From a virus (taxonomy: Duplodnaviria; Caudoviricetes), in the IMG/VR virus record IMGVR_UViG_3300017782_000012, positions 1 through 63,707 of that record: 63,707 bases of DNA. One strand, written 5' to 3'. Below, one piece after another: positions 1 to 63,707 of this stretch. The notes under the pieces are model-generated. The model saw only the letters and a list, made by a program, of their open reading frames with translations. It had not been told where the DNA came from and did no database searches. Within the stretch, counting starts at the first letter, position 1; every line of letters begins with the position of its first letter. Position numbers and translations under genes: made by a program.

Positions 1-723
1 AACAGACCCTTCATCTTCTCCTTCTTCTCCCCCTTCGTAACCTTCTTCAGATGTACCAATGACATCTCCATAACCTTTTTCGGCATATTCTACAATCGCC
101 TCGGTAACGCCACCAAAAGGCTGGAACCCAATTGTTGTCTCAGTAAAGTCGTTTAAATTAGAAAATACTTGATGTTCTTGCTCTGCTACAACAGCGATTT
201 CAGTGCCTTTTTCTTTTGTTGTTTTGGCTTGGAAGTAAGCTCCACTACCTATGGACATAGTTCCAGCAACCCCAATTGTTCCTACTTTTTGAACCGTCTC
301 TTGTACAAAAGCGCTTAAACCAGTAGCGGCACTTGCTGTTTGAGTTGTTGCTCCAGCGGCGGCTGCAGCCGCCGTACCTTTTGCAGCTTTATCTAAAATA
401 TCTTTATTTTTTTCAGCTATCTCACTGAGCTTGTCCATAGTGGAAGTCTCAGAGGTTTCAGCCTTAACTGCTTTAGCTTCAGTTGTTTTAGCTCTTTCCT
501 CTTCTTCTATAACCTCCTCTTCAACAAACTCCTCTTCAGTATCCTGCCCACACTCCTCACAATTACAAGATTGAGCTTCTAAGCGCTTGATTCTTTGCAG
601 TAGCGCCCACGCTGTTTCTCTTGCATGACGATCTAAATCGGAGATGATTTGACTATCATCTGGATTACAGTATTTTTTTGCAAAAGCTTCCGCCTCCGCA
701 AAGTCTTTGCGATGTTCCCCCAT
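1..723 (-). CDS. Hypothetical acidic, Ala/Thr-rich protein (partial, runs off the left edge)
   Basis: Hand translation from ATG at 723 (MGEHRKDFAEAEAFAKKYC...) stays open to position 1. It is absent from the ORF track. A GTGTA motif lies 10 nt upstream. Confidence 0.8.
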   Translation of the reverse strand, partial: MGEHRKDFAEAEAFAKKYCNPDDSQIISDLDRHARETAWALLQRIKRLEAQSCNCEECGQDTEEEFVEEEVIEEEERAKTTEAKAVKAETSETSTMDKLSEIAEKNKDILDKAAKGTAAAAAAGATTQTASAATGLSAFVQETVQKVGTIGVAGTMSIGSGAYFQAKTTKEKGTEIAVVAEQEHQVFSNLNDFTETTIGFQPFGGVTEAIVEYAEKGYGDVIGTSEEGYEGGEEGEDEGSV

Positions 724-733
724 CGCATATAAT

Positions 734-739
734 TACACA
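734..739 (-). promoter_or_regulatory. GTGTA motif (putative phage-specific promoter)
   Basis: TGTGTA, 10 nt before ATG 723. Confidence 0.6.
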
Positions 740-794
740 CTAGAAATAAAAAACGATAAAATAATTATATTTTTATCTAAAAAAATGAATTAAA

Positions 795-800
795 AGTGTA
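795..800 (+). promoter_or_regulatory. AGTGTA motif (putative phage-specific promoter)
   Basis: 9 nt before ATG 810. Confidence 0.7.
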
Positions 801-809
801 ACTACCGTT

Positions 810-1118
810 ATGGATCATTGGACAGTCATATCCTCATTAACCTCCGCTATATTCGGAGGAGCTTTATGGGGGTATTTAGGTAAAAGATTGAAGTCAGAAG
901 AGCAGATAAAAAAATTAGATTATCAGACAGAAGCAATCCTGCGTGATAACCTAATTGATAGAGTAGGTAAGTTAGAAGGCTTACTTATAGAGTCCTCTGA
1001 TGAGAAAAAGGCAATGAGAGAACAAATTAGAGAACTAACAGTTCAGGTGGCTGAACTCAAAGTAGAAATCAAATTCCTTAGGGAGGAAAATAAAGAGCTT
1101 AGAGAAGGAAGGGATTAG
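810..1118 (+). CDS. Small membrane-anchored coiled-coil protein (possibly lysis-related)
   Basis: N-terminal hydrophobic segment (VISSLTSAIFGGALWGYL) followed by a heptad-rich coiled coil; AGTGTA motif upstream. Confidence 0.7.
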   Translation: MDHWTVISSLTSAIFGGALWGYLGKRLKSEEQIKKLDYQTEAILRDNLIDRVGKLEGLLIESSDEKKAMREQIRELTVQVAELKVEIKFLREENKELREGRD

Positions 1119-1351
1119 CCCTCCACAGCATAACTCAAGAACTCTGGTCTTCCGGGTTCATGATAATCATTTTTAAATGTAACTATCTTAACTCTTACAC
1201 CATTAACTTCGACATAACCAGACATGAATTGTCTGCCATCTTTAGCTTTCTTGATCCAGTGAGCGCCTACTTTAATATGCTTAGACTTGTCCGAAGAGTT
1301 CTCTTGCTGCTTCGATGAAGTCACGCCTTGCGTTTGATGGGAGTCTTGCAT
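1115..1351 (-). CDS. Small DUF736-like beta-rich protein (start uncertain: 1351, 1357 or 1399)
   Basis: KVGAHWIKKAKDGRQFMSGYVEV...FKND...PEF resembles the GAxW..K...G..Y.S pattern of DUF736-type proteins. Confidence 0.55.
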   Translation of the reverse strand: MQDSHQTQGVTSSKQQENSSDKSKHIKVGAHWIKKAKDGRQFMSGYVEVNGVRVKIVTFKNDYHEPGRPEFLSYAVEG

Positions 1352-1445
1352 ACTCATTTTTGAATCGTCTGTAATTTCGTTTGCTGATCGCTTGCTCATT
1401 TAATAAAAATAGTTTTCTAATTTCTTTTGATTTTTTACCACTCAT
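1281..1445 (-). CDS. Hypothetical 54-aa basic protein missed by the ORF track
   Basis: MSGKKSKEIRKLFLLNEQAISKRNYRRFKNEYARLPSNARRDFIEAARELFGQV*; its ATG overlaps the upstream TGA (ATGA coupling at 1442-1445). Confidence 0.65.
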   Translation of the reverse strand: MSGKKSKEIRKLFLLNEQAISKRNYRRFKNEYARLPSNARRDFIEAARELFGQV

Positions 1446-1903
1446 AATTTTGCTATATAACTCTCTGAATCCTTTATGAATCCAAGTTTATTATAAAGCT
1501 TTTTCACTTTATCTCTACTTGGAGACTTCTCAGAGCATCCCATTTGTATATATTCGAATTTGTTGTCTCTTGCGAACTTTATCGCTGTTGCGAATAATTT
1601 GTATCCCACCTTTGGGTTATCTGATAGCCAGATATATTCTGAAAAGATCTCCCTACCATGCCTTGGTCCTTTATCTTTAATAAATAGAATAGCAGCATCA
1701 TAATTGCCTGAATCATTTAGGTTAGCCCAAACAAAAACATTGAATGCCAACATCTTGTCATGACCAAAAGCTTGCTTGAGAGAATCTACGCCATTAGGTA
1801 ACAGATAATGGTAAGTGTTATCAGGGTTACTTAAATCTAAACAGTCTGAGATATCGTCTGCCGCTTTACAGAATTCTTTAGCATGGATAATCCTCTTGAT
1901 CAT
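1442..1903 (-). CDS. GNAT-fold acetyltransferase-like protein
   Basis: VGYKLFATAIKFAR...KLYNKLGF is a typical GNAT C-terminal pattern. Confidence 0.6.
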   Translation of the reverse strand: MIKRIIHAKEFCKAADDISDCLDLSNPDNTYHYLLPNGVDSLKQAFGHDKMLAFNVFVWANLNDSGNYDAAILFIKDKGPRHGREIFSEYIWLSDNPKVGYKLFATAIKFARDNKFEYIQMGCSEKSPSRDKVKKLYNKLGFIKDSESYIAKL

Positions 1904-2715
1904 TTATGCAAAATAGCGACGAACTTCCTGACTTCTTTCACCGGGATATCAGACCAGCACTTCCAAGTTTTCACCAATTCTGCGTCATCGTCAGATATAA
2001 CTTGATCTCTCCAGAAATCCCTAAGAAGATTTAAAAACTCTTCGAATGTATCTATGCCCTTCTTTGCTCTAAGATGCTTCTGGAGTAGAGCTATAGGAGT
2101 TGTAGCCGCCGCCTCTACAGACTCCACAGTGACACTATTATCAGCCCCTTTAGATTTATCTATCTCATCAGCCCCAACGATATGGACATTCAAGAAGTTC
2201 CTCACACAACGAACAAAAGCTCTATTGCAAGCGATAGTTTCAAGGAATTTAGAAGCAAACGAATCTGTATTATCTAATGTAGCGTTAGCTACGTCTTCAT
2301 AAATAGTATTCACGCCAACACTTTCGTAATTACCTATCCATACTATCCTGCAGGTAGCTTTCACATGACCATGAGCAATATTCTCCGTCTTAAAAGACAC
2401 ACTCTCAAAACCTCGCAACTTGGCCAACTCTTTGATTCCACCAAGCATAATCAATAACTGGTTATCTTTTAATCCTTCCGTAGAGTCTGGGAAAGGTTTA
2501 TTTCTCAAGGTGAACCAATCCCTATTAGGGTAGAGAAAGTCAGGCTTAATCATAGCTCTCCAGTTTATAGAGCCATCTTCATTAAAAATGTAATCTACAT
2601 TCTTTAACAACCCATGATTGTCTCTTTGATAAATGTCAGGGCCAAAGACCTTTTCTTTAGCCGCCTTCTTCACCACTTTCTTAACCGCTTTCTTTGCTAC
2701 TTTTTTCTTGATCAT
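1900..2715 (-). CDS. Putative Rad52/Redbeta-like single-strand annealing protein
   Basis: DVANATLDN...ETIACNRAFVRCVRNFLNV...ADEI resembles the conserved helix of phage SSAPs; Lys/Ala-rich N-terminus. Confidence 0.5.
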   Translation of the reverse strand: MIKKKVAKKAVKKVVKKAAKEKVFGPDIYQRDNHGLLKNVDYIFNEDGSINWRAMIKPDFLYPNRDWFTLRNKPFPDSTEGLKDNQLLIMLGGIKELAKLRGFESVSFKTENIAHGHVKATCRIVWIGNYESVGVNTIYEDVANATLDNTDSFASKFLETIACNRAFVRCVRNFLNVHIVGADEIDKSKGADNSVTVESVEAAATTPIALLQKHLRAKKGIDTFEEFLNLLRDFWRDQVISDDDAELVKTWKCWSDIPVKEVRKFVAILHK

Positions 2716-3832
2716 AAATGTAAAAGTGTTTCAACTCCTCCCAATACTCAGGAGTATCAATCACTTTGTCGTTAGAGTCAAGACCTTTTTTGAAATGAGC
2801 GTAGCTTTTGTAGATTTTTTCTCCCTCTACAATATTCTTGTTGGTTAAGAACTTTGTGTTAGGGCCACAGTCAATCTTGTCGTTTAACTCGTCTTTGACG
2901 TGGACTTGAGTATCAAAATATTTGTTCCTAATGCTAGGGAGATCTGAATCTCCTTCCACCAAGAGGATGAAATCAATACCCCACTTCTTTAAAGTGTCTA
3001 TATACACCTGAGGGATAGTATCTTCCTTGTCTTGAATTGTATAAATGATTTTTTTTATATTTCCTTGGCACACCATCAACATCTTTAATTGAGGGAGTTG
3101 ATCTGTAATCATGACGATCTCATGATTACGGCAAAAATACAGTAAAGGCTCTTCCTCCACCCCATAGTCTACCCGCAAGAATATTTGTTTAGGTAGACCT
3201 TTGACTATAGTCGTAGGGACCACTTCAACGATTTTCTGATAAAAGGAGTCTCCAATATTAATTGTTTTAAAATCAAAACACTTAGATCCCACCCCGCACA
3301 AATCTAGTAATTTTTTGCAGACCGATTCTGGCAAGATAGAATCTATCTGCCTATCAGGATCTTCATCAGAGAAGCATGGTCTACTGTTCCAATCCGGCTC
3401 CAAACAAACTTTATTTTTTGCGCTACCCCAAAATGGCTTTGTATTATTAGCATAATTATTCCCATGTAACGTCAAAGTCTTGACGCCTTGAGTACTTGCA
3501 TACTGAGCTAAATGGCTGTCTGGACCAATATACATAAGACTTTTAGAGATCACATATGCTTGGTTCTTAAACTTACAGTCTAAATGCCTATCCACCCCCA
3601 CAACAGGCTTATCTCCTCCTATTTGATAAATTTTTATACCACTTTTCAATAGGGTTGGTTTGACCAACTGAAAAACCGTAGAGTAATGCTTATAAATTTT
3701 AGAAGACGACTTCTCTCCATCATAAAAGACAATGTATTTCTCATCTAAACATGGGAAATAATGCTTCTGAATTTCAGGTTTAGAAATTTTAACCCCCAAA
3801 TTTTTAGCGTATTCCTGAATTAAATGAGACAT
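2681..3832 (-). CDS. Glycosyltransferase family 9-like C-terminal domain plus unknown domain
   Basis: YIGPDSHLAQYASTQGVKTLTLHG matches the GT9 'GnDSGpmHlAaalgvptvalfG' motif. Confidence 0.65.
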   Translation of the reverse strand: MSHLIQEYAKNLGVKISKPEIQKHYFPCLDEKYIVFYDGEKSSSKIYKHYSTVFQLVKPTLLKSGIKIYQIGGDKPVVGVDRHLDCKFKNQAYVISKSLMYIGPDSHLAQYASTQGVKTLTLHGNNYANNTKPFWGSAKNKVCLEPDWNSRPCFSDEDPDRQIDSILPESVCKKLLDLCGVGSKCFDFKTINIGDSFYQKIVEVVPTTIVKGLPKQIFLRVDYGVEEEPLLYFCRNHEIVMITDQLPQLKMLMVCQGNIKKIIYTIQDKEDTIPQVYIDTLKKWGIDFILLVEGDSDLPSIRNKYFDTQVHVKDELNDKIDCGPNTKFLTNKNIVEGEKIYKSYAHFKKGLDSNDKVIDTPEYWEELKHFYIYDQEKSSKESG

Positions 3833-5718
3833 TACGTAAGAGAAAATTGATTTTTAGAAATACCATTATGGGAATAGCAAACCGATTTTTGGGTTGTAGC
3901 ATGAGGATAAAAAGCCGCATTAAATAACCCATCTGATTTACCAACACCCTCAAAAGCTAAGCAGTTTTCTATTTCTGGGGTGTACTTCATTAACTTATGA
4001 ACGTATTTATTATCTTCTATTAGTTCGAAATATTCAAGTTTTGTAAATACATAAATATTATACCCTTTATAGAGGCTTTTAAATTTCTTCATCAATGAAT
4101 TAACCAATAATATATCTACTTCAGATTGAGGGATTACCACAGCTATTCTTTGACCCTTATCATCGTCTCCCAGAAGATCTGACAACGAAGGGATATTAGA
4201 TTTTCGTATCTGTTGATTAGCAACATTTTTAAAGTGTTGGACAATATCTTCTGCACTCTGGCCAGATAACATACTTTTTATCCAATGTTTAACGCTTGTA
4301 GAGTTCCTATCTACATCTTCATCGAGAATGTTTTTGTAACAATCAATAACTAAGTCAGAGTGTTCTTGATTGTTTTCTGGGATGTAATCTGGGTTGTAGT
4401 CTCTAGCTTTAGAAGTGAAATCATAATCCACTTCAGGCATATCATCTATGATATTCTCAAGTTGTTTACCAATAACCTCTATCGAAAAGTTATCTATAGC
4501 CCACTGCCTAGCCACCTTGCCTAAATCAGATTTTTTACCCGGAGACATCTTGTAGACCCGATCAATCTGTTGGCAAATAGATCGAGGGCATGTGGAAGCT
4601 TTAATGAATTGTGTACCCGGCTCTCTATATTCATTCCAAGCTAAAGGTATTCCTCCAGACTCTTCAGTGCAGTTATCCTCCCCACACGAGTAATCTGTCA
4701 CTAATGTAATCAGCTCTGTAAGTTTAGCTTCTTGGATAGGAATCTCTTGGCCCCCGCTCGTGAATGGGTGGCAATAAACATCCATGAGATTGTAAACCTC
4801 ATTAAGCTGAGTCTCTGTCACACCCTTCTTCGTATTCGCTGTATTGACAGACTTCTCTGATCCACAGTTAACACATTTTTGTTCCTGACCTTTATAAGGT
4901 GAGACATGATGATGATCACATTTAGAGCAGACATAAGTAGTCAATATATCAGAATTATTAATACCCTTTTCTGCCATTAATTTGGGTATATCCCAACCCT
5001 CTTTCCAATGAGTGTGTAAAAGTAATTTTGTATTTGAATCGGGATTTTCACTCTTGAAAAGTTTAAACCCTTCCAGAATATTAGGGACAGACTTCCTTAA
5101 CTGATTTCTGAAAACAAAACCTATAATAAATTCATCAGATAACCCACTATCAGACCGCAAACCTTTCCTTTCCTCTTCTTCAAGCTTCAAAAAATTAGAA
5201 CAATCTAGAGAGCCTCTTAGGGTTTTGACATGATTATAGCCTAGTTTTTTCATAGCTTTCTCTGCGAAGCTAGCCCAAACATAGTAATGCTTAGTTTTAG
5301 GGGCATACTGAATAGCTTGATCAAGAATAGGCAGACTATCTAACGTAGTCCACAACATACAATTAATCTTATTCCACCAAGGTTTCATGTGATAGCCTCT
5401 AAAACCCCAAATGTCCTCCATACCAATGTAGACATCAGGCTTAAACTCTCTTACAGCCTTATCCACAAGGCTGAAACCATATCCCTCCATCCTTTTCTCG
5501 TCAGCATTTAAACCTGCTAACTGAGCGGCGGAAGGAAGAGAACCTGCAGCCTCCCAAGGTAGGATTTGCATAGCCGGATCAGACCAATGACGGCCATTAG
5601 CCAATTCAAATAACTCATACTTACCTGTATCATGTAGGTAACGCATGATATTCTTTTTATTTTTGCCAAAACCTGTGAAAGCTTTACAAAAATTAGAATG
5701 AATTAATACCTTCTTCAC
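3832..5718 (-). CDS. Glycosyltransferase family 4 (GT-B) with Zn-ribbon insert and C-terminal GT9-like N-domain
   Basis: TGFG N-terminal motif, RNQLRKSVP, YNLMDVYCHPFTSGGQEIPIQEA; CSKC/CVNC insert. Confidence 0.8.
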   Translation of the reverse strand: MKKVLIHSNFCKAFTGFGKNKKNIMRYLHDTGKYELFELANGRHWSDPAMQILPWEAAGSLPSAAQLAGLNADEKRMEGYGFSLVDKAVREFKPDVYIGMEDIWGFRGYHMKPWWNKINCMLWTTLDSLPILDQAIQYAPKTKHYYVWASFAEKAMKKLGYNHVKTLRGSLDCSNFLKLEEEERKGLRSDSGLSDEFIIGFVFRNQLRKSVPNILEGFKLFKSENPDSNTKLLLHTHWKEGWDIPKLMAEKGINNSDILTTYVCSKCDHHHVSPYKGQEQKCVNCGSEKSVNTANTKKGVTETQLNEVYNLMDVYCHPFTSGGQEIPIQEAKLTELITLVTDYSCGEDNCTEESGGIPLAWNEYREPGTQFIKASTCPRSICQQIDRVYKMSPGKKSDLGKVARQWAIDNFSIEVIGKQLENIIDDMPEVDYDFTSKARDYNPDYIPENNQEHSDLVIDCYKNILDEDVDRNSTSVKHWIKSMLSGQSAEDIVQHFKNVANQQIRKSNIPSLSDLLGDDDKGQRIAVVIPQSEVDILLVNSLMKKFKSLYKGYNIYVFTKLEYFELIEDNKYVHKLMKYTPEIENCLAFEGVGKSDGLFNAAFYPHATTQKSVCYSHNGISKNQFSLT

Positions 5719-6200
5719 TGACGAGACTTAAGTTCTTGGTTCTTGGTAAACCTAAAAGCATAAAGCTCTTGAAGAGCAAATTTTAAAAACTCTAGTAAAC
5801 AATAAGACTCTGACATTTCGACTCCAATGCCAAATTTGTTAGTAGAATTTCTTACTATACCGAAAGAAAAAGCATTTTCTCTCCCTTCTCTTAGCCAAGG
5901 TTTGAAAGAGATCTGAGTTTTATTATCCTCGTAAGAGTGGTAAGCTGAAAAATCTTTGTAGTTTTCTACAGCATTGATAAAACCGCCGATTTCCACCTCA
6001 TTCAACTTAATAGAAATTGAATTCTCTGGGTTTTTCGCGTTTTGAGAAAAAGACCCTGTTTTCTTCTGGTTGTCCCAAGAAAATTGTCTTACAGCCCTAA
6101 CATAAACACAAGGCTCTCCTGAGCGTCCTGTAGCCCCAATATCGAAACTGAAAGCGCATCCTGTGTTTCTGGGGTTAGGTTTATAAATCTGAACAATCAT
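5715..6200 (-). CDS. Whirly-like ssDNA-binding protein (putative)
   Basis: Motif order IYK...LNEVEIGGFI...YH...FKPW...FSFGI...E...L..FL.FAL parallels Whirly proteins as recalled. Confidence 0.5.
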   Translation of the reverse strand: MIVQIYKPNPRNTGCAFSFDIGATGRSGEPCVYVRAVRQFSWDNQKKTGSFSQNAKNPENSISIKLNEVEIGGFINAVENYKDFSAYHSYEDNKTQISFKPWLREGRENAFSFGIVRNSTNKFGIGVEMSESYCLLEFLKFALQELYAFRFTKNQELKSRQ

Positions 6201-6205
6201 ACACG

Positions 6206-6233
6206 ATTGTATGAATTTCTGAGCTTAATTCAA
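6206..6233 (-). promoter_or_regulatory. Sigma70-like promoter, leaderless geometry
   Basis: TTGAAT-16-TACAAT-5-ATG(6200). Confidence 0.6.
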
Positions 6234-6240
6234 ATTAATA

Positions 6241-6246
6241 AGTGTA
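6241..6246 (+). promoter_or_regulatory. AGTGTA motif
   Basis: 9 nt before ATG 6256. Confidence 0.7.
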
Positions 6247-6255
6247 TATATAAGC

Positions 6256-6435
6256 ATGGATAATTTTGATGTTGACCCTGAAGTGGCCAAGAGTATTAGA
6301 GAGAAATTTGGCATAAGTAAAGACACTTTTAAAAATAGAGCAGACTTCATGGTCAAGTCCGAAAGAGACAGAGAAGATGTGGTAAAGCTCTTAGCTCTTA
6401 TAAAGCAACTCAGAGATGAGGAAGCTAGCTGCTAG
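6256..6435 (+). CDS. Hypothetical 59-aa protein missed by the ORF track
   Basis: MDNFDVDPEVAKSIREKFGISKDTFKNRADFMVKSERDREDVVKLLALIKQLRDEEASC*; fills the gap and has AGTGTA 9 nt upstream. Confidence 0.75.
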   Translation: MDNFDVDPEVAKSIREKFGISKDTFKNRADFMVKSERDREDVVKLLALIKQLRDEEASC

Positions 6436-7495
6436 AGTTGTTATCTAAGATCGGCTCTGTTATATTTTTTGTAATAAACTCCCTATTATCTCTAAAGATA
6501 GGGATCTTACATAGTCTATTGTAACTCTGGGAAAAAGAATCTATAATATTCATTATAGTCTCAACCCTAGAAGACTCATATAGATAAACCTCTTTCAAAT
6601 ACTGTAGCAGATACTGGATAGCCTTTTTTCTCAACTCTATCTGGTAAAAATCATTATAAAGACTTCTATCCTCCTCTATAGACATCTTTGCTGACACATC
6701 CTTTATCAATGACCTCTCGACATCTTGATTAAGACCAAGGAATAAAACCATATTAGCTATGTCAGAATATACATGCCCTTTACAGGCATACCTCAAATCC
6801 TTAAAAAGGAATTGGTCGCCAGTAACGAAAATAGAGTTTTTAGATATGTCCCCTAATATATTACCTGTATAAACTTTAGGGAGGTTTTGGAGCTGATCTT
6901 TGATTTCAGACTTGAGGCAGTCTATGATCATTTTTGATTTGCCGAAATCTGAATTACGTTCGATAAAAGATATTTGATCCGCATCAAAGCAAGAAGACAT
7001 ATCCGATTCTAATAGAAAATCTTTAATTAGAGTCTTATAAGTTATTCTATAATTAGCAAACTTAGAAAAATCCACGTAACAACCGCAAAAACTATGGAAT
7101 TCTCGTGTTAATTGAGACCTTCCGTAATCGAACAGAGGTTCAGAATGGCTTGACTCAGTCAATAAAAACAAAAGTTTGTCACCTATTTTCACCTCACCAC
7201 TATCAATATACCTTGTTGAGAATATTGATTTGGAATTTTTTACATTTTTAATCTCCCTTTTAAACTTAACGCTGTCGTAATCCAAGGAGAATTTTAAATC
7301 AAAGATTCTATCTCCACTTTCTAGTTTGTAGAAATCATAATCCTCTTCTATATAAACTAAAGAGATCTTATCAATATCGATATCTTCCGAACACTGAGAC
7401 AAGATCTTCTCTATAATTTGGGTCTCGACAGAATTGATCCCCTGACTAGCGGGTAAGCTATATAATCTATCCTTGAAGATGGAACTGATTTTCAT
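6425..7495 (-). CDS. APH/choline-kinase-like fold protein with degenerate catalytic motifs
   Basis: LGDISKNSIF...FKDLRYACKGHVYSDIA versus HGDL..xNIL...IDFEYA..G....DLA. Start moved to ATG 7495, which has TATAAT 6 nt upstream. Confidence 0.6.
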   Translation of the reverse strand: MKISSIFKDRLYSLPASQGINSVETQIIEKILSQCSEDIDIDKISLVYIEEDYDFYKLESGDRIFDLKFSLDYDSVKFKREIKNVKNSKSIFSTRYIDSGEVKIGDKLLFLLTESSHSEPLFDYGRSQLTREFHSFCGCYVDFSKFANYRITYKTLIKDFLLESDMSSCFDADQISFIERNSDFGKSKMIIDCLKSEIKDQLQNLPKVYTGNILGDISKNSIFVTGDQFLFKDLRYACKGHVYSDIANMVLFLGLNQDVERSLIKDVSAKMSIEEDRSLYNDFYQIELRKKAIQYLLQYLKEVYLYESSRVETIMNIIDSFSQSYNRLCKIPIFRDNREFITKNITEPILDNNSSS

Positions 7496-7501
7496 TATAT
7501 T

Positions 7502-7507
7502 ATTATA
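7502..7507 (-). promoter_or_regulatory. -10 element, leaderless geometry
   Basis: TATAAT-6-ATG(7495), immediately after a terminator hairpin. Confidence 0.5.
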
Positions 7508-7510
7508 AAT

Positions 7511-7540
7511 AAAACCCACCCCTTTTAAAGGGTGGGTTTT
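7511..7540. terminator. Intrinsic terminator hairpin (possibly bidirectional)
   Basis: AAAACCCACCC-CTTTTAAA-GGGTGGGTTTT inverted repeat with A/T flanks. Confidence 0.8.
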
Positions 7541-7580
7541 AAGTATGCAATGCAGTAAACAACAAATTATATAAGCTTGA

Positions 7581-7796
7581 CTAGCTTACTTTACCAAAAG
7601 TCTTAGACGCAATACGGACTCCACTGACACTTGTTTTAGCCAAGCGGCGGGTGCGATTGAAATTGCGATCATAGATCACAATTGTTTGATCTGTTTCTGA
7701 TTGAAGCTGAGCATTAAGAACTTCTCCCTGTTTAGTATAAAGACCGAAGAAACGACCTTTACTATTCCTAATAGCTTTAAGTAACCTTTGATTCAT
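7581..7796 (-). CDS. Hypothetical small basic beta-rich protein
   Basis: 71-aa ORF with its own sigma70-like promoter and a downstream terminator. Confidence 0.75.
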   Translation of the reverse strand: MNQRLLKAIRNSKGRFFGLYTKQGEVLNAQLQSETDQTIVIYDRNFNRTRRLAKTSVSGVRIASKTFGKVS

Positions 7797-7802
7797 ATGA
7801 AT

Positions 7803-7831
7803 ACATTAAGATATAATGACTTTTTTGTCAA
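7803..7831 (-). promoter_or_regulatory. Sigma70-like promoter, leaderless geometry
   Basis: TTGACA-17-TAATGT-6-ATG(7796). Confidence 0.65.
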
Positions 7832-10217
7832 CAACTTTTAAAGATATTTTTTCATGACCTTCATTATTGATCATAAAATCAGCTAGTGGGAATTGAATCA
7901 TACGGACGACTAAAGATTTTATGTCCCTAGCATTCAACTTCTTCAGTTTAATTTCTGACACCACCAAATCCTTAACTCTTTTGTTAACAGAAAGAGTAAC
8001 ATTTTTAGTTTTTAACCTGAGCTTCAGTTTGGAAATCTCAGAACCAACTATGTTAGCCATAATACTGTCATTCAATCCGTTAAAAATAACTGTATTTTCA
8101 ACACGAGCCAACAACTCTGGGCGAAGCTGCTTCTTTAAACTGTTGTTATAAGCCTCTTTCTCATGGTTGTCATCGACGAAACCGACAGATCTCTTACTCG
8201 CAGAAGCATGACCTATGTTAGTAGTTAGGACTATAATACATTTATTAAAGTTCACCCTACGATTTAAATTATCTGAGACATAACCCTCATCTAAAAGATG
8301 TAGTAAGAGATCCAATATTTTAGGCTCACTTTTCTCAATCTCGTCAAATAATATAACAGAGTTAGGATTATCCCTTACAAAATCAGTTAGGATTCCACCT
8401 TCTTCATAACCAACGTAACCTGCGTTCGCTCCAAGGAGCTTAGACATAGCAGTCTTGTCTTGATACTCACTCATGTTTAATTGCAAAAAGGCGTTTGAAT
8501 TACCGAAAAAATGTTTTGCAATATTTTTCGCAGTAAAAGTCTTTCCCACGCTAGTAGGGCCAACAAATAAAAAGTTAGTAAGCGGTTTTTCCGGGTCATT
8601 TAAACCTGCTTTTACACAAGTTAAAGTATTATAAACTTTGTCTATACATTCTTCTTGGCCGAAAATCTCCTTCTTCATCTTACTTTTAAAGACTTTGAAG
8701 GATTTGCTACTCTCACCTATAGTCTTCTTGGGAATGCCAGTCTTCTTCTCTAAAACGTCTAATATATCGTCTCTAGTTACTCTAGCTACCTTATCTTCCG
8801 AGTCTACAAAACTGACAAGCTCCTTGACGTAGTCTTGAACGAAAGATTCCATTTCTCTTTCGTCAAAAGTATCTCCCTCTGCCAAAGCAAATTTATCTCT
8901 TATTTCTTTAAGCTCTTCTGGGCAGTAATCATTTTTGATTTTTGCTCTAGAACCTACATGGTCAACAATATCAAAAGCTTTGTCTGGGAATTTTTTATGA
9001 GACAAATAAATCTCACTTAAATCCAAAATATCCTGAATGTTTTTATTGGTGTATTTAACTTTGTGGTATTTTTCGTAGTGAGGTAAAGACCCTTTAATCA
9101 TTGCCTCTGTCTGAGCTTTGGTAGGCTCACTAATCTCCACCTTATCAAACCTGCGTTTTATAGATGGGTCTTTATCAAAAGATTTTTTATACTCCTTCGA
9201 TGTTGTAGCACCAATACATTTTATTGTCCCTCTAGCTAAAGCGGGTTTAAGCATATTAGCTGCATCTAGAGAACTGTCATTAGAGCTGCCAGCACCAATC
9301 ATTGTATGGATCTCATCAAAGAATAAAATGATATCATTACGCCCTTCGACTTCCTTCAAGAGACCTTTGAATCTCTCTTCAAACTGCCCTCTATACTGAG
9401 TGCCAGCAATCATAGAAGCTATATCGACAGAATATATGCTAGATACTGCGATATGAGTTGGGACATCACCATTAATAATTTTTTGGGCTAAACCTTCTAC
9501 AACAGCAGTTTTTCCTACACCCGCTTCGCCAACTAAGACCGCATTACTCTTGTCTTTTCTAGAAAGTATCTCGATAAGATCTTCTATTTCACTATCCCTA
9601 GAGGTAATTGGATTCTGATCCACCTGACAAGCTTCTAAATTCAAATCCGTGCAATACTCAGTCAGGTATTTTACTGGCTGGTCTAAATCTTCTAGAAATG
9701 ACCAATCTTCCTGCTTTCTATCTTTGCTCCTAGTGTCAGGTATTGGTAAAGCAGGGTCGTCTACCAGATCGTAGATGACCTCTTCCATATGAGCTATATC
9801 TTGACCAAGTTTTTTTAGATGCGACAAGAAAGATGAACCATCCCCAACAGACAAGAGACAGTGAAGTATATGTTCAACCCCTACAAAATATTCTTCGTGA
9901 GTGTCTGCGAAGTCTTTTGCGTCAGATATGATCTGATTTAACTCCTCATGCCAACTACTACTATTTTTATTTTTTTTGAAATACTTCGGGTTTTCTAAAG
10001 AGAAGCTGATAAAGTCTTGTCGAAGTTGATTCGGGGAGCAGTCGATACCTCTACTCTCAAAGAGCAACTGCACCCTATCCGAAAGGTTCTCTATACAACT
10101 ATAGAATAAATGAGCGTTCCGTATGAGTTCATGCTTGTTCTCTTTGGCGAAGAGCTGAGCATCTTTAATCGCCTTTTTTGCTTTAGGCGTTAAATTGTAA
10201 TCCGTTAAAGACATCAT
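7806..10217 (-). CDS. ClpA/ClpC-type AAA+ chaperone (Clp protease ATPase subunit)
   Basis: Clp N-domain (VGVEHIL), Walker A GEAGVGKT and GPTSVGKT, Walker B FFDEIH and LFDEIEK, GYVGYEEGG pore loop, SVGF loop. Confidence 0.92.
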   Translation of the reverse strand: MMSLTDYNLTPKAKKAIKDAQLFAKENKHELIRNAHLFYSCIENLSDRVQLLFESRGIDCSPNQLRQDFISFSLENPKYFKKNKNSSSWHEELNQIISDAKDFADTHEEYFVGVEHILHCLLSVGDGSSFLSHLKKLGQDIAHMEEVIYDLVDDPALPIPDTRSKDRKQEDWSFLEDLDQPVKYLTEYCTDLNLEACQVDQNPITSRDSEIEDLIEILSRKDKSNAVLVGEAGVGKTAVVEGLAQKIINGDVPTHIAVSSIYSVDIASMIAGTQYRGQFEERFKGLLKEVEGRNDIILFFDEIHTMIGAGSSNDSSLDAANMLKPALARGTIKCIGATTSKEYKKSFDKDPSIKRRFDKVEISEPTKAQTEAMIKGSLPHYEKYHKVKYTNKNIQDILDLSEIYLSHKKFPDKAFDIVDHVGSRAKIKNDYCPEELKEIRDKFALAEGDTFDEREMESFVQDYVKELVSFVDSEDKVARVTRDDILDVLEKKTGIPKKTIGESSKSFKVFKSKMKKEIFGQEECIDKVYNTLTCVKAGLNDPEKPLTNFLFVGPTSVGKTFTAKNIAKHFFGNSNAFLQLNMSEYQDKTAMSKLLGANAGYVGYEEGGILTDFVRDNPNSVILFDEIEKSEPKILDLLLHLLDEGYVSDNLNRRVNFNKCIIVLTTNIGHASASKRSVGFVDDNHEKEAYNNSLKKQLRPELLARVENTVIFNGLNDSIMANIVGSEISKLKLRLKTKNVTLSVNKRVKDLVVSEIKLKKLNARDIKSLVVRMIQFPLADFMINNEGHEKISLKVVDKKVIIS

Positions 10218-10224
10218 AATTATT

Positions 10225-10230
10225 TACACT
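10225..10230 (-). promoter_or_regulatory. AGTGTA motif
   Basis: 7 and 10 nt before the tandem ATGs at 10217 and 10214. Confidence 0.6.
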
Positions 10231-12767
10231 TATTTTAGCTGAGAAAGCTTCATATAAATTTTATCTTTTAAAGATTTTACGCTATCGACGAATACTATGC
10301 CATCGCCTTTAACACCATTTATTATGACAACATCCTCTTTCTTGGGCAGTTTATTACCAGCATTTAAGTAGTCTGTCAAACGAGATTCTCTAGCCCCATC
10401 CATCAATAAAGCATTAACAATACCCTTCTCATCATGCAGTTCGAACCTCGCGTATTTATTACCGTTCCTACTCGTCCTCTTCATAACATCAGCCAATACC
10501 CCTACAAATTGCACAGTCCCTCTTTGCTCTGTATTCTTAACAGTCTGAGAACATTGATAATCTTCTGGGTATTTAAAAATATCTCTAATGCTATAAGAAT
10601 AGCTATAACCAAGGAGTTTAGTCTCGAAATACCAATTAGCATATTTTATTGAGCCTTTATTCTTCTCACAGATTTCAATATATGGAGCGCGTTTCTTCTC
10701 CAAAGTTTTTATCCTTCTCTCCGCAAATATTTTCTTATCATCATCAGCAATCAAACCTTCAGAAATAGCTTTTTCTATAGATTCGCAAATATTGTAGTTA
10801 TGTTCTTCCCCTAGAGCTATAAAATTTCTTTTTTCTCTATCTGTAAGAGAATTAAAAGTCTGGGCTTCTAAAGCTAAATCAGATCTATTTTTGGTGACAA
10901 AAGAATCTAGTAATCCAGCTTGAATAAGACTTGATAGAACCCCAATGTTTAAACCCGCTTGTTTAGCAGCTCTAAATACGTCATACTTGTTTGAGAATGC
11001 CCCCTCTCTAAACTCTAGCAAATGGATCAAAACCTTCTCGGAGACCCCTTTGATCGAATTTAAACCATATCTGATATCTTTACCCTCAATCTTAAAGTCT
11101 ATGTCAGACTTATTCAAGTCAGGAGGTAAGAGTTTTATGTCAAAATTAGGTAATTCTTGAGAAACTTTAGATATTTCATCGTGACTATTAGGCTCAAACT
11201 TAGCGAACTTCAAGAGGCTCAAGAAGAACTCTTGAGGATATTTAAATTTTAAGTATACAGTGATAGCAGCGAGATAAGCATAACTAATAGAGTGAGACTT
11301 GTTGAATGAGTAATTAGCTGAATCTTCTGCGACTTTCCAAAGAATATCAGCAATTGAAGGATCTAAGTTTGATTCAATAACTTTATTAGAAATCTTCTCT
11401 TTCCACTCAGGCATTTTATCAACCTTCTTCTTGCCTACAATTCTCCTCAACTGTTCCGCCTCATCAAGAGTAAACCCGACTTTAACAGCCATCTTCATCA
11501 ACTGTTCTTGATATAGAGGTATACCTCCTGTGTAACTGAGAACGTCGTCAAAGAATTCAGACTGAGATTGGAACTCTCCAGTCCTAACATAGGTAGCATA
11601 ATCATCTTTGAAATCTAAAGCTCCGGGTCTTGCGATAGCGACGACAGCAGAGAGTTGTTCTAGATTCCTAGGAGCTATTTGCTGGCACACCTTGAAGTTT
11701 GTATCAGCCTCGATCTGAAATAGACCTTGCGGAGACTCAAGGCAAGAAAGAGCTGCATAAATCGAAGGGTCATGAGGATTTATACTATTAACATTGATGC
11801 CTAAACCTTCACAAACATCATTAACCACAGACAGAGTCCTTAGACCAAGGATATCAAACTTGACACTCAGACTAGCTACATCATCCATGTCGTAACCTGA
11901 AATCAAAGACCCATCATTAGTTCTTTGAAGAGGCATTATATCTGACTGGTCATAATAACAAATTGAAATCCCTGACGGATGAACACCAGTATTTTTAATT
12001 AGACCTTCAAGCTTTCGAGCTATTTTAAAAGATTTTTGATTGTCATCCGCATACTTTTTGAAGGACTCGCTCTCTTCATAAGCTACAGCCAGCTTTGCAA
12101 CTTTACCAAACTGCTTAGGAATACTATCGCTGATTTGGTTAACGTCAGATTCAGATAGACCCCCGACGATCTTGCCACATTCTTTTATACAAAGCTTACC
12201 ACTTAAGGTGTTTAAGGTAAGAATTTTTGAAGTCTTCCCTTTGTATTTATCTTCAATATATCGAACAACTTCAGCCCGACGATTATAAGAGATATCATTA
12301 TCGACATCAGCAAGAAGAGACCCGTCCAAAAAAGTGTCTCCATCATGCTCGATTTTTCTTGCTCTGCTCCTCGACACAAATCTCTCAAAAAATAAGTCAT
12401 ATTCAATAGGGTCAATATTTGTTACACCTAAAAGGTATAAAACTAAAGAACCAGCTGCAGATCCTCGACCCGCGCCAGTTGGAATTTTTTCTGTTTTGCA
12501 AAAATACAAGATATCCCAGTTGAGAAGGATGTAGTCAATGAATCCCAGCTCGTCGAAAATATCAAGCTCCATTTTTGTTCTATCATAATATTCTTTTCTG
12601 TTATCAAACTTGGTTATCTCTTTATCTCTTAGACCTTTCCGACACAACTCAAATAGCACCTCTTTGTTAGAGCTGTCTAAATTTAGATCCAGACTCTTTA
12701 AGATTTCCTCGGATATACTAATTTCTGGTAGCTTTACTCCAGCCGGGAATGGGTTCTTGTATCTCAT
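10230..12767 (-). CDS. dnaE: DNA polymerase III alpha (family C) catalytic core lacking the PHP domain
   Basis: GAGRGSAAGSLV, FERF, DVDND catalytic motif, KFDILGL, YQEQLM, YSFNKSHS, C-terminal OB fold. Confidence 0.93.
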   Translation of the reverse strand: MRYKNPFPAGVKLPEISISEEILKSLDLNLDSSNKEVLFELCRKGLRDKEITKFDNRKEYYDRTKMELDIFDELGFIDYILLNWDILYFCKTEKIPTGAGRGSAAGSLVLYLLGVTNIDPIEYDLFFERFVSRSRARKIEHDGDTFLDGSLLADVDNDISYNRRAEVVRYIEDKYKGKTSKILTLNTLSGKLCIKECGKIVGGLSESDVNQISDSIPKQFGKVAKLAVAYEESESFKKYADDNQKSFKIARKLEGLIKNTGVHPSGISICYYDQSDIMPLQRTNDGSLISGYDMDDVASLSVKFDILGLRTLSVVNDVCEGLGINVNSINPHDPSIYAALSCLESPQGLFQIEADTNFKVCQQIAPRNLEQLSAVVAIARPGALDFKDDYATYVRTGEFQSQSEFFDDVLSYTGGIPLYQEQLMKMAVKVGFTLDEAEQLRRIVGKKKVDKMPEWKEKISNKVIESNLDPSIADILWKVAEDSANYSFNKSHSISYAYLAAITVYLKFKYPQEFFLSLLKFAKFEPNSHDEISKVSQELPNFDIKLLPPDLNKSDIDFKIEGKDIRYGLNSIKGVSEKVLIHLLEFREGAFSNKYDVFRAAKQAGLNIGVLSSLIQAGLLDSFVTKNRSDLALEAQTFNSLTDREKRNFIALGEEHNYNICESIEKAISEGLIADDDKKIFAERRIKTLEKKRAPYIEICEKNKGSIKYANWYFETKLLGYSYSYSIRDIFKYPEDYQCSQTVKNTEQRGTVQFVGVLADVMKRTSRNGNKYARFELHDEKGIVNALLMDGARESRLTDYLNAGNKLPKKEDVVIINGVKGDGIVFVDSVKSLKDKIYMKLSQLK

Positions 12768-13396
12768 AATTCAATATCGAAAATTTGCTTCTGGAAGATT
12801 TTAAAATTCATCTCAATGTCGTAAAGAGCATTGTGGAGTCTAGATTTATCATGGTCAATATTATATTTCTTCAATAAAGCCAACTGGCTAGTCTTCAATC
12901 CTCTTTGGAAAAAGTTGACCCATTTATACTGCCAGTAGATAAAGTTATCCATATCTGGTTCGTCATTCTTTTCGATAGCTCTAGCCAAACTCAAAGTATC
13001 GATAATGCGGTCAATATACGAATGGTCAGACCCTAAGCCCAAAAGCTTTCTCCAGATGTTTATCATATAAACGTCAAACCCTAGAAGGTTCTGCCCTAAG
13101 ATAATATATTCTGGATTATACAACTCTTTAGAAAAATCATCCCACACATCTTTCGGGTCTTCAGCATTCTTCTTGTAATGCCTGTCATCAAAATGATTGA
13201 TATTAGCTGCCCCCTCAGACATATTTAAATCGGGCCAAAATAAATACCTATCATTCTTCTCAAGAATTCTACCTCCTTGAGCTATGACCCAAGAGACTTG
13301 GAAAGGCTTAGATTTTAATAAGTTCAACCCCTCTGTCTCTGTGTCTAAGACAAGATACTTCTGCTTCTTGTCAAAACGTAATAATTGATCATTCAT
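12764..13396 (-). CDS. DEDDh 3'-5' exonuclease (epsilon-like proofreading subunit)
   Basis: LDTETEG, QNLLGFD, IIDTL, HNALYD. Confidence 0.88.
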   Translation of the reverse strand: MNDQLLRFDKKQKYLVLDTETEGLNLLKSKPFQVSWVIAQGGRILEKNDRYLFWPDLNMSEGAANINHFDDRHYKKNAEDPKDVWDDFSKELYNPEYIILGQNLLGFDVYMINIWRKLLGLGSDHSYIDRIIDTLSLARAIEKNDEPDMDNFIYWQYKWVNFFQRGLKTSQLALLKKYNIDHDKSRLHNALYDIEMNFKIFQKQIFDIEL

Positions 13397-14135
13397 AGGT
13401 TTTTAAAAAACTTTCTAAGCTAAATTCATCACTTCCAAAGTGACTGAGGTTTGGACTCTCCAAGCTAGCCTGTCTGCCAAAAGACCGTCTAGACAATATC
13501 TTATAAGTTTGGAGGGCTTCAACATCTTGATCATCTTTATACAGGATGGTCTTAACCTTGGCAATCCTATATTTATCTTTTGCATATAACGCTACCTTAG
13601 ACCATAGCAGATGATCGAATGGTAACTTGTTATTCTCAACCCAAAAAACAGGATTAAAATTATTTAAGTCTGGGATGCAATTCTTGTGGAAGAAATTATT
13701 CTCGTGTATGAAGCTATCGTAGAAAGGCACAACGAAGCTAAGATGATCTGCGTCCCAGAGTTCAGAAAAGCTCTTGTAATCTATTTTGCCTGTAGACTCA
13801 GAAAAAGCTCGCGAGTATATCTTATTCAAGAGTTTGCAACCCTCGTCATCTTTAGCGAAGATAATGTTTTTATGATCCGAATCCTTATCTTCAGCAGACA
13901 TATCGTTGCAAAAAGTTAACCTCAAACCGTAAAAAAGGTTCAGCTTGTTCCTCTGACAAGCTTTAAAAGCTTTCATAAAGCTGGTCAAATTGTCCTCGAC
14001 TAAAACGACATCATCAATGTCGTTATCCATACACATTTGAATGATCGAATCAGGGCCAACGCCATGAGATTCATCATCTAACGTTAAGATGCTTTTTCCA
14101 AATGAGTAAGTAGATCTAAAAACAGGAGTCATCAC
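13389..14135 (-). CDS. Stand-alone PHP domain of DNA polymerase III alpha (metal ligands degenerate)
   Basis: RSTYSFGKSI, LVEDNL..F..AFKAC, YGLRL, IIFAKDDEGCKLLNKIYSRA resemble the DnaE N-terminus. Confidence 0.78.
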   Translation of the reverse strand: MMTPVFRSTYSFGKSILTLDDESHGVGPDSIIQMCMDNDIDDVVLVEDNLTSFMKAFKACQRNKLNLFYGLRLTFCNDMSAEDKDSDHKNIIFAKDDEGCKLLNKIYSRAFSESTGKIDYKSFSELWDADHLSFVVPFYDSFIHENNFFHKNCIPDLNNFNPVFWVENNKLPFDHLLWSKVALYAKDKYRIAKVKTILYKDDQDVEALQTYKILSRRSFGRQASLESPNLSHFGSDEFSLESFLKTYE

Positions 14136-14141
14136 TCCTCA

Positions 14142-14169
14142 AATATACAGATCTAGAAACGCACGTCAA
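14142..14169 (-). promoter_or_regulatory. Sigma70-like promoter of the polymerase operon
   Basis: TTGACG-16-TATATT-6-GTG(14135). Confidence 0.6.
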
Positions 14170-15191
14170 GAACAATAAGCAGGGCAACCGGGATAATATT
14201 CTATCTGGTAAGTGCAACCCTCTGGGACTAAGTCTTCTGAGAAATCTTCTTCGAAGCAAGAACCAACAGGCTGGCCAGCTTTATTTTTAAATAAATAATA
14301 AAAGAAATCAAACTTCATGGAACAATGCCATTTTATGTTACCATCTTTCTTCAACTCCCCTTTTTGTTTTGCAAAGCCACAGAGCAAACGGCCACTAAAT
14401 GAGTTGTCAGAAGGAAAACTTTTCCTAGCAGCCAAATTACTCATAGCATCTTTTTCTGAAAAACCATCTAGATACTTCTGGATCTCAGTGAGTTGCATCT
14501 CAAACCCCAAAAGATCCTCATCACTCAATGGTTCCATCCTCATAACACCGCTTTTCTTGGCGTCTGGATCTAGATCAAATTTAACAAAGAGAAATTCACT
14601 CTGTTTATTTTTATACTCAGGGAATAAATGTTGACTAGCTAAGCTATACATTAAGTCCTGCATATTATCTTCAGCATCTTTACCTTTGAAGACTTCTTTA
14701 CTGGTTTTAAAATCCCTAATCAGAGCGAATTTTTGCTTCTTATAAAGAAATAGTTTATCAATAAAACCTCTAATCCTGTAGGCAATATTCCCATCGTTTT
14801 TGACTATATCAAAATCCTGCTCAGAAAGCTCTTCTGTCGGGTCATCCAAATCATACCCAAAAAAATCATAACTCAGACCGTTGAAAGTCATCTCTTTAAT
14901 CATTTGGATATTCTCTTCATCATCTACCCCCTCCCGGCGAGCATGTTTCATTACTAGACGCTCAACACAAGGCACAGAAAAGATATCCTGCTCCTTCATG
15001 ATTTTGTCATAATGCTTCCTATGACGTGGGTCACCAAGAACTTCAAAAATTAAATGACATATAGAACCTCTTCTAGCTCCATCATTGCTAGTATCTGGGA
15101 GTTTTAGTTTATACTTACACCAATACAACCAAGAACAACTCTGAGCTGTTTTTATTCTACTAGCAGAAAGAGCTGTTTGCGGTTCACTCAT
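14166..15191 (-). CDS. PD-(D/E)xK RecB/AddB/Cas4-like exonuclease
   Basis: LSASRI..AQSC, RGSICH, RGFIDKL, RDFKTSK, QDLMY, C-terminal cysteines. Confidence 0.85.
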   Translation of the reverse strand: MSEPQTALSASRIKTAQSCSWLYWCKYKLKLPDTSNDGARRGSICHLIFEVLGDPRHRKHYDKIMKEQDIFSVPCVERLVMKHARREGVDDEENIQMIKEMTFNGLSYDFFGYDLDDPTEELSEQDFDIVKNDGNIAYRIRGFIDKLFLYKKQKFALIRDFKTSKEVFKGKDAEDNMQDLMYSLASQHLFPEYKNKQSEFLFVKFDLDPDAKKSGVMRMEPLSDEDLLGFEMQLTEIQKYLDGFSEKDAMSNLAARKSFPSDNSFSGRLLCGFAKQKGELKKDGNIKWHCSMKFDFFYYLFKNKAGQPVGSCFEEDFSEDLVPEGCTYQIEYYPGCPAYCS

Positions 15192-16248
15192 TTAAAATTT
15201 CTGATTTCTTTATGTCCTTCTGAGAGAACTGGTTTTTATTTTGGCTAATAAACAAAGCAAGCTTCTTCCTCTGTGAGGGTTTATCAACCTCTTCATCTAG
15301 CCAGCTTTTGATATTATATGAATTTTCATGAGCTTCTCCAAAATCATTCGCTTTATTTGGGGGGAACTTAACGGATAGGATATCTAAGTCGAAAAAATGC
15401 GACAACTTGAGGTAAGCTTTAGCCGCCCCTATCAAACCTCTATTCTCAGAAGAATGAGCATCATAATTAGTAGATATAATCACATTATCTAGGGCTTTAG
15501 AAGATAGATAGTTGATGATATTACCTCCAACAGACAATCCAAACATTACCAAAACATTTTTTACACCGTTTTCATAAAGAGCTAATGCATCACCGATACT
15601 CTCCACAAGAATGACTGTTTTAGTCCGTAGTATTTCTTCATCGCACTCATGGTCTGGAACGTAAGCTGGATATACCCAACCGGACTTCTTGCCTATATGT
15701 TTCCATTTGGGGATATTCTTCTGTATCTTCCCGGCATCCACGCTTCGCCCTGAGAACCCAATGATCTGTGAGTTGCTATTGTATATAGGGAAGACCATCC
15801 TACGGTACATTTTTCCCACACCAGACAAGCCTACTTTAAAAGCTTTTTGGGTATCTTCCGAAATATCCCTCTCTTTATAAAAATTGTAATGAGGAAATAA
15901 CTTTTCTAGCATTTCGTCTGGGTATATCTTTTCCATTTCTATCCTCTCTACTGGTTTAGTAATAAAAGTTTTGCTCTTTCTAATCTTTTGGAGAGTCTCT
16001 GAAAATTCAGATTTGTCACCAACGGTCATTCTGACCAAAGACTCAAAAGTTTGAGAGCCTTTACTCTCAACAAAGTCCATCCAAATCCCCGTGTTTTTAT
16101 AAATCTTTAAAGCTGTAGCGTTATCCCCATTGCGGTAAAGAGCTTGCGCCCTCCAGTGATCACCACAATCAATAAGATTGTAACCTATCGACTCAAGAAT
16201 TTTCTGGAACTCCTCCGAATGAATCGAAGTCTGGGATTGGTGTTGCAT
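15184..16248 (-). CDS. DnaG-like TOPRIM primase
   Basis: RMVFPI, IIGFSGR, PKWKH, ILVESIGDALAL; adjacent to DnaB. Confidence 0.85.
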   Translation of the reverse strand: MQHQSQTSIHSEEFQKILESIGYNLIDCGDHWRAQALYRNGDNATALKIYKNTGIWMDFVESKGSQTFESLVRMTVGDKSEFSETLQKIRKSKTFITKPVERIEMEKIYPDEMLEKLFPHYNFYKERDISEDTQKAFKVGLSGVGKMYRRMVFPIYNSNSQIIGFSGRSVDAGKIQKNIPKWKHIGKKSGWVYPAYVPDHECDEEILRTKTVILVESIGDALALYENGVKNVLVMFGLSVGGNIINYLSSKALDNVIISTNYDAHSSENRGLIGAAKAYLKLSHFFDLDILSVKFPPNKANDFGEAHENSYNIKSWLDEEVDKPSQRKKLALFISQNKNQFSQKDIKKSEILNE

Positions 16249-17734
16249 CTGGATTACTCTGGTCTAGTTCTGGATCTCCGTTTCTAACTCTGATAATATC
16301 GCGAAGGTCTCCCCTCTCTGAGATATTAAAATTATTAAAATCGAGATTAATGAAATTCTTCCTTAATGAATCATCCACTTGGACAGGTTCAATAGCTCCA
16401 GCTATATCTCTACCCAAACTTCTGTATTTAACACTGATCATCTTATGAGTCCCGAACCTTACTCCTTCTTCTTGGATCTCATCCTCAGTCTTCCTTCTTA
16501 GAATAAACATATGCGAACAGAATTGTGTAATCCTATCAGATAGAGAAACAATACTCTCATCATCAACAATATTTTGAGAGTTCCGGTTGGTGGTAATACC
16601 ACTCCTATTAGATTGAACAGAAGTAATCATTGGAATGACAGGTTCACCATCTTCAAGAACATCTTTCTGGATACACCTTTTGAATTTATCAACCATCTCT
16701 CCAACGACCTGCCACTCATTCTGATTAGAGTTGGCTGTATTAGTCGTCTTAATATAATCAAAAGAGAAGACCATTTTGTTACCGCGACCAACTGTAGAGT
16801 AATAAAATCTCTTCAAAGTATTTATCATCCCATCGACATCCATCCCTCCTACATTGTAGTAATAGAATTTAAGTTTGTTAATTTTGGGCCAGACAGAGCG
16901 AACTTTCTCGACGACATCTGCACCAGCAGTCCTCCATTTACCACTCTCCAACAAATGCATGGGGACTCCAGAATGAGCAGCGCATTGACGCATCATAAGC
17001 TCTTCCTTACTCATCTCTCCATTATCAAAATGCAGAACTGGGACTCCATATCTCAAAGCTACTTTCGTAGCGTAATCCATACAGTATTGTGTTTTACCAA
17101 CTCCTGATCGAGCAACTATGACGGTAATGTTTCCGGGCCGTAACAAAGAACCATAAATATCATTAACTTTCTCATGCGGCCCCATCATGCCAAACTCTTC
17201 AATAGGGTTGTTGCCCCGCTCCTCAATCAGAGCCTCCATATCATCATAGATATTCTCTGGGACATCATTACCTATCTCAAACAAGTTGATCTTAGAATTG
17301 TAGATATGATCTGCCGTCTCGACGATATCTCTATAAGAAGACTCAGGCTTAATAGCTTTCATCTTCTTGCTTATATCCTCACAAGATTCTAAAATTTCCC
17401 TCCTTATTGAATATTTTTTAAGCTCTTTGCAAGTCTTTGTCAAATTGCCCGAAGGGACAGATCTCATAGCTAAAGATTTAATGTAATCCGCAGGAATGAT
17501 ATTCCCCGCGAAGCTTAAACCTACCTCATTAACCCTTTGAGCAATAATTACGTTATCAACTTCATCTCCAGCATCTACGGCTTGTTTTATAACCCTGAAG
17601 ATTGTGGAATGTAAAGGGGAGCCTTCTGAGTAAAAATCTTTGTGACTTATGAAGTTAGATATTTCAATCAAAGATTGAGGGTCTTTTAGAAGACCAGCCA
17701 ATAACTGTTTCTCTAGTTCATAACTATAAATCAT
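16193..17734 (-). CDS. dnaB: Replicative DNA helicase, DnaB family
   Basis: ELEKQLLAGLL N-domain, ARSGVGKT Walker A, GEMS, FDYI, VQSNR. Confidence 0.9.
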   Translation of the reverse strand: MIYSYELEKQLLAGLLKDPQSLIEISNFISHKDFYSEGSPLHSTIFRVIKQAVDAGDEVDNVIIAQRVNEVGLSFAGNIIPADYIKSLAMRSVPSGNLTKTCKELKKYSIRREILESCEDISKKMKAIKPESSYRDIVETADHIYNSKINLFEIGNDVPENIYDDMEALIEERGNNPIEEFGMMGPHEKVNDIYGSLLRPGNITVIVARSGVGKTQYCMDYATKVALRYGVPVLHFDNGEMSKEELMMRQCAAHSGVPMHLLESGKWRTAGADVVEKVRSVWPKINKLKFYYYNVGGMDVDGMINTLKRFYYSTVGRGNKMVFSFDYIKTTNTANSNQNEWQVVGEMVDKFKRCIQKDVLEDGEPVIPMITSVQSNRSGITTNRNSQNIVDDESIVSLSDRITQFCSHMFILRRKTEDEIQEEGVRFGTHKMISVKYRSLGRDIAGAIEPVQVDDSLRKNFINLDFNNFNISERGDLRDIIRVRNGDPELDQSNPDATPIPDFDSFGGVPENS

Positions 17735-17961
17735 TTGTCTACCCCCTGATCAGATTTAGACTTTATTAAGTAATCTTCTAGAGCTTGCTGTAAGCCCAGC
17801 TCCATAATCACAGAATCAAACTTTGTGTATATAACAGGCTCTCCAGACTCATTAGCTACAACCATTATAAGACCTTTGTAGCGTTCTGAATCTCCAGAAA
17901 TTTCGTATATCTTCTCAACTAGACCTTCTGGAATAGAAAATAAATTATCTTGCTCATTCAT
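17731..17961 (-). CDS. Hypothetical protein
   Basis: 76-aa ORF with ATGA overlaps on both sides. Confidence 0.7.
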   Translation of the reverse strand: MNEQDNLFSIPEGLVEKIYEISGDSERYKGLIMVVANESGEPVIYTKFDSVIMELGLQQALEDYLIKSKSDQGVDK

Positions 17962-18365
17962 AGGTAAACATCTCTGTCCTCAAAAAACGATGTAGTAACA
18001 TCGTCGTTTGGATAGATCTCAACTAGATTTATATCGTTCCTCTCACAGAAGTCCAGCTTTTTTTGATCTCTTTTTAGTTGATCTAAATATTTAAGCCTGT
18101 TCTTATGGAAGTGTTTCACATACTTCGTATGTTGCGCCCCTTGAACCTCTATAGCTATCCTTTTATTAGCGTTATAAAAATCTAGAGACAATCGACTACC
18201 AACTATCCTAAACTCCTCAAATACTATATCCAAGTGCCAATAATTCCTTAAGAAATCCTTTACACCTTTTTGGAATTTACTCCTGCTGGAGCCTTCCCAA
18301 TCTATACGGTATTTTTTAGGGTTTTTTAAATTACGGAGTTTACCGTCTACAGTGTAGAACTTCAT
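17958..18365 (-). CDS. Vsr/DUF559-like PD-(D/E)xK endonuclease
   Basis: LSLDFY...IAIEVQGAQH...RDQKK..FC. Confidence 0.75.
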   Translation of the reverse strand: MKFYTVDGKLRNLKNPKKYRIDWEGSSRSKFQKGVKDFLRNYWHLDIVFEEFRIVGSRLSLDFYNANKRIAIEVQGAQHTKYVKHFHKNRLKYLDQLKRDQKKLDFCERNDINLVEIYPNDDVTTSFFEDRDVYL

Positions 18366-18371
18366 TGAGTT

Positions 18372-19487
18372 TTAAGCTAACTCCTCGATAGCGTTCTTAA
18401 AATAAGAAACAAGGAATTCGCAAAAACCTTCATTACCTTCTATAAGCTTAAATAAATTATTTTCACCTTGGATCTTTTCTGGCAAATCAAAATCAGTATC
18501 CTGTAAAACCTCTTTGAAATCTTCTGTGATACTCAACCAAGCCCCGCTCTTCTTAACGAACTCCCAAGCCAAGAGCAAGTCTACTATTTCTTTCTCAATC
18601 CATATCGACTTACCCCCTTTTTGTCCATATCTAATGGGGTAGCTAATAGAAGTATTCGTCTTTTCGTTAGGAGATTTTTTTATAGTGACCTTAGCGAAAT
18701 GACCTATAGGAGGATTAGTTTTGGAATCCATTTTCTTCACTGATGCATTCCTTAGGATAGCGTCTCCATTATAGCGAGGTTCAAATTGGATAATCCAATT
18801 AGCAAAGTGAAGTAAAGCATTACCTCCTGTAGCTGTAGTCTGTCTCACAGGGGCTTTCGTATATGGGTCGAGCTTTATATCCGCTCTAACTTGAGAGATG
18901 AAAATAGCCATATGACCCCTTTTCTGCAAAGCTATGGACATCTTTTTCATGAAGACTCCAGCAATTACAGCTCCCCCAGCAACTTTAGTAGAATCCTCAA
19001 AATTCTTACCCACGTCATTCTTAGGGATTAATCCATCTACAGAATCAAGGACGAAACAATACTTAGCTTTGTCATCATTAAACTGAACCAACCTCCTCAT
19101 TAGATCTACCACGATCTCATAAATGTTGGACTCAAAAACAAAGCAAGTGCCGTCAACCCACTCGTCAGCGCTAAATACAAAATTAATGCCAGACCGCTCT
19201 TTCATTTCTGGAGAGAGCCTTCCTTCAGCTTTGATGAAAACACCTCGCGTCCCCGGCATTTTCAAAAAGTTCCTCATTACTTCTAATGATTCAGAAGTTT
19301 TACCTCCTTCATTCATGCCAACAAATCTGTGTAGTCCGGGTCCAAAACCTCCCCCCATCTGTAAGTCAAATTCTAAAGAACCGCTTGAGACTTTGTAATT
19401 GATCTCCTCCTCAAAGTTATAATGATCTTCTTTAGTTTCCTTAAGGAAGCCCTTAAGCATCGTATTTGGATTCTGTTCTTTACTCAT
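18372..19487 (-). CDS. recA: RecA/UvsX-like recombinase
   Basis: GMNEGGKT, VLDSV, FISQVR, TGGNALLHFA. Confidence 0.88.
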   Translation of the reverse strand: MSKEQNPNTMLKGFLKETKEDHYNFEEEINYKVSSGSLEFDLQMGGGFGPGLHRFVGMNEGGKTSESLEVMRNFLKMPGTRGVFIKAEGRLSPEMKERSGINFVFSADEWVDGTCFVFESNIYEIVVDLMRRLVQFNDDKAKYCFVLDSVDGLIPKNDVGKNFEDSTKVAGGAVIAGVFMKKMSIALQKRGHMAIFISQVRADIKLDPYTKAPVRQTTATGGNALLHFANWIIQFEPRYNGDAILRNASVKKMDSKTNPPIGHFAKVTIKKSPNEKTNTSISYPIRYGQKGGKSIWIEKEIVDLLLAWEFVKKSGAWLSITEDFKEVLQDTDFDLPEKIQGENNLFKLIEGNEGFCEFLVSYFKNAIEELA

Positions 19488-19920
19488 CTAAAAAATCTTT
19501 TAATGTTTTTTTCTTTTTGACAGGGGCGAAATCCTCTCCAGATTTCTCACCCAAAATATACTCTGGATACCTAGATTTGTCAACCACATAATTGAAAGCC
19601 CTGAACTTCTTGTCAAGAGCTTTTTTTAACTTAGGGCTGATGAGGTAAGTTAGGGAATCAAACTTCTTGTAAAAGTTGACTACATTCATGAACTCCAGAG
19701 AGTACCTTTCACATAAAACATTCAAATGCTTCATTTGAGCTTTGTAAAAAACCCTCTTACCAGATTCAGGATCAATAACTAGCCTCTCTAGGATATCCCT
19801 TTTGCTAATTTTTACTTTAGGCTTCTTCTTAGCTTTAAAGAAATGACCGCACTGACATTTTTTAACCCTTGATCCAACTACAGCGCCACAATCTGGACAT
19901 TGCTTTTCTCCTGCTGCCAT
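19480..19920 (-). CDS. Zinc-ribbon protein
   Basis: CPDCG...CQCGHFF N-terminus. Confidence 0.7.
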   Translation of the reverse strand: MAAGEKQCPDCGAVVGSRVKKCQCGHFFKAKKKPKVKISKRDILERLVIDPESGKRVFYKAQMKHLNVLCERYSLEFMNVVNFYKKFDSLTYLISPKLKKALDKKFRAFNYVVDKSRYPEYILGEKSGEDFAPVKKKKTLKDFLDE

Positions 19921-19926
19921 ACAGAG

Positions 19927-19955
19927 ACTTTAATACAAATTTAAATCATTGACAA
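19927..19955 (-). promoter_or_regulatory. Sigma70-like promoter heading the recombination/replication operon
   Basis: TTGTCA-17-TAAAGT-6-ATG(19920). Confidence 0.55.
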
Positions 19956-20958
19956 CCATTTTTCTTACCAAGCCAATAAAATCTGTTTTTGGCTTCCACT
20001 TAAGGGATCTACGAGCTTCTGAAGAGTCTCCCCAAAGTAATTCGACTTCAGCAGGACGATAAAAATCTGGGTTTATCTGCAATAAAACCCTCCCATCGTG
20101 CATATATTTTTCATCTACTCCCTCGCCAACCCATTGACATTTTTCAAGAGCGAATCCAGCAAAGTTGAAAGCTTGTTCCACAAACTCCCTAATAGTATGG
20201 GTCTCATTAGAAGATAAAACGTATTCTCTAGGCTCCTCTTGATTAAGCATTAGCCAAATCCCCTCTACAAAATCTTGTGAGTCGCTCCAATCTCTCTTAG
20301 CGTCTACATTACCAAGTTCAAGAGGTTTGAAATTATCTGATACATACTCATTCTTAATTCTAGCGACATTCTTAGTTATCTTACGAGTGACAAATTCTTC
20401 TCCACGACGAGTCCCTTCGTGATTGAATAGCCAGCCTTGGATAGCAAATAAATCGTATGACTCTCTCCAAACTTTCACCATATGCCTCGCACTAGCCTTA
20501 GAGACCCCGTATGGGCTTCTTGGGCGTATAGGATGGAGTTCTGATTGAGGTGAGTATAAAACATCTCCAAACTCCTCTGAAGATCCAGCATTGTAATATC
20601 TGCAGTTGGGACAGTGTTTGCGAATAGCCTCAAGCTGATATAAAACGGCCATTGCGTTAGTCTCCATATGGTTGACTGGCATCTTCCAGCTGACACCCAC
20701 AAAAGAATTTGCAGCAAAGTTAATAAAGTAATCGGGCTTCTCTTCGGAAATTACTAACTCAGTATTAGCTTGGTCAGCCACATCAAGGTCTATTAAACTA
20801 AATCTAGGGTGATCTAGAAGGTGTTGAATGTTAACGTGATTCTTGACACTTAACCTACGGACACCAGCTACAATAGTATGTTCTGTATTTTGCAAGAGGT
20901 AGTCAGCCATAAAGCTACCGTCTTGACCTGTTACGCCAGTGATAATTACCTTTTTCAT
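19930..20958 (-). CDS. gmd: GDP-mannose 4,6-dehydratase
   Basis: ITGVTGQDGS, PRSPYGVSK, LFNHE, FVTRKIT, LGNVDAKRDW, YRPAEV. Confidence 0.95.
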   Translation of the reverse strand: MKKVIITGVTGQDGSFMADYLLQNTEHTIVAGVRRLSVKNHVNIQHLLDHPRFSLIDLDVADQANTELVISEEKPDYFINFAANSFVGVSWKMPVNHMETNAMAVLYQLEAIRKHCPNCRYYNAGSSEEFGDVLYSPQSELHPIRPRSPYGVSKASARHMVKVWRESYDLFAIQGWLFNHEGTRRGEEFVTRKITKNVARIKNEYVSDNFKPLELGNVDAKRDWSDSQDFVEGIWLMLNQEEPREYVLSSNETHTIREFVEQAFNFAGFALEKCQWVGEGVDEKYMHDGRVLLQINPDFYRPAEVELLWGDSSEARRSLKWKPKTDFIGLVRKMVVNDLNLY

Positions 20959-21608
20959 AAATTACTATATATAAATTCTGCGAATTTGAACTCTAACTCT
21001 GTATCTATATCTACCGACTCAACCCCGTTCAACTTTACAAAAAAAGGATTCTCCCCTACAACATTCCTGTTTTCAATACATGCTTTCCGACTGATTATAG
21101 AAACTCCATAGTGAACCCCTAAAATATCAGGCAAATCTTGACTATTGGGAGAATTTTTAGGATCATAATTCATAGGTTCGCCAGCCAACCACATATGATG
21201 CTTGACATCAAAAACCGTCATCAAACTGTCATGGTCTTCTAATTCTTGGTAACTCTTAATACATTTTTCGAATGTATTTTTACTGACAAACGGACAAGTT
21301 ACTGGAGCATACATAATATGATCTGATTGGGTAACTTGAGCTATATGTTCAAAATACTCACTGTTATTGATTGTAGAACTAGCGAAATGCTCATCCCTTA
21401 AGAAGGTATCGACGCCTTTTCCCCTAGCGATACACAACATCTCTTCACTGTCGCTATTAACTACAATTTTATCTAAACCAACCACAGTTTTTAATAAATC
21501 TATCTTAAGTTCTAGTAAGGACGTACCTCCGAAATCTCTTATGTTTTTATTTTTAACCCTTACTGAGCCTTTCCTTACTGGAATTACTGCTGTAATTTTT
21601 TTATTCAT
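20955..21608 (-). CDS. Acylneuraminate (CMP-ulosonate) cytidylyltransferase, NeuA family
   Basis: IPVRKGSVRVKNKN, TCPF, SVDIDT. Confidence 0.88.
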   Translation of the reverse strand: MNKKITAVIPVRKGSVRVKNKNIRDFGGTSLLELKIDLLKTVVGLDKIVVNSDSEEMLCIARGKGVDTFLRDEHFASSTINNSEYFEHIAQVTQSDHIMYAPVTCPFVSKNTFEKCIKSYQELEDHDSLMTVFDVKHHMWLAGEPMNYDPKNSPNSQDLPDILGVHYGVSIISRKACIENRNVVGENPFFVKLNGVESVDIDTELEFKFAEFIYSNL

Positions 21609-22011
21609 TAATTTTATTCAATGTAGATTCCCAAGATTTGAATTCTATAGCTTTGTCATCTATATAGTAACAAGCTCTTGGTTTTTCACAAGTAACTTCA
21701 GAGATAAACTGATTTAAATTATGTTCTATTAACCACTCTTCCACAAGATCAAGCCCGGTTTTTCCATTCACCAAAGGTCTATCTTTTTTAATTTTAGCGG
21801 TAAAAATAATTAAATTATACCTCTCAGAAAGATTTTTTAAAGCCTCGTAAGACCCTTCGATTGGCTCGCCGTAGCAAGTACCATCATGGTAACCTTTATC
21901 AAAGGTGTGTAACACCCCATCAAAATCAATTGCTAAATTATTATTCTGGCTTTCTAAGCCTACTGGAACGTGACTTATTTTGTCTTGCATTTTTTTAATA
22001 TGGACGGGCAT
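21601..22011 (-). CDS. HAD-superfamily phosphatase
   Basis: IDFDGVL, IFTA, EKP, YIDDKA. Confidence 0.8.
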   Translation of the reverse strand: MPVHIKKMQDKISHVPVGLESQNNNLAIDFDGVLHTFDKGYHDGTCYGEPIEGSYEALKNLSERYNLIIFTAKIKKDRPLVNGKTGLDLVEEWLIEHNLNQFISEVTCEKPRACYYIDDKAIEFKSWESTLNKINE

Positions 22012-22547
22012 TCAAAACCTGCACCATGAATAAGTTGGTAGGTCAGCGCCAGCGACAAAATCTCTGATGTATGATAATATTCAGCATTTTGAACAATTTT
22101 AGTAATATTAGGATTACCGCAAGGATTATATTGAGCTGAAATCATGGCTGAATCCATTTTGTTTTCATCTGCCCAATTTAAAGCGTTTACAATACAGTTT
22201 GAAGACTCATTGTTCAATGAACAGGAAAAACCTACCGCTAAACATTTTGAATTGTCCAACCCCCTTGATCTAGTCTCTAACCAATTCTTAACCCAACTAT
22301 TAAAGTCATTATCCGCAATTAAAGAAGTCACTGTGATAGCACTACCGGGAGCAATAATATTTTTGTCCGTTAATCTTGAGGAATCGATAGCTGCATGATC
22401 CGCAACCCCCATATTCCCACCATGCCCAAAGAAAAACACATTTGTGGCATTACTGTAAGATTTTTGTAATTTAAGCCACTCTTCTGTTTCTATAATTTTA
22501 TTGAATTTATCTTCAATGTTTTCTAATTTTATTTTATCTGCCTTCAT
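21975..22547 (-). CDS. SIS-domain sugar-phosphate isomerase (GmhA-like)
   Basis: FFGHGGNMGVADHAAID, GFSCS, IVNALNWA. Confidence 0.7.
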   Translation of the reverse strand: MKADKIKLENIEDKFNKIIETEEWLKLQKSYSNATNVFFFGHGGNMGVADHAAIDSSRLTDKNIIAPGSAITVTSLIADNDFNSWVKNWLETRSRGLDNSKCLAVGFSCSLNNESSNCIVNALNWADENKMDSAMISAQYNPCGNPNITKIVQNAEYYHTSEILSLALTYQLIHGAGFECPSILKKCKTK

Positions 22548-23355
22548 TTAATTTTACTTTAATTAATAAAAATACTCCACATTGGCTGTCAAACAACTCA
22601 TCAACTGACCAAGGTATATCAACTCTATTTGTCATCAAGGTAGAGTGTGTAACTGGGTGTTGTAACGGCTGGTGATCTTTATTATCGTCATATTTCCTTT
22701 GATAATCTAAGCTTTCATCCCACAGTATAGGGATGTAATCTATAGAAGAGATGGAATTCTCACTATCTTTAAGTTTTTTCAAATGATGTAAAAAATCATT
22801 TATTTTATCACCCTGTTGTGGAAACCCGAGAAAAACATCACTCTCTTTTTTTACATGAGAATTTATATGTTTTAGTATTTTTATATCTTCGGTGAAAGTG
22901 GTATATGAGTAAAATACATCTATGTCCGAAAAATCGCTTATACTTAAAACATCTCTACATTCGCTCACCCTTTCACATTTAAACCTTCTCACCCCAAATG
23001 AAGACAGTTTTTTTTCTTGAGAAAAAATTGTATAGTCAAATTCAACTGAAGTTACTTTTTTAGCGTAATGAGAAAGACCTTCGCATATTTCTCCATAACG
23101 AGAACCTATTGACATTACATGTTTGTTTTTTACATAGTCCTTTATAAAATAAGGGGTCATTATTGGATACCTCCAATTTACATGCTCTGGAGAATAAACT
23201 TCCCTTTGTAAAACAAACTTATCACTCTCATCATAAAGATCTTTTAATGAAGAATGGACTTTAGATTTGAAATCTTCTATAGAAATCTCATCTTTATCTA
23301 AATTTGGAAAACTATTAAAAATAGCATGGCTAGAGGGTAATTTAATTTTTTTCAT
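22534..23355 (-). CDS. Putative class I SAM-dependent methyltransferase
   Basis: VMSIGSRYGE (motif I-like), VTSVEFD, DVFYSY. Confidence 0.5.
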   Translation of the reverse strand: MKKIKLPSSHAIFNSFPNLDKDEISIEDFKSKVHSSLKDLYDESDKFVLQREVYSPEHVNWRYPIMTPYFIKDYVKNKHVMSIGSRYGEICEGLSHYAKKVTSVEFDYTIFSQEKKLSSFGVRRFKCERVSECRDVLSISDFSDIDVFYSYTTFTEDIKILKHINSHVKKESDVFLGFPQQGDKINDFLHHLKKLKDSENSISSIDYIPILWDESLDYQRKYDDNKDHQPLQHPVTHSTLMTNRVDIPWSVDELFDSQCGVFLLIKVKLNEGR

Positions 23356-24016
23356 ATTCTTGAAAGAGACCTCTCAATCCTACTGGATTAACAGAAATTA
23401 TCTCTGTGTCTAATTTGTTTTGTTTAATAAAATTTTTAGCATAATGCCAACCAACCGTATAAATTTCATAAGTTCCAGTGTCTCCGCTATTTATAATTTC
23501 CCTACCATCAAAACACCGCCTCCCTTTATTGCAATCACAACCCACGATATATATTTTTGACACCCCAGTGTAGAATAAAAAATTTAAAGCGTGAAAAATT
23601 ACCGACATCCCGCAAGTGGGGTTGACAGATATATCCAAGGAGAAAGTTGGGGGCATACTATTTTTAACAGCCATAGGGAATGCACCAAAAGATTCCACCT
23701 CTGATTCAGAATAGTGAAGAGGGTGAGGAGAGCCATCCACTTCACAAGCTCCAAATTTAGCCCCTTTCACTTTGAAACTTTCGCTCATTGATCTGTCTCT
23801 ATCACCAAAAAAATAATAGTCTAGTAAAAGGTGATCTTCTTTTTTTTGATCAAAAATATCTAAGTCCCCGATAAAATTACAACCAACGTGGATATCTACA
23901 CCATCTATAGGTTCATACAATTTGGAAGTAGGGCCAGAACCAAAGAGAACCGCTTTACCCCCTAAGTGCTTATCTTTGTACTCCTCAAAGATTTTGTTGT
24001 ATTTATGTTTTTTCAA
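23342..24016 (-). CDS. Maf/DUF115-like (sialyltransferase-like) protein
   Basis: AVLFGSGPTS, VGCN, ALNFLFYTGVSKIYIVGCD. Confidence 0.7.
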   Translation of the reverse strand: MKKHKYNKIFEEYKDKHLGGKAVLFGSGPTSKLYEPIDGVDIHVGCNFIGDLDIFDQKKEDHLLLDYYFFGDRDRSMSESFKVKGAKFGACEVDGSPHPLHYSESEVESFGAFPMAVKNSMPPTFSLDISVNPTCGMSVIFHALNFLFYTGVSKIYIVGCDCNKGRRCFDGREIINSGDTGTYEIYTVGWHYAKNFIKQNKLDTEIISVNPVGLRGLFQEYEKN

Positions 24017-24732
24017 AGATCTCTAAAGGTTACCGTCTTTATACTAGGTTCAGAAGATAGAAAATCTACTATTTTTTCAAAATCTTTTTTTAGAGATTTC
24101 TCTTTTAATCCATGAAAAACAAAAACAGCAGACTCTTCTTCTGACATATTTTTTACATCTTCGATAAATTCTTTAAACCCATAAACATGATTTAAAATAC
24201 CTTTGGGTTTAATTAGAAATTCTGATTCTGAATCTTCTGGATATTTTATTTTAGGTCTATCTGATTCTGGTTTTTCGTCGATCTCCCATTTCGCCCACCC
24301 CCCATCTTGATAATCATATCCAGTTCTAGCTTTGGAAAAACCTAGATATTCAACTATGTTTGAAACCCTGAAATTTGTGTAATAGCCGGGGTAAGAAAAC
24401 GTGTCTATATTCCTTACCTTGTGATCGGAAAGGGTTTCACTAGTCATTGTTATTTCTTTTATGATTTGCTCATCACTTAAGGTGGTCAAATTCAAATGAT
24501 TAAATGTGTGATTACCTATTTCGAAGCCTTCATCTTCAAACTCTTCAAGATGCTTAAAGTCAAACCCTTTCTCACTCATGTTTTTTTCAAACATTAAATC
24601 ATGGGAAAGCCACAAAGATTTATTATTCGTCACAAAAAAGGTAGCCCTTAAATCATTTTTACTTAATAAAGGCTTAGCTATTTCGTAATGACTTTCTAGT
24701 CCGTCATCAAAGGTTAAACAAATCTTTCTCAT
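24013..24732 (-). CDS. Polysaccharide deacetylase (NodB/CE4)
   Basis: LTFDDG, ATFFV, EIGNHTFNH, FSYPG; start placed at the TAATG-coupled ATG 24732. Confidence 0.88.
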   Translation of the reverse strand: MRKICLTFDDGLESHYEIAKPLLSKNDLRATFFVTNNKSLWLSHDLMFEKNMSEKGFDFKHLEEFEDEGFEIGNHTFNHLNLTTLSDEQIIKEITMTSETLSDHKVRNIDTFSYPGYYTNFRVSNIVEYLGFSKARTGYDYQDGGWAKWEIDEKPESDRPKIKYPEDSESEFLIKPKGILNHVYGFKEFIEDVKNMSEEESAVFVFHGLKEKSLKKDFEKIVDFLSSEPSIKTVTFRDL

Positions 24733-25817
24733 TAATACATATTTATTGTTTGAGTTATATGATCTAAATCTTGATGGTTTAACCACCACCCTACAGGGAT
24801 ATTAACTAATCTATTGTCAAATAAATTTAAATTTTTAAGGGATTTGTCTTTACCTCCAAAAACAGAGTATTGGTCATTTCTTACATGTACCCTGTCACTA
24901 GAAATGTTATTTTTTTTCAGATAAGAAATAAAATCCTCCCTATCTTCTACAAGCAATGAATAAATCCAGCTTGAGCTAAGTGTGTTTTTTGGCTTCCTCA
25001 TTTTAACAACCTTAGGATTACTGATAACTGAATCGTAAAAAGTTTTATTGGAGACGTGCTTGCCTATAATAAAATCGATATGCTTTAAGTTATTGAGACC
25101 AATAGAAGCGTTAATATTGTTCATGTGATACTTATAACCGGACTCTGGAATATCTTGATCCCACCTACTAATCCCATTAAATTTTCTATCTAGACCAAAC
25201 CACCTAATCTTTCTGCCTCTAACAGCATCCTCTTCCCTTTTACACGCTAAAGCCCCACCATCTCCACAAGTAAGATGTTTAATAGCTTGAAAAGAAAAAC
25301 AAATAAAATCAGAGTGGTTGCCTATTTTAACACCATTAAACTCTGATCCTAGCGCATGAGCAGCGTCTTCAATAACTTCTAAATTAAATTCTTCTGCTAC
25401 AGCATGAACCTCTTGTAAATCTACTGGCTGACCAGCCCAGTGGACAACGATAATCGCTTTTGTTTTATCTGTAACCTTAGACCTGATGCTTTGTGGGCAA
25501 ATATTCCCTGTTGTAATATCAACATCTGCAAAAACTAATTTGGCACCCATATTAAAAAATGGCTCATTAGTAGCCATGCATGTCATTGCCGTTGTGATAA
25601 CTTCATCGCCAGATTTAATACCTGCTAATACCCCAGCTAAATGAAGGGCTGAAGTTCCGCTATTGGTTAATGCTAAATTATCATTACCAATGTAATTTGA
25701 AAAAGCTTTTTCGAATTCATCCGAATACTCACCTTCTGTCAAAGACCCTTCAGAAAGGATACGCTTCAAATCAACAGCGCATTGATTTGACATAAACGGT
25801 TTAAACAATGGGATCAT
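24732..25817 (-). CDS. DegT/DnrJ/EryC1/StrS PLP-dependent sugar aminotransferase
   Basis: NSGTSALHL, VHWAG, EDAAHA, SFQAIKHLTCGDGG. Confidence 0.93.
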   Translation of the reverse strand: MIPLFKPFMSNQCAVDLKRILSEGSLTEGEYSDEFEKAFSNYIGNDNLALTNSGTSALHLAGVLAGIKSGDEVITTAMTCMATNEPFFNMGAKLVFADVDITTGNICPQSIRSKVTDKTKAIIVVHWAGQPVDLQEVHAVAEEFNLEVIEDAAHALGSEFNGVKIGNHSDFICFSFQAIKHLTCGDGGALACKREEDAVRGRKIRWFGLDRKFNGISRWDQDIPESGYKYHMNNINASIGLNNLKHIDFIIGKHVSNKTFYDSVISNPKVVKMRKPKNTLSSSWIYSLLVEDREDFISYLKKNNISSDRVHVRNDQYSVFGGKDKSLKNLNLFDNRLVNIPVGWWLNHQDLDHITQTINMY

Positions 25818-25821
25818 TAAA

Positions 25822-26835
25822 CTATTCTACCAACCAATGTTGGTTTTTGAAAGTCCAATTTACTGTTTTTTCAAGACTTTTCCTAAAGTCTACTGGCACA
25901 GACCAACCCAAGTTGGCTAATTTATCTCCATTAAGAGCATATCTTAAATCATGGCCCGGTCTTTTAGAGTGATAATCTGTCATTTCGTAGTCAGCTTTCT
26001 TACCCATAATCTCAGAAATAATTTCAACCACCTCTAAGTTGGAAAGCTCTTCACAACCAGCAATATTGTAACGACCTTTGGAAGAGTCATGATTATCTAA
26101 CACCTCCGCTGTATTATCCAATACGTAAATGAAAGCGTCAGCTACATTCCTAGCGTGAATATAAAATCTACTTCCAGCTTTTGTTCTATCTGGGTAAGAG
26201 TGAATATAAATCTTTTCATTGTTGAGAATTGATTTGATTACCTTAGGGATAAATTTTTCCGCATGTTGTCTTTCGCCAATAATATTCATGGTGTTGGTGA
26301 TAACAATAGGAAGTCCGTAAGTGTTACAGTATGATTCACACAATGTCTCCCCAGCAGCTTTAGATGCAGAATAAGGGTTGCCGCAATTGAATCTATCCCC
26401 TTCTTTATAAGCAAAACCTTCTTTAGCGTTACCGAAAACTTCATCTGTAGAAAAATACATAAACTTTTCCAAGTCGGTACATTTTTGTCTTACAAACTCA
26501 AGAAGGTTCAGAGTTGAGTCTAAATTGTTTTTAACAAAATTAACTGGGTTAATAATTGAGTTTTCTACATGTGATTCTGCTGCGATATGCAAAACATAAT
26601 TAGCATCAGAAATTTCTTTTTCCATACCTTCTGAAATTTCAGAACAAAGATCAAATGCGAACATTTTAAATCTAGGGTTTGACAATATGCTAGTCTCTTC
26701 CAAACGGGACATCCCAAAAGAAGAATAACTTAATTTATCTATGCAATAAATTTCCCAGTCGGTGTTCCGCAAAATATGGTCTGCTACATGATGCCCTACA
26801 AAACCACAGCCCCCTGTTAAAATCACTTTTTTCAT
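25822..26835 (-). CDS. rmlB: dTDP-glucose 4,6-dehydratase-like SDR
   Basis: TGGCGFVG, AAESHV, STDEVFG, PYSASKA, RPGHDLRYA. Confidence 0.88.
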   Translation of the reverse strand: MKKVILTGGCGFVGHHVADHILRNTDWEIYCIDKLSYSSFGMSRLEETSILSNPRFKMFAFDLCSEISEGMEKEISDANYVLHIAAESHVENSIINPVNFVKNNLDSTLNLLEFVRQKCTDLEKFMYFSTDEVFGNAKEGFAYKEGDRFNCGNPYSASKAAGETLCESYCNTYGLPIVITNTMNIIGERQHAEKFIPKVIKSILNNEKIYIHSYPDRTKAGSRFYIHARNVADAFIYVLDNTAEVLDNHDSSKGRYNIAGCEELSNLEVVEIISEIMGKKADYEMTDYHSKRPGHDLRYALNGDKLANLGWSVPVDFRKSLEKTVNWTFKNQHWLVE

Positions 26836-27269
26836 TTTACTAGTTTCATTTTTATTGAGGGTAAATCATTTACAATCTCCTCCCCTTGAACTTCAAAACC
26901 CAATTTTAGGTATAAATTATACGCTCTAAAGTTATTTTTATCTACATAAATATAATAATCTTTTCCCCCAAATACACTAAAAAAAGAATCGTAAGCTTTA
27001 ACCGCTAGTTTCTTACCTCTAAATTCTTCAGCTAAATCTAAGCCTATAAAAAACTCCCCCTTTACTGTCTGAGTCCTAAAATAACCAGCTTTTTTATTAT
27101 TATATAAAAGTAAAAAATAATCTGGATTAGTAGAATCGAACCATTCAAAAGACTCCTCTAATGAGTATTTTTTTTTGTCATGCAAGTATTCAGAACACGA
27201 ATTTCTAACCTTGTTAAAAAATGGTATATCTTTTGACTGAAATTTTTTTACCGAAAAACTATCTTTCAT
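26832..27269 (-). CDS. GNAT N-acetyltransferase (PseH-like; alternative start 27284)
   Basis: EFRGKKLA, NFRAYNLYLKLGF; TAATG coupling at 27267-27271. Confidence 0.75.
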   Translation of the reverse strand: MKDSFSVKKFQSKDIPFFNKVRNSCSEYLHDKKKYSLEESFEWFDSTNPDYFLLLYNNKKAGYFRTQTVKGEFFIGLDLAEEFRGKKLAVKAYDSFFSVFGGKDYYIYVDKNNFRAYNLYLKLGFEVQGEEIVNDLPSIKMKLVK

Positions 27270-27973
27270 TAGTTCAATCCCCATCTAGTTTTGAACTGTA
27301 ATTTCTTCCTGTGATGTATTAAAGAAGGATTGTAAAGGGCTTCTATCTCATGCATTCCGAAACTACTTTCAAAGTTGAAACGGTCTTCAGAATGATGTTC
27401 GGTAGAGAATCTTGATGCTACGTCTAAGCTTGGTATGCGGAATCCTTCGTTTTCTAACTGACTTCTAAGGAAACAAGAGATCACCACATCTTCATTGTGA
27501 TTACGAAGGTAATTTTTATTATCTTCGAATAGTTCATAAGCTCGTTGACAAATTTTCTTAGACCTCAAGGAGAACCCCCCATTGCCACAGAATATCTTAC
27601 CTCCATAATATATGGGCGCACCAATATAATCATAATCTAAGTAAGAATTAGACCAAGCTTTAGGATTCTGTATGAACCCATCGCAGTGAAAATTTATTAC
27701 ATATTCAGTATCAAAAGATTCTGCATATATCTTAAAAATCTCATCACCAAATTTGTTATGTGGTATCTCATCAATCATCTTGATCTCGAAATCAATAGGA
27801 TCAACAGTAGGTTCTACACAAGTGTAAATTATTTTTCTTCCGAAATTTAAATTTTTAGAAGAGTTATTCCCTATAGAGATAATAGAATTTATATCTTGAT
27901 AAATCTTATCTGATTTATTGGGGACAATGGATAAGTATGTTACCTTGCTGAGATCGGAATTTGCTACAACCAT
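27269..27973 (-). CDS. DUF5672-like glycosyltransferase-related protein
   Basis: DYDYIGAP, GNGGFSLRSK, NEDV, SFGMH. Confidence 0.75.
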   Translation of the reverse strand: MVVANSDLSKVTYLSIVPNKSDKIYQDINSIISIGNNSSKNLNFGRKIIYTCVEPTVDPIDFEIKMIDEIPHNKFGDEIFKIYAESFDTEYVINFHCDGFIQNPKAWSNSYLDYDYIGAPIYYGGKIFCGNGGFSLRSKKICQRAYELFEDNKNYLRNHNEDVVISCFLRSQLENEGFRIPSLDVASRFSTEHHSEDRFNFESSFGMHEIEALYNPSLIHHRKKLQFKTRWGLN

Positions 27974-27992
27974 GCTAATGCACGATTATACC

Positions 27993-28967
27993 TCAAACCT
28001 CCTCTTCTTCAACCACCAGTTTGATTTCGCTTAAAAATGGGTAAGCATTCAATAAATCTTGGTGGTCAGCAAAACCTTCATCGTCCCAAGCCCACTCACT
28101 ATAGACTTCTTCTTCATCCCAAGCTAAAACTTCATTAGAAACCATTTTGCTAACAGGTTTTTTAGACCAAAACTTGCAGCTCCAGTAACGAGGAGTAGTC
28201 TTATCTTTTGCTGTATCACATTTATGTCTAGCTCTGAAGCTTCGGCGACGAGCTGGATCATCCCGCTTGATTTCCATGTTAGGATCACCAAACTTAACCA
28301 TGATAACATTACCAGTCTTGGGGCTTTTTACATAAACGCCATACTTCTTTTTGCCATCTTTTAGTCGAAAAGGCTTATTCAGAGTCTTTTTTTCTGCTTC
28401 TGTATACTCAAGATCTTCTGTCGAATCATCTTGTTCCCACTCGTTAGCTCCAGCTTTGACTAAATCAAGATGAGCAATGTCAAACTCGATATTAGCAAAA
28501 TCAATAAAAGCTTCACCTTCATTCTCAAGGTAATACTCTTCAGACCCTTTTGCTACATCTTGGTCAGCAGCGCGATAAGATTTTTTAACTTTCCCTCCCC
28601 TGACCATTTTAAGGAATGTATTTACACGAGCCATTGCCCACTGGCCTCTAGTCTTGCCGGGGCGATGACTAGAAGAAAATGCTCCAGCGCCACGACGATA
28701 AATCTTCTTAAGCTGACCTAAAGTAACTTTTTTAGAATGTTTATCATTATGTTCTTTGACTTTATTCTTTAAAGCTTTGATGACTTTTTCTGAGAAGGTG
28801 ATAGACCCGCCTTTTCCACCCGCAGAGCCACTTTTATTTTTGTCAGAACCTTTTTTCCGTTCAGAAGGTTTCGCTGGTGTTTGCGCTCCACTTTTGGGTC
28901 CACCACGTTTTGCGGCTTCACTTAATGCCAAAAGTTCTTTAATTTTCTTAGAAAAGTCCAACTCCAT
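27993..28967 (-). CDS. Two-domain basic phage protein (DUF5824-like plus DUF6321-like)
   Basis: YRRGAGAF...QWAMARVN domain and VKFGDP...RRSFRARHKC...RYWSC..W domain. Start moved to ATG 28967, which has AGTGTA 12 nt upstream. Confidence 0.7.
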   Translation of the reverse strand: MELDFSKKIKELLALSEAAKRGGPKSGAQTPAKPSERKKGSDKNKSGSAGGKGGSITFSEKVIKALKNKVKEHNDKHSKKVTLGQLKKIYRRGAGAFSSSHRPGKTRGQWAMARVNTFLKMVRGGKVKKSYRAADQDVAKGSEEYYLENEGEAFIDFANIEFDIAHLDLVKAGANEWEQDDSTEDLEYTEAEKKTLNKPFRLKDGKKKYGVYVKSPKTGNVIMVKFGDPNMEIKRDDPARRRSFRARHKCDTAKDKTTPRYWSCKFWSKKPVSKMVSNEVLAWDEEEVYSEWAWDDEGFADHQDLLNAYPFLSEIKLVVEEEEV

Positions 28968-28979
28968 TGTATTTTTCTT

Positions 28980-28985
28980 TACACT
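28980..28985 (-). promoter_or_regulatory. AGTGTA motif
   Basis: 12 nt before ATG 28967. Confidence 0.6.
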
Positions 28986-29005
28986 TATTTTAAATATAAA
29001 TGAAA

Positions 29006-30649
29006 TTAACCTTCGCAAGATTTACATTCCATCAAGGATCTGGAAAGTTCCTGACTAGGGTTAGCGCTCCTTTGATAGTATAAACCTTTCACGCCATTCT
29101 CCCAAGCGTAAATCATAAGCTGATTGACCTCTTTCATGGGGGATTTAGGAGCCACCATAATATTTAAAGATTGACCTTGGTCTAAATACTTCTGTCTTTG
29201 AGCGGCTTGGATAACCACCTCTTTCTGAGATATCTCTTCGAAAGTTTTAAAAATATCTTTATCTTTATCAGACATGAAGCTCAAATGTTGAACAGACCCT
29301 CCCGTCTTCAAGACGCTGAGCCAAACATCATCATTATCTTTCCCATACCCAGCCAAACACTCTTTTAAGTAAGGGTTTCTGTAAGTGAACTTACCTTTAG
29401 CTAAGTTTTTGACAAAATAATTAGAATTTAAAGGCTCAATAGAAGGGGATACTTGACCCAAAATAAATGAACTGCTCGTTGTAGGAGCTATAGCCAAAGT
29501 TGTTGTATTTCTACGGCCATAGTCTTTAGCGTATAAAGGACCACCAAGGAGTTTAAATAATTCTTCCGTAGCTTTATCGCTTTTGTTTCTAATTTCTTTG
29601 AATATAGAGCTATTAGCTAGTTTAGCCTCCATACTCTCAAACGAAATCTTTTTGCTTTGTAGGTATGAATGCCAACCAAGGACACCCATTCCCAACGCCC
29701 TATGACGTTTAGCAAAATTGTGAGAAGCCTCCATAAAGGGAAGGTCTTCAGTCTTTTCAATATATTCTTGCATGACAGCATCCAAAAACATTGTCAAAGT
29801 TTCTATCGCATCAGTTTTGATGATCTCATCCCAACGGACAAGATTCAGAGAAGACAAACAACAAACAAAAGACTCATCTTCTTTAGATGGTAAACTAATC
29901 TCATTGCAAAGATTGGAGGCGTATATCTCCATACCTTTATCTTTGTAGCAATCGGGAGCCTGATTATTAGCTGTATCTTTGAAGAATAGATATGGGTAGC
30001 CTGTCTCAAACCTTTTCTTGATTACAGAAGCCCAAACCTGACGTTTTTCTGGATCTCCACCAATCATAGATTTCATCCATTCATCTCCGACTGTCACCCC
30101 AAAAGACATTTCTTGGATAGGATTACCTTCGCTTCTGATCCTCAAGAACTCTTTAACATCAGGATGATCAATTGGTAAATAAGCAGCAAAAGAACCTCGA
30201 CGAACATTTCCTTGAGAAACTACAGCTGCCACTTTGTCAAAAAGCTCCATAAAATGGACTGCTCCAGAAGACTCTCCACCAGAATTAATCTTTGCCCCCC
30301 GCGCCCTTAGATCACCAAAATAAGCAGAAGTTCCAGAACCATGCTTCGTCTGCATCCCTACTTCACTTTGTTTGGATAAAATCCCATCCATTCTGTCAGG
30401 CACATAAACCCCATTACAGGATATAGGCAATCCCCTCTTTCTGCCGAAGTTTGACCACACTGGAGAAGCCAGAGAATAAAATCCCTGCTCCATATAAGAA
30501 ACAAACTTATCAGAGAAGCCTTCAATACCCAAATAACCTTGAGCTGTATTAGCTATGCCCCTTATTCTTTCTTCTGGAGTCTCACCTTTTAAGTAGCCCC
30601 TCTCAAGAAAAATTCTTGAGTCCTCATTTAGCCAATAATATTCAGTCAT
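29006..30649 (-). CDS. nrdA: Ribonucleotide reductase class I alpha subunit (short, no ATP cone evident)
   Basis: PISC, SQGNVRRG, SNLCNEI, VCCLSS, IAPTTSSS, GLYY, C-terminal CKSCEG. Confidence 0.93.
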   Translation of the reverse strand: MTEYYWLNEDSRIFLERGYLKGETPEERIRGIANTAQGYLGIEGFSDKFVSYMEQGFYSLASPVWSNFGRKRGLPISCNGVYVPDRMDGILSKQSEVGMQTKHGSGTSAYFGDLRARGAKINSGGESSGAVHFMELFDKVAAVVSQGNVRRGSFAAYLPIDHPDVKEFLRIRSEGNPIQEMSFGVTVGDEWMKSMIGGDPEKRQVWASVIKKRFETGYPYLFFKDTANNQAPDCYKDKGMEIYASNLCNEISLPSKEDESFVCCLSSLNLVRWDEIIKTDAIETLTMFLDAVMQEYIEKTEDLPFMEASHNFAKRHRALGMGVLGWHSYLQSKKISFESMEAKLANSSIFKEIRNKSDKATEELFKLLGGPLYAKDYGRRNTTTLAIAPTTSSSFILGQVSPSIEPLNSNYFVKNLAKGKFTYRNPYLKECLAGYGKDNDDVWLSVLKTGGSVQHLSFMSDKDKDIFKTFEEISQKEVVIQAAQRQKYLDQGQSLNIMVAPKSPMKEVNQLMIYAWENGVKGLYYQRSANPSQELSRSLMECKSCEG

Positions 30650-31620
30650 TAAAACAATTCTTCTGCGTTGAATGTCTGTGAATTCTTTGAGTATTCAACA
30701 GGTCTAGAGTAAAAGAAATCTGTAGCATTATTGCCAAGCAGTTCCTCTTCAAACCAGATCGTATCTTTCAGCAGATTCTTGTCAACATCGAAAGCTTGTC
30801 TAAAGCCTATTTTATCTAAAGAGTCATTGATCCTATTCTTGATAAACTCTTTAAGGACGACAGCATTTAATCCTTTCTGCCGAATACCGTTGATCATCCA
30901 ATCAACAATCTTGCTCTCTGCTTCAAAAGCTTGGCCAGCTTCGTGCAGAATTCTTTCCTCCAACTCATCATCAAAAAATTCAGGATGCTCTTCACGGATA
31001 GTGTTAATGATTTTCATTCCGACCAGAGCGTGAACATTCTCTTCATTGCGTGTATATTTCACTTGCTGGTCAGTATCTTTCAGAACGTTTTTATTGCGAG
31101 CAAACCAATTTATGACGTAAAACTGAGAAAACAGAGATACATTCTCTACAAAAAGAGTGAACAGTATCAAAGCATAAACATATTGCTTCTTGTTGTTCTT
31201 ATAAAACTTGTGCGTGTATTTACGTAGGTAATCAACCCGACCTTGGATGAAGTCTAATTTCAAGTTCTGCTCAAAAACCTCTTCTAGACCTAGAACCTCA
31301 AGAAGCCTCTCGTAAGCGTTATTGTGAATAACTTCTACATTAGCCATTACGAATCCAAGATCACTCAAAGATGGGTGGGGCAAGTTATCTCCCAACTTAC
31401 TCCAAAACTTCTTGACGGCTACTTCGATTTGTCCAATAGCCGAAAGAGTGCGAACAATAATCTCACGTTCTTGATCATCAAGGTTAACATTGAAGTCTTG
31501 GATATCCGACGAAAAACTGAATTCCTTATCGGTCCAAAATCCATTGTGCATTGCTTCGATGAAATCTCCTGCCCAAGAATAATGGTCAGGCTTACGTGAT
31601 ACTTGTTCTTCAAAAATCAT
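30649..31620 (-). CDS. nrdB: Ribonucleotide reductase class I beta subunit (start 31620, or an upstream in-frame ATG with GGAGG)
   Basis: FWTDKE, EVIHNNAY, VENVSLFSQF, EENVH, DFF. Confidence 0.92.
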   Translation of the reverse strand: MIFEEQVSRKPDHYSWAGDFIEAMHNGFWTDKEFSFSSDIQDFNVNLDDQEREIIVRTLSAIGQIEVAVKKFWSKLGDNLPHPSLSDLGFVMANVEVIHNNAYERLLEVLGLEEVFEQNLKLDFIQGRVDYLRKYTHKFYKNNKKQYVYALILFTLFVENVSLFSQFYVINWFARNKNVLKDTDQQVKYTRNEENVHALVGMKIINTIREEHPEFFDDELEERILHEAGQAFEAESKIVDWMINGIRQKGLNAVVLKEFIKNRINDSLDKIGFRQAFDVDKNLLKDTIWFEEELLGNNATDFFYSRPVEYSKNSQTFNAEELF

Positions 31621-31632
31621 AACAGAGAGAGT

Positions 31633-31638
31633 TACACT
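31633..31638 (-). promoter_or_regulatory. AGTGTA motif
   Basis: 12 nt before ATG 31620. Confidence 0.5.
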
Positions 31639-31689
31639 TATACTCATAATTCCTCCAACCTCAAGCGGAAATTTATTAATTTTTTTTTC

Positions 31690-31717
31690 TTGACACAACT
31701 CTAATTTTTCATATAAT
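31690..31717 (+). promoter_or_regulatory. Consensus sigma70 promoter
   Basis: TTGACA(31690-95)-16-TATAAT(31712-17). Confidence 0.75.
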
Positions 31718-31807
31718 ACCGTTAGACGAGAGAGAAGCCTGAGGTTTCGTTCCCTTTATAGAAAAGCCTCTGAAAGAGAAATCGAAATCATGTTTGATTA
31801 CGTTTAT

Positions 31808-31833
31808 ATTAATCATTATTAATAATGATTAAT
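31808..31833. repeat. Perfect 26-bp AT-rich palindrome
   Basis: ATTAATCATTATTAATAATGATTAAT equals its own reverse complement. Confidence 0.9.
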
Positions 31834-31875
31834 CAATATTAGTAATATCCGTTGTTTTAACTTAAAATCAGAAAT

Positions 31876-32445
31876 GTGCAAACGGATCAAGAACTAATAA
31901 ACAAGGTCAAAGAAGACCAAGACGATCAAAGTCTTATCGAAATAATCAACAGACATTCAGGAGTTTACCATAGTATGGTAGACAAATTTTTATCTGGGGA
32001 CTCAAATAATGCAGAAAGGAACACTCTATTGCAGGACAAGGAATTCACCATTTATAACTCTGTAATGAAATACGACTCTTCAAGAGGTGCTAAATTTCCG
32101 ACATACCTAGCTAACGAAGCTAAGTGGAAATGTTTAAATACCTTGACGAAGAAGAAAAAGTTTAGAGAATGTCCTATAGACGAGGTGACAAAAGAACCTC
32201 ACGATGATGATTATTTAGAAGTTAATCAAAAATCTGAGGTTTTTTCTTTATTTATCAATTTTGTAGAACAAGAAAAAGACCCCAGAATGAAAAAAATTAT
32301 TGACATTAGATACAATAGTTGCTCTAATAAGGTAACTCCTTGGAGAAAGGTAGCTCATTCACTAGGAATGAGCATTCAAGGAGTGATAAACATACACAAC
32401 CGTTGTTTATCAAAGTTCAAAAAACAATCAGAAGATTATGTATAA
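31876..32445 (+). CDS. Sigma-70 family RNA polymerase sigma factor
   Basis: Region 2 YDSSRGAKFPTYL; region 4 HTH TPWRKVAHSLGMSIQGVINIH; TAAAAT 7 nt before the GTG start. Confidence 0.82.
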   Translation: MQTDQELINKVKEDQDDQSLIEIINRHSGVYHSMVDKFLSGDSNNAERNTLLQDKEFTIYNSVMKYDSSRGAKFPTYLANEAKWKCLNTLTKKKKFRECPIDEVTKEPHDDDYLEVNQKSEVFSLFINFVEQEKDPRMKKIIDIRYNSCSNKVTPWRKVAHSLGMSIQGVINIHNRCLSKFKKQSEDYV

Positions 32446-32833
32446 CAATATTACATCAGTAGGGTATCTTGTAAAAGATCCAGAAACACGCCAGTTATCC
32501 GGCGGGAAGTCAGTAACTAAACTTCGCGTGGGTATTTCACCAAGTAATGCTAAAACAAAATGCTTCATTGATCTTGAGGTGTGGGATAAGCTTTCCGAAA
32601 TCGCCTCTAAGTACCTCACTAAAGGTCGAGAGTTTGTTTTTTCAGGAGAACTGGCGATGGATACTTGGACAAACAAGGAAACAGGGAAACCTCAATCTAA
32701 GTATTTCATTAGAGGAAACAGTATTCAGTTCTTGAATAGCGGAAAGAAGGAAGATTCTAGTAATACTTCTAACTCCACTTCTGCTGTTCCTGTAGCCGCA
32801 GGTGCAGGTGGAGATGATGAGCCTCCCTTTTAA
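32438..32833 (+). CDS. ssb: Single-stranded DNA-binding protein
   Basis: GYLVKDPE, EVWDKLSE...YLTKG, acidic tail DDEPPF. Confidence 0.92.
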   Translation: MYNNITSVGYLVKDPETRQLSGGKSVTKLRVGISPSNAKTKCFIDLEVWDKLSEIASKYLTKGREFVFSGELAMDTWTNKETGKPQSKYFIRGNSIQFLNSGKKEDSSNTSNSTSAVPVAAGAGGDDEPPF

Positions 32834-33906
32834 TGAAGATCTTAGTTGATGCCCCCATCAACTCTCTAAGCCTCGGTAATGTTTCTTATAACATTATCCG
32901 AGAGCTTTTTGAGAAAGGTCATGATGTAGGGATTTGGCCAACAGGGAAAGTTGATTTATCAGCTTACGATGTATCTGAAGAGCTGAAGGACAAAATTCTT
33001 CAATCTATTGATAATAGATACTCATTCCTGAAACCTGAGATACCAGTATTAAAAATATGGCATCTTAACGGGTCAGAGAATAGAAAAAACGAGAAACAAT
33101 ATCTTTTTTCCTTTTATGAGTGTAATAAACCTACGGACCAAGAAATAAAACTCTGTGAAGCTCAAACCGAAACGTTCTTCAGCTCTAAACATGCTTCTGA
33201 TCTGTTCAGCAGTAGCTTCTGCCCTTTGGGTTTCGACAAAGACTTCTACGAAACAAAAAAAGAGTACCTAAGTGGAATTACCCATTTTGGTTTAATGGGC
33301 AAGTTTGAACATAGAAAGCATACAGGTAAGATAATCAGAACTTGGTTAAAAACCTACGGTAATAATCCGAAATACCAGCTTTCATGTTTGATTAATAATC
33401 CTTTTTATAAACCTGAAGATATGCAGAAAACTATTGATGCTATCTTACAAGGGCAAAGATATACAAATGTTAATTTCCTTCCTCATTTAGAAAAAAACGA
33501 AGAAGTTAATGATTTTTTAAATGCAATTGATATTGACCTTACAGGATTGTCTGGAGCAGAAGGCTGGAACCTCCCTGCTTTTAACGCAACTTGCCTTGGC
33601 AAATGGAGCGTTGTTCTTAATGCCACATCTCATAAAGATTGGGCTAACGAGAATAACTGTATCATGGTGGAACCTTCAGGAGAAGTAGACTGTTACGATA
33701 ATGTCTTTTTCAAAGAAGGGTCACTCTTTAATCAAGGAACATTTTATAACTGGGAGGAAGAAGATGTTGTTGAGGCTATGAAACGAGCTGAAAGTAAGGT
33801 GGGACAAATTAACACAGAAGGACAAAAGTTGGCAGACAGGTTGACTTACTCTAATACTGTAGACGCTATTTTATACCGTATCTTCAAGGATTTTGACGTG
33901 GCATAA
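32833..33906 (+). CDS. Glycosyltransferase family 4
   Basis: GKFEHRK, SGAEGWNLPAFNATCLGK. Confidence 0.78.
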   Translation: MKILVDAPINSLSLGNVSYNIIRELFEKGHDVGIWPTGKVDLSAYDVSEELKDKILQSIDNRYSFLKPEIPVLKIWHLNGSENRKNEKQYLFSFYECNKPTDQEIKLCEAQTETFFSSKHASDLFSSSFCPLGFDKDFYETKKEYLSGITHFGLMGKFEHRKHTGKIIRTWLKTYGNNPKYQLSCLINNPFYKPEDMQKTIDAILQGQRYTNVNFLPHLEKNEEVNDFLNAIDIDLTGLSGAEGWNLPAFNATCLGKWSVVLNATSHKDWANENNCIMVEPSGEVDCYDNVFFKEGSLFNQGTFYNWEEEDVVEAMKRAESKVGQINTEGQKLADRLTYSNTVDAILYRIFKDFDVA

Positions 33907-33925
33907 ATCATGATAATAGTATTGT

Positions 33926-34240
33926 ATGATTAATACATTATTTGATAACTTGTTCGAAGACTATTCAGTCCAGCCTTATAACACCCTTAAAGACAAAGGT
34001 GATTATTATGAGCTAAGAGTCGAACTGCCGGGGGTTTCTAAAGAAGAGGTTTCAGTTGAAGTAACAGACGACCTGTTAAATATTGAAACCAAGTCTGAAG
34101 AATTAAAGAAAAAATTCTCTGTTAAATTAATGAAAAAAGTTTATACAGAAAATATTACTTGTCGAATGGAAAATGGTTTATTGCAACTAGAGCTTCCAAA
34201 AAAAGGAGCTTTAAAACCCTCTAAGATAAAGGTAAATTAA
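33926..34240 (+). CDS. Small heat-shock protein (Hsp20)
   Basis: ELPGVSKEEV, MENGLLQLELPK. Confidence 0.88.
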   Translation: MINTLFDNLFEDYSVQPYNTLKDKGDYYELRVELPGVSKEEVSVEVTDDLLNIETKSEELKKKFSVKLMKKVYTENITCRMENGLLQLELPKKGALKPSKIKVN

Positions 34241-34242
34241 CT

Positions 34243-34270
34243 AAACGGGGGTGGAAACGCCCCCGTTTTT
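34243..34270 (+). terminator. Intrinsic terminator
   Basis: AAACGGGGGTG-GAAA-CGCCCCCGTTTTT. Confidence 0.85.
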
Positions 34271-34273
34271 ATT

Positions 34274-34279
34274 TATAAT
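34274..34279 (+). promoter_or_regulatory. -10 element, leaderless geometry
   Basis: TATAAT-5-ATG(34285), immediately after a terminator. Confidence 0.5.
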
Positions 34280-34284
34280 CAAAT

Positions 34285-34668
34285 ATGCCTTTGTATACCT
34301 ACCGTCATCCAGATACAGGAGAAGAGAAAGATATTCTTCAATCAATGAATGATGAACATATCCATATCGATGAGTTTGGTCTTGAATGGAAAAGGGTTTT
34401 TAGTGTGCCTCACGCCTCTATCGATTCAAACATCGATCCTTTTAGTCAAAGACAATTTGCTGATAGTACAGGAGGAAAGAAAGGCACTTTTGGAGATATG
34501 TTTGACTACTCCAAAGAGATGAGTGAGAGGCGAGCTGAAAAAGCAGGAGGAGTTGATCCAGTCAAAAAGAAATACTTTGAGGATTACTCCAAAAAAACAG
34601 GAGGGAAGAAACACACGGCGCAAAGCAAAACTTACGAGAGTAAGAATGTTAAGGTTGATTATGATTAG
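34285..34668 (+). CDS. FmdB-like regulatory protein (zinc cysteines absent)
   Basis: MPLYTYR...E.LQSM...WKRVFS.P pattern. Confidence 0.6.
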   Translation: MPLYTYRHPDTGEEKDILQSMNDEHIHIDEFGLEWKRVFSVPHASIDSNIDPFSQRQFADSTGGKKGTFGDMFDYSKEMSERRAEKAGGVDPVKKKYFEDYSKKTGGKKHTAQSKTYESKNVKVDYD

Positions 34669-35354
34669 AGACCGAATCTAGATTTGGTGGCATTGTAGTT
34701 CTGGAGAACCTCTGCTACTGTTAAAGCTTTGTTGTATACATGAGCTGAAGAACCGTATGCATTAGTGGCGCTACCATGCGCCCCGTAAATTACAAAATTA
34801 GAATCAAACGAGTTTGTATTGCCTGATTTAGTCGTGCTACTAGCAGAAGACAAACTCGCATCTTTTATCATGTGAACTTTTGTTGTCGTACCATCATATG
34901 TACCTACGCAATAAATCCACTTATTGGTAACCATTGCTCCTGATATGCTAGCAGAAACGCAAGTAGAAGTGTCGTTATAAAAGTGCAAAGTGGAATTTGA
35001 CGCTACTAAACCTAGATTTTTAGAACAGCTATATTTCAGTGTACCTATGAGACCTTTCAGGCTTCCAAGGGCTTGTAAATTAACCCAAATTCCCATACTG
35101 ATATTAGTCTTGTTCTGTACCAAGCTTTTCGCTGTACTCCCTAAATCACATTTTTCATTTGTACCATCAAAAAGAAATATACCGCCATTATTTGAACTAA
35201 AAGTTGTTCCACCTCCTAATGTTCCGTTATTACTACCTATTCTATCTGCCCATATGCTACCACTTCCGGGATAAGATATTTTGTCAGAACTGTCCAAGGT
35301 TAAAACTAGCCCATTAGTAACAATATTCTTGCTGTTTTTTATTTTTAAACCCAT
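34665..35354 (-). CDS. LamG/concanavalin A-like domain virion protein
   Basis: IVTNGLVLTLD...SYPGSGSIW, FDGTN, WIYCVGTYDG, YNKALT..EV.QNYNATKSRFGL. Confidence 0.8.
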   Translation of the reverse strand: MGLKIKNSKNIVTNGLVLTLDSSDKISYPGSGSIWADRIGSNNGTLGGGTTFSSNNGGIFLFDGTNEKCDLGSTAKSLVQNKTNISMGIWVNLQALGSLKGLIGTLKYSCSKNLGLVASNSTLHFYNDTSTCVSASISGAMVTNKWIYCVGTYDGTTTKVHMIKDASLSSASSTTKSGNTNSFDSNFVIYGAHGSATNAYGSSAHVYNKALTVAEVLQNYNATKSRFGL

Positions 35355-35355
35355 T

Positions 35356-36444
35356 TTATTGATTTTTTATTTCTAAGCTAAAACTCAAAGAATAATTCAT
35401 TTGGTCATTAACATTCATTGAGTAAGACAAGTTTTCTAATCTTAAATCCTCAAATGAAAAAGTATTCTGATATTCTTCATTGGTATCTACAACTTGGATA
35501 TCAAAATTATAAGTTGATTCATTAGTTATTAAATTTGCAATCTCTCCTGTAGCAAAACCAGAAACCGCAAACTCTAAATTGACATCAGATTGTATAGGAT
35601 ATTGAACTTTACGGTTATAAGGATAATCACTGCCTAAACCAAACTGATCTACTCTATTAATTGGAATATTAAACGAAAATGATTGTAAATGCGCGTCCCC
35701 ACTAATAGGAGCGCCACCAATCTGTAAATTTTGCAATGTTACATTAACGCCTGTAGGACTACAAAGTGGAGGAGAGAATCTATTTACGTTACTATAATAA
35801 TCTAAACCAGAAATACCAGCGTCTTCTAGTTGAACAACACCAACATTGGTGTTATTACCTGACTGTAAATTGATTGCTGGATTTAAAGACTCATCAAATG
35901 GGCCTTTTTCCATCTTAATATTTGAGCATTTATAAGATGTAGACACTACTGGCATGGACCCTATTGAAAACCCTAAAGAATAACTCGTCAAAAAAGCGTT
36001 ACCGATAGAGATGACCTCCGAATTAGCAGTTAAATTCCCAACTTCTGAAGATTTATTTGTAACCATATCTGAACCTTGGTCTTCATGATTTATTATATAA
36101 AAATTTTGATCCTGATTAGTATAACCCTCAAAAAATCCCGTACCTTGGTAAGAAGGATTAGCATCTACCAAACCTAATAAACTTTCGTTTAGCATTGCTG
36201 GTGTGTAATAATAACTAATAGACAAATCAACATCTGGCATTCTAGTAATATCATTAATAGATAAATTTTGAGAACTAAGCTGTTTTGATTTCTGCCTTTG
36301 CTGAGAAAAACCAACAGACACACTCTGAACGGTACTCATATAAGCTCCACTCATGGCGTCCCCAACCCTATCACTAGTGGAAAACGCTGGTCTTTGCCCA
36401 GCAATCACAAGCGAATTATTACTTTTTAAAATATCTCTAGCCAT
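35356..36444 (-). CDS. Tail-tube-like protein (paralog of 49053-50180)
   Basis: Shares VQS, P.V.L...YY, VI.(F/I)GNAFL..YS....G..P..S.S..C.N and IP..R....LG...P..R motifs with 49053-50180. Confidence 0.7.
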   Translation of the reverse strand: MARDILKSNNSLVIAGQRPAFSTSDRVGDAMSGAYMSTVQSVSVGFSQQRQKSKQLSSQNLSINDITRMPDVDLSISYYYTPAMLNESLLGLVDANPSYQGTGFFEGYTNQDQNFYIINHEDQGSDMVTNKSSEVGNLTANSEVISIGNAFLTSYSLGFSIGSMPVVSTSYKCSNIKMEKGPFDESLNPAINLQSGNNTNVGVVQLEDAGISGLDYYSNVNRFSPPLCSPTGVNVTLQNLQIGGAPISGDAHLQSFSFNIPINRVDQFGLGSDYPYNRKVQYPIQSDVNLEFAVSGFATGEIANLITNESTYNFDIQVVDTNEEYQNTFSFEDLRLENLSYSMNVNDQMNYSLSFSLEIKNQ

Positions 36445-36445
36445 A

Positions 36446-37405
36446 TTAAGTTCCTGTTGGGATTACACCTAAAACATCTTCAACTAAAGTTAAAGATAGA
36501 TCATTTGAGTTTTTATATTTCCAAGTATGATCCCATTCTGGGCAGTACATAACTTTGGGTCTATTATATACAGATGGTATCTGATGTCTGAATCTTCTAT
36601 AACCCGCTTTATTCTCTAAAAAGTGTAACATGCATTTTAATTGCTTATCACTAATGTTGTTAAATTCATAAGAAACGGGGAATGATGCATTATTATCTTT
36701 TGTTTTTATTCTTTTTGTAAAAGAGTTTTTAAATTCGATCTTTTCGTTTTTCAATTGAACTTCATTTTGTAACCCTATGTCAGGCTTAAAGAAGAAGTCT
36801 TGAGACCAAGCTGAAGAAGCTCCTGTAGGAGAATTAGCGGCAGAAGAAGTATGGTCTCCTGAGCAATAGTAAAAGTTGTTTAATTTGTTTGTATTGACCC
36901 CTGTATATACCACATCATACTTTTTATAATTATTTGAATATGCGAAACTTTGAAAAGATAAATTAGTAAAATTCATTCCAGACCAATTAAATAAACTAGG
37001 AGATTGGTCTACAGTGTATTTTACAGCGACTTCATAATGTTGATTATTAATATGATTAATTCCGTAACTGTCAGAAATACCAGATAACGATTTATATATC
37101 CCGCTGTTATCTATATTGAATTCAAAAAGCGTATCTCCATTTTTGCTTTCTATAAATGCCGCTATTTTTCTAGCGTTAGTTTCATTTACGTCATACCTAA
37201 CTTGATATTCAGCTTCTAAATTGTTTAGAGAAGATGGGATTATGTTTGTTTGAAAATCATCTACTTCGTAAGTAAACGATTTTGATCTAAACGAAACTTT
37301 TGACCCATATACAGGGGTTAAACTAAGACCTGAGTAATCAGTTTCTACTGTTACTCCAGAAATATTAGAATCTCTATTATAAAACAAATCAGAAGCCATG
37401 ACCAA
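36446..37405 (-). CDS. Minor tail/distal-tail-like protein with two repeated domains
   Basis: Two halves ending IAAFIESKNG and MLHFLENKAG; downstream of the TMP. Confidence 0.6.
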   Translation of the reverse strand: MVMASDLFYNRDSNISGVTVETDYSGLSLTPVYGSKVSFRSKSFTYEVDDFQTNIIPSSLNNLEAEYQVRYDVNETNARKIAAFIESKNGDTLFEFNIDNSGIYKSLSGISDSYGINHINNQHYEVAVKYTVDQSPSLFNWSGMNFTNLSFQSFAYSNNYKKYDVVYTGVNTNKLNNFYYCSGDHTSSAANSPTGASSAWSQDFFFKPDIGLQNEVQLKNEKIEFKNSFTKRIKTKDNNASFPVSYEFNNISDKQLKCMLHFLENKAGYRRFRHQIPSVYNRPKVMYCPEWDHTWKYKNSNDLSLTLVEDVLGVIPTGT

Positions 37406-38180
37406 TATAATTTAAATTTAAAACTAACGCTCCATCAGCTGAAGCGGATAAAGACTCACTAACTAAGGAAGCATTAGGAATACTTAATGATTGAATATCA
37501 GCTCCTCCCCGACCATTTATATCAAAACTAATAGTTTTGTTTTCCCTGTTAGTTAAAAAATTAAAAGCTGATTCAGGTAAAGCTTGATCGACTTCTATTT
37601 GAACTTGAGCAGAATATTCTAATGGGGGGATCAACTCTACAGCAACCGCAGATTCTTGGCCAATGCTATACTGAGGTTTTCTTTCCGCTTTGATTGAGTA
37701 ATCAAAACCAATTACACGGTTTGTGGATGAGTTGTCACAGGTTATACTTATAGATCCTTGAGACGGTATATCTATAGAGCTTATGCTTTCAGAAGACAAG
37801 GTTTGACTAGATTGACTGACTAATTCATCGATAATTATGAAATCAGCGTTTACTTTAGGCACAGAACCAACAGCGCAATTAACAGAATAGTTATTTAAGT
37901 AACCACTATCAAACTCATATCGTTGACTGTTGTAAGTCACAGATCCCGAAGTGCTTGATGCTCCTGTCAAAGCTAAAACAGGATCATCATAAATAAGATA
38001 TCTAGATACAGATAAAGTCTGTTGTGTAGCTGCACCAACAGTAGTTAATCCGTTTTTGGACCCTAGTATCTTAGATGTCGTCGCATTATTGGAATATGAA
38101 ATACTAGCGGAATCAACACCAGATAGGTGTTTCCCCGCAACACGGACCTCTACTTCTTCATTTAGTCTTGAATCAAACAT
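37389..38180 (-). CDS. Tail-tube-like/tail tip protein
   Basis: YLNNYSVNCAVGSVP and FDYSIKAERKPQYSIG motifs shared with the tube paralogs; directly after the TMP. Confidence 0.6.
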   Translation of the reverse strand: MFDSRLNEEVEVRVAGKHLSGVDSASISYSNNATTSKILGSKNGLTTVGAATQQTLSVSRYLIYDDPVLALTGASSTSGSVTYNSQRYEFDSGYLNNYSVNCAVGSVPKVNADFIIIDELVSQSSQTLSSESISSIDIPSQGSISITCDNSSTNRVIGFDYSIKAERKPQYSIGQESAVAVELIPPLEYSAQVQIEVDQALPESAFNFLTNRENKTISFDINGRGGADIQSLSIPNASLVSESLSASADGALVLNLNYIGHGF

Positions 38181-41100
38181 TATCTCCTAAGTTGTCCCCC
38201 CAATCTTTTCTCGTCAGCAATGACCTGCTTAACAGCAGATTTGATTTTCTCGGATAGGTTTCTTTGCTCCTCAGAGGCTCCCTGACCACCAACGCTACTT
38301 TCGGACCCGTTAGATCCATTTACAGTGATACTGATGTTACCCGCCGTCTGAGAGTCTTCTGTGGCCCTTATAAGCTCATCTAGTTTAAGAACTAAATCTG
38401 AATTGTCATTAAGCCCTGTAGAGCCAGAATTTAAAGCTTGTAAATTAGCTGCTCCAATATTTTGAGTAGCAGCAGCATTCATTACGAATTCTCCCCCTGA
38501 AAGCATCGCTGGAACAGTATCTACTCCAGAGGTTCTTGGAATAGCCCCCCCTGTCGCCGTGAATTTATAACCTCCAGCACCATATCTGGTAGGATCGGGA
38601 CTAAATATATTAGTAAACGCTCCATCTTCTGTGGCAGCTGCTCCAAATGCCCCTCCCGAAGAAGGCGCTCCAGTAGTTAACATCCCGGCGTAATTACCAG
38701 CTGAAGACCCTATAAGTTTAGACATTCCACTCCCTAACCCCATTGTTGACCCTAATTGGGTAGCCCCATAACCAACAAGAGTACTGATGGCTGCTGAAGC
38801 AAGCATACTACCTAAACTGACTTTTTGGTCTGAAGCTTGTTGTCGTGCGGCTATTTCTTGACCTGCCAACTGGAAAGCTTGCAGCTTCGCGGATTGCACT
38901 TTTTGGAAAGCGGGATTATTTCTGCGGCCAAACCCTGTCATCCTTGCGCTTTCAGATCCCAAGAATGCTCCGTAACCCCTTAAATCATCTCTGCCCATAG
39001 CGAGAGGCGTTTGCGTAGCAAAAGACATTAAGTTTGCCCCTCCTCTTATAGCCCCCGCTCCATTTACTCCCGGAGTCATAAACATACCTTCTTTATCTCT
39101 GACTTGACCTCCTCTAGCAAAGCCTTGAATAGATCCAGAGTTTAACGCTGACATAAAACCAGTTCCGTATTTACTTACGGCTTTTTTATTCATGACGTAT
39201 TCTCCACCCATTAACATGGCTGGCACATCATCTCTACTACCAGAACCACCATTAACTTTACCTCCTTCAGAGAAACCAAGGAACCCTAAAATTCCACCTT
39301 TAGTACTTTCGTTCGCCGCTTGATCCATAAACTTTTGAACAAAGTTCTGAGTCATAGATTGTAAAAACGTATTAGCAGCGTTTAAAAGAGCGTTTTCTAA
39401 ATCTTCAGCGCCTTTTATACCTTCCGCGAAAGCAGAGACTATACCGTCTCTAAATGTTAAAGAGGTTGAAGCCATCTTAGTTAGGAATTCATCATTAATA
39501 ACTTTAGGATCTTTTTTCATATCGTCTAAACGCTCTTGAAAAGTTCTCTCCATCATCCCTTGCTGAATAGCTTGTTCAGGAGTTAAAGATTTATCTGCTT
39601 TTTTTATAAATTTAGCATCTCTAGCTCTTCTAGCGGCTAGTCTACCCAAGCCCATCCTGCCTAAATTTTCAGATTCAAAATTAGCATCAGTAACAGCTTG
39701 ATTCCTTTGAGCTGTGATAGCATTAATTCTATTTTTTAAAAGTTCACTTTCATTTTTTATAAGTCTAGCCCTCTCATCTAGATTTGCTTTTTCTCTCTTT
39801 AGGGTTGCAATCTCCGCTTTCTTAATTTGCAATGTGTCCGGGTCTTTAACGTTAACTAAAGAACCTTCCACAGCTTTTATTACTTTATCGAAGTCTTTTA
39901 TTTGAGATAGACTCGCGTCCACTTCGGCGAACAAAGCTGCGGTTTCATCATCTAATTGAAATGATTGGGCCTTTTTAAGTAGTTCAGCTCTTGAGCTATC
40001 AATTGCGACCATATCGATCCCTGATTGAATACGGTTTTTTCTCTTCTCTGCATCAGCTCTTTGAATTGGATTTAGGTTACCACTTTCTAGTTGAGCATTA
40101 ATACTTGCTATTCGTTTTTTAGCGTCTGTATTTTCTTTATCTATTTGACTGGTAACGCTAAAAGCTGCTGCTGTCGCCTCTTCTCTAGACTTAACTTGAA
40201 AAGCTTTTAAATTTTGTTGAGCTTCCAGATTTAAAACCCTTCTCCGCCCTAAAATTTTATTTCTTTCTTCCTCTTCCTTATTGAGGTCATTCAAACCCTT
40301 GAACTCTTGTTTCAAAAGCTTTAGTCCATCACCTTTTAATTTTAAGTGATCACCTCCGAGTGCTAAAGTATTCTGAATTATTTCTATAAGTTTTTCATCA
40401 GTAAGTTTCCCTGATTCGGATAAATCAAGAAGCTCTTTCTCTTGAGCTATTAAAGCTTTTGTATCAACATCCATCCCATCCAGCTTATCTTTTTGGGCGG
40501 AAAATATATCTAATTTTTTGTTTAAAGTATTTATACTTACCATTTGTAGAGTTTTTGCATTCTCTAGATTTAATATCTCTACCTTCCCTAAAGATCCAAG
40601 AGCTTTAGCCTTGCTTATTTGCATATCTAACTCATCAGTATTAGATTGTCTAACTTTGAAAATTTCTTTAGCTGTTTTTAATCTGGCTTTAGCGATTCTG
40701 ACATCCAGTAATTGCCCAGAGTCTTTAAGTTTTTGATTCTTTTCTTGCTGTTGTTGATCTTTTTGTTTTGAACTCTTAAATCTATCTCTTATTATATCGC
40801 TGATGATCTGCATATTAGCTTCAGAAGCTTTATTTTGCTTGTCTCCTCCAGCAGTTGCAAAAGCTGCAGCTTTTGCTTCTGCTTCGCGGAAAAGCGCAAG
40901 TTCTGTAGTTTTAACAATTCTGGATTGATTCGACCCCTTATCAGTAACTACTTTTCCAGCTTCTATATTTCGTAAAGACTCAATAACGCCATTTATAATG
41001 TTTTTTATTTCCTCTGCACTTTTATTAGCAAGTTCTTTTTGATCTTTCGGATCTAATGATCCTAGGATAGAAGCGTTAATGAAACGCTGTTGAGTACTTT

Positions 41101-44100
41101 CATTTTTACGTAACTCATCAACAAAATTTTGGTCAGCGTTTTTTCCTCCCATCGCAGCGATTCTATCTAAATCCAAACCTTCAAAACCATCACCACTTCC
41201 ATAATTAACAGTTCGTCCTCCAGCTTTAGTTGAAAAAAGTCCTCCTATACGATTATATAAGTTTTTTTCGCTATTGCTCAGCTCTCGATTTTCTATAGCT
41301 CCTCCAGAGAATTGCTTTACTGTGGAGTTCATTTTTTCAGAAAAAGCTTCTTGTGGGGTTAATTTCATAGCCTCCTCAATAGTTTTCCCTGATTCTCTAG
41401 CTGATCTAGCTGCGTTTATATAATCTATAACGCCCGTATTATTCCCTGACCCAGTCAATAAATTAGCTTCTGCCTTATCAGCTAGTTTCCCTAAAGCTGA
41501 AGCCGCTTTTTCAGCTGGTGTTTTAACTAGACCTAAGAACTTACCTACTGATCCTATAATATCAACCCCGAAACTTTTTAACAAAGGATTTAAAAGAGTG
41601 AATGCTGTAATAGCCGTACCTATAACAGGTAAAAACCTCATAAATCCTCCAGCTATTTTACCGATAGTTGGAGCTAATTTAGCCAAACCACTCGATAATG
41701 GCCCTAATTTAGAAACGCCTTTGGATAACATGTTTCCTTTTCCAGCGGCAAAACCACCAACACTCGCCGTTACACTTGTAGCTCTAGTGGCTGCTACAGC
41801 TTTAGATCCCAGCCCCCCCAAAGGCATATTAAACGCTTGCATAGTCATGAAAACCATCAAAGCGCTCATAGCTCCTTCAGCTAGAGCTGAAAAACTCTTG
41901 GTTAATCCTGTTGAATCTTTAGACGCTTCGTTTAGGCTAGATCCGAATAAACTTAAACCCATTTGCACAGCAAAAAACTTAGCTGTAAGACCATCCATAG
42001 ATTTTGCTGTTTTATTATTCGCATCTGTAGCTTTTTTAGCTGAATCCGCAAACGCTTTAAAGTTTGTCTGTTGTATACCAGCTCCACTAACAAAATTAGG
42101 TATAAATCCTCTAGCCGCAGGGATAGCTCCGGTAGGCTCATCACGGGTATTCGTTACAGCGAGACCCATTGGATTTTGCGAATTACGAAGCTTACCACTT
42201 TGATTAATTCTAATTTGACTGACAGGTAAGCCAGCAGCCTTCTCTCTGCCGACAGCTTCTTCTAAAGCTCCGCCCGCGAAGTTAGGTATGTATCCTGTCG
42301 CAGCTCTAAATTTAGGAATCACCTTTTTTATTTGAGAGATGAGAAAATCTCTTTGGCTGGGATCATTGAAAGCTTTACCTATAACTGTCCTTACAGCTTC
42401 GTTAGAGGCTGTTCTTTTTCCATCTGATTTTTGAAGTGAAGGAGTGAACTTAAATGTGTTTTTAAATGCTTTACTAGGTCGCCCCGCACCTTCTTCAAAG
42501 TCAAAAGGTTTCTGATCATCTTTCTCATCTTTAAAAGCTCTTAGTCCCGAAGCTTTCTTTGTAATAAGTCTAATCGCAGATTCAAATATGCCACCTTCTA
42601 CAGAAGAGCTAAAAAGGTTAGCCCCGCCACCTTGATTTTTTATCTTTTTTAACTTATTATTTAATTCTTTGGCATCATTACCCTGAAAAGATGTACCAAG
42701 AATATTAGCACCTAATGTCGCAACAGGATTTATGAAAAGATCTGCTATTTGATTTTTAAATTTAGTTTTTTTATCTTTTAGATTATCAGAATGTAAACTC
42801 CTAACTTGAATACCTTTAAATTGTATATCAGTTATCCCCGCTTTTGCAGCTGATTTAGCTAGAGGAGAGCTTAAAAGAGAGGGCGATGTTTTAGAATTCC
42901 CTGTTTTCTTTGAAGAAAAAAGAGACGCCACTCCATACCTATCAGCTGGCACTATTAGAGTTTTAGATCCTTGGTTCTTGTTTCTAAATTGGTTGATTTT
43001 ATCTTTATCTGCTTGACTAGCATTTCTAAAAGATTCAGCGGCTTTGTTAGATTTAAAAGTCCCATCCGCTTTCATATAGTTTCCGGGTCTCCTAATAATA
43101 TCTTGGATACTCGCAAAGTTTGGAATATAACCTGAAGCAGCTCTGACTTTTTTAGCGTTTGCAGGAAGACCCATTGAAGAAGCCATGTTTTGGTTAAATA
43201 TAGCATCTCCACCGTTAGCATAATTAGGGACAATATATTCGCTGCTATTAGCTACCATAGTTCCCCTCTTGCCCCCACCAAAAGCAAAATTAGGGATAAC
43301 TACGGGTTTGGCAGAAGCAGGTGCGCCACCCACTCCACGAGATATATCAGACTTCTCTGCCCCAACAGGTAAAAAGCCATCAGCAGCTTTTTTTCCTCCA
43401 AATGGGTTCTTCGAAGTCATAAACGAAGGCACACTCGTCATAACTCTGGGAGCGATAGTTGCAGCGATACCTTGCATCTTAGTCATCACAGCTAATTGCT
43501 CATTAAGAGCTGTGGTAAAGAATTTAGTTTGTAAAACTTTTTTTTCCTCGGCAGAAATACTTAATCTTTCGATATCTAATATCTTTTGTCTTATAGTCCT
43601 ATCATTGATTAAAGAAGAAGCTATTTGACCTTGCAATTTAGCTTGCCTTTCTGCAGCTTTATTAAGACCAAAAAATACATTTAGAGATTTAGCTCCAAAT
43701 TTTGCAAAATCTATCAGGAGCTTTCCAACTACAGCTAAAGCTAAAGCTAATCCGGGGCCAGAAATTATATTAGAAATACCTTTTATTAATCCTTTTGCTA
43801 GGTCTGACCCAAGACCTTCACCATCTAAAACGCCTTGTATATTACTTACAATACTATTGAAGAACCCTATAATACTCCTTAAATTATCTGTAACCCCAAT
43901 TTCACCTAGAGTGTTAGCTAACTCTTTAAGATTCAACGTCGCGGTATTTATAGCTGAAGATAAAGTCTTATTAAGAGCTTCGTTCCTCATGTAAGCTTCA
44001 TTAGTCGCGCTGAAAGATGTACTCGCTACCTCATTACTTCTAGAGATCTTTTGATTGTAATCTTCAAGTAAAGCTAAGAACGGAGCGATTTGAAATTTAC

Positions 44101-45037
44101 CAACAAGATTATCAGCTAAATTCACTCTAGACGCTTGATCCAGTTTTGCAAATGCAGGAGCTAAATTTTCTATGACTTTATTCGATGATAAAACCCTACC
44201 TTCTAAATCCGTAACTTGAACCCCCAAATCTCTTAAAGATCTTAATTTTTCAATATCTTGAATTCTAACGAAAATCGTTTTTAAGGAGTTGCCGATAACA
44301 GCTCCACCCCTTGCGGTTTTTTCTTGTAAGGCAGATATAATACCAACTAATTCGTCGAATTGCACACCTGTAGAAACGGCTACCGCTCCAGAACGCTTAA
44401 TACCTTCGATTAGGTCTCTATCCGATACAGCAGCGCTTGCGGCTGCAGCAGAGATTTTGTTAAGCACTTCAGCACTAGTTAATCCTGCGCTTTTAAAAGA
44501 GTTTATCGCGGCTGTTAATCCAGATACAGAATCAGCAGCGTTCATTCCAGAAATACGAGATAAAATTAGAGCATCATTTAATCTTTTGGTAACCTGTTCA
44601 GCTTTAAGACCTTGGCGAGATAACTCCAGAGCGGCTTCGGCAACATTAGCGAATGATTGTTCTGTATTTCGCGCTATATCAAATATATTATTTTTAAATG
44701 AGTTTAATTGAGATTCACTCTGTTTAAGTATAGAATTTATATTAGCTAAGCTCTTCTCGACTTCGATAGTCGTAGTCACCAACTCTTTCATCCCTCTCGT
44801 CACGGCAGCTATAGTGCCTACAGAAGCGCCAAAAGCTAACACACGAGCGTTAGCAGCTGCCATTGATTTAGTGAAATCGTCTGCCTTACCAGTGAGCCTA
44901 CCTAAAGGTTGAGATAGAGATTCAATGCTCTTAGCTCCCGGCCCCATATTAATCTTGAGGCTTTTCCCAGCTTTCTGGGCAGCTTGTTGAATACTTTGTT
45001 CTAAACCTGTTTGTACGACTGGGACTTTAATTGGCAT
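38180..45037 (-). CDS. Tail tape measure protein (TP901-like core) with inserted domains
   Basis: 2285 aa; AALELSRQGL, ARGGAVIGNSLKTIF core; Ala/Gly-rich helical and hydrophobic stretches; duplicated C-terminal DxVPAMLxGGE(Y/F)VMN; SD AAGGAG. Confidence 0.9.
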   Translation of the reverse strand: MPIKVPVVQTGLEQSIQQAAQKAGKSLKINMGPGAKSIESLSQPLGRLTGKADDFTKSMAAANARVLAFGASVGTIAAVTRGMKELVTTTIEVEKSLANINSILKQSESQLNSFKNNIFDIARNTEQSFANVAEAALELSRQGLKAEQVTKRLNDALILSRISGMNAADSVSGLTAAINSFKSAGLTSAEVLNKISAAAASAAVSDRDLIEGIKRSGAVAVSTGVQFDELVGIISALQEKTARGGAVIGNSLKTIFVRIQDIEKLRSLRDLGVQVTDLEGRVLSSNKVIENLAPAFAKLDQASRVNLADNLVGKFQIAPFLALLEDYNQKISRSNEVASTSFSATNEAYMRNEALNKTLSSAINTATLNLKELANTLGEIGVTDNLRSIIGFFNSIVSNIQGVLDGEGLGSDLAKGLIKGISNIISGPGLALALAVVGKLLIDFAKFGAKSLNVFFGLNKAAERQAKLQGQIASSLINDRTIRQKILDIERLSISAEEKKVLQTKFFTTALNEQLAVMTKMQGIAATIAPRVMTSVPSFMTSKNPFGGKKAADGFLPVGAEKSDISRGVGGAPASAKPVVIPNFAFGGGKRGTMVANSSEYIVPNYANGGDAIFNQNMASSMGLPANAKKVRAASGYIPNFASIQDIIRRPGNYMKADGTFKSNKAAESFRNASQADKDKINQFRNKNQGSKTLIVPADRYGVASLFSSKKTGNSKTSPSLLSSPLAKSAAKAGITDIQFKGIQVRSLHSDNLKDKKTKFKNQIADLFINPVATLGANILGTSFQGNDAKELNNKLKKIKNQGGGANLFSSSVEGGIFESAIRLITKKASGLRAFKDEKDDQKPFDFEEGAGRPSKAFKNTFKFTPSLQKSDGKRTASNEAVRTVIGKAFNDPSQRDFLISQIKKVIPKFRAATGYIPNFAGGALEEAVGREKAAGLPVSQIRINQSGKLRNSQNPMGLAVTNTRDEPTGAIPAARGFIPNFVSGAGIQQTNFKAFADSAKKATDANNKTAKSMDGLTAKFFAVQMGLSLFGSSLNEASKDSTGLTKSFSALAEGAMSALMVFMTMQAFNMPLGGLGSKAVAATRATSVTASVGGFAAGKGNMLSKGVSKLGPLSSGLAKLAPTIGKIAGGFMRFLPVIGTAITAFTLLNPLLKSFGVDIIGSVGKFLGLVKTPAEKAASALGKLADKAEANLLTGSGNNTGVIDYINAARSARESGKTIEEAMKLTPQEAFSEKMNSTVKQFSGGAIENRELSNSEKNLYNRIGGLFSTKAGGRTVNYGSGDGFEGLDLDRIAAMGGKNADQNFVDELRKNESTQQRFINASILGSLDPKDQKELANKSAEEIKNIINGVIESLRNIEAGKVVTDKGSNQSRIVKTTELALFREAEAKAAAFATAGGDKQNKASEANMQIISDIIRDRFKSSKQKDQQQQEKNQKLKDSGQLLDVRIAKARLKTAKEIFKVRQSNTDELDMQISKAKALGSLGKVEILNLENAKTLQMVSINTLNKKLDIFSAQKDKLDGMDVDTKALIAQEKELLDLSESGKLTDEKLIEIIQNTLALGGDHLKLKGDGLKLLKQEFKGLNDLNKEEEERNKILGRRRVLNLEAQQNLKAFQVKSREEATAAAFSVTSQIDKENTDAKKRIASINAQLESGNLNPIQRADAEKRKNRIQSGIDMVAIDSSRAELLKKAQSFQLDDETAALFAEVDASLSQIKDFDKVIKAVEGSLVNVKDPDTLQIKKAEIATLKREKANLDERARLIKNESELLKNRINAITAQRNQAVTDANFESENLGRMGLGRLAARRARDAKFIKKADKSLTPEQAIQQGMMERTFQERLDDMKKDPKVINDEFLTKMASTSLTFRDGIVSAFAEGIKGAEDLENALLNAANTFLQSMTQNFVQKFMDQAANESTKGGILGFLGFSEGGKVNGGSGSRDDVPAMLMGGEYVMNKKAVSKYGTGFMSALNSGSIQGFARGGQVRDKEGMFMTPGVNGAGAIRGGANLMSFATQTPLAMGRDDLRGYGAFLGSESARMTGFGRRNNPAFQKVQSAKLQAFQLAGQEIAARQQASDQKVSLGSMLASAAISTLVGYGATQLGSTMGLGSGMSKLIGSSAGNYAGMLTTGAPSSGGAFGAAATEDGAFTNIFSPDPTRYGAGGYKFTATGGAIPRTSGVDTVPAMLSGGEFVMNAAATQNIGAANLQALNSGSTGLNDNSDLVLKLDELIRATEDSQTAGNISITVNGSNGSESSVGGQGASEEQRNLSEKIKSAVKQVIADEKRLGGQLRR

Positions 45038-45060
45038 GATCTTACTCCTTTATGAGTATA

Positions 45061-45066
45061 TACACT
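45061..45066 (-). promoter_or_regulatory. AGTGTA motif ahead of the TMP
   Basis: 23 nt before ATG 45037, with a Shine-Dalgarno sequence in between. Confidence 0.6.
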
Positions 45067-45070
45067 AATA

Positions 45071-46060
45071 TTACACATCATGACCTGCTAATCTCATCAT
45101 TTGTTTCATATCTAGTTTGCCGCCAGCTTCTTTAGCGGCGTCAGATAATGATATAGAATTACCGCTTTTAGATGTTTTTTTAATATCATCTGCTGTAGCC
45201 CCAAATACAGCCGAAGCGTCTGCATCATCTTTAACGCCTCCATTATTTGAGTCTTTATTCCTTTGGTTCTCTGAAAAAGCCATCAACTTATCTGGATCTT
45301 CTTTTATATTATCAGGAATATCATCAGTATATTGAAAAATGCTATGGAAGACCCTGCCATACATTACTGTTTTCATTTGATATACAGATAAATTTATTAT
45401 AGCTTTACCATAAAAATCCCTAGGGTTTTCACAATTAGCGAGATACATACTAAAAAACGGTTTTAAAACCGCATGTTTGATATTCTCTTCTGACATTTTA
45501 TCTGTCACAGCCCCCAGTCTGATATTCAATTCTGCTATTTCATCAGATTCCAATTCACCGAACTCATCTTCCGTATGGAGGTTCTCTTCAAATTTAAGAT
45601 CCTTAAAAAAACAAAACCTCAACATCTCATCTGCAGATCGTCGGTTAGCGTATGCTTCAGCGGTTAAACCAACAACCTCAGCTCTTTGATTTTTTAATTT
45701 GTATAACTCCAACAGCTTTTCATCAATAGTTTTCTGTAGAGCTTCTTTTTTCGAGGGTAGAAATAAAGATTGTTTAGTTTTTTTTAAATTTTGAGTCTCA
45801 GTTTCTAACGAAGCTATTTCCATATCGTCAGACTCCTCCCATAAACCCTCTTCTTTTACATAATCAGACCTTTCTTCTTCAGTATCTATACCTTTAGAGA
45901 TCGCTAGATCTTTGTAGCGCTCGTAGTATGTATTGAGATACTTCTGATCTCTTAAGTTTATATGTTTAACGAATACGTCCCGACCTTTGAAAGTCGAGAC
46001 GCTATACCCGTCAAAAACTTCTCCTATTAGAGAAATATAGAACTCGTCACTATAGCTCAC
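45071..46060 (-). CDS. Putative tail assembly chaperone
   Basis: Immediately upstream of the TMP; acidic and helical; resembles its upstream neighbour. Confidence 0.5.
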   Translation of the reverse strand: MSYSDEFYISLIGEVFDGYSVSTFKGRDVFVKHINLRDQKYLNTYYERYKDLAISKGIDTEEERSDYVKEEGLWEESDDMEIASLETETQNLKKTKQSLFLPSKKEALQKTIDEKLLELYKLKNQRAEVVGLTAEAYANRRSADEMLRFCFFKDLKFEENLHTEDEFGELESDEIAELNIRLGAVTDKMSEENIKHAVLKPFFSMYLANCENPRDFYGKAIINLSVYQMKTVMYGRVFHSIFQYTDDIPDNIKEDPDKLMAFSENQRNKDSNNGGVKDDADASAVFGATADDIKKTSKSGNSISLSDAAKEAGGKLDMKQMMRLAGHDV

Positions 46061-46805
46061 CTTTTTCTACCTGTTCCATCAACTCTTCAAACTCTTTTTG
46101 AGATGAAGCTTGGTTGTAGAACCAGAAAGCTAATGTGGTTGAGACTTGTTTGATTATTTTTTGATAAACCTCAGAGTTTTCCTCCTCTTTATCATAATAA
46201 TCCTCAAGTTTCGCTTCGTAATCTAAACCTTCAAAATAAGAAACAGGATCTTCATCCTCCTCCTTTTGGATATAAGTTAGATTCAAAGCGTACCAGAGAA
46301 GCAGTTTGTTTTGCGCTCTTACGTCTGCAGTGTGTTCAAATAGACCTTGTAGATTCGTTTCTACCTCAACTAACTGTCTTTTTACTTCAGCAATTTTTTC
46401 TTTGACTTCTTCTAGCCTATCTTTCTGAACTTTTGTTAATTTAGTAGCTGAATCAAGTCTGACATATTCATTTTGATATTCTAAGATCTGCTTGTAGAGC
46501 TTCCCATATTCCTTCTGCCCTTCCTCAGTAAAAGCTCCTCCTGTATCATCATACTTCTTGGCGAGCATAGCTTTTGTCAGAATGCCTTGTTTGACACACT
46601 TACTCATTTCGATTGTATATTGAAGCTCGCCATCTTCAAGTTCGCGACGAGAAGGTTTCTTAATTTTTACTTCGATTGGGGTTTTTTCCTTAACCTTCTT
46701 TTTTACGATAGTAGTCTCACCTGTTTTTTTGTTCTTACGGGAAGTCTCTTTTTCCACTTCACGAACCTCATCCACAGTGAACTGATATAATAATTTTAAA
46801 TCCAT
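46050..46805 (-). CDS. Putative tail assembly chaperone
   Basis: Position before the TMP; coiled coil; start placed at ATG 46805, after the upstream stop. Confidence 0.5.
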   Translation of the reverse strand: MDLKLLYQFTVDEVREVEKETSRKNKKTGETTIVKKKVKEKTPIEVKIKKPSRRELEDGELQYTIEMSKCVKQGILTKAMLAKKYDDTGGAFTEEGQKEYGKLYKQILEYQNEYVRLDSATKLTKVQKDRLEEVKEKIAEVKRQLVEVETNLQGLFEHTADVRAQNKLLLWYALNLTYIQKEEDEDPVSYFEGLDYEAKLEDYYDKEEENSEVYQKIIKQVSTTLAFWFYNQASSQKEFEELMEQVEKGEL

Positions 46806-46809
46806 ATGC

Positions 46810-47097
46810 CTACTTAAATATAAATTCAACTCTGTAATTTTCTATTTCATTCTTGACATTTCTTAAACTTTCATTACCGAAGTCTAAAATCCTCTTCCTG
46901 ATCCAAGATACTTTATCTGGGGTAAAATGATCTGCAGCCTTTATAACTGGGTGGTATTCCTTAGGTATACCCTCGTAAAGCTTGGCGTAATGAAAATCGT
47001 GGTCTTTTTTCATGTCTTCCACCATAATTAGCATCATTTTGAATAGTGAGGAGACCTCATCACCAGACCTTTGATTTAAATTTTTTTTAGCATTCAT
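46810..47097 (-). CDS. Hypothetical protein
   Basis: 95-aa ORF heading the TMP operon; TATAAT and AAGG upstream. Confidence 0.7.
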   Translation of the reverse strand: MNAKKNLNQRSGDEVSSLFKMMLIMVEDMKKDHDFHYAKLYEGIPKEYHPVIKAADHFTPDKVSWIRKRILDFGNESLRNVKNEIENYRVEFIFK

Positions 47098-47125
47098 CCT
47101 TTATCCAAGTTATTATAAAAAAAAA

Positions 47126-47131
47126 AGTGTA
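47126..47131 (+). promoter_or_regulatory. AGTGTA motif
   Basis: 9 nt before ATG 47141. Confidence 0.7.
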
Positions 47132-47140
47132 AATATCTAC

Positions 47141-47605
47141 ATGGCTGGCTTTTTATCTACAAACATGGAATCGAGTATCAACTCAATGTACGATACCCTT
47201 CATGAAACTTTTGCTCAAACTATAACTGTTTTCAAGAATTCTAAGAGGACGGTAGTTTCCACGAACTCAAAGTATAATAATATTTACGGTAGAACCAATA
47301 CAGGTTCGAAATCAAGCGTAGAATATACCACGGAATCCCAGTCTTTCGCGGCTAGAATCTATTATATTGATATGGATGAAGAGTATCTTGATAACGGAGC
47401 TAACCAGCAAGGGACTCAGAATAAAATTGTCCTGCCTGATGGTTCGGTTAAAATGATTGTTAAAGCTGATGCTTATAATTATATCAAAGAGGCTAGAAGG
47501 ATAGAATTGGATGGGATTAGATTCGCGATCAAAAGCGATGGATCTCCTTCAGGTCTGACCACTAACATTTTTTACACTTTCTTACTTACACCAATAGATG
47601 AGTAA
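47141..47605 (+). CDS. Putative head-closure (stopper) protein
   Basis: Size, beta-rich pattern and first position in the neck-to-tube block. Confidence 0.5.
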   Translation: MAGFLSTNMESSINSMYDTLHETFAQTITVFKNSKRTVVSTNSKYNNIYGRTNTGSKSSVEYTTESQSFAARIYYIDMDEEYLDNGANQQGTQNKIVLPDGSVKMIVKADAYNYIKEARRIELDGIRFAIKSDGSPSGLTTNIFYTFLLTPIDE

Positions 47606-48177
47606 TGGCTATTCTACCTAGAGATGTTCAGCTTGCTTTAGAAAAACAAGCCCCAAAACAATTAAGAAGACCTTTCGAAAAAGAATTTAAAAAGGATTTC
47701 TTAAGAGTTAAAGATCAAATGATCAAAGAATTTCTATCTCACCCAGTGACTATAGAATTATCTATGGGGCCGTCAGGAAGTAATATCAGCAATACTTTGG
47801 GTGGTGTTTCTAATCTTTTCGCATTTATAGGGTTCGATTCTTCAGATGATCCGATTACACCTATTTTAGATATTTTGCAAAATTTAGATTATAATTATGT
47901 AGGAGAGGTCAAAATTGGGGTAAACTATTATATAAACATACCCGAAGCTGCAGACATTTTTAAAATGACTCCAATGCCTTGGGCTACAGGAAGAAGTTGG
48001 GCGCAAGGGATAGAAACGGGGATATCGGGGCTTGGCTACTTACTTAGGAAGAATGATGGACGATCTGGGAAAGCTATCCAATCCAGAAACAAAGTAAGAT
48101 CGGGCAAGTTCCAAAATACCAGTTATATTTCTGCACTAATTAAAAAATACAAAAAAGAATTCAATAATATAAAATGA
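47605..48177 (+). CDS. Putative neck/tail-completion protein
   Basis: Position in the neck block; TAATG coupling. Confidence 0.45.
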   Translation: MAILPRDVQLALEKQAPKQLRRPFEKEFKKDFLRVKDQMIKEFLSHPVTIELSMGPSGSNISNTLGGVSNLFAFIGFDSSDDPITPILDILQNLDYNYVGEVKIGVNYYINIPEAADIFKMTPMPWATGRSWAQGIETGISGLGYLLRKNDGRSGKAIQSRNKVRSGKFQNTSYISALIKKYKKEFNNIK

Positions 48178-49004
48178 AAGAACAATTCATACATACATTG
48201 ACCAATTCATTCATGCTTTGGTTTGATAACTTTTTGTTAAAAAAGGGAGATGCTTATTCCAACCAAACTGGACGGTTTTACCATACTCCAGACGGTTTTC
48301 TCCAGAATTCTTATATTCCTTTCTCTAGCCCATATAAACAATTTGTAAGCGATTCTTCAATTACTGGAGCTACCCTACCTACGGGGATAGCTGGCAATTC
48401 TCATTATATTGATTATGATAATGGGCGCATAGTGGAAACAGGAAGCAATTATACATCAAGCTCAACAATCACAGGCACGTTCGCAGTAAAAGATTTCAAT
48501 ATTTATTTCACTAACGAAACCGAAGATGATCTTATCGTAGAAAAGAAATTTGAGTTAAATTCCAGAATCCCGACATACAACGATTCTGGTATAGACCCTT
48601 ATGATCAGGTAGTTCCAGCTGTTTTCTTATCTACAGCTACAATGAAAAATGACCCTTTATCTTTTGGTGGAGAAGAGCAAACTACCGTTCGGGCTAATGC
48701 TGTAGCCCTCTCAGATGACCCTTACAAATTAGATGGTATCTTATCTATATTTGGGGACTCACACAATGAAGTTTTTTATCCCATTCCAATGAGTGGGCAT
48801 CCTATGGATGAATACGGCGATTTAAAAAATGGCTCGTATTCATATTCAACGCTATCGAATGAGTATAGCGACAAAAAACCTTTTTTAGTAGATAATGTGA
48901 CTACTTCAAAATTAACAGACAAAGCGAGGAAATCCTTAGCTAATGATCTCTATGTCGGATTCATTGATTTTGATATAAAGATACACAGGCATAGATTTTC
49001 TTAA
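48174..49004 (+). CDS. Putative tail terminator protein
   Basis: VPAVFL...FGGEE pattern; immediately before the major tube gene. Confidence 0.45.
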   Translation: MKEQFIHTLTNSFMLWFDNFLLKKGDAYSNQTGRFYHTPDGFLQNSYIPFSSPYKQFVSDSSITGATLPTGIAGNSHYIDYDNGRIVETGSNYTSSSTITGTFAVKDFNIYFTNETEDDLIVEKKFELNSRIPTYNDSGIDPYDQVVPAVFLSTATMKNDPLSFGGEEQTTVRANAVALSDDPYKLDGILSIFGDSHNEVFYPIPMSGHPMDEYGDLKNGSYSYSTLSNEYSDKKPFLVDNVTTSKLTDKARKSLANDLYVGFIDFDIKIHRHRFS

Positions 49005-49031
49005 TTTCACATTATTCAAAAATAAATGTAA
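49004..49031 (+). promoter_or_regulatory. Bipartite element ATTTCACA-N15-TGTAA
   Basis: Same sequence and spacing as 53611-53638 on the minus strand; TGTA lies 22 nt before ATG 49053. Confidence 0.6.
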
Positions 49032-49052
49032 ACAATATAAAATTAACCTATT

Positions 49053-50180
49053 ATGGCCAGAAACAGAGTAATTTACCAATCGGAATCCCTTTACGTTAGT
49101 GAGGGGTTAAGTTCAGCTACCGCTGTAAAACACGAACAATTGACACGAGTTCAAAGTGCAAACTATAGCTTCTCGATCAACAGACAAGATATTAATGAAT
49201 TTGGATCGCTAGCGCGTTTAGATTCCATTATTATGGAGGCTCCAACAGTGAGCTTAGACTTTTCATATTATCTCACTGAGGGTTTCAACGAAAAAGCTTT
49301 AGGGTTTTCGCTTGCTGATAACCTCAACACCCAGTTTCTTGCTGGGCATATGGGGCAGACTTCAGGCAAGAACTTCTTCATCACAACAGCTCCAGAAGGA
49401 CAAGATGCTAATGGTGTGGGAGGAACTACTGCTGGAAACAAGGTGGAAGCTGTCATCGGCTTTGGAAATGCTTTCTTAAGTGATTATTCCGTAGAACTAG
49501 CTGTGGGTAGTCTACCGACAGCTTCAGTATCGCTAGAATGCGCTAACATGCGCTCTGTAGCGGGTTCTGATATTTCTGGTACTGCTGGATTAATATCAGG
49601 TATGGATAACCCAGCTGTAGACATCACTAATGGAGTTGATATCGGCGGGGAAGTTGTTCTACCTGCCCATAGTATTTCTGGAGAAGAGTCTATCTCTGCC
49701 CTACAGCCCGGAGATGTTACAATTAACATCGAAGAATTAGATGGGGTTACATTTACTGATATCTCAGGGGTTGATGATGAAAACGCAATTAACATTCAAA
49801 GCGCTTCATTAAGCATTCCTTTAAGTAGGTCGCCTATTGATCGACTTGGAACTCGTTTCCCTTATTCTCGCAGTGTTGACTTCCCACTTAATGCTACCTT
49901 GAGTGTAAACGGAGTGGTTAGTGATGTCCAAGCTAAAAATCTTAGCAGCATTTTAACCACGAACTCCAAGAAGAATATAACCTTGACCTTGAAAAGTGGA
50001 TCTACTGAAAAGTTGGTATACAGACTTAAAGGATGTCGTGTGGATAGCGAAAGCTTCTCTTCTAGTATTGGCTCTAATAAGAGTGTCGATATTGTATTCT
50101 CTACTCAGGTTGGAGGAACAAACGATACATCCAATGGGGTATTCGTATCAGGAGATAACGGAGACACCTTGTTCGCTTAA
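49053..50180 (+). CDS. Major tail tube protein (putative)
   Basis: MARNRVIYQS start, Ser/Thr/Gly-rich beta protein, own promoter-like element and strong terminator. Confidence 0.7.
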   Translation: MARNRVIYQSESLYVSEGLSSATAVKHEQLTRVQSANYSFSINRQDINEFGSLARLDSIIMEAPTVSLDFSYYLTEGFNEKALGFSLADNLNTQFLAGHMGQTSGKNFFITTAPEGQDANGVGGTTAGNKVEAVIGFGNAFLSDYSVELAVGSLPTASVSLECANMRSVAGSDISGTAGLISGMDNPAVDITNGVDIGGEVVLPAHSISGEESISALQPGDVTINIEELDGVTFTDISGVDDENAINIQSASLSIPLSRSPIDRLGTRFPYSRSVDFPLNATLSVNGVVSDVQAKNLSSILTTNSKKNITLTLKSGSTEKLVYRLKGCRVDSESFSSSIGSNKSVDIVFSTQVGGTNDTSNGVFVSGDNGDTLFA

Positions 50181-50202
50181 AGAAAACAAAACCTTAAAAA
50201 CT

Positions 50203-50234
50203 AAAAGGGCGGTATCACTACCGCCCTTTTTTTT
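50203..50234. terminator. Bidirectional intrinsic terminator between convergent genes
   Basis: AAAAGGGCGGTA-TCAC-TACCGCCCTTTTTTTT. Confidence 0.9.
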
Positions 50235-50255
50235 ATGTATATTAAGTATTAGTTA

Positions 50256-50717
50256 CTAACTTTCTCCAGTGAGGATAACAGCATCTATCCCTCCAACCTG
50301 TTGAGGTGCAGCTTCATATATATTATATTTAGCCACTAATCCGTCTAGATTAGCCTTAGAATCGTTTGCTAGCCCTCTATAGACCTTAGCCACCTCATTA
50401 CGGTTAACGAACGTCACAGACGATTCTCCGTCCTTTAAAGATAATATCTTATCGTCGTTAGCCGCCGAAGCGATTCCTCTAAGCGCGTTTCGCGTTTGTT
50501 TATTATAGTAATTATGCAAATAAAGCTCTTTGTGAATAGATTGAGCCTCAATATCAAGAGCTGCCCCAGCTCCACTAAAATCCTGATAAATTAAATTATT
50601 TAATTCTCCCAAATTATTCTCAAGCCAAGCTTGTATAGAGGCTGATGTATTTACATTAGAATCACTATCGAATTCATCCGAAAATATTTCTGCAGCTAGG
50701 TCACTGATAACACTCAT
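50256..50717 (-). CDS. Putative head-tail adaptor protein
   Basis: Helical N-terminus with a SLKDGESSVTF beta hairpin; downstream of the capsid gene. Confidence 0.5.
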   Translation of the reverse strand: MSVISDLAAEIFSDEFDSDSNVNTSASIQAWLENNLGELNNLIYQDFSGAGAALDIEAQSIHKELYLHNYYNKQTRNALRGIASAANDDKILSLKDGESSVTFVNRNEVAKVYRGLANDSKANLDGLVAKYNIYEAAPQQVGGIDAVILTGES

Positions 50718-50726
50718 GCTTTATAT

Positions 50727-50732
50727 TACACT
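50727..50732 (-). promoter_or_regulatory. AGTGTA motif
   Basis: 9 nt before ATG 50717. Confidence 0.7.
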
Positions 50733-50739
50733 ATTTATT

Positions 50740-51072
50740 TTACTTTTCTCCCCACTTCTTTTTTTCTTTTTCGTCTTGAGAAATTTTACTGACAGATTGG
50801 ATCATATCTTTAATTTCTTCAGAAGCTTCAGAAAACATAGGGGTCGGGGCTGGAATAGGAGAATTCCTAGATTTATACTCTCGGAAAGATTTTTTTATAA
50901 CCTCTCTCATCAGCGCTCGTGAGTGTGTAGGGTTTAAACCTAGCTTAGAAGCTAAACCTCTAAGCTCTGACCTCCCATAAGTTTTCAGTTTGGCGTCTAA
51001 TTCCTCCATAGTTTCAGCGCCAAAATAATTATTCTCGCCGTTACCATATGATACGTTTTCAAAATTGTCCAT
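50740..51072 (-). CDS. Hypothetical protein (Rho-N/SAP-like helix pair)
   Basis: LKTYGRSELRGLASKLGL; AGTGTA upstream. Confidence 0.65.
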   Translation of the reverse strand: MDNFENVSYGNGENNYFGAETMEELDAKLKTYGRSELRGLASKLGLNPTHSRALMREVIKKSFREYKSRNSPIPAPTPMFSEASEEIKDMIQSVSKISQDEKEKKKWGEK

Positions 51073-51081
51073 ACAGTATTA

Positions 51082-51087
51082 TACACT
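51082..51087 (-). promoter_or_regulatory. AGTGTA motif
   Basis: 9 nt before ATG 51072. Confidence 0.7.
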
Positions 51088-51105
51088 TAATGAGGATAAA
51101 TAAAC

Positions 51106-51139
51106 AAAAAAAAGAGAGCCGCCCCGGAGGACGACTCTC
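51106..51139 (-). terminator. Intrinsic terminator after the major capsid gene
   Basis: Minus strand GAGAGTCGTCC-TCCG-GGGCGGCTCTC-T8. Confidence 0.85.
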
Positions 51140-51157
51140 AAATCAAGTTTTGCTATA

Positions 51158-52264
51158 TTAAGCAGCGTTGATGATAGTAGCGGTTAATGCACGATTATCA
51201 AGAACCATGCGACCCTCTTCGATAGAGCCAAAGTAACCGATCTTCTGTTGGCGAATGCTATACTGATCGTCAGCGATCAGGTTGAATTCTCCACCAGAAT
51301 CTTCGTCAACTGCTACAGCGCGAATCAGAGACTCACGAGAGCGATCCAAACCAATAACGAGGTCATCAGCGGTAGTACTGAAAGTAACACCGTCATGAGT
51401 ACCAGAGAAAAGTTTAGTGAAACGCTTACCAGCACCAAGCTCAAGGATCTCAACGATGGAGATACCGTAGAACTCAGGGAGACCTGCGCTGTTGTAAATG
51501 CTCATACGCATTTCGTCAGGAGCGGTGTGTCCATCTTTAACAGCAGAAGCGATAGGCGCTGCACTGGTATTGATTGGATTGTAAGCCATTGCGCGAAGCT
51601 TCTCAACAGTTTCAGGAGAAACAATGAGATCAGTAATGCCACGACCTTGTCCAGAGGCAGGAGTACCGCCAAGGAAAGAAGTGTTGATACGCTTAGCAAG
51701 AGTCATCATTTTGTTGATGTCGTCGAGAACGAAGCTGTTAGTGCTGCTGTTAGCACGAACGTGTCCAGTTCCAGCGGTAGAAGCATCAGCAAGAGATCCC
51801 ATTACCAATGTAGCGGAAGTAGTTTCCTGCTTAGCAAGAATTTCTTGAGCTGCACGGGAGAAGGTCTTAGAGACAACATCCATGCGGGACTTAGCGGCGT
51901 AACGACGATCAAAGCTGACTGCGGTATCCAAGCTGTAAGTGGCAACCTTCATCTCTGATGCAGTAGGAAGCACTTGGTTAGTTGGAAGTCCACCAGCGTG
52001 AGACTGACTGTAAACCTTCACGTAATCTTCGTCATTGATGTCATAATAGAGATCAAGAGGGATCGAAGGATTGTCGTCAGCGTTAAACTGAAGAGTAGTG
52101 AAGAGATTCGAAATAGTAGGAGCGTTATTGATAACCTCTGCAAGCACAGGTCCAATAAACTCAGCGAGAGCTACTTGAGCTTCGTAAGCGACAGTGCGAT
52201 TACGAGAAGCCATAGCTTTCACAAGCTCGATTTGTTCTGGAGTTCTTTTTAAAGTGATTTTCAT
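51158..52264 (-). CDS. Major capsid protein (HK97 fold, putative)
   Basis: 368 aa after the scaffold and decoration genes; DLIVSPE, KIGYFG..EEG..VLD.RA C-terminus; followed by a terminator. Confidence 0.8.
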   Translation of the reverse strand: MKITLKRTPEQIELVKAMASRNRTVAYEAQVALAEFIGPVLAEVINNAPTISNLFTTLQFNADDNPSIPLDLYYDINDEDYVKVYSQSHAGGLPTNQVLPTASEMKVATYSLDTAVSFDRRYAAKSRMDVVSKTFSRAAQEILAKQETTSATLVMGSLADASTAGTGHVRANSSTNSFVLDDINKMMTLAKRINTSFLGGTPASGQGRGITDLIVSPETVEKLRAMAYNPINTSAAPIASAVKDGHTAPDEMRMSIYNSAGLPEFYGISIVEILELGAGKRFTKLFSGTHDGVTFSTTADDLVIGLDRSRESLIRAVAVDEDSGGEFNLIADDQYSIRQQKIGYFGSIEEGRMVLDNRALTATIINAA

Positions 52265-52283
52265 TTATGTGATTCTTTCTATA

Positions 52284-52904
52284 TTAGTTGAATTTGAAGA
52301 CAAGATACTCACCACCGAACTGATCAGCGACACCGTTTTGAGTGGCGCGGCTTCCTGTTCCAATAATCGTTCCGAAACATGCTACATCAGTTGGAAGGCA
52401 TCCAGTAACAGTTCCACCAGCAGCAGATTTGATACCGCTACCAATAGCGATATCGCCACCAAGATCACCTTGGAAAGCAGCACTAGCTAAAGTAAAGATG
52501 CCTTTAGTAGCGACAGGGACAGCTTCTCCGGGGAGAGCAGACTGAAGCTCAGCAGCTTTTTGAGGATTGTAGAGAAGTTTCTCTCCGTTTTCGTCATTTT
52601 TAGCGGTTTGGAGAAGGGTGATTCCAAGAGGAATATCTCCAGAAGCAGCAGGTTCAACCTGCAGACTTACTTTAGGGTATTGATTACGCCCAACATGAGG
52701 GTAATCAGTTTTACCTAAATAGCTGTCTGTAGCATAAGCGACAGGATCAGCAGAGAAGTCACCAGCAGAAACCTTCACGAAAGTTCCAGCATCGCCAGAA
52801 CCCGCAACGGTTGTGTTATCGAGTACCATTCCATCGGCAACACGATAGAGATTGACGACATCTTGGTCGTCATATTGTCTAAAAGGAAGAATTTTGAGTC
52901 CCAT
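52284..52904 (-). CDS. Capsid decoration/cement protein (putative)
   Basis: Gly/Ala-rich 206-aa protein between scaffold and MCP; GEAVPVATKGIF. Confidence 0.6.
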   Translation of the reverse strand: MGLKILPFRQYDDQDVVNLYRVADGMVLDNTTVAGSGDAGTFVKVSAGDFSADPVAYATDSYLGKTDYPHVGRNQYPKVSLQVEPAASGDIPLGITLLQTAKNDENGEKLLYNPQKAAELQSALPGEAVPVATKGIFTLASAAFQGDLGGDIAIGSGIKSAAGGTVTGCLPTDVACFGTIIGTGSRATQNGVADQFGGEYLVFKFN

Positions 52905-52924
52905 AGTATTATATTTTGTTTAAG

Positions 52925-54406
52925 TTAAGATATTTCGATGTTCTCACGAGAGAACGCTTTTTTAAATTTATCAACGAGGTTTTCTTCTTTCGAAGCGATA
53001 GCCTCATTATTGTTAGAAAGGTCGGCATCGACCTGCTTAGCATTGTCAAGAGCTTCTTCAACATCAACTTCTTCCGAAGCTTTAGCGACCCTCTTGGCAA
53101 CCTCTTCATCAATACGAGCTTGGATTTCAGCTTCAAAAGCTTCTTTATTTTCCTTACTCTTATGCTTCCAGAGGACTTCAAGCTTGTCAGAGAAAGAAGC
53201 GAACGCTTCCTCGGTCTCTTCGATAGACTTGACCTCTTTCGCAAGAAATTCACGATCTTCATCAGCGAGTTCAAACTTAGAGTCAAGTTCGTCCATGCGA
53301 GTATTGAAACGAGCTACAGCTTCTTCAGCTTTTTTCTCGTTTTCAAAAACGTTGATTCGATCATTAGATTCTGCCAGTTTGCTTTCAAGCTCAGCGACAG
53401 AAGCTTTAAGATCTTCGTATTCTTTCTTGGCTGCTTCTTGCTCGCTCAGAAGAGCTTCTTTTTCTTTCAAAAACTCTTCGTTCTTTTGACGAATCGCTTC
53501 AGAAAAAGACTGAGTCATAGAAGCTACAGCCTCTTCACCGATTTTTTTCTCGACGAGAAGCTCCTTTAGTTCATTAACAATGTTTTCCATAGCTATATTC
53601 TTTTCTTTTGTTACAGTTTTTTTAATTTTTTGTGAAATTTTATCTTCGCTATCATCTTTGATAGATTCGGCGTTTTCCTCTTGATCTTTATATATACCTT
53701 TTACATCAGCAGCGGGATTAGAAGTGAAACCAATACCCAAAGGATATATCTTTCCGGTGATTAATCGGTATACAGGTTCACCTTTTTCAGTCTTCCCAGA
53801 CCCTCCATATGCTTTTAGGCATCCATTCAATTTTTTAATTTCTCTTGGATCTTCAACTCTGGTAGCTTCACTCAGCTTTTCACTTCCGACAGCTAACACA
53901 TAACTGGAGAATCCAACTTCCCAGCTCGCAGATATTTTTTTGTAGTATGATTTATCTTCAGGATCAGTAGATTTTTCTATAAGTTCCGCAAAAGATTTGT
54001 TAGCCGAACGATAAACAACAGCTCCTAAAGCTATATTAAAAGGATCTTTTTTATTTTCTATTTTATCATTAGATAATATTTTATTAGATCCATACTCGCT
54101 AAACCCAGCAGTCACAATATGCCCGACAATCTTATCTTTATTATGCTCTATGTTGGTAGGCTTATGAATAAATTGATCGTTATACTTTAAGGCTGTGCTG
54201 GAATCAATACCGTCACCATTCCTATTAAAAACATTAACAACCGCAGCGTTAAAAGAAACGCCTAGTAAATCAACATTCTTTTCAAAGTCTATGTCTTTTG
54301 GGACAAGAGAAGAGAGTTCGCTTAACGAAGCCTCAGAGATAAACTCATCATTAATTTGATGAGCGAAGATTTCAGATTCAAAAGAGGTTGTATACTTATA
54401 AGGCAT
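52925..54406 (-). CDS. Prohead protease-scaffold fusion
   Basis: N-terminal NRNGD, NIEH...IVGH, SASWE..F, GFTSNPAA; C-terminal acidic coiled coil; start at ATG 54406 with AGGA SD. Confidence 0.75.
   Translation of the reverse strand: MPYKYTTSFESEIFAHQINDEFISEASLSELSSLVPKDIDFEKNVDLLGVSFNAAVVNVFNRNGDGIDSSTALKYNDQFIHKPTNIEHNKDKIVGHIVTAGFSEYGSNKILSNDKIENKKDPFNIALGAVVYRSANKSFAELIEKSTDPEDKSYYKKISASWEVGFSSYVLAVGSEKLSEATRVEDPREIKKLNGCLKAYGGSGKTEKGEPVYRLITGKIYPLGIGFTSNPAADVKGIYKDQEENAESIKDDSEDKISQKIKKTVTKEKNIAMENIVNELKELLVEKKIGEEAVASMTQSFSEAIRQKNEEFLKEKEALLSEQEAAKKEYEDLKASVAELESKLAESNDRINVFENEKKAEEAVARFNTRMDELDSKFELADEDREFLAKEVKSIEETEEAFASFSDKLEVLWKHKSKENKEAFEAEIQARIDEEVAKRVAKASEEVDVEEALDNAKQVDADLSNNNEAIASKEENLVDKFKKAFSRENIEIS
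53611..53638 (-). promoter_or_regulatory. Internal bipartite element ATTTCACA-N15-TGTAA before in-frame ATG 53590 (scaffold start)
   Basis: Matches 49004-49031; TGTA lies 21 nt before MENIVNELKELL. Confidence 0.55.
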
Positions 54407-54407
54407 T

Positions 54408-54845
54408 TTATCCTTTCTTGACATCAATTTTTTCACCCTTTGGATCAGACTCTTTTGCATCATCTTTTGATAAGAGCTTTTTAATAGCCGCTTCAGACTC
54501 TTCTTTACTGAGTTTGCCATCTTTTTTCATTTTTTCTAAAATAGCTTTCTGAATGGCGGGTGGGAGTTTTTTCTGTTTATCAGTTAACTCTCCTTTGCCT
54601 TCTTCCGTCATCATAGCTCGCATATTGTCATATTTAACGGCGCAAGCAGCGTAAGTAGCGTTTGAATCCATACCTGCGGTATCGGTTAGGGCTTTATCGT
54701 CTGATGCACAGACGCTCATATAAGATTTGTATAAACCTGCTTCTGAGCCTTTATACTTACTAGCGATTGAGACTTCAGCTTCCCCATTTTTAAAACTAAC
54801 AGTTTTTTCTAGGGGTACTTCAATTTGTTCTGGATCAATTTTCAT
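54408..54845 (-). CDS. Hypothetical head-module protein
   Basis: Between portal and protease; LTDKQKKLPPAIQKAIL motif. Confidence 0.7.
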   Translation of the reverse strand: MKIDPEQIEVPLEKTVSFKNGEAEVSIASKYKGSEAGLYKSYMSVCASDDKALTDTAGMDSNATYAACAVKYDNMRAMMTEEGKGELTDKQKKLPPAIQKAILEKMKKDGKLSKEESEAAIKKLLSKDDAKESDPKGEKIDVKKG

Positions 54846-56811
54846 GACTGTGGTATAATATTGCTGATGGATAAACTTCTAGGTTATGCTTATTAGCTAC
54901 ACTTAAAACTTCATTCATTACATTTAATTCTTCGATAAGTTCGAAATTTTCTATACAAGCTTCTAAGGTTTGATTCCAATTTTGCTTGTCTGTAGAGCAT
55001 ATAATCGACTCGCAAAGTTTCGCGACCATCTCTTCTTGTTGCTCATTTAAAGTTTCTCCAAATTTTTCTTTAGCGCTGTCTGTGGCTAAAGAATTAAAAG
55101 CTTCTATAGAGTAAATAGTATTCTGGATATCGCTTCTGGAATATTCAGCATTAGACACCTTATCTTTCTCTACTGTTGTAGTGCCATGAGGTCTACCTGC
55201 AGCTTCAGGGGTTTGAGACTTTTCAGAGATTTCGTCTTCTATCATTGGAACACCTCCAACGATAGGGTTATAGAAGCCTTCTTTACGCTGTTCGATAAAC
55301 CTGCTTTGTGCAGGAGCTATATCTTCGGCATTTGGGAACTGACCATTGTGGAACATCTGCATACCCTGTTGAGGCGTAAGAATTCCAAGCTCCATAAGGC
55401 GAGTAGATACACGCATAAGCTGCGTTTCATCTCTCATATCAATATCCTTCATGGTTGCGGTCGGATATGATTTGAAACCTAAACTATTAGCAATTCTTTT
55501 TATTTCTCTTTGTAGGAAATCATTTAAGAAACAACTCCTAGCCTCTTTGAGTCGGTCGATGAATATTTGAGCTTTGACTTGAGTAGAATTATATTTTTCA
55601 TCCCCAACAACAATATTCTGAAGACCTTGCTTGATATCCTCATTGAGTATTTGATATTTAGCTGGCCCTAGAACTTTATTAAGGTCTGGGATAACAAAAT
55701 CAGCTTTTGTCGTATGGTCAGAAACTAAGACTCGGCCAACACTCTCATTTTTAAATAAATGTTGCATGGCGTTGATGTTATTAGCATTAACGCCTCCTTT
55801 ATCAGGTTCAGCACCCATAGTGATAAGAAGTATAACATTCTCCACGGTGCGAGTAATTGCTTGGTCCATCTTCTTAAGCTCAAGCTTAGCGTTGATGTCT
55901 TCTAGGACTGGATAACCAAATGGTATAGCAAATGGCTCATAATCTTGTTTCTTGTAGAATGAAAAGCTCAGACGCTTAGGATCTAACTCAACTTTAATAC
56001 CATCCGTATAATAAGAGCCATCTTTCACAAGCTTCTTCATTTCAGGATCTAAAGCATCATAAACCAATTGATCTTCCTCTGTAGAGGGGTTTTGCAGCCT
56101 AGATAACTCATATTCAGAAAGCACCTTTTCATATGCCCCGACATTGAATGTTGTAGCCCTTTTAGATACGATATCGAAAGGGTTAAGGACAACATACTTT
56201 ACTGGTATTTTGTTTGCTGTCGGGTTGATAGCTCCAACCTGATTCATTAACCGGGCGTAATCTTCAGCTTCGAACTCTCCGTCGAACCTATAGAGAAAGA
56301 TGTTACCGCTCCGGTAGTACTCTCGAAAATACTGATCTTTTAAATTTTGTAAGTTTATCCGCTTGAAAAACTGCTGGAAGAACTCCCTGCTTTTTTTAGA
56401 GCCACCCTCTAGGTAAATCTCTGTGTTCGCGAACTCAGACATAACATCTATCGCATTTCTGAACACCGCGACATTAGCATAAGCTTTTTGACAAAGTTCA
56501 ATACCTTCCCGGACATTCACTCCATCTCCGGCATACTCATAAGGTAGCAACCCTTTACGGATACTAGAAAACCTATCTATAGTTGTCCTCATAGCTGAAG
56601 AGTTAACTCTAGCGGAATTAGTAGTCCCCGCCCTGTTAGTCCTAGCTTTAGACACTTTTTTATAGGAAGCGTCAGAGGTGTAAAAAGATTCACCTAATAG
56701 CTCTGGAGTGTAAGACTCTTCAGTATTTCGGGCTTGAGATAATTGCTGCAAACTATCGTTGCTTTGGAATTTTTTCCAGTAATCAGATTTTTTTGTATAC
56801 TTCCTAGCCAT
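54835..56811 (-). CDS. Portal protein
   Basis: 658 aa directly after TerL; FRNAIDVMSEF, EYYRSGNIF, KKQDYEPFAIP. Confidence 0.78.
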   Translation of the reverse strand: MARKYTKKSDYWKKFQSNDSLQQLSQARNTEESYTPELLGESFYTSDASYKKVSKARTNRAGTTNSARVNSSAMRTTIDRFSSIRKGLLPYEYAGDGVNVREGIELCQKAYANVAVFRNAIDVMSEFANTEIYLEGGSKKSREFFQQFFKRINLQNLKDQYFREYYRSGNIFLYRFDGEFEAEDYARLMNQVGAINPTANKIPVKYVVLNPFDIVSKRATTFNVGAYEKVLSEYELSRLQNPSTEEDQLVYDALDPEMKKLVKDGSYYTDGIKVELDPKRLSFSFYKKQDYEPFAIPFGYPVLEDINAKLELKKMDQAITRTVENVILLITMGAEPDKGGVNANNINAMQHLFKNESVGRVLVSDHTTKADFVIPDLNKVLGPAKYQILNEDIKQGLQNIVVGDEKYNSTQVKAQIFIDRLKEARSCFLNDFLQREIKRIANSLGFKSYPTATMKDIDMRDETQLMRVSTRLMELGILTPQQGMQMFHNGQFPNAEDIAPAQSRFIEQRKEGFYNPIVGGVPMIEDEISEKSQTPEAAGRPHGTTTVEKDKVSNAEYSRSDIQNTIYSIEAFNSLATDSAKEKFGETLNEQQEEMVAKLCESIICSTDKQNWNQTLEACIENFELIEELNVMNEVLSVANKHNLEVYPSAILYHSHEN

Positions 56812-56824
56812 TGTATAATTATAT

Positions 56825-56830
56825 TACACC
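56825..56830 (-). promoter_or_regulatory. GTGTA motif
   Basis: GGTGTA, 13 nt before ATG 56811. Confidence 0.55.
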
Positions 56831-56856
56831 AAAAGTAACTTTCTAACTTTTAAAAG

Positions 56857-58722
56857 TTAAGAAATAAACATTGGGGTGAAAGTTTCTGTAACTGAAGACC
56901 CATTATCCTCTAACATATCGAAGTAAACATTCATGGCCCAGTTACCTAGAACCAAGGCAGAATATGAATCTTTCCGGGCTTTATCGGCTCCCCGCTGCTT
57001 CCTTAAGTTGGGCGGGAGATCAAAACTCTGTGTCCCTTGTGGAGATGTGGTAACCTGCACTAAAGCACATTGTACTTTCATAAGATCCATCATATCTCTC
57101 TGATGCTCTACAAAATCGATCATCTTAGCTCCCTTATTCTTTTCTTCCGCATCTTGATTTCTCAAGAACTTTAAATTCTCAATGGGGATATTAGCTTTTC
57201 TCTGTAAGTTGTAGTTCTCATCCATAGCTGAACCAGCGAAGAATATCCGTTTATGATCAAATGCAGATTGCAAGCTCTCATTAGCGAAACGAATCCATGT
57301 AGAACTAGGCTTCCTTAAGAACACATATTTTCTAGAAGATTTATCTATTGAGTTCTTTAACTGCCTAATCCCTTTCTGATAATCTTTCGGGTTATCTAAT
57401 TCAGCTTCTACAGTATCTATTTTTAATTTTTCTTTTTTAAATATGCCGCTTTCCTTACACGCGCTCAAAAACTGGACACCTCCATTGTAGTCACCTACAA
57501 CCATCTCAATATTGAAGTTAGTTAACAGATATGCCATATATCTTATGTGTGTTTGTAAGCTAGAGCCAGAAACAGCATAGCTATGCACTACAGTACCCTT
57601 TCTAGTGTCTGGGTGGACTTTTATTACAAGTATAGCAAAATCATCTGAGCTTTCGCTCTCAGACCAAGAAGGGTCAAATGCCAATATGTATTTCGAGGAG
57701 GGGTCTCCAATGACCTCAACACATTGACCTTCTCCATCAGGAATAGTACAAGAAGCCATTTTACTAACTTTGAAGTAACCAGAACTATCATCTGTAAACA
57801 CAGCTCCAAACTCTCGATCAAACTGAGATTGACTCATTGTTGATTTAGATTGATTAATCAAATTTTGATCATATAGCTGGTCAGGGGCGCAATCATAACT
57901 AAAATGCATAATCACACGATGAGCGCCGTCTTGCTTGTTCTCATTAATGATTAAGCTCTCATATTGTTGATAAAGCTTATAAAGGTATTCAAATTTGTAG
58001 GATGCAGAAGATAAACCAATAATTTTGTTATTTGGCCAACGAGTCCTTTCGCTTTCCTCCATCTCCCCCTCTTCGATCATCTTCGTCTCTATATCATACG
58101 TTTCTTGGCGCTCAGTTGGATTCTCAACAACAGATAGGAATGGCATGATAACCTCGTTGAAAATCTTCTCAGGCATCAGGAGAAGCTCATCTATGATCAT
58201 TCTCTGGAATCGGAAGCCTCGCAGCTTTTCTCCATCACCCAAAGGCAACGCTCTGATACTACTAGTGCCTATTTCCATAACCCATTCATCATTCATTTTA
58301 GATGTCCTAGTTATGCATTGAGATAGAAACTCTGCTTTAGGGCTTTTAGCAATATCCTCAATCTTTTTGAAAATCATCTTAGCCTGACGAAAAGACTTGG
58401 ATATGATACCTATCTGAACTCCTTGGTTCATAATAGCATCTAAGATAGCAAATACAGCAGTTGAGAATGATTTACTCATGCCTCGACTCCAGATTCCTAA
58501 AAAGTAGTCTGTTTCCATCATAGATTTGATGGCCATATGCTGAAAGGGAAATAACTTCACACCTGTGAATAACTCACAAGTGAATGAAGGATTATCCCTA
58601 AGAAATTTATATAGAAGGAGTTTAGCCTCTCCTTCTTCGATATAACCTTCTTTTGAAAGAACCTCTTGGTTTACTTTCTTGAATTTCTTGTAGAGTTCCT
58701 GATTCCCGTCTATCCAAGCCAT
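56857..58722 (-). CDS. terL: Terminase large subunit
   Basis: LFPFQ, SRGMSKS Walker A, LRGFR..MIIDE Walker B, LSSA, LAFDPS and KDSYSA RNase H-like nuclease motifs. Confidence 0.88.
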   Translation of the reverse strand: MAWIDGNQELYKKFKKVNQEVLSKEGYIEEGEAKLLLYKFLRDNPSFTCELFTGVKLFPFQHMAIKSMMETDYFLGIWSRGMSKSFSTAVFAILDAIMNQGVQIGIISKSFRQAKMIFKKIEDIAKSPKAEFLSQCITRTSKMNDEWVMEIGTSSIRALPLGDGEKLRGFRFQRMIIDELLLMPEKIFNEVIMPFLSVVENPTERQETYDIETKMIEEGEMEESERTRWPNNKIIGLSSASYKFEYLYKLYQQYESLIINENKQDGAHRVIMHFSYDCAPDQLYDQNLINQSKSTMSQSQFDREFGAVFTDDSSGYFKVSKMASCTIPDGEGQCVEVIGDPSSKYILAFDPSWSESESSDDFAILVIKVHPDTRKGTVVHSYAVSGSSLQTHIRYMAYLLTNFNIEMVVGDYNGGVQFLSACKESGIFKKEKLKIDTVEAELDNPKDYQKGIRQLKNSIDKSSRKYVFLRKPSSTWIRFANESLQSAFDHKRIFFAGSAMDENYNLQRKANIPIENLKFLRNQDAEEKNKGAKMIDFVEHQRDMMDLMKVQCALVQVTTSPQGTQSFDLPPNLRKQRGADKARKDSYSALVLGNWAMNVYFDMLEDNGSSVTETFTPMFIS

Positions 58723-59638
58723 TTTTTTCTAATTCTTTTTCCCAAAAATATTGTAAATCAACTTTCCAAAGTTTTTTACCACAGTGGAGGATCTTGGGTA
58801 TTAATTCCTCACTATCTTTCCTAGAACCACTGAACACAAATTGACAGCAGTCACTAAATTGTTCCTCAATAGCCCGAAGGCGACTGAAAACATACTTCAT
58901 ATTAAATTTTTTATAAACTGACTGATTTATTTTAAAAAGATCTCTATAATCAGCCTCAACAACAATAAATAAATAACACCCCAAACTCTTACACCGTTCT
59001 ATCTCTCTCAGAAACCTATCATAACCATTTGTCACTGTAGCTGCAAAGTCACTAAAGGATTTACGTTCAACGTGAGTATATGTATAGTTTTGTGGGGGCA
59101 GAGTATAATCACCAAAGTCTAATTTATGAATAAGAGAGTTTTCGAAAGACAAAGGTTTATTCTCCCTAGTATCGATCCATATTTCCGCATTATTACAATT
59201 TTCAAAAAACTCCTTACACAAATTTTTATTATATGCTGGCTCAACCCCTAACGTATCACACAATGCCGTGTAACTGCCGAAAAGTTTCTTGATTATGTCT
59301 AACGTTGGCCAATCCCCAGTCTTGAGGTATAAACTAGATGGACCGTGTCTTAGGTTCTTTTTCTCTAGTCGTTTTTGAAATTTCTCCAATACATATTTTT
59401 TTGTTTCATCTTCTGGGGCTTGAAGACACCAACGCCTCATATTTTCAGGACTATTGAAGTCCATAGAAAAATACTGTTTCGCATTTTTAAATTCTATAGG
59501 CTTCTCTGTAAGTTTGTCAAAACGTGGGTAATGTTTGACGTAATACTCACCAAGGAGCATATTATGCGCTTTAATGTGCATATGAAGCCCTCTCTGCGAT
59601 TCAAAGGTCTTTCCGCACTCTTGACATTCAAATTGCAT
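58622..59638 (-). CDS. C2H2 zinc finger plus ERCC4/XPF-family nuclease
   Basis: CQECGKTF...LHMHIKAH; IWIDTRE, LDFGDY, VERKSFSDF, RFLREIER. Confidence 0.82.
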   Translation of the reverse strand: MQFECQECGKTFESQRGLHMHIKAHNMLLGEYYVKHYPRFDKLTEKPIEFKNAKQYFSMDFNSPENMRRWCLQAPEDETKKYVLEKFQKRLEKKNLRHGPSSLYLKTGDWPTLDIIKKLFGSYTALCDTLGVEPAYNKNLCKEFFENCNNAEIWIDTRENKPLSFENSLIHKLDFGDYTLPPQNYTYTHVERKSFSDFAATVTNGYDRFLREIERCKSLGCYLFIVVEADYRDLFKINQSVYKKFNMKYVFSRLRAIEEQFSDCCQFVFSGSRKDSEELIPKILHCGKKLWKVDLQYFWEKELEKNGLDRRESGTLQEIQESKPRGSFKRRLYRRRRG

Positions 59639-60677
59639 CGTCTTTGCTTATACCTAAGATTCTAGCCTTCCACTCTGCCATACCCTCCATCCGCTCGGCT
59701 TCTTCTTTAATTAATTTTTTCTGCATCTCTGCCATACGAACCATGTTCTTTCGTTCCTCCTCTTCTTGGAACATATGAACGATAGCTAAAAACGAAGCGT
59801 TGTCTTTTTGGTTCTTCTTCATGCGTTCCGCACGGTCACCCTGAAGTTTTTTCGTCAAATTCTCAATGCGGGTCTCACATTGATGATATTCTTGTGATTT
59901 AGCTTTGATAATCTCAGCTAGCCGGACAGTCATTTCAGTTTGATCGTCTGCGACATCGAACATATCATTAAGTTTATTAAGATGCGCTGAAACAACCTCT
60001 AAGTTAATAACTTCTTTACATACGTTTAAGTATAGATTGAGTTCGTCAGCGGTCAAATCGGGCTTATCCCAACTTAATCGGATGAACTCCTGTTCGAACA
60101 ACTCCCTGTCTTGCTTGTTTAAATAATTATTGATGATTTTTAAAAATCTGCTATTGGACAAGTTGATGCGAAGTTTCTCTATACAAATTTGTTTTTGCCT
60201 ATTTAATTTACTTTCTTCTAGACCTATACCTGTAGCATCATTTATTTTCTTTACGATCCTACTAGCGCTTTTCGGTGATGAATAATCATTGACCGCGCCA
60301 GACTCTTGCGATGGAACAAAATCAGGGTTTATCTCATGAATATAAGAAAGCACTGTTCTCTGCTCATTACTTAAAGGTTTTATTTGTTTTTGGGGGAATA
60401 TAAGCTTCGCTATCTCAAGGGAGGACAAACCTTCTTGCGCTTGATCCAATATGAATTCTTTTTGTTGATCTGTTAAGTCTATCTTGTCTGTTGGCGCTCT
60501 GGCTGTTGTTTTATAATCAATATCATTCTCAATCAAAAACTTTCTCACAGCTCTCCCCTCTTTGTTGCGGCCATCTAATTTATCATCTTTGAAGCATTTT
60601 TGTGTCAAATCATTAAGGTCCAACATATCTTTCGCGTTTTCCTCCAAAAATTTCTGCTGTTCTTTTGTTAATTTCAT
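59628..60677 (-). CDS. Hypothetical HTH/coiled-coil protein (candidate terminase small subunit)
   Basis: Repeated LTxxQxxF(L/I) helices, GLSSLEIAKLIF HTH-like segment, C-terminal coiled coil; upstream of TerL. Confidence 0.5.
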   Translation of the reverse strand: MKLTKEQQKFLEENAKDMLDLNDLTQKCFKDDKLDGRNKEGRAVRKFLIENDIDYKTTARAPTDKIDLTDQQKEFILDQAQEGLSSLEIAKLIFPQKQIKPLSNEQRTVLSYIHEINPDFVPSQESGAVNDYSSPKSASRIVKKINDATGIGLEESKLNRQKQICIEKLRINLSNSRFLKIINNYLNKQDRELFEQEFIRLSWDKPDLTADELNLYLNVCKEVINLEVVSAHLNKLNDMFDVADDQTEMTVRLAEIIKAKSQEYHQCETRIENLTKKLQGDRAERMKKNQKDNASFLAIVHMFQEEEERKNMVRMAEMQKKLIKEEAERMEGMAEWKARILGISKDDAI

Positions 60678-61354
60678 TTTTTCGGGTCTTCTTGTTTCAA
60701 TATCGATATCGCCATTTCTTGAAATTTATTCTTTAGATTCTTAACCTGACGGTATCCCGTCTTGCGGGTCGCGTCTGTGATCTTGTATCCCATGAAAATA
60801 GCAATATCCTCCTCAGAACATTCCTCAAAGTATAACATATGATATGCAGTAAAATGTTTTTCGCTAAGTCTGTTTCGCATTTCCTGATTCAACTTGTCAA
60901 TGTGGCCATCATAATCAAAATGAGAATTACACCTAACATTGCCGATTGAGTCAGTTTCATCCAAACTCCCGGCTGTTTTAAGCTCTAAGCCATATTTTTT
61001 CTTTTTTGACCATTTAGCAAAATCTTTACAGCTAACATCTTGATTACCACTCTTTGTTTTGGCGCACAACTCATCTCTAGCGTGTATGCATGTAGAACAA
61101 GGCTTTATATAGGAACCATAATGATTCCTTATAAGATTCCACATCCTATTGGTAATAACTCGACTCAACCAAGGCTCAAGAGGTCTCGTCTGATCCCACA
61201 TGTGCCACTTCTGGGCAATATGAGATTTTACAACCTGCTCTACGTCTTCAAAATCAAACCACTTAATTGCATCTAAGCGCCATCTAGATTTTTGCTTTTT
61301 TACAGCTAGGTCTATTAGATCTTGGAAGTCTTCATATTTTTTCTTTTCGTCCAT
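60674..61354 (-). CDS. Sigma-70-like factor with a Cys4 insert
   Basis: FEDVEQ...WDQTRPLEPWLSRVITNRMWNLIR (region 2); CSTC..C..C insert; SEEDIAIFMGY (region 4). Confidence 0.72.
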   Translation of the reverse strand: MDEKKKYEDFQDLIDLAVKKQKSRWRLDAIKWFDFEDVEQVVKSHIAQKWHMWDQTRPLEPWLSRVITNRMWNLIRNHYGSYIKPCSTCIHARDELCAKTKSGNQDVSCKDFAKWSKKKKYGLELKTAGSLDETDSIGNVRCNSHFDYDGHIDKLNQEMRNRLSEKHFTAYHMLYFEECSEEDIAIFMGYKITDATRKTGYRQVKNLKNKFQEMAISILKQEDPKK

Positions 61355-61674
61355 TAAGGATTGGAAGTAAATTCATCTAAGCCATATGAACCCTTCCCCT
61401 TAAAGTCTGGCGGTGTGTTTTGTCCTGCTAGAGAACCAATAGTAAAAGATTTATTATTATAAATTTCAACATCTAGACCCCGAATATCAGGGACAAATTC
61501 AGCATCAGTCTCATCATCAGAAACTGCAGATGCCTTTTTTCGAGCTGGCTCAGCAACTCTTGCGTTAGATTGACCTACAGAACCAAAATTTGCTCCGCAT
61601 TTGGAACAAAAATTAGGTTTTGCAAAATTATATTCAATCTTAACCCCACAATCAGAACAAAACATGTGACTCAT
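61354..61674 (-). CDS. Zinc-ribbon protein
   Basis: FCSDCG...PNFCSKCG; TATAAT 7 nt before ATG. Confidence 0.75.
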   Translation of the reverse strand: MSHMFCSDCGVKIEYNFAKPNFCSKCGANFGSVGQSNARVAEPARKKASAVSDDETDAEFVPDIRGLDVEIYNNKSFTIGSLAGQNTPPDFKGKGSYGLDEFTSNP

Positions 61675-61705
61675 CTCATTTATTATATTAGTAATGTATA
61701 TTTAT

Positions 61706-61711
61706 TACACT
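61706..61711 (-). promoter_or_regulatory. AGTGTA motif
   Basis: In the intergenic gap, 31 nt before ATG 61674. Confidence 0.45.
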
Positions 61712-61715
61712 ATTT

Positions 61716-62432
61716 TTAGCTTTCTAGCTTTTTAATAATGAATTTTAGTATTTTACTACGCACAATATCGCTTTCATTGAAGCTAAATGTATGAATCCCC
61801 ATGTCTTCCGACTCATCATCATCGAATTTGTTGAACATTGGGTTGAAACCGCTCTTTCCGTTGATATCACTTTGGAAAAAGTCACCGCCTATGATGATTT
61901 TACTGTCTTCTCCTATGCGAGTGATCAAAGTAGTTAACTCTTTCAAAGTAAAGTTCTGCGCTTCATCAGCGAAAACCAACTTATTCTGCCAACTAGCGCC
62001 CCGAAGGAAGTTTATTGGGACTGCAGATATCTTTCCTTTTTGTTTTAAGAAGGTCGCATCGCCGGGAGCGACTATTTCTTCCATTTTATCATAGAGAGGA
62101 CCAAGAAATGGGTCGAACTTCTCTGTAATATCTCCGGGTAGACTACCCAATCCCCTATCCGCACTCTCAGCGATACTTCGGACATATAAAATATCCTTAC
62201 TGAAGTCCTCTTCCATGAGTTTCAACATGCCATATAAGGACATGTAAGTCTTTGAGCTTCCCGCAGGACCAGACACGAAGATTATTTTCGAATCTTCACT
62301 CAATACTAACTCTAGAAACCGCTTTTGTTTGGGGCTGAATCTAAATCTCCTCTTATTAAACTTAATTGATCTCTCAAAATCCGCCATTAAGTCAAATGGA
62401 GCCTTCTCTTTCACCGCTTGTTTTCGGGCCAT
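61716..62432 (-). CDS. phoH: PhoH-family ATPase
   Basis: GPAGSSKT, LGSLPG, FLRGAS, DEAQN, TRIGE, GDFFQSD, DIVRS. Confidence 0.93.
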   Translation of the reverse strand: MARKQAVKEKAPFDLMADFERSIKFNKRRFRFSPKQKRFLELVLSEDSKIIFVSGPAGSSKTYMSLYGMLKLMEEDFSKDILYVRSIAESADRGLGSLPGDITEKFDPFLGPLYDKMEEIVAPGDATFLKQKGKISAVPINFLRGASWQNKLVFADEAQNFTLKELTTLITRIGEDSKIIIGGDFFQSDINGKSGFNPMFNKFDDDESEDMGIHTFSFNESDIVRSKILKFIIKKLES

Positions 62433-62445
62433 ATGTATTTATATA

Positions 62446-62451
62446 TACACT
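62446..62451 (-). promoter_or_regulatory. AGTGTA motif
   Basis: 13 nt before ATG 62432. Confidence 0.6.
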
Positions 62452-62455
62452 TATT

Positions 62456-63283
62456 TTAGAGAATTATCTCTCTAATTGTTGCTCTAGTCGATAAAGTGTC
62501 TCCTCCCTGTACAGAATACGACTCGCTGACCACATGCGCTCCAGCATTTACCAATAAATCAAAATCAACACTATTATAATTCAAACCCGCATTACTTACA
62601 TCATCTAACATCACCCCGAAATTACTCGTTAGCTTATTTCCACTAAAATCAATAAGAGAATTCAATCCTGTAGATTCCACGTCCATACTAACTTCCACCC
62701 CATCCACTAAATGACTCGACGCATATTGAGACCCTAATGTATAAACAGGCGTCCTGCTGAAAGTTTTATTATATGTTAAATTATTTACTAAATTACTAGA
62801 TACCACATTACCCGCATTAACCAACGTACAATCATGACCATAGATGATATCTGAAGTATTTAACGCATTATCAACATTGCTAGACACTAAACCTGTAATA
62901 CCACCCGCGCTTGGACTAAAACTTGTAAAACTTACGCTGCCCACCACGGGTTCAAAGGGTTTCACTGTCAAATTATAGCTATCAATAAAACAACCGCTGT
63001 ATTTATTGCCGCCAATATCCAAAAGCATTTCATTCGCGCCTGTATTATGATAATTATCAAACAAGAAGTCACACCCCGAATAATTATCCCCATCACTTCT
63101 CAACAAGAAATCAATGGAGATCTTACATTCCACATCCCCTATAAACCTCAATTGGTCGTCAGCGTTTATATTCGCGGCTAATTGCTTTTTCTCTTCATTT
63201 TGTGTACTAAAATCCACAGATACTCTCGTCCCCATCATAGGACTAGCCTCATCCACTACCACCGCCATATTCCGATATGTCAT
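62456..63283 (-). CDS. Tail-tube-like protein (dispersed paralog)
   Basis: CFIDSYNLTV.PF.PV, LTYNKTFSRTPVYTLGS and VVSESYSV resemble the other tube-like genes. Confidence 0.55.
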   Translation of the reverse strand: MTYRNMAVVVDEASPMMGTRVSVDFSTQNEEKKQLAANINADDQLRFIGDVECKISIDFLLRSDGDNYSGCDFLFDNYHNTGANEMLLDIGGNKYSGCFIDSYNLTVKPFEPVVGSVSFTSFSPSAGGITGLVSSNVDNALNTSDIIYGHDCTLVNAGNVVSSNLVNNLTYNKTFSRTPVYTLGSQYASSHLVDGVEVSMDVESTGLNSLIDFSGNKLTSNFGVMLDDVSNAGLNYNSVDFDLLVNAGAHVVSESYSVQGGDTLSTRATIREIIL

Positions 63284-63292
63284 ATCTTATGT

Positions 63293-63298
63293 TACACT
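63293..63298 (-). promoter_or_regulatory. AGTGTA motif
   Basis: 9 nt before ATG 63283. Confidence 0.7.
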
Positions 63299-63467
63299 TT
63301 TTTTTTGGTTTTTTTATTTTTACTTTATCCTACACCATCCACGCTCCTAATTAATGGGTGGGGGCCATTGAGAAATTGAAAATTGACTCCCCCCGCGACT
63401 TTGCGCTGTCAAGCATAAAGTTGTTTTTATTTTAATCGGGGGGGCTAAAAAATATAAAGAAAAAGCT

Positions 63468-63495
63468 TTTAAATGTGAGCTGCTTACTGTATACT
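63468..63495 (+). promoter_or_regulatory. Sigma70-like promoter, leaderless geometry
   Basis: TTTAAA-16-TATACT-6-ATG(63502). Confidence 0.5.
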
Positions 63496-63501
63496 ATGCC
63501 T

Positions 63502-63707
63502 ATGAAGAAACAAGAAGAGACGCAACCTTTTAACTACGCCAACGAAGATGGTGGAGGCATGAACAAGAGTTTATTCTTTCAGATTATGGATGAGGTTTTT
63601 GCTGGCAGTATGTATAAAGACATCGAAGACAAGTATGGTTCAGAGATCGCCAAGGAATATCTGAAGTATGGAGATGACAATGGTCACTTTGACTTTTTTA
63701 AGTTCGG
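63502..63707 (+). CDS. Hypothetical protein (partial, runs off the right edge; alternative start 63496)
   Basis: MKKQEETQPFNYANEDGGGMNKSLFFQIMDEVF... stays open to the window end. Confidence 0.65.
   Translation, partial: MKKQEETQPFNYANEDGGGMNKSLFFQIMDEVFAGSMYKDIEDKYGSEIAKEYLKYGDDNGHFDFFKF

Follow-up and report, generated by a model that had tools for sequence, protein, structure and literature searches.

Among described phage systems, the one that appears closest by analogy to the element reported here is that of phiEco32, in which gp36 recognizes tAATGTAtA, a lone element whose starts lie 6 to 8 (6 to 9) bp downstream (PMC8948821). The T4 late box TATAAATA, which the first-pass annotation had offered as the parallel, makes with gp55 a looser analogue. 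Thermus phage P23-45 provides a further point of reference: its middle and late promoters are of the extended -10 class and escape gp39 (PMC3950348). The DNA analyzed here, a 63,707-nt window from an uncultured marine tailed phage, carries before gene starts a box whose conserved core is GTGTA (consensus aGTGTAa); the A/T run that comes after it is poor in G. We put at about 0.72 the probability that GTGTA is the sole recognition element of phage-specific middle and late promoters that start ~10 nt downstream and are brought into use by a phage-sigma switch. The phiEco32 spacing puts a start 8 to 11 nt after GTA, and in this phage the ATG begins at the 10th nucleotide after GTGTA. In an extended -10 promoter, TGn precedes the hexamer, whereas in the GTGTA box the TG directly abuts TA and the initial G varies no more than the TG does.

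The presence of a GTGTA box before starts is real. All 14 sites listed in the first-pass annotation are there, with the coordinates, the downstream-gene strand and the distances it gave (d, the nucleotides between box end and ATG); 12 read AGTGTA, one TGTGTA and one GGTGTA, and d is exactly 9 at six of them (795, 6241, 47126, 50727, 51082 and 63293). The enrichment check against background that it had proposed revealed enrichment by strand and by position both in the window and in G001, an 89.7-kb relative that we analyzed separately. Within the 35 nt upstream of the 67 gene starts in the window, sense-strand AGTGTA occurs 10 times against 0.39 expected and GTGTA 13 times against 1.26, and AGTGTA is the top word upstream of starts in an unbiased 6-mer test of the window (Bonferroni 7e-8). 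Counted over the whole window and both strands, however, AGTGTA is at the level of shuffled sequence (25 copies versus 25.01 expected), so its excess is positional rather than global. An ATG opening at least 50 codons follows at 5 to 14 nt in 10 of these 25 copies, compared with 159 of 3628 copies of 89 other permutations of AGTGTA. Inside window genes we saw no depletion of GTGTA (sense, 26 versus 28.6 expected; antisense, 29 versus 31.4), and these ~55 gene-internal copies imply that the 5-mer alone is insufficient and that context must matter; the outcome of a flank-PWM cross-validation owes part of its strength to the high A/T content between genes. In 67 non-redundant site clusters (sites less than 62% identical to each other), every column before -7, any -35-like one included, stays within 0.2 bit. 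Indirect though converging evidence of this kind supports the earlier description of a single-box element, acting at the DNA level, and would give it the -10 position.

The boxes precede genes along the length of the window. The TGTGTA box at 734..739 (-) lies 10 nt from the ATG at 723, where a putative protein gene runs off the window, and the AGTGTA boxes at 795..800 (+) and 6241..6246 (+) lie 9 nt from ATGs at 810 and 6256 that open ORFs of 102 and 59 aa. AGTGTA at 10225..10230 (-) overlaps the stop codon of a DnaE-like polymerase gene and is 7 nt from ATG 10217 and 10 nt from ATG 10214 of a Clp-type AAA+ ATPase. The gene of a DUF5824 protein at the head of a sugar-metabolism block has AGTGTA at 28980..28985 (-), 12 nt from ATG 28967 (d = 11 in the G001 ortholog), and nrdB has it at 31633..31638 (-), 12 nt from ATG 31620 (d = 13 in G001). 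An nrdB start at the upstream in-frame ATG 31647, which has a GGAGG, was considered and ruled out by the G001 ortholog; since that ortholog uses the same Met with the frame closed upstream, the start at 31620 and its box stand. The tape measure gene combines AGTGTA at 45061..45066 (-), 23 nt from ATG 45037, with a tandem TGTGTA box 11 nt upstream at 45072..45077 (-), and its leader contains the Shine-Dalgarno (SD) sequence AAGGAG, as first noted; the G001 counterpart also follows a tandem pair. Farther along are AGTGTA boxes, each 9 nt from its ATG, at 47126..47131 (+; ATG 47141, in a 43-nt divergent gap; GTGTA in 6/6 orthologous upstream regions), 50727..50732 (-; ATG 50717; 12/12) and 51082..51087 (-; ATG 51072; 8/8), the last directly 3' of a terminator-like hairpin at 51139-51114. 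GGTGTA at 56825..56830 (-) is 13 nt from ATG 56811 of a 658-aa protein that is a putative portal by position only (14/14 orthologs). AGTGTA at 61706..61711 (-) is 31 nt from ATG 61674 of a zinc-ribbon protein (11/12), whose gene opens an operon that continues through the sigma-like gene 60674-61354 to terminase. The remaining AGTGTA boxes, at 62446..62451 (-) and 63293..63298 (-), are 13 nt from ATG 62432 of PhoH and 9 nt from ATG 63283 of a 275-aa protein (10/10). Boxes occupy divergent gaps of 43, 55 and 86 nt, and they stand where a promoter would be needed, right after terminator-like hairpins and in such gaps. The target functions first assigned hold for tape measure, Clp-type ATPase and PhoH, which have PHROGs or Pfam matches; portal, neck, adaptor and tube paralog gave no family match in those searches and are placed by position and size only. 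Because nrdB (31620), the Clp-type ATPase (10217), PhoH (62432) and the operon with the second sigma-like gene (61674) also follow a box, the original term late was too narrow, and the class is better described as non-early, that is, middle and late.

Conservation follows the box rather than its surroundings. In orthologous upstream regions, picked by the downstream protein only, GTGTA occurs in 64 of 65 unique cases (6/6, 12/12, 8/8, 14/14, 11/12, 3/3 and 10/10), with box columns invariant and flanks variable; among orthologs of the 63283 gene the upstream flanks are wholly different and GTGTA is kept. GTGTAA is the top enriched word upstream of starts in G001 (15 versus 0.83 expected; Bonferroni 8e-11), and GTGTA likewise persists in a contig with a second sigma-like protein of only 62% identity. 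At loci around homologs of the first sigma-like protein (down to 47-53% identity), 64 of 435 GTGTA copies fall at d 8-14, compared with 170 of 28624 copies of control permutations; in percentages, 8.5-14.7% for GTGTA and 0.6-0.8% for 29 controls.

Spacing suggests where transcripts may begin. Among 77 non-redundant GTGTAW sites, the distance to the ATG has a floor at 9 nt (1 site at d = 8, 12 at 9, 10 at 10, 12 at 11 and 13 at 13, with a tail to 40), and d is below 8 at one site only, the gene there starting ATGATG. The base just before the ATG is a pyrimidine at 13/13 d = 9 sites but at 19/54 other genes (Fisher 1.4e-5). A pyrimidine at -1 and a purine at +1 are an established transcription start-site preference, and the pyrimidine at d = 9 sites fits a start at the A of the ATG. 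SD cores are absent from the 51 sites at d 8-14 and present in 6/21 at d of at least 17 (Fisher 3.5e-4); they occur only where a leader exists, so SD use tracks leader length. In the window as a whole, a 4-mer SD core at -18..-4 occurs in just 5/67 genes, and the 39 tightly coupled internal genes that lack a box have one in 3/39 cases, compared with 12% by chance. The near-leaderless reading of the first-pass annotation is supported as to placement, the spacing floor and the pyrimidine putting the predicted start on the ATG itself or 1-4 nt ahead of it, and stays a prediction as to the mRNA.

We propose that GTGTA sits in the -10 region, where its TA would replace T-12/A-11 of the -10 hexamer and the abutting GTG would give specificity. 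Transcription would start ~10 nt past the box; with a 9-nt spacer this point falls on the first base of the ATG, and translation of the leading gene in each unit would begin on an mRNA that has either no leader or one of 1-4 nt. Genes farther down would be translated through stop/start coupling in a genome nearly without SD sequences. One point against this placement is that a start on the first base of the ATG would leave the TA of a d = 9 box at -11/-10 instead of -12/-11, a base closer than in the early promoters. Early genes would have canonical -35/-10 promoters, likewise spaced for leaderless mRNA. In G001, TTGnnn-N16-18-TAnnnT-N4-8-ATG occurs 20 times versus 3.5 in shuffles (maximum 8), and 12 of the 20 cluster before small early-type ORFs, mostly as TATACT, 6 nt and ATG; TTGnnn-N17-TATACT before these early genes keeps the register that the GTGTA box has relative to the ATG, and a stricter TATAnT/N5-7 subset has a pyrimidine before the ATG in 14/14. 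The window has elements of this kind at 6206..6233 (-; TTGAAT-N16-TACAAT, 5 nt to ATG 6200, divergent partner of the 6241 box), 14142..14169 (-; TTGACG-N16-TATATT, 6 nt to GTG 14135) and 63490..63495 (+; TATACT, 6 nt to ATG 63502, the early-type geometry found 12 times in G001). Plain TATAAT occurs at 7502..7507 (-), 6 nt from ATG 7495 and directly after a terminator-like hairpin at 7541-7510, a host-type leaderless geometry without GTG; at 34274..34279 (+), 5 nt from ATG 34285 after a hairpin and T run; and at 61682..61687 (-), 7 nt from ATG 61674, downstream of the 61706 box and conserved in relatives, where it is a candidate second, host-type leaderless promoter.

The switch to GTGTA promoters would most likely be made by a phage-encoded sigma-70-family protein. 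As first proposed, two divergent members of this family are encoded, on the evidence of profile matches and, for the first, of fold. The first (189 aa; 31876..32445, +) has a two-domain sigma2 plus sigma4 fold: its AF2 model (pLDDT 85.5) retrieved sigma factors in 50/50 Foldseek and 50/50 VIA-align matches among those listed, with Z 11.5 and rmsd 2.2 A over 93 residues for sigma2 and Z 10.1 and rmsd 1.7 A over 71 residues for sigma4. The second (226 aa; 60674..61354, -) has an ECF-like region 2 and a C-terminal helix-turn-helix. Family matches, all below curated cut-offs, are to TIGR02937 in 29/36 members for the first, and to NF009165 in 36/36 and Pfam Sigma70_r2 in 30/36 for the second. Sequence searches found no similarity of either to phiEco32 gp36 or any cultured phage protein. 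Both have a sigma4-like domain, yet the boxes show no -35 consensus. Our first-choice candidate reader is the 189-aa protein, whose gene lies ~150 nt behind TTGACA-N16-TATAAT at 31690..31717 (+), a candidate early, host-type promoter whose boxes G001 keeps with different flanks.

Other readings have to account for the same pattern. That it has no function and simply follows from the A/T-rich composition between genes, or from the duplication of a few intergenic segments, might be suggested by the chance-level total of AGTGTA, the A/T-rich intergenic DNA and the redundancy of many loci in relatives, which repeat the same sites. This reading is contradicted: GTGTA is not A/T-rich and is nevertheless the top enriched word in two separately analyzed genomes, control permutations stay far below it, and the box is invariant among flanks that diverge and, across the 67 clusters, are mutually unrelated. 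We also regard as improbable that GUGUA acts in RNA, as a non-SD translation signal, a translational-regulator site, or an endonuclease site whose processing frees short-leader mRNAs from polycistronic transcripts. The narrow, sense-only placement before starts would suit such a role, the scarcity of SD sequences might lead one to expect another initiation signal, and several boxes lie within operon-like runs, on or just past the preceding stop (10225-10230; 45061-45066). Of 24 RNA runs found, available in assembled form and therefore silent on transcript ends, the four compared showed the phage to be present, and an RNA-library contig, 61235-61883, crosses the 61706 box, which would be read-through there if the contig is RNA. 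The distances, however, show a hard floor and a long tail rather than a two-sided optimum, and SD cores are added in long leaders and never in short ones. That the coupled internal genes manage with neither box nor SD argues against a ribosome signal of general use. Moreover, boxes after terminators or in 43-86 nt divergent gaps have no other conserved upstream element to serve as promoter, the early canonical promoters share the register to the ATG, and the pyrimidine at d = 9 fits a start site.

A transcriptional alternative, unlikely but of more weight, is that the host primary sigma reads the box as an unusual -35-independent, extended -10-like promoter and that the phage does no more than shift the preference, for example through a small protein that, like P23-45 gp39, keeps -35 elements from being recognized, with the phage sigmas serving other promoters. 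The P23-45 promoters that escape gp39 are a precedent (PMC3950348). The TA of the box and the A/T run after it resemble a TAnnnT hexamer, the box has no -35 element, and early promoters of G001 carry a TGTGn extension before TATACT, so contacts to an upstream TG are probably made by the host enzyme. The abutting TG and the equally invariant first G are nevertheless unlike an extended -10 TGn, and GTGTA is not enriched upstream of genes in a co-binned Flavobacteriaceae-labelled MAG, which may not be the host (7 versus 9.8 expected; 400 kb, 379 genes). The box also persists at loci with homologs of the first sigma-like protein, and two phage sigma genes, one behind a conserved host-type promoter, are the usual layout of a sigma cascade. 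On the preferred reading, in which a phage sigma factor would recognize GTGTA as a single-element promoter, the box most likely adds a new sequence to a type of phage gene control that is already known.

AGTGTA is peculiar in the window for its location and not for its abundance. Counted on both strands it occurs 25 times, against 25.01 in dinucleotide shuffles, with no overall excess; in the 35 nt 5′ of start codons, on the sense strand, it occurs 10 times against 0.39 expected and ranks first of the 4096 6-mers (Bonferroni 7e-8), and the shorter GTGTA occurs 13 times against 1.26 expected. These counts use a list of 67 ORFs with adjusted starts, covering 97.6% of the window. Independently of any gene list, 10 of the 25 AGTGTA copies are followed at 5 to 14 nt by an ATG that opens at least 50 codons, compared with 159 of 3628 copies of the 89 other permutations. 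The observation is real and strongly non-random. The first-pass annotation had listed 14 such sites and read them as a candidate phage-specific late promoter; all 14 lie at the coordinates, on the downstream-gene strand and at the distances it gave (AGTGTA in 12, TGTGTA once at 734-739 and GGTGTA once at 56825-56830), and its expectation of a positional and strand excess over background is borne out in the window for both AGTGTA and GTGTA. The distance that it gave for the box at 31633-31638 puts the start of nrdB at ATG 31620; a rival in-frame ATG at 31647 has GGAGG before it. The nrdB ortholog in a relative starts at the Met of ATG 31620 and the frame is closed upstream, so this start is right, and the box chose the true start over a decoy resembling a Shine-Dalgarno (SD) sequence. 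Placement of the 31633-31638 site inside the nrdB coding sequence is ruled out by the same ortholog start.

Boxes stand at the heads of gene blocks. They occupy the divergent gaps of 86 nt (724-809), 55 nt (6201-6255) and 43 nt (47098-47140), and one at 51087-51082 follows a terminator-like hairpin at 51139-51114. The genes behind them include the tape measure and putative portal genes (and, in G001, an 89,658-base relative phage, the tail-fibre operon) and also nucleotide-metabolism and other non-structural genes (nrdB, Clp ATPase, PhoH and DUF5824), and no sequence difference was seen between the boxes of structural and non-structural genes. The term late is thus too narrow: since the box serves both kinds of gene, its class is non-early. 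Within window genes GTGTA is not avoided (26 sense copies against 28.6 and 29 antisense copies against 31.4 in synonymous-codon shuffles), from which it follows that the five bases alone cannot suffice; in G001, with cruder gene calls, depletion was confined to the antisense strand (35 against 61.3). A matrix built from the flanks only of 13 G001 sites ranked the upstream sites of the window at the top of its 77 GTGTA copies (ranks 1-4, 8-11, 15, 16 and on; Mann-Whitney 1.7e-5), an effect that owes part to the A/T-richness of intergenic DNA.

Several individual sites deserve separate mention. On the 5′ side of the tape measure gene there are two tandem GTGTA boxes 11 nt apart (45061-45077, minus strand); G001 has two in the same place, 12 nt apart, and C38, a more distant phage contig, has one. 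GGTGTA at 36464-36469 (minus strand) lies within the end of the preceding gene, 19 nt before ATG 36444, with AGGA at SD distance after it, and G001 and other relatives conserve it. It could represent an internal promoter whose short leader includes an SD, or just conserved coding sequence. A copy of GTGTA with a high flank score, at 47573-47577 (minus strand), is antisense within gene 47141-47605. It precedes the minus-strand gene 46810-47097 by about 480 nt, and the 43-nt gap of that gene is itself box-free, making a long-leader or antisense promoter possible. Finally, the gene list leaves a 314-nt gap (54521-54834), but a 145-aa ORF (54408-54845, minus strand) spans it and shares sequence with the end of the putative portal gene. 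This ORF is probably a real gene, and the true start of gene 52925-54520 may lie further downstream.

The box is conserved well beyond the window. The viral contig collection holds 232 relatives of the terminase and 446 of sigma-1, a 189-aa protein of the window. Among 80 terminase loci kept (78-100% identity), a start lies 5-14 nt after AGTGTA in 35 of 179 copies at 78-81% identity (control words 922/17539), 10 of 43 at 87-88% (275/4825), 24 of 119 at 90-94% (747/15642) and 15 of 47 at 99-100% (191/4164), an excess of about 4- to 7-fold in every class. Among 75 loci carrying sigma-1 homologs, examined in three identity classes with 29 control permutations, GTGTA has a start at 8-14 nt in 37/292 copies at 67-72% identity, 17/201 at 57-62% and 64/435 at 47-53%, compared with 0.6-0.8% for the controls. 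To keep the motif from biasing their choice, orthologous upstream regions were picked solely by the N-terminal part of the protein encoded downstream, and GTGTA occurs in 64 of the 65 unique 50-mers found upstream of seven genes (6/6, 12/12, 8/8, 14/14, 11/12, 3/3 and 10/10). In gene-by-gene alignments GTGTA is invariant and the preceding base variable; the fully conserved upstream columns coincide with the box and the flanks vary. Independent analysis of G001, whose terminase is 78% identical, placed GTGTAA first among upstream 6-mers (15 copies, 0.83 expected; Bonferroni 8e-11), and in C38 (sigma-2 62% identical, 41% G+C) the box precedes the putative portal, tape measure and other genes.

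Sixty-seven site clusters (<62% mutual identity) give the consensus a(47/67)-GTGTA-a(56/67), with six G-poor, A/T-rich positions after it. In these clusters every column upstream of -7 stays at or below 0.2 bit, and hence there is no -35-like box. Two promoters carry a direct repeat, AAGYTA-GA-AAGYTA, as AAAAGTTAGAAAGT at 56838-56851 and AAAAGCTAGAAAGC at 61719-61732 (both minus strand). The repeats share an offset, ending 7 nt before GTGTA, front the putative portal gene and the zinc-ribbon/sigma-2/terminase operon, respectively, and are kept in relatives. As a -35-like element, AAGYTRGAARGY shows no excess in the window (13 against 7.7 expected, with 13 reached in 7 of 100 shuffles), and only these two promoters have it; the repeat may belong to a promoter subclass, acting in its -35 region or as the binding site of a regulator.

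The setting in which the box operates is essentially SD-free. An SD core (a 4-mer at -18 to -4) precedes 5 of 67 window genes. At 39 of 57 same-strand junctions the genes overlap or lie no more than 10 nt apart (ten of ATGA type, six of TAATG type), and the downstream genes at these junctions have an SD core in 3 of 39 cases, against 12% in random 15-nt windows. Expression seems to rest on leaderless first genes and translational coupling. A second kind of promoter shares this arrangement. In G001 there are 20 instances of TTGnnn-N16-18-TAnnnT-N4-8-ATG, where shuffles give 3.5 (at most 8), and 12 of the 20 lie on the plus strand at 37.5-43.4 kb before small unannotated ORFs. The clustered promoters are nearly all TATACT, 6 nt, ATG, with TTGnnn-N16-17 spacing, and several have a TGTGn extension before TATACT; in a stricter TATAnT/N5-7 subset the base before ATG is a pyrimidine in 14 of 14. 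The many small early ORFs gave no family matches, and the region looks like one for early host takeover; the right end of the window (63490-63504) seems to enter its equivalent. In the window itself, plain -10 hexamers stand 5-7 nt before box-free starts, two of them directly after terminator-like hairpins (7502-7507, minus strand, and 34274-34279, plus strand), with others at 6206-6233, 14142-14169, 63490-63495 and 61682-61687.

We regard a promoter as the best-supported reading of the GTGTA box, with a probability of about 0.7. Five observations point to a -10-region promoter and are poorly accommodated by a signal acting in RNA. The spacer between box and ATG has a floor: only 1 of 77 non-redundant GTGTAW sites has fewer than 8 nt, and this site belongs to the Clp gene, which starts ATGATG and whose second ATG gives 10. 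Above the floor the counts are 1 at 8 nt, 12 at 9, 10 at 10, 12 at 11 and 13 at 13; a sparse tail extends as far as 40 nt, and the mode is 9-11. Such a pile-up at the shortest permitted spacer would follow if the transcription start were barred from coding sequence. Transcription starts prefer a pyrimidine at -1 and a purine at +1, and at a spacer of 9 nt the base before ATG is a pyrimidine in 13 of 13 cases from the window, G001 and C38, compared with 19 of 54 other genes (Fisher 1.4e-5). None of the 51 sites with spacers of 8-14 nt has an SD core, against 6 of 21 with spacers of at least 17 nt (Fisher 3.5e-4), including the tape measure gene in the window (AAGGAG), in G001 and in C38. The canonical promoters share the register of the box to ATG, which favors a promoter over an RNA element. 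Lastly, the accepted signature of leaderless genes is described as TAnnnT with its first T about 12 nt before the start (PMC3160421, PMC6028130), and the T of the box falls 11-12 nt before ATG at spacers of 9-10 nt.

The start-associated sequences of Cluster K mycobacteriophages likewise are a conserved word at a near-fixed short distance 5′ of many starts in one phage lineage; they contain a Shine-Dalgarno and are thought to act in translation. The window box differs from them in lacking an SD and in a geometry that suits a promoter. We consider an RNA-level role very unlikely. A promoter might instead be read by the primary sigma factor of the host, which would use -35-less promoters after a phage protein disables -35 recognition. 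Thermus phage P23-45 provides the precedent: its extended -10 middle and late promoters are reported to be favored once gp39 blocks -35 recognition, with host sigma A as the reader and TGn plus a hexamer as the motif (PMC3950348). Both are -35-less, non-early classes that contrast with -10/-35 promoters used earlier, and in both a TG-type word extends the -10 element on its upstream side. The differences are that TG abuts TA in the window and that the window phage has sigma-like proteins of its own. GTG-TA is accordingly not an extended -10 element of the TGnTATAAT kind, in which TG at -15/-14 is one base from the hexamer, and the occurrence in G001 of early TGTGn-TATACT beside GTG-TA boxes indicates that two registers coexist in one genome. 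Reading by the host sigma appears unlikely to us, less so than an RNA-level signal.

Relatives of the phage are present in marine RNA libraries. Parts of it occur as assembled contigs (Logan) in 24 RNA-type runs, and contigs from four RNA runs were mapped to the window; the deepest cover 45.9-47.1 and 51.2-54.6 kb, one spans 52190-54587, and one crosses the box at 61706. The mapped contigs revealed neither transcript starts nor transcript ends.

The GTGTA promoters could be read by a sigma factor encoded by the phage itself. The first-pass annotation had named two proteins as sigma factors, sigma-1 (31876-32445, plus strand) and the 226-aa sigma-2 (60674-61354, minus strand), and sigma-1 does belong to the sigma-70 family and sigma-2 probably does, both in very divergent form. 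Contigs of 100-140 kb from the phage family carry members of both sigma families. Sigma-1 matches TIGR02937 over residues 21-184 (E 1.7e-6, under the curated cut-off). In its family 29 of 36 members match TIGR02937 and 28 of 36 the SigK model, the latter sub-threshold and reflecting a weak similarity common to FliA, sigma-32 and ECF models, and a family profile searched against the PDB returned 13 matches, all sigma factors (E 0.026-0.84). In an AlphaFold (AF2) model of sigma-1 (pLDDT 85.5), residues 1-97 superpose on the sigma2 domain of ShbA (Z 11.5, rmsd 2.2 Å over 93 residues) and residues 114-189 on region 4 of sigma H (Z 10.1, rmsd 1.7 Å over 71 residues), and with each aligner 50 of 50 structures among the matches listed were sigma factors. 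The predicted fold thus clearly has a sigma2 domain (-10 recognition and core binding) and a helix-turn-helix sigma4 domain. For sigma-2, sequence comparison matched NF009165 in 36 of 36 family members, TIGR02937 in 29 of 36 and Pfam Sigma70_r2 in 30 of 36 (best 9e-7), plus a C-terminal helix-turn-helix-like match, all under curated cut-offs. Kinship between the two was not detectable (hhalign probability 0.5%), and tblastn against 50,697 phage records found no cultured-phage homolog of either at E up to 0.01.

The arrangement of their genes suggests how the two could be linked. A perfect TTGACA-N16-TATAAT lies about 150 nt upstream of the sigma-1 start (31690-31875, plus strand) and is kept in G001 among different flanks, and the sigma-2 operon is headed by a GTGTA box and a plain TATAAT. 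In the simplest cascade, host-type early promoters would drive sigma-1, which would then activate the GTGTA promoters, that of the sigma-2 operon among them. The sigma-1 leader is itself a long one within an otherwise leaderless genome and contains, at 31808-31833, an operator-like A/T palindrome of 26 nt; in G001 the same promoter boxes are followed by a leader of about 115 nt with a different sequence.

The closest parallel that we found is coliphage phiEco32. Its middle and late promoters are described as having one conserved element, tAATGTAtA, with AATGTA centred at -11.5 and transcription beginning 6-8 or 6-9 bp past it. Their reader is reported to be gp36, a two-domain protein distantly homologous to sigma factors, with gp79 as helper, and the early genes to use sigma-70 promoters (PMC12276001, PMC8948821); a helper of the gp79 type is said to displace the host sigma and stabilize the phage sigma. 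Both systems have a single element at about -10 with a TGTA core (tAATGTAtA or AATGTA versus aGTGTAa) and no -35 consensus, the position in the window being judged from the ATG, and in both the element serves middle and late genes, with early genes on host sigma-70-type promoters. A similar start distance would be compatible with the geometry, as the A of ATG is the 10th base after GTGTA and 8-11 would be expected, and the candidate reader here, like gp36, would be a small, very divergent, two-domain phage-encoded sigma. They differ in the second base, which is G in the window and A in phiEco32, the first G being invariant in the window family; in the placement of the window box against the start codon, such that the mRNAs would be leaderless; and in the absence of detectable sequence similarity between the window sigmas and gp36, no gp36 chain appearing among the PDB sequence matches of either at E up to 1-10. 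The window phage is moreover an uncultured marine one whose system is known from sequence alone, and its tape-measure protein indicates a long tail. The GTGTA box adds a new consensus to a type of phage control that is already known. We found no paper describing a GTGTA phage promoter, which, with most subscription papers outside the coverage of the search, is not proof of novelty.

T4, to which the first-pass annotation had likened the box, is a looser analogue. T4 late promoters have TATAAATA at -10, read with gp33 and the sliding clamp by gp55, a sigma with region 2 only that is activated by the clamp, and late mRNAs carry leaders with an SD. What survives of that comparison is the use of one -10-region box, independent of any -35 element, to define a temporal class of phage genes; the box sequence and the predicted sigma4 domain of sigma-1 set the window apart, and its box is not of T4 type. 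Among cellular promoters, the -10 elements of the Bacillus subtilis sporulation factors sigma K and sigma E, given as GCATANNNTA and KCATANANTN (PMC3416734, Table 4), likewise have a short specificity word of 2-3 nt directly before the TA of a TAnnnT core, CA there and GTG in the window, but have -35 elements. By its sequence geometry, a -10 box at leaderless distance without an SD, the window would have the leaderless first-gene architecture of "group C" genomes: a TAnnnT-like box has its first T 11-12 nt before ATG, first genes lack an SD, and both early TATACT plus 6 and GTGTA plus 9 fit the register. Internal genes of group C genomes are said to use ribosome-binding sites (PMC3160421, PMC6028130), whereas those of the window also lack an SD (3/39) and are coupled stop to start, and the window box has a phage-specific GTG extension.

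Megablast of 45000-63707 found no cultured DNA relative; the terminase is at most 26.5% identical to those of Bacillus phages and the DnaE-like polymerase stays below 30% identity, and by these comparisons neither a cultured relative nor a host was found. The window has no tRNA genes and no Rfam matches. Metagenome-assembled genome (MAG) labels name Flavobacteriaceae twice (the bin G002 and one NCBI name) and Verrucomicrobiales once (the bin G003). Contigs C8, C20, C58 and C96 of G002 and C38 of G003 carry the phage box-plus-start words, the spacer of the ortholog of gene 47141 was found on C96, 3 of 10 pattern matches in G003 fall on C38, and both bins hold several phage-like contigs. The labels probably reflect binning of phage contigs with cellular genomes, and such fragments in cellular bins make them weak evidence of host. 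In 400 kb of G002, GTGTA is not enriched upstream of 379 genes (7 against 9.8 expected), no clear leaderless peak was found, and SD cores are commoner (106/379) than in the phage. Neighbors of the Clp ATPase in the Atlas mix Bacillota and Bacteroidota. The Bacteroidota promoter consensus is TTTG / TAnnTTTG, with TAnnTTTG as the -7 element. The early promoters of G001, TATACTwm after TTGnnn-N16-17, are not of this type. MAG labels notwithstanding, the difference between TTGACA/TATACT and the Bacteroidota consensus argues against a host sigma of the Bacteroidota type. A literature search on marine leaderless hosts, with most subscription papers again outside its coverage, returned nothing relevant.

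The box provides a sequence-only rule for true start codons, as for nrdB at 31620 over the SD-preceded ATG, and marks operon heads and the split between early and non-early genes in a widespread family of uncultured marine phages. If a compact divergent sigma does read the one-piece GTGTA promoter, phages would offer two independent examples of such a pair, the other being that of phiEco32 gp36. More broadly, and at odds that we place somewhat below even, GTGTA and a compact phage sigma may form a module shared by many abundant uncultured marine lineages (~100-200 kb) and coupled to wholly SD-free expression, which could consist of leaderless first genes in both temporal classes with followers coupled stop to start. 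If so, the box would show, across thousands of marine viral contigs, where genes start, which of them head operons and to which temporal class they belong, and the common marine hosts of these phages would translate leaderless mRNA efficiently. The main value of the finding is as a practical key to annotation and as a clue to the host: essentially SD-free phage expression points to a host with efficient leaderless initiation, and thereby reduces the number of host candidates for a group without a cultured member.
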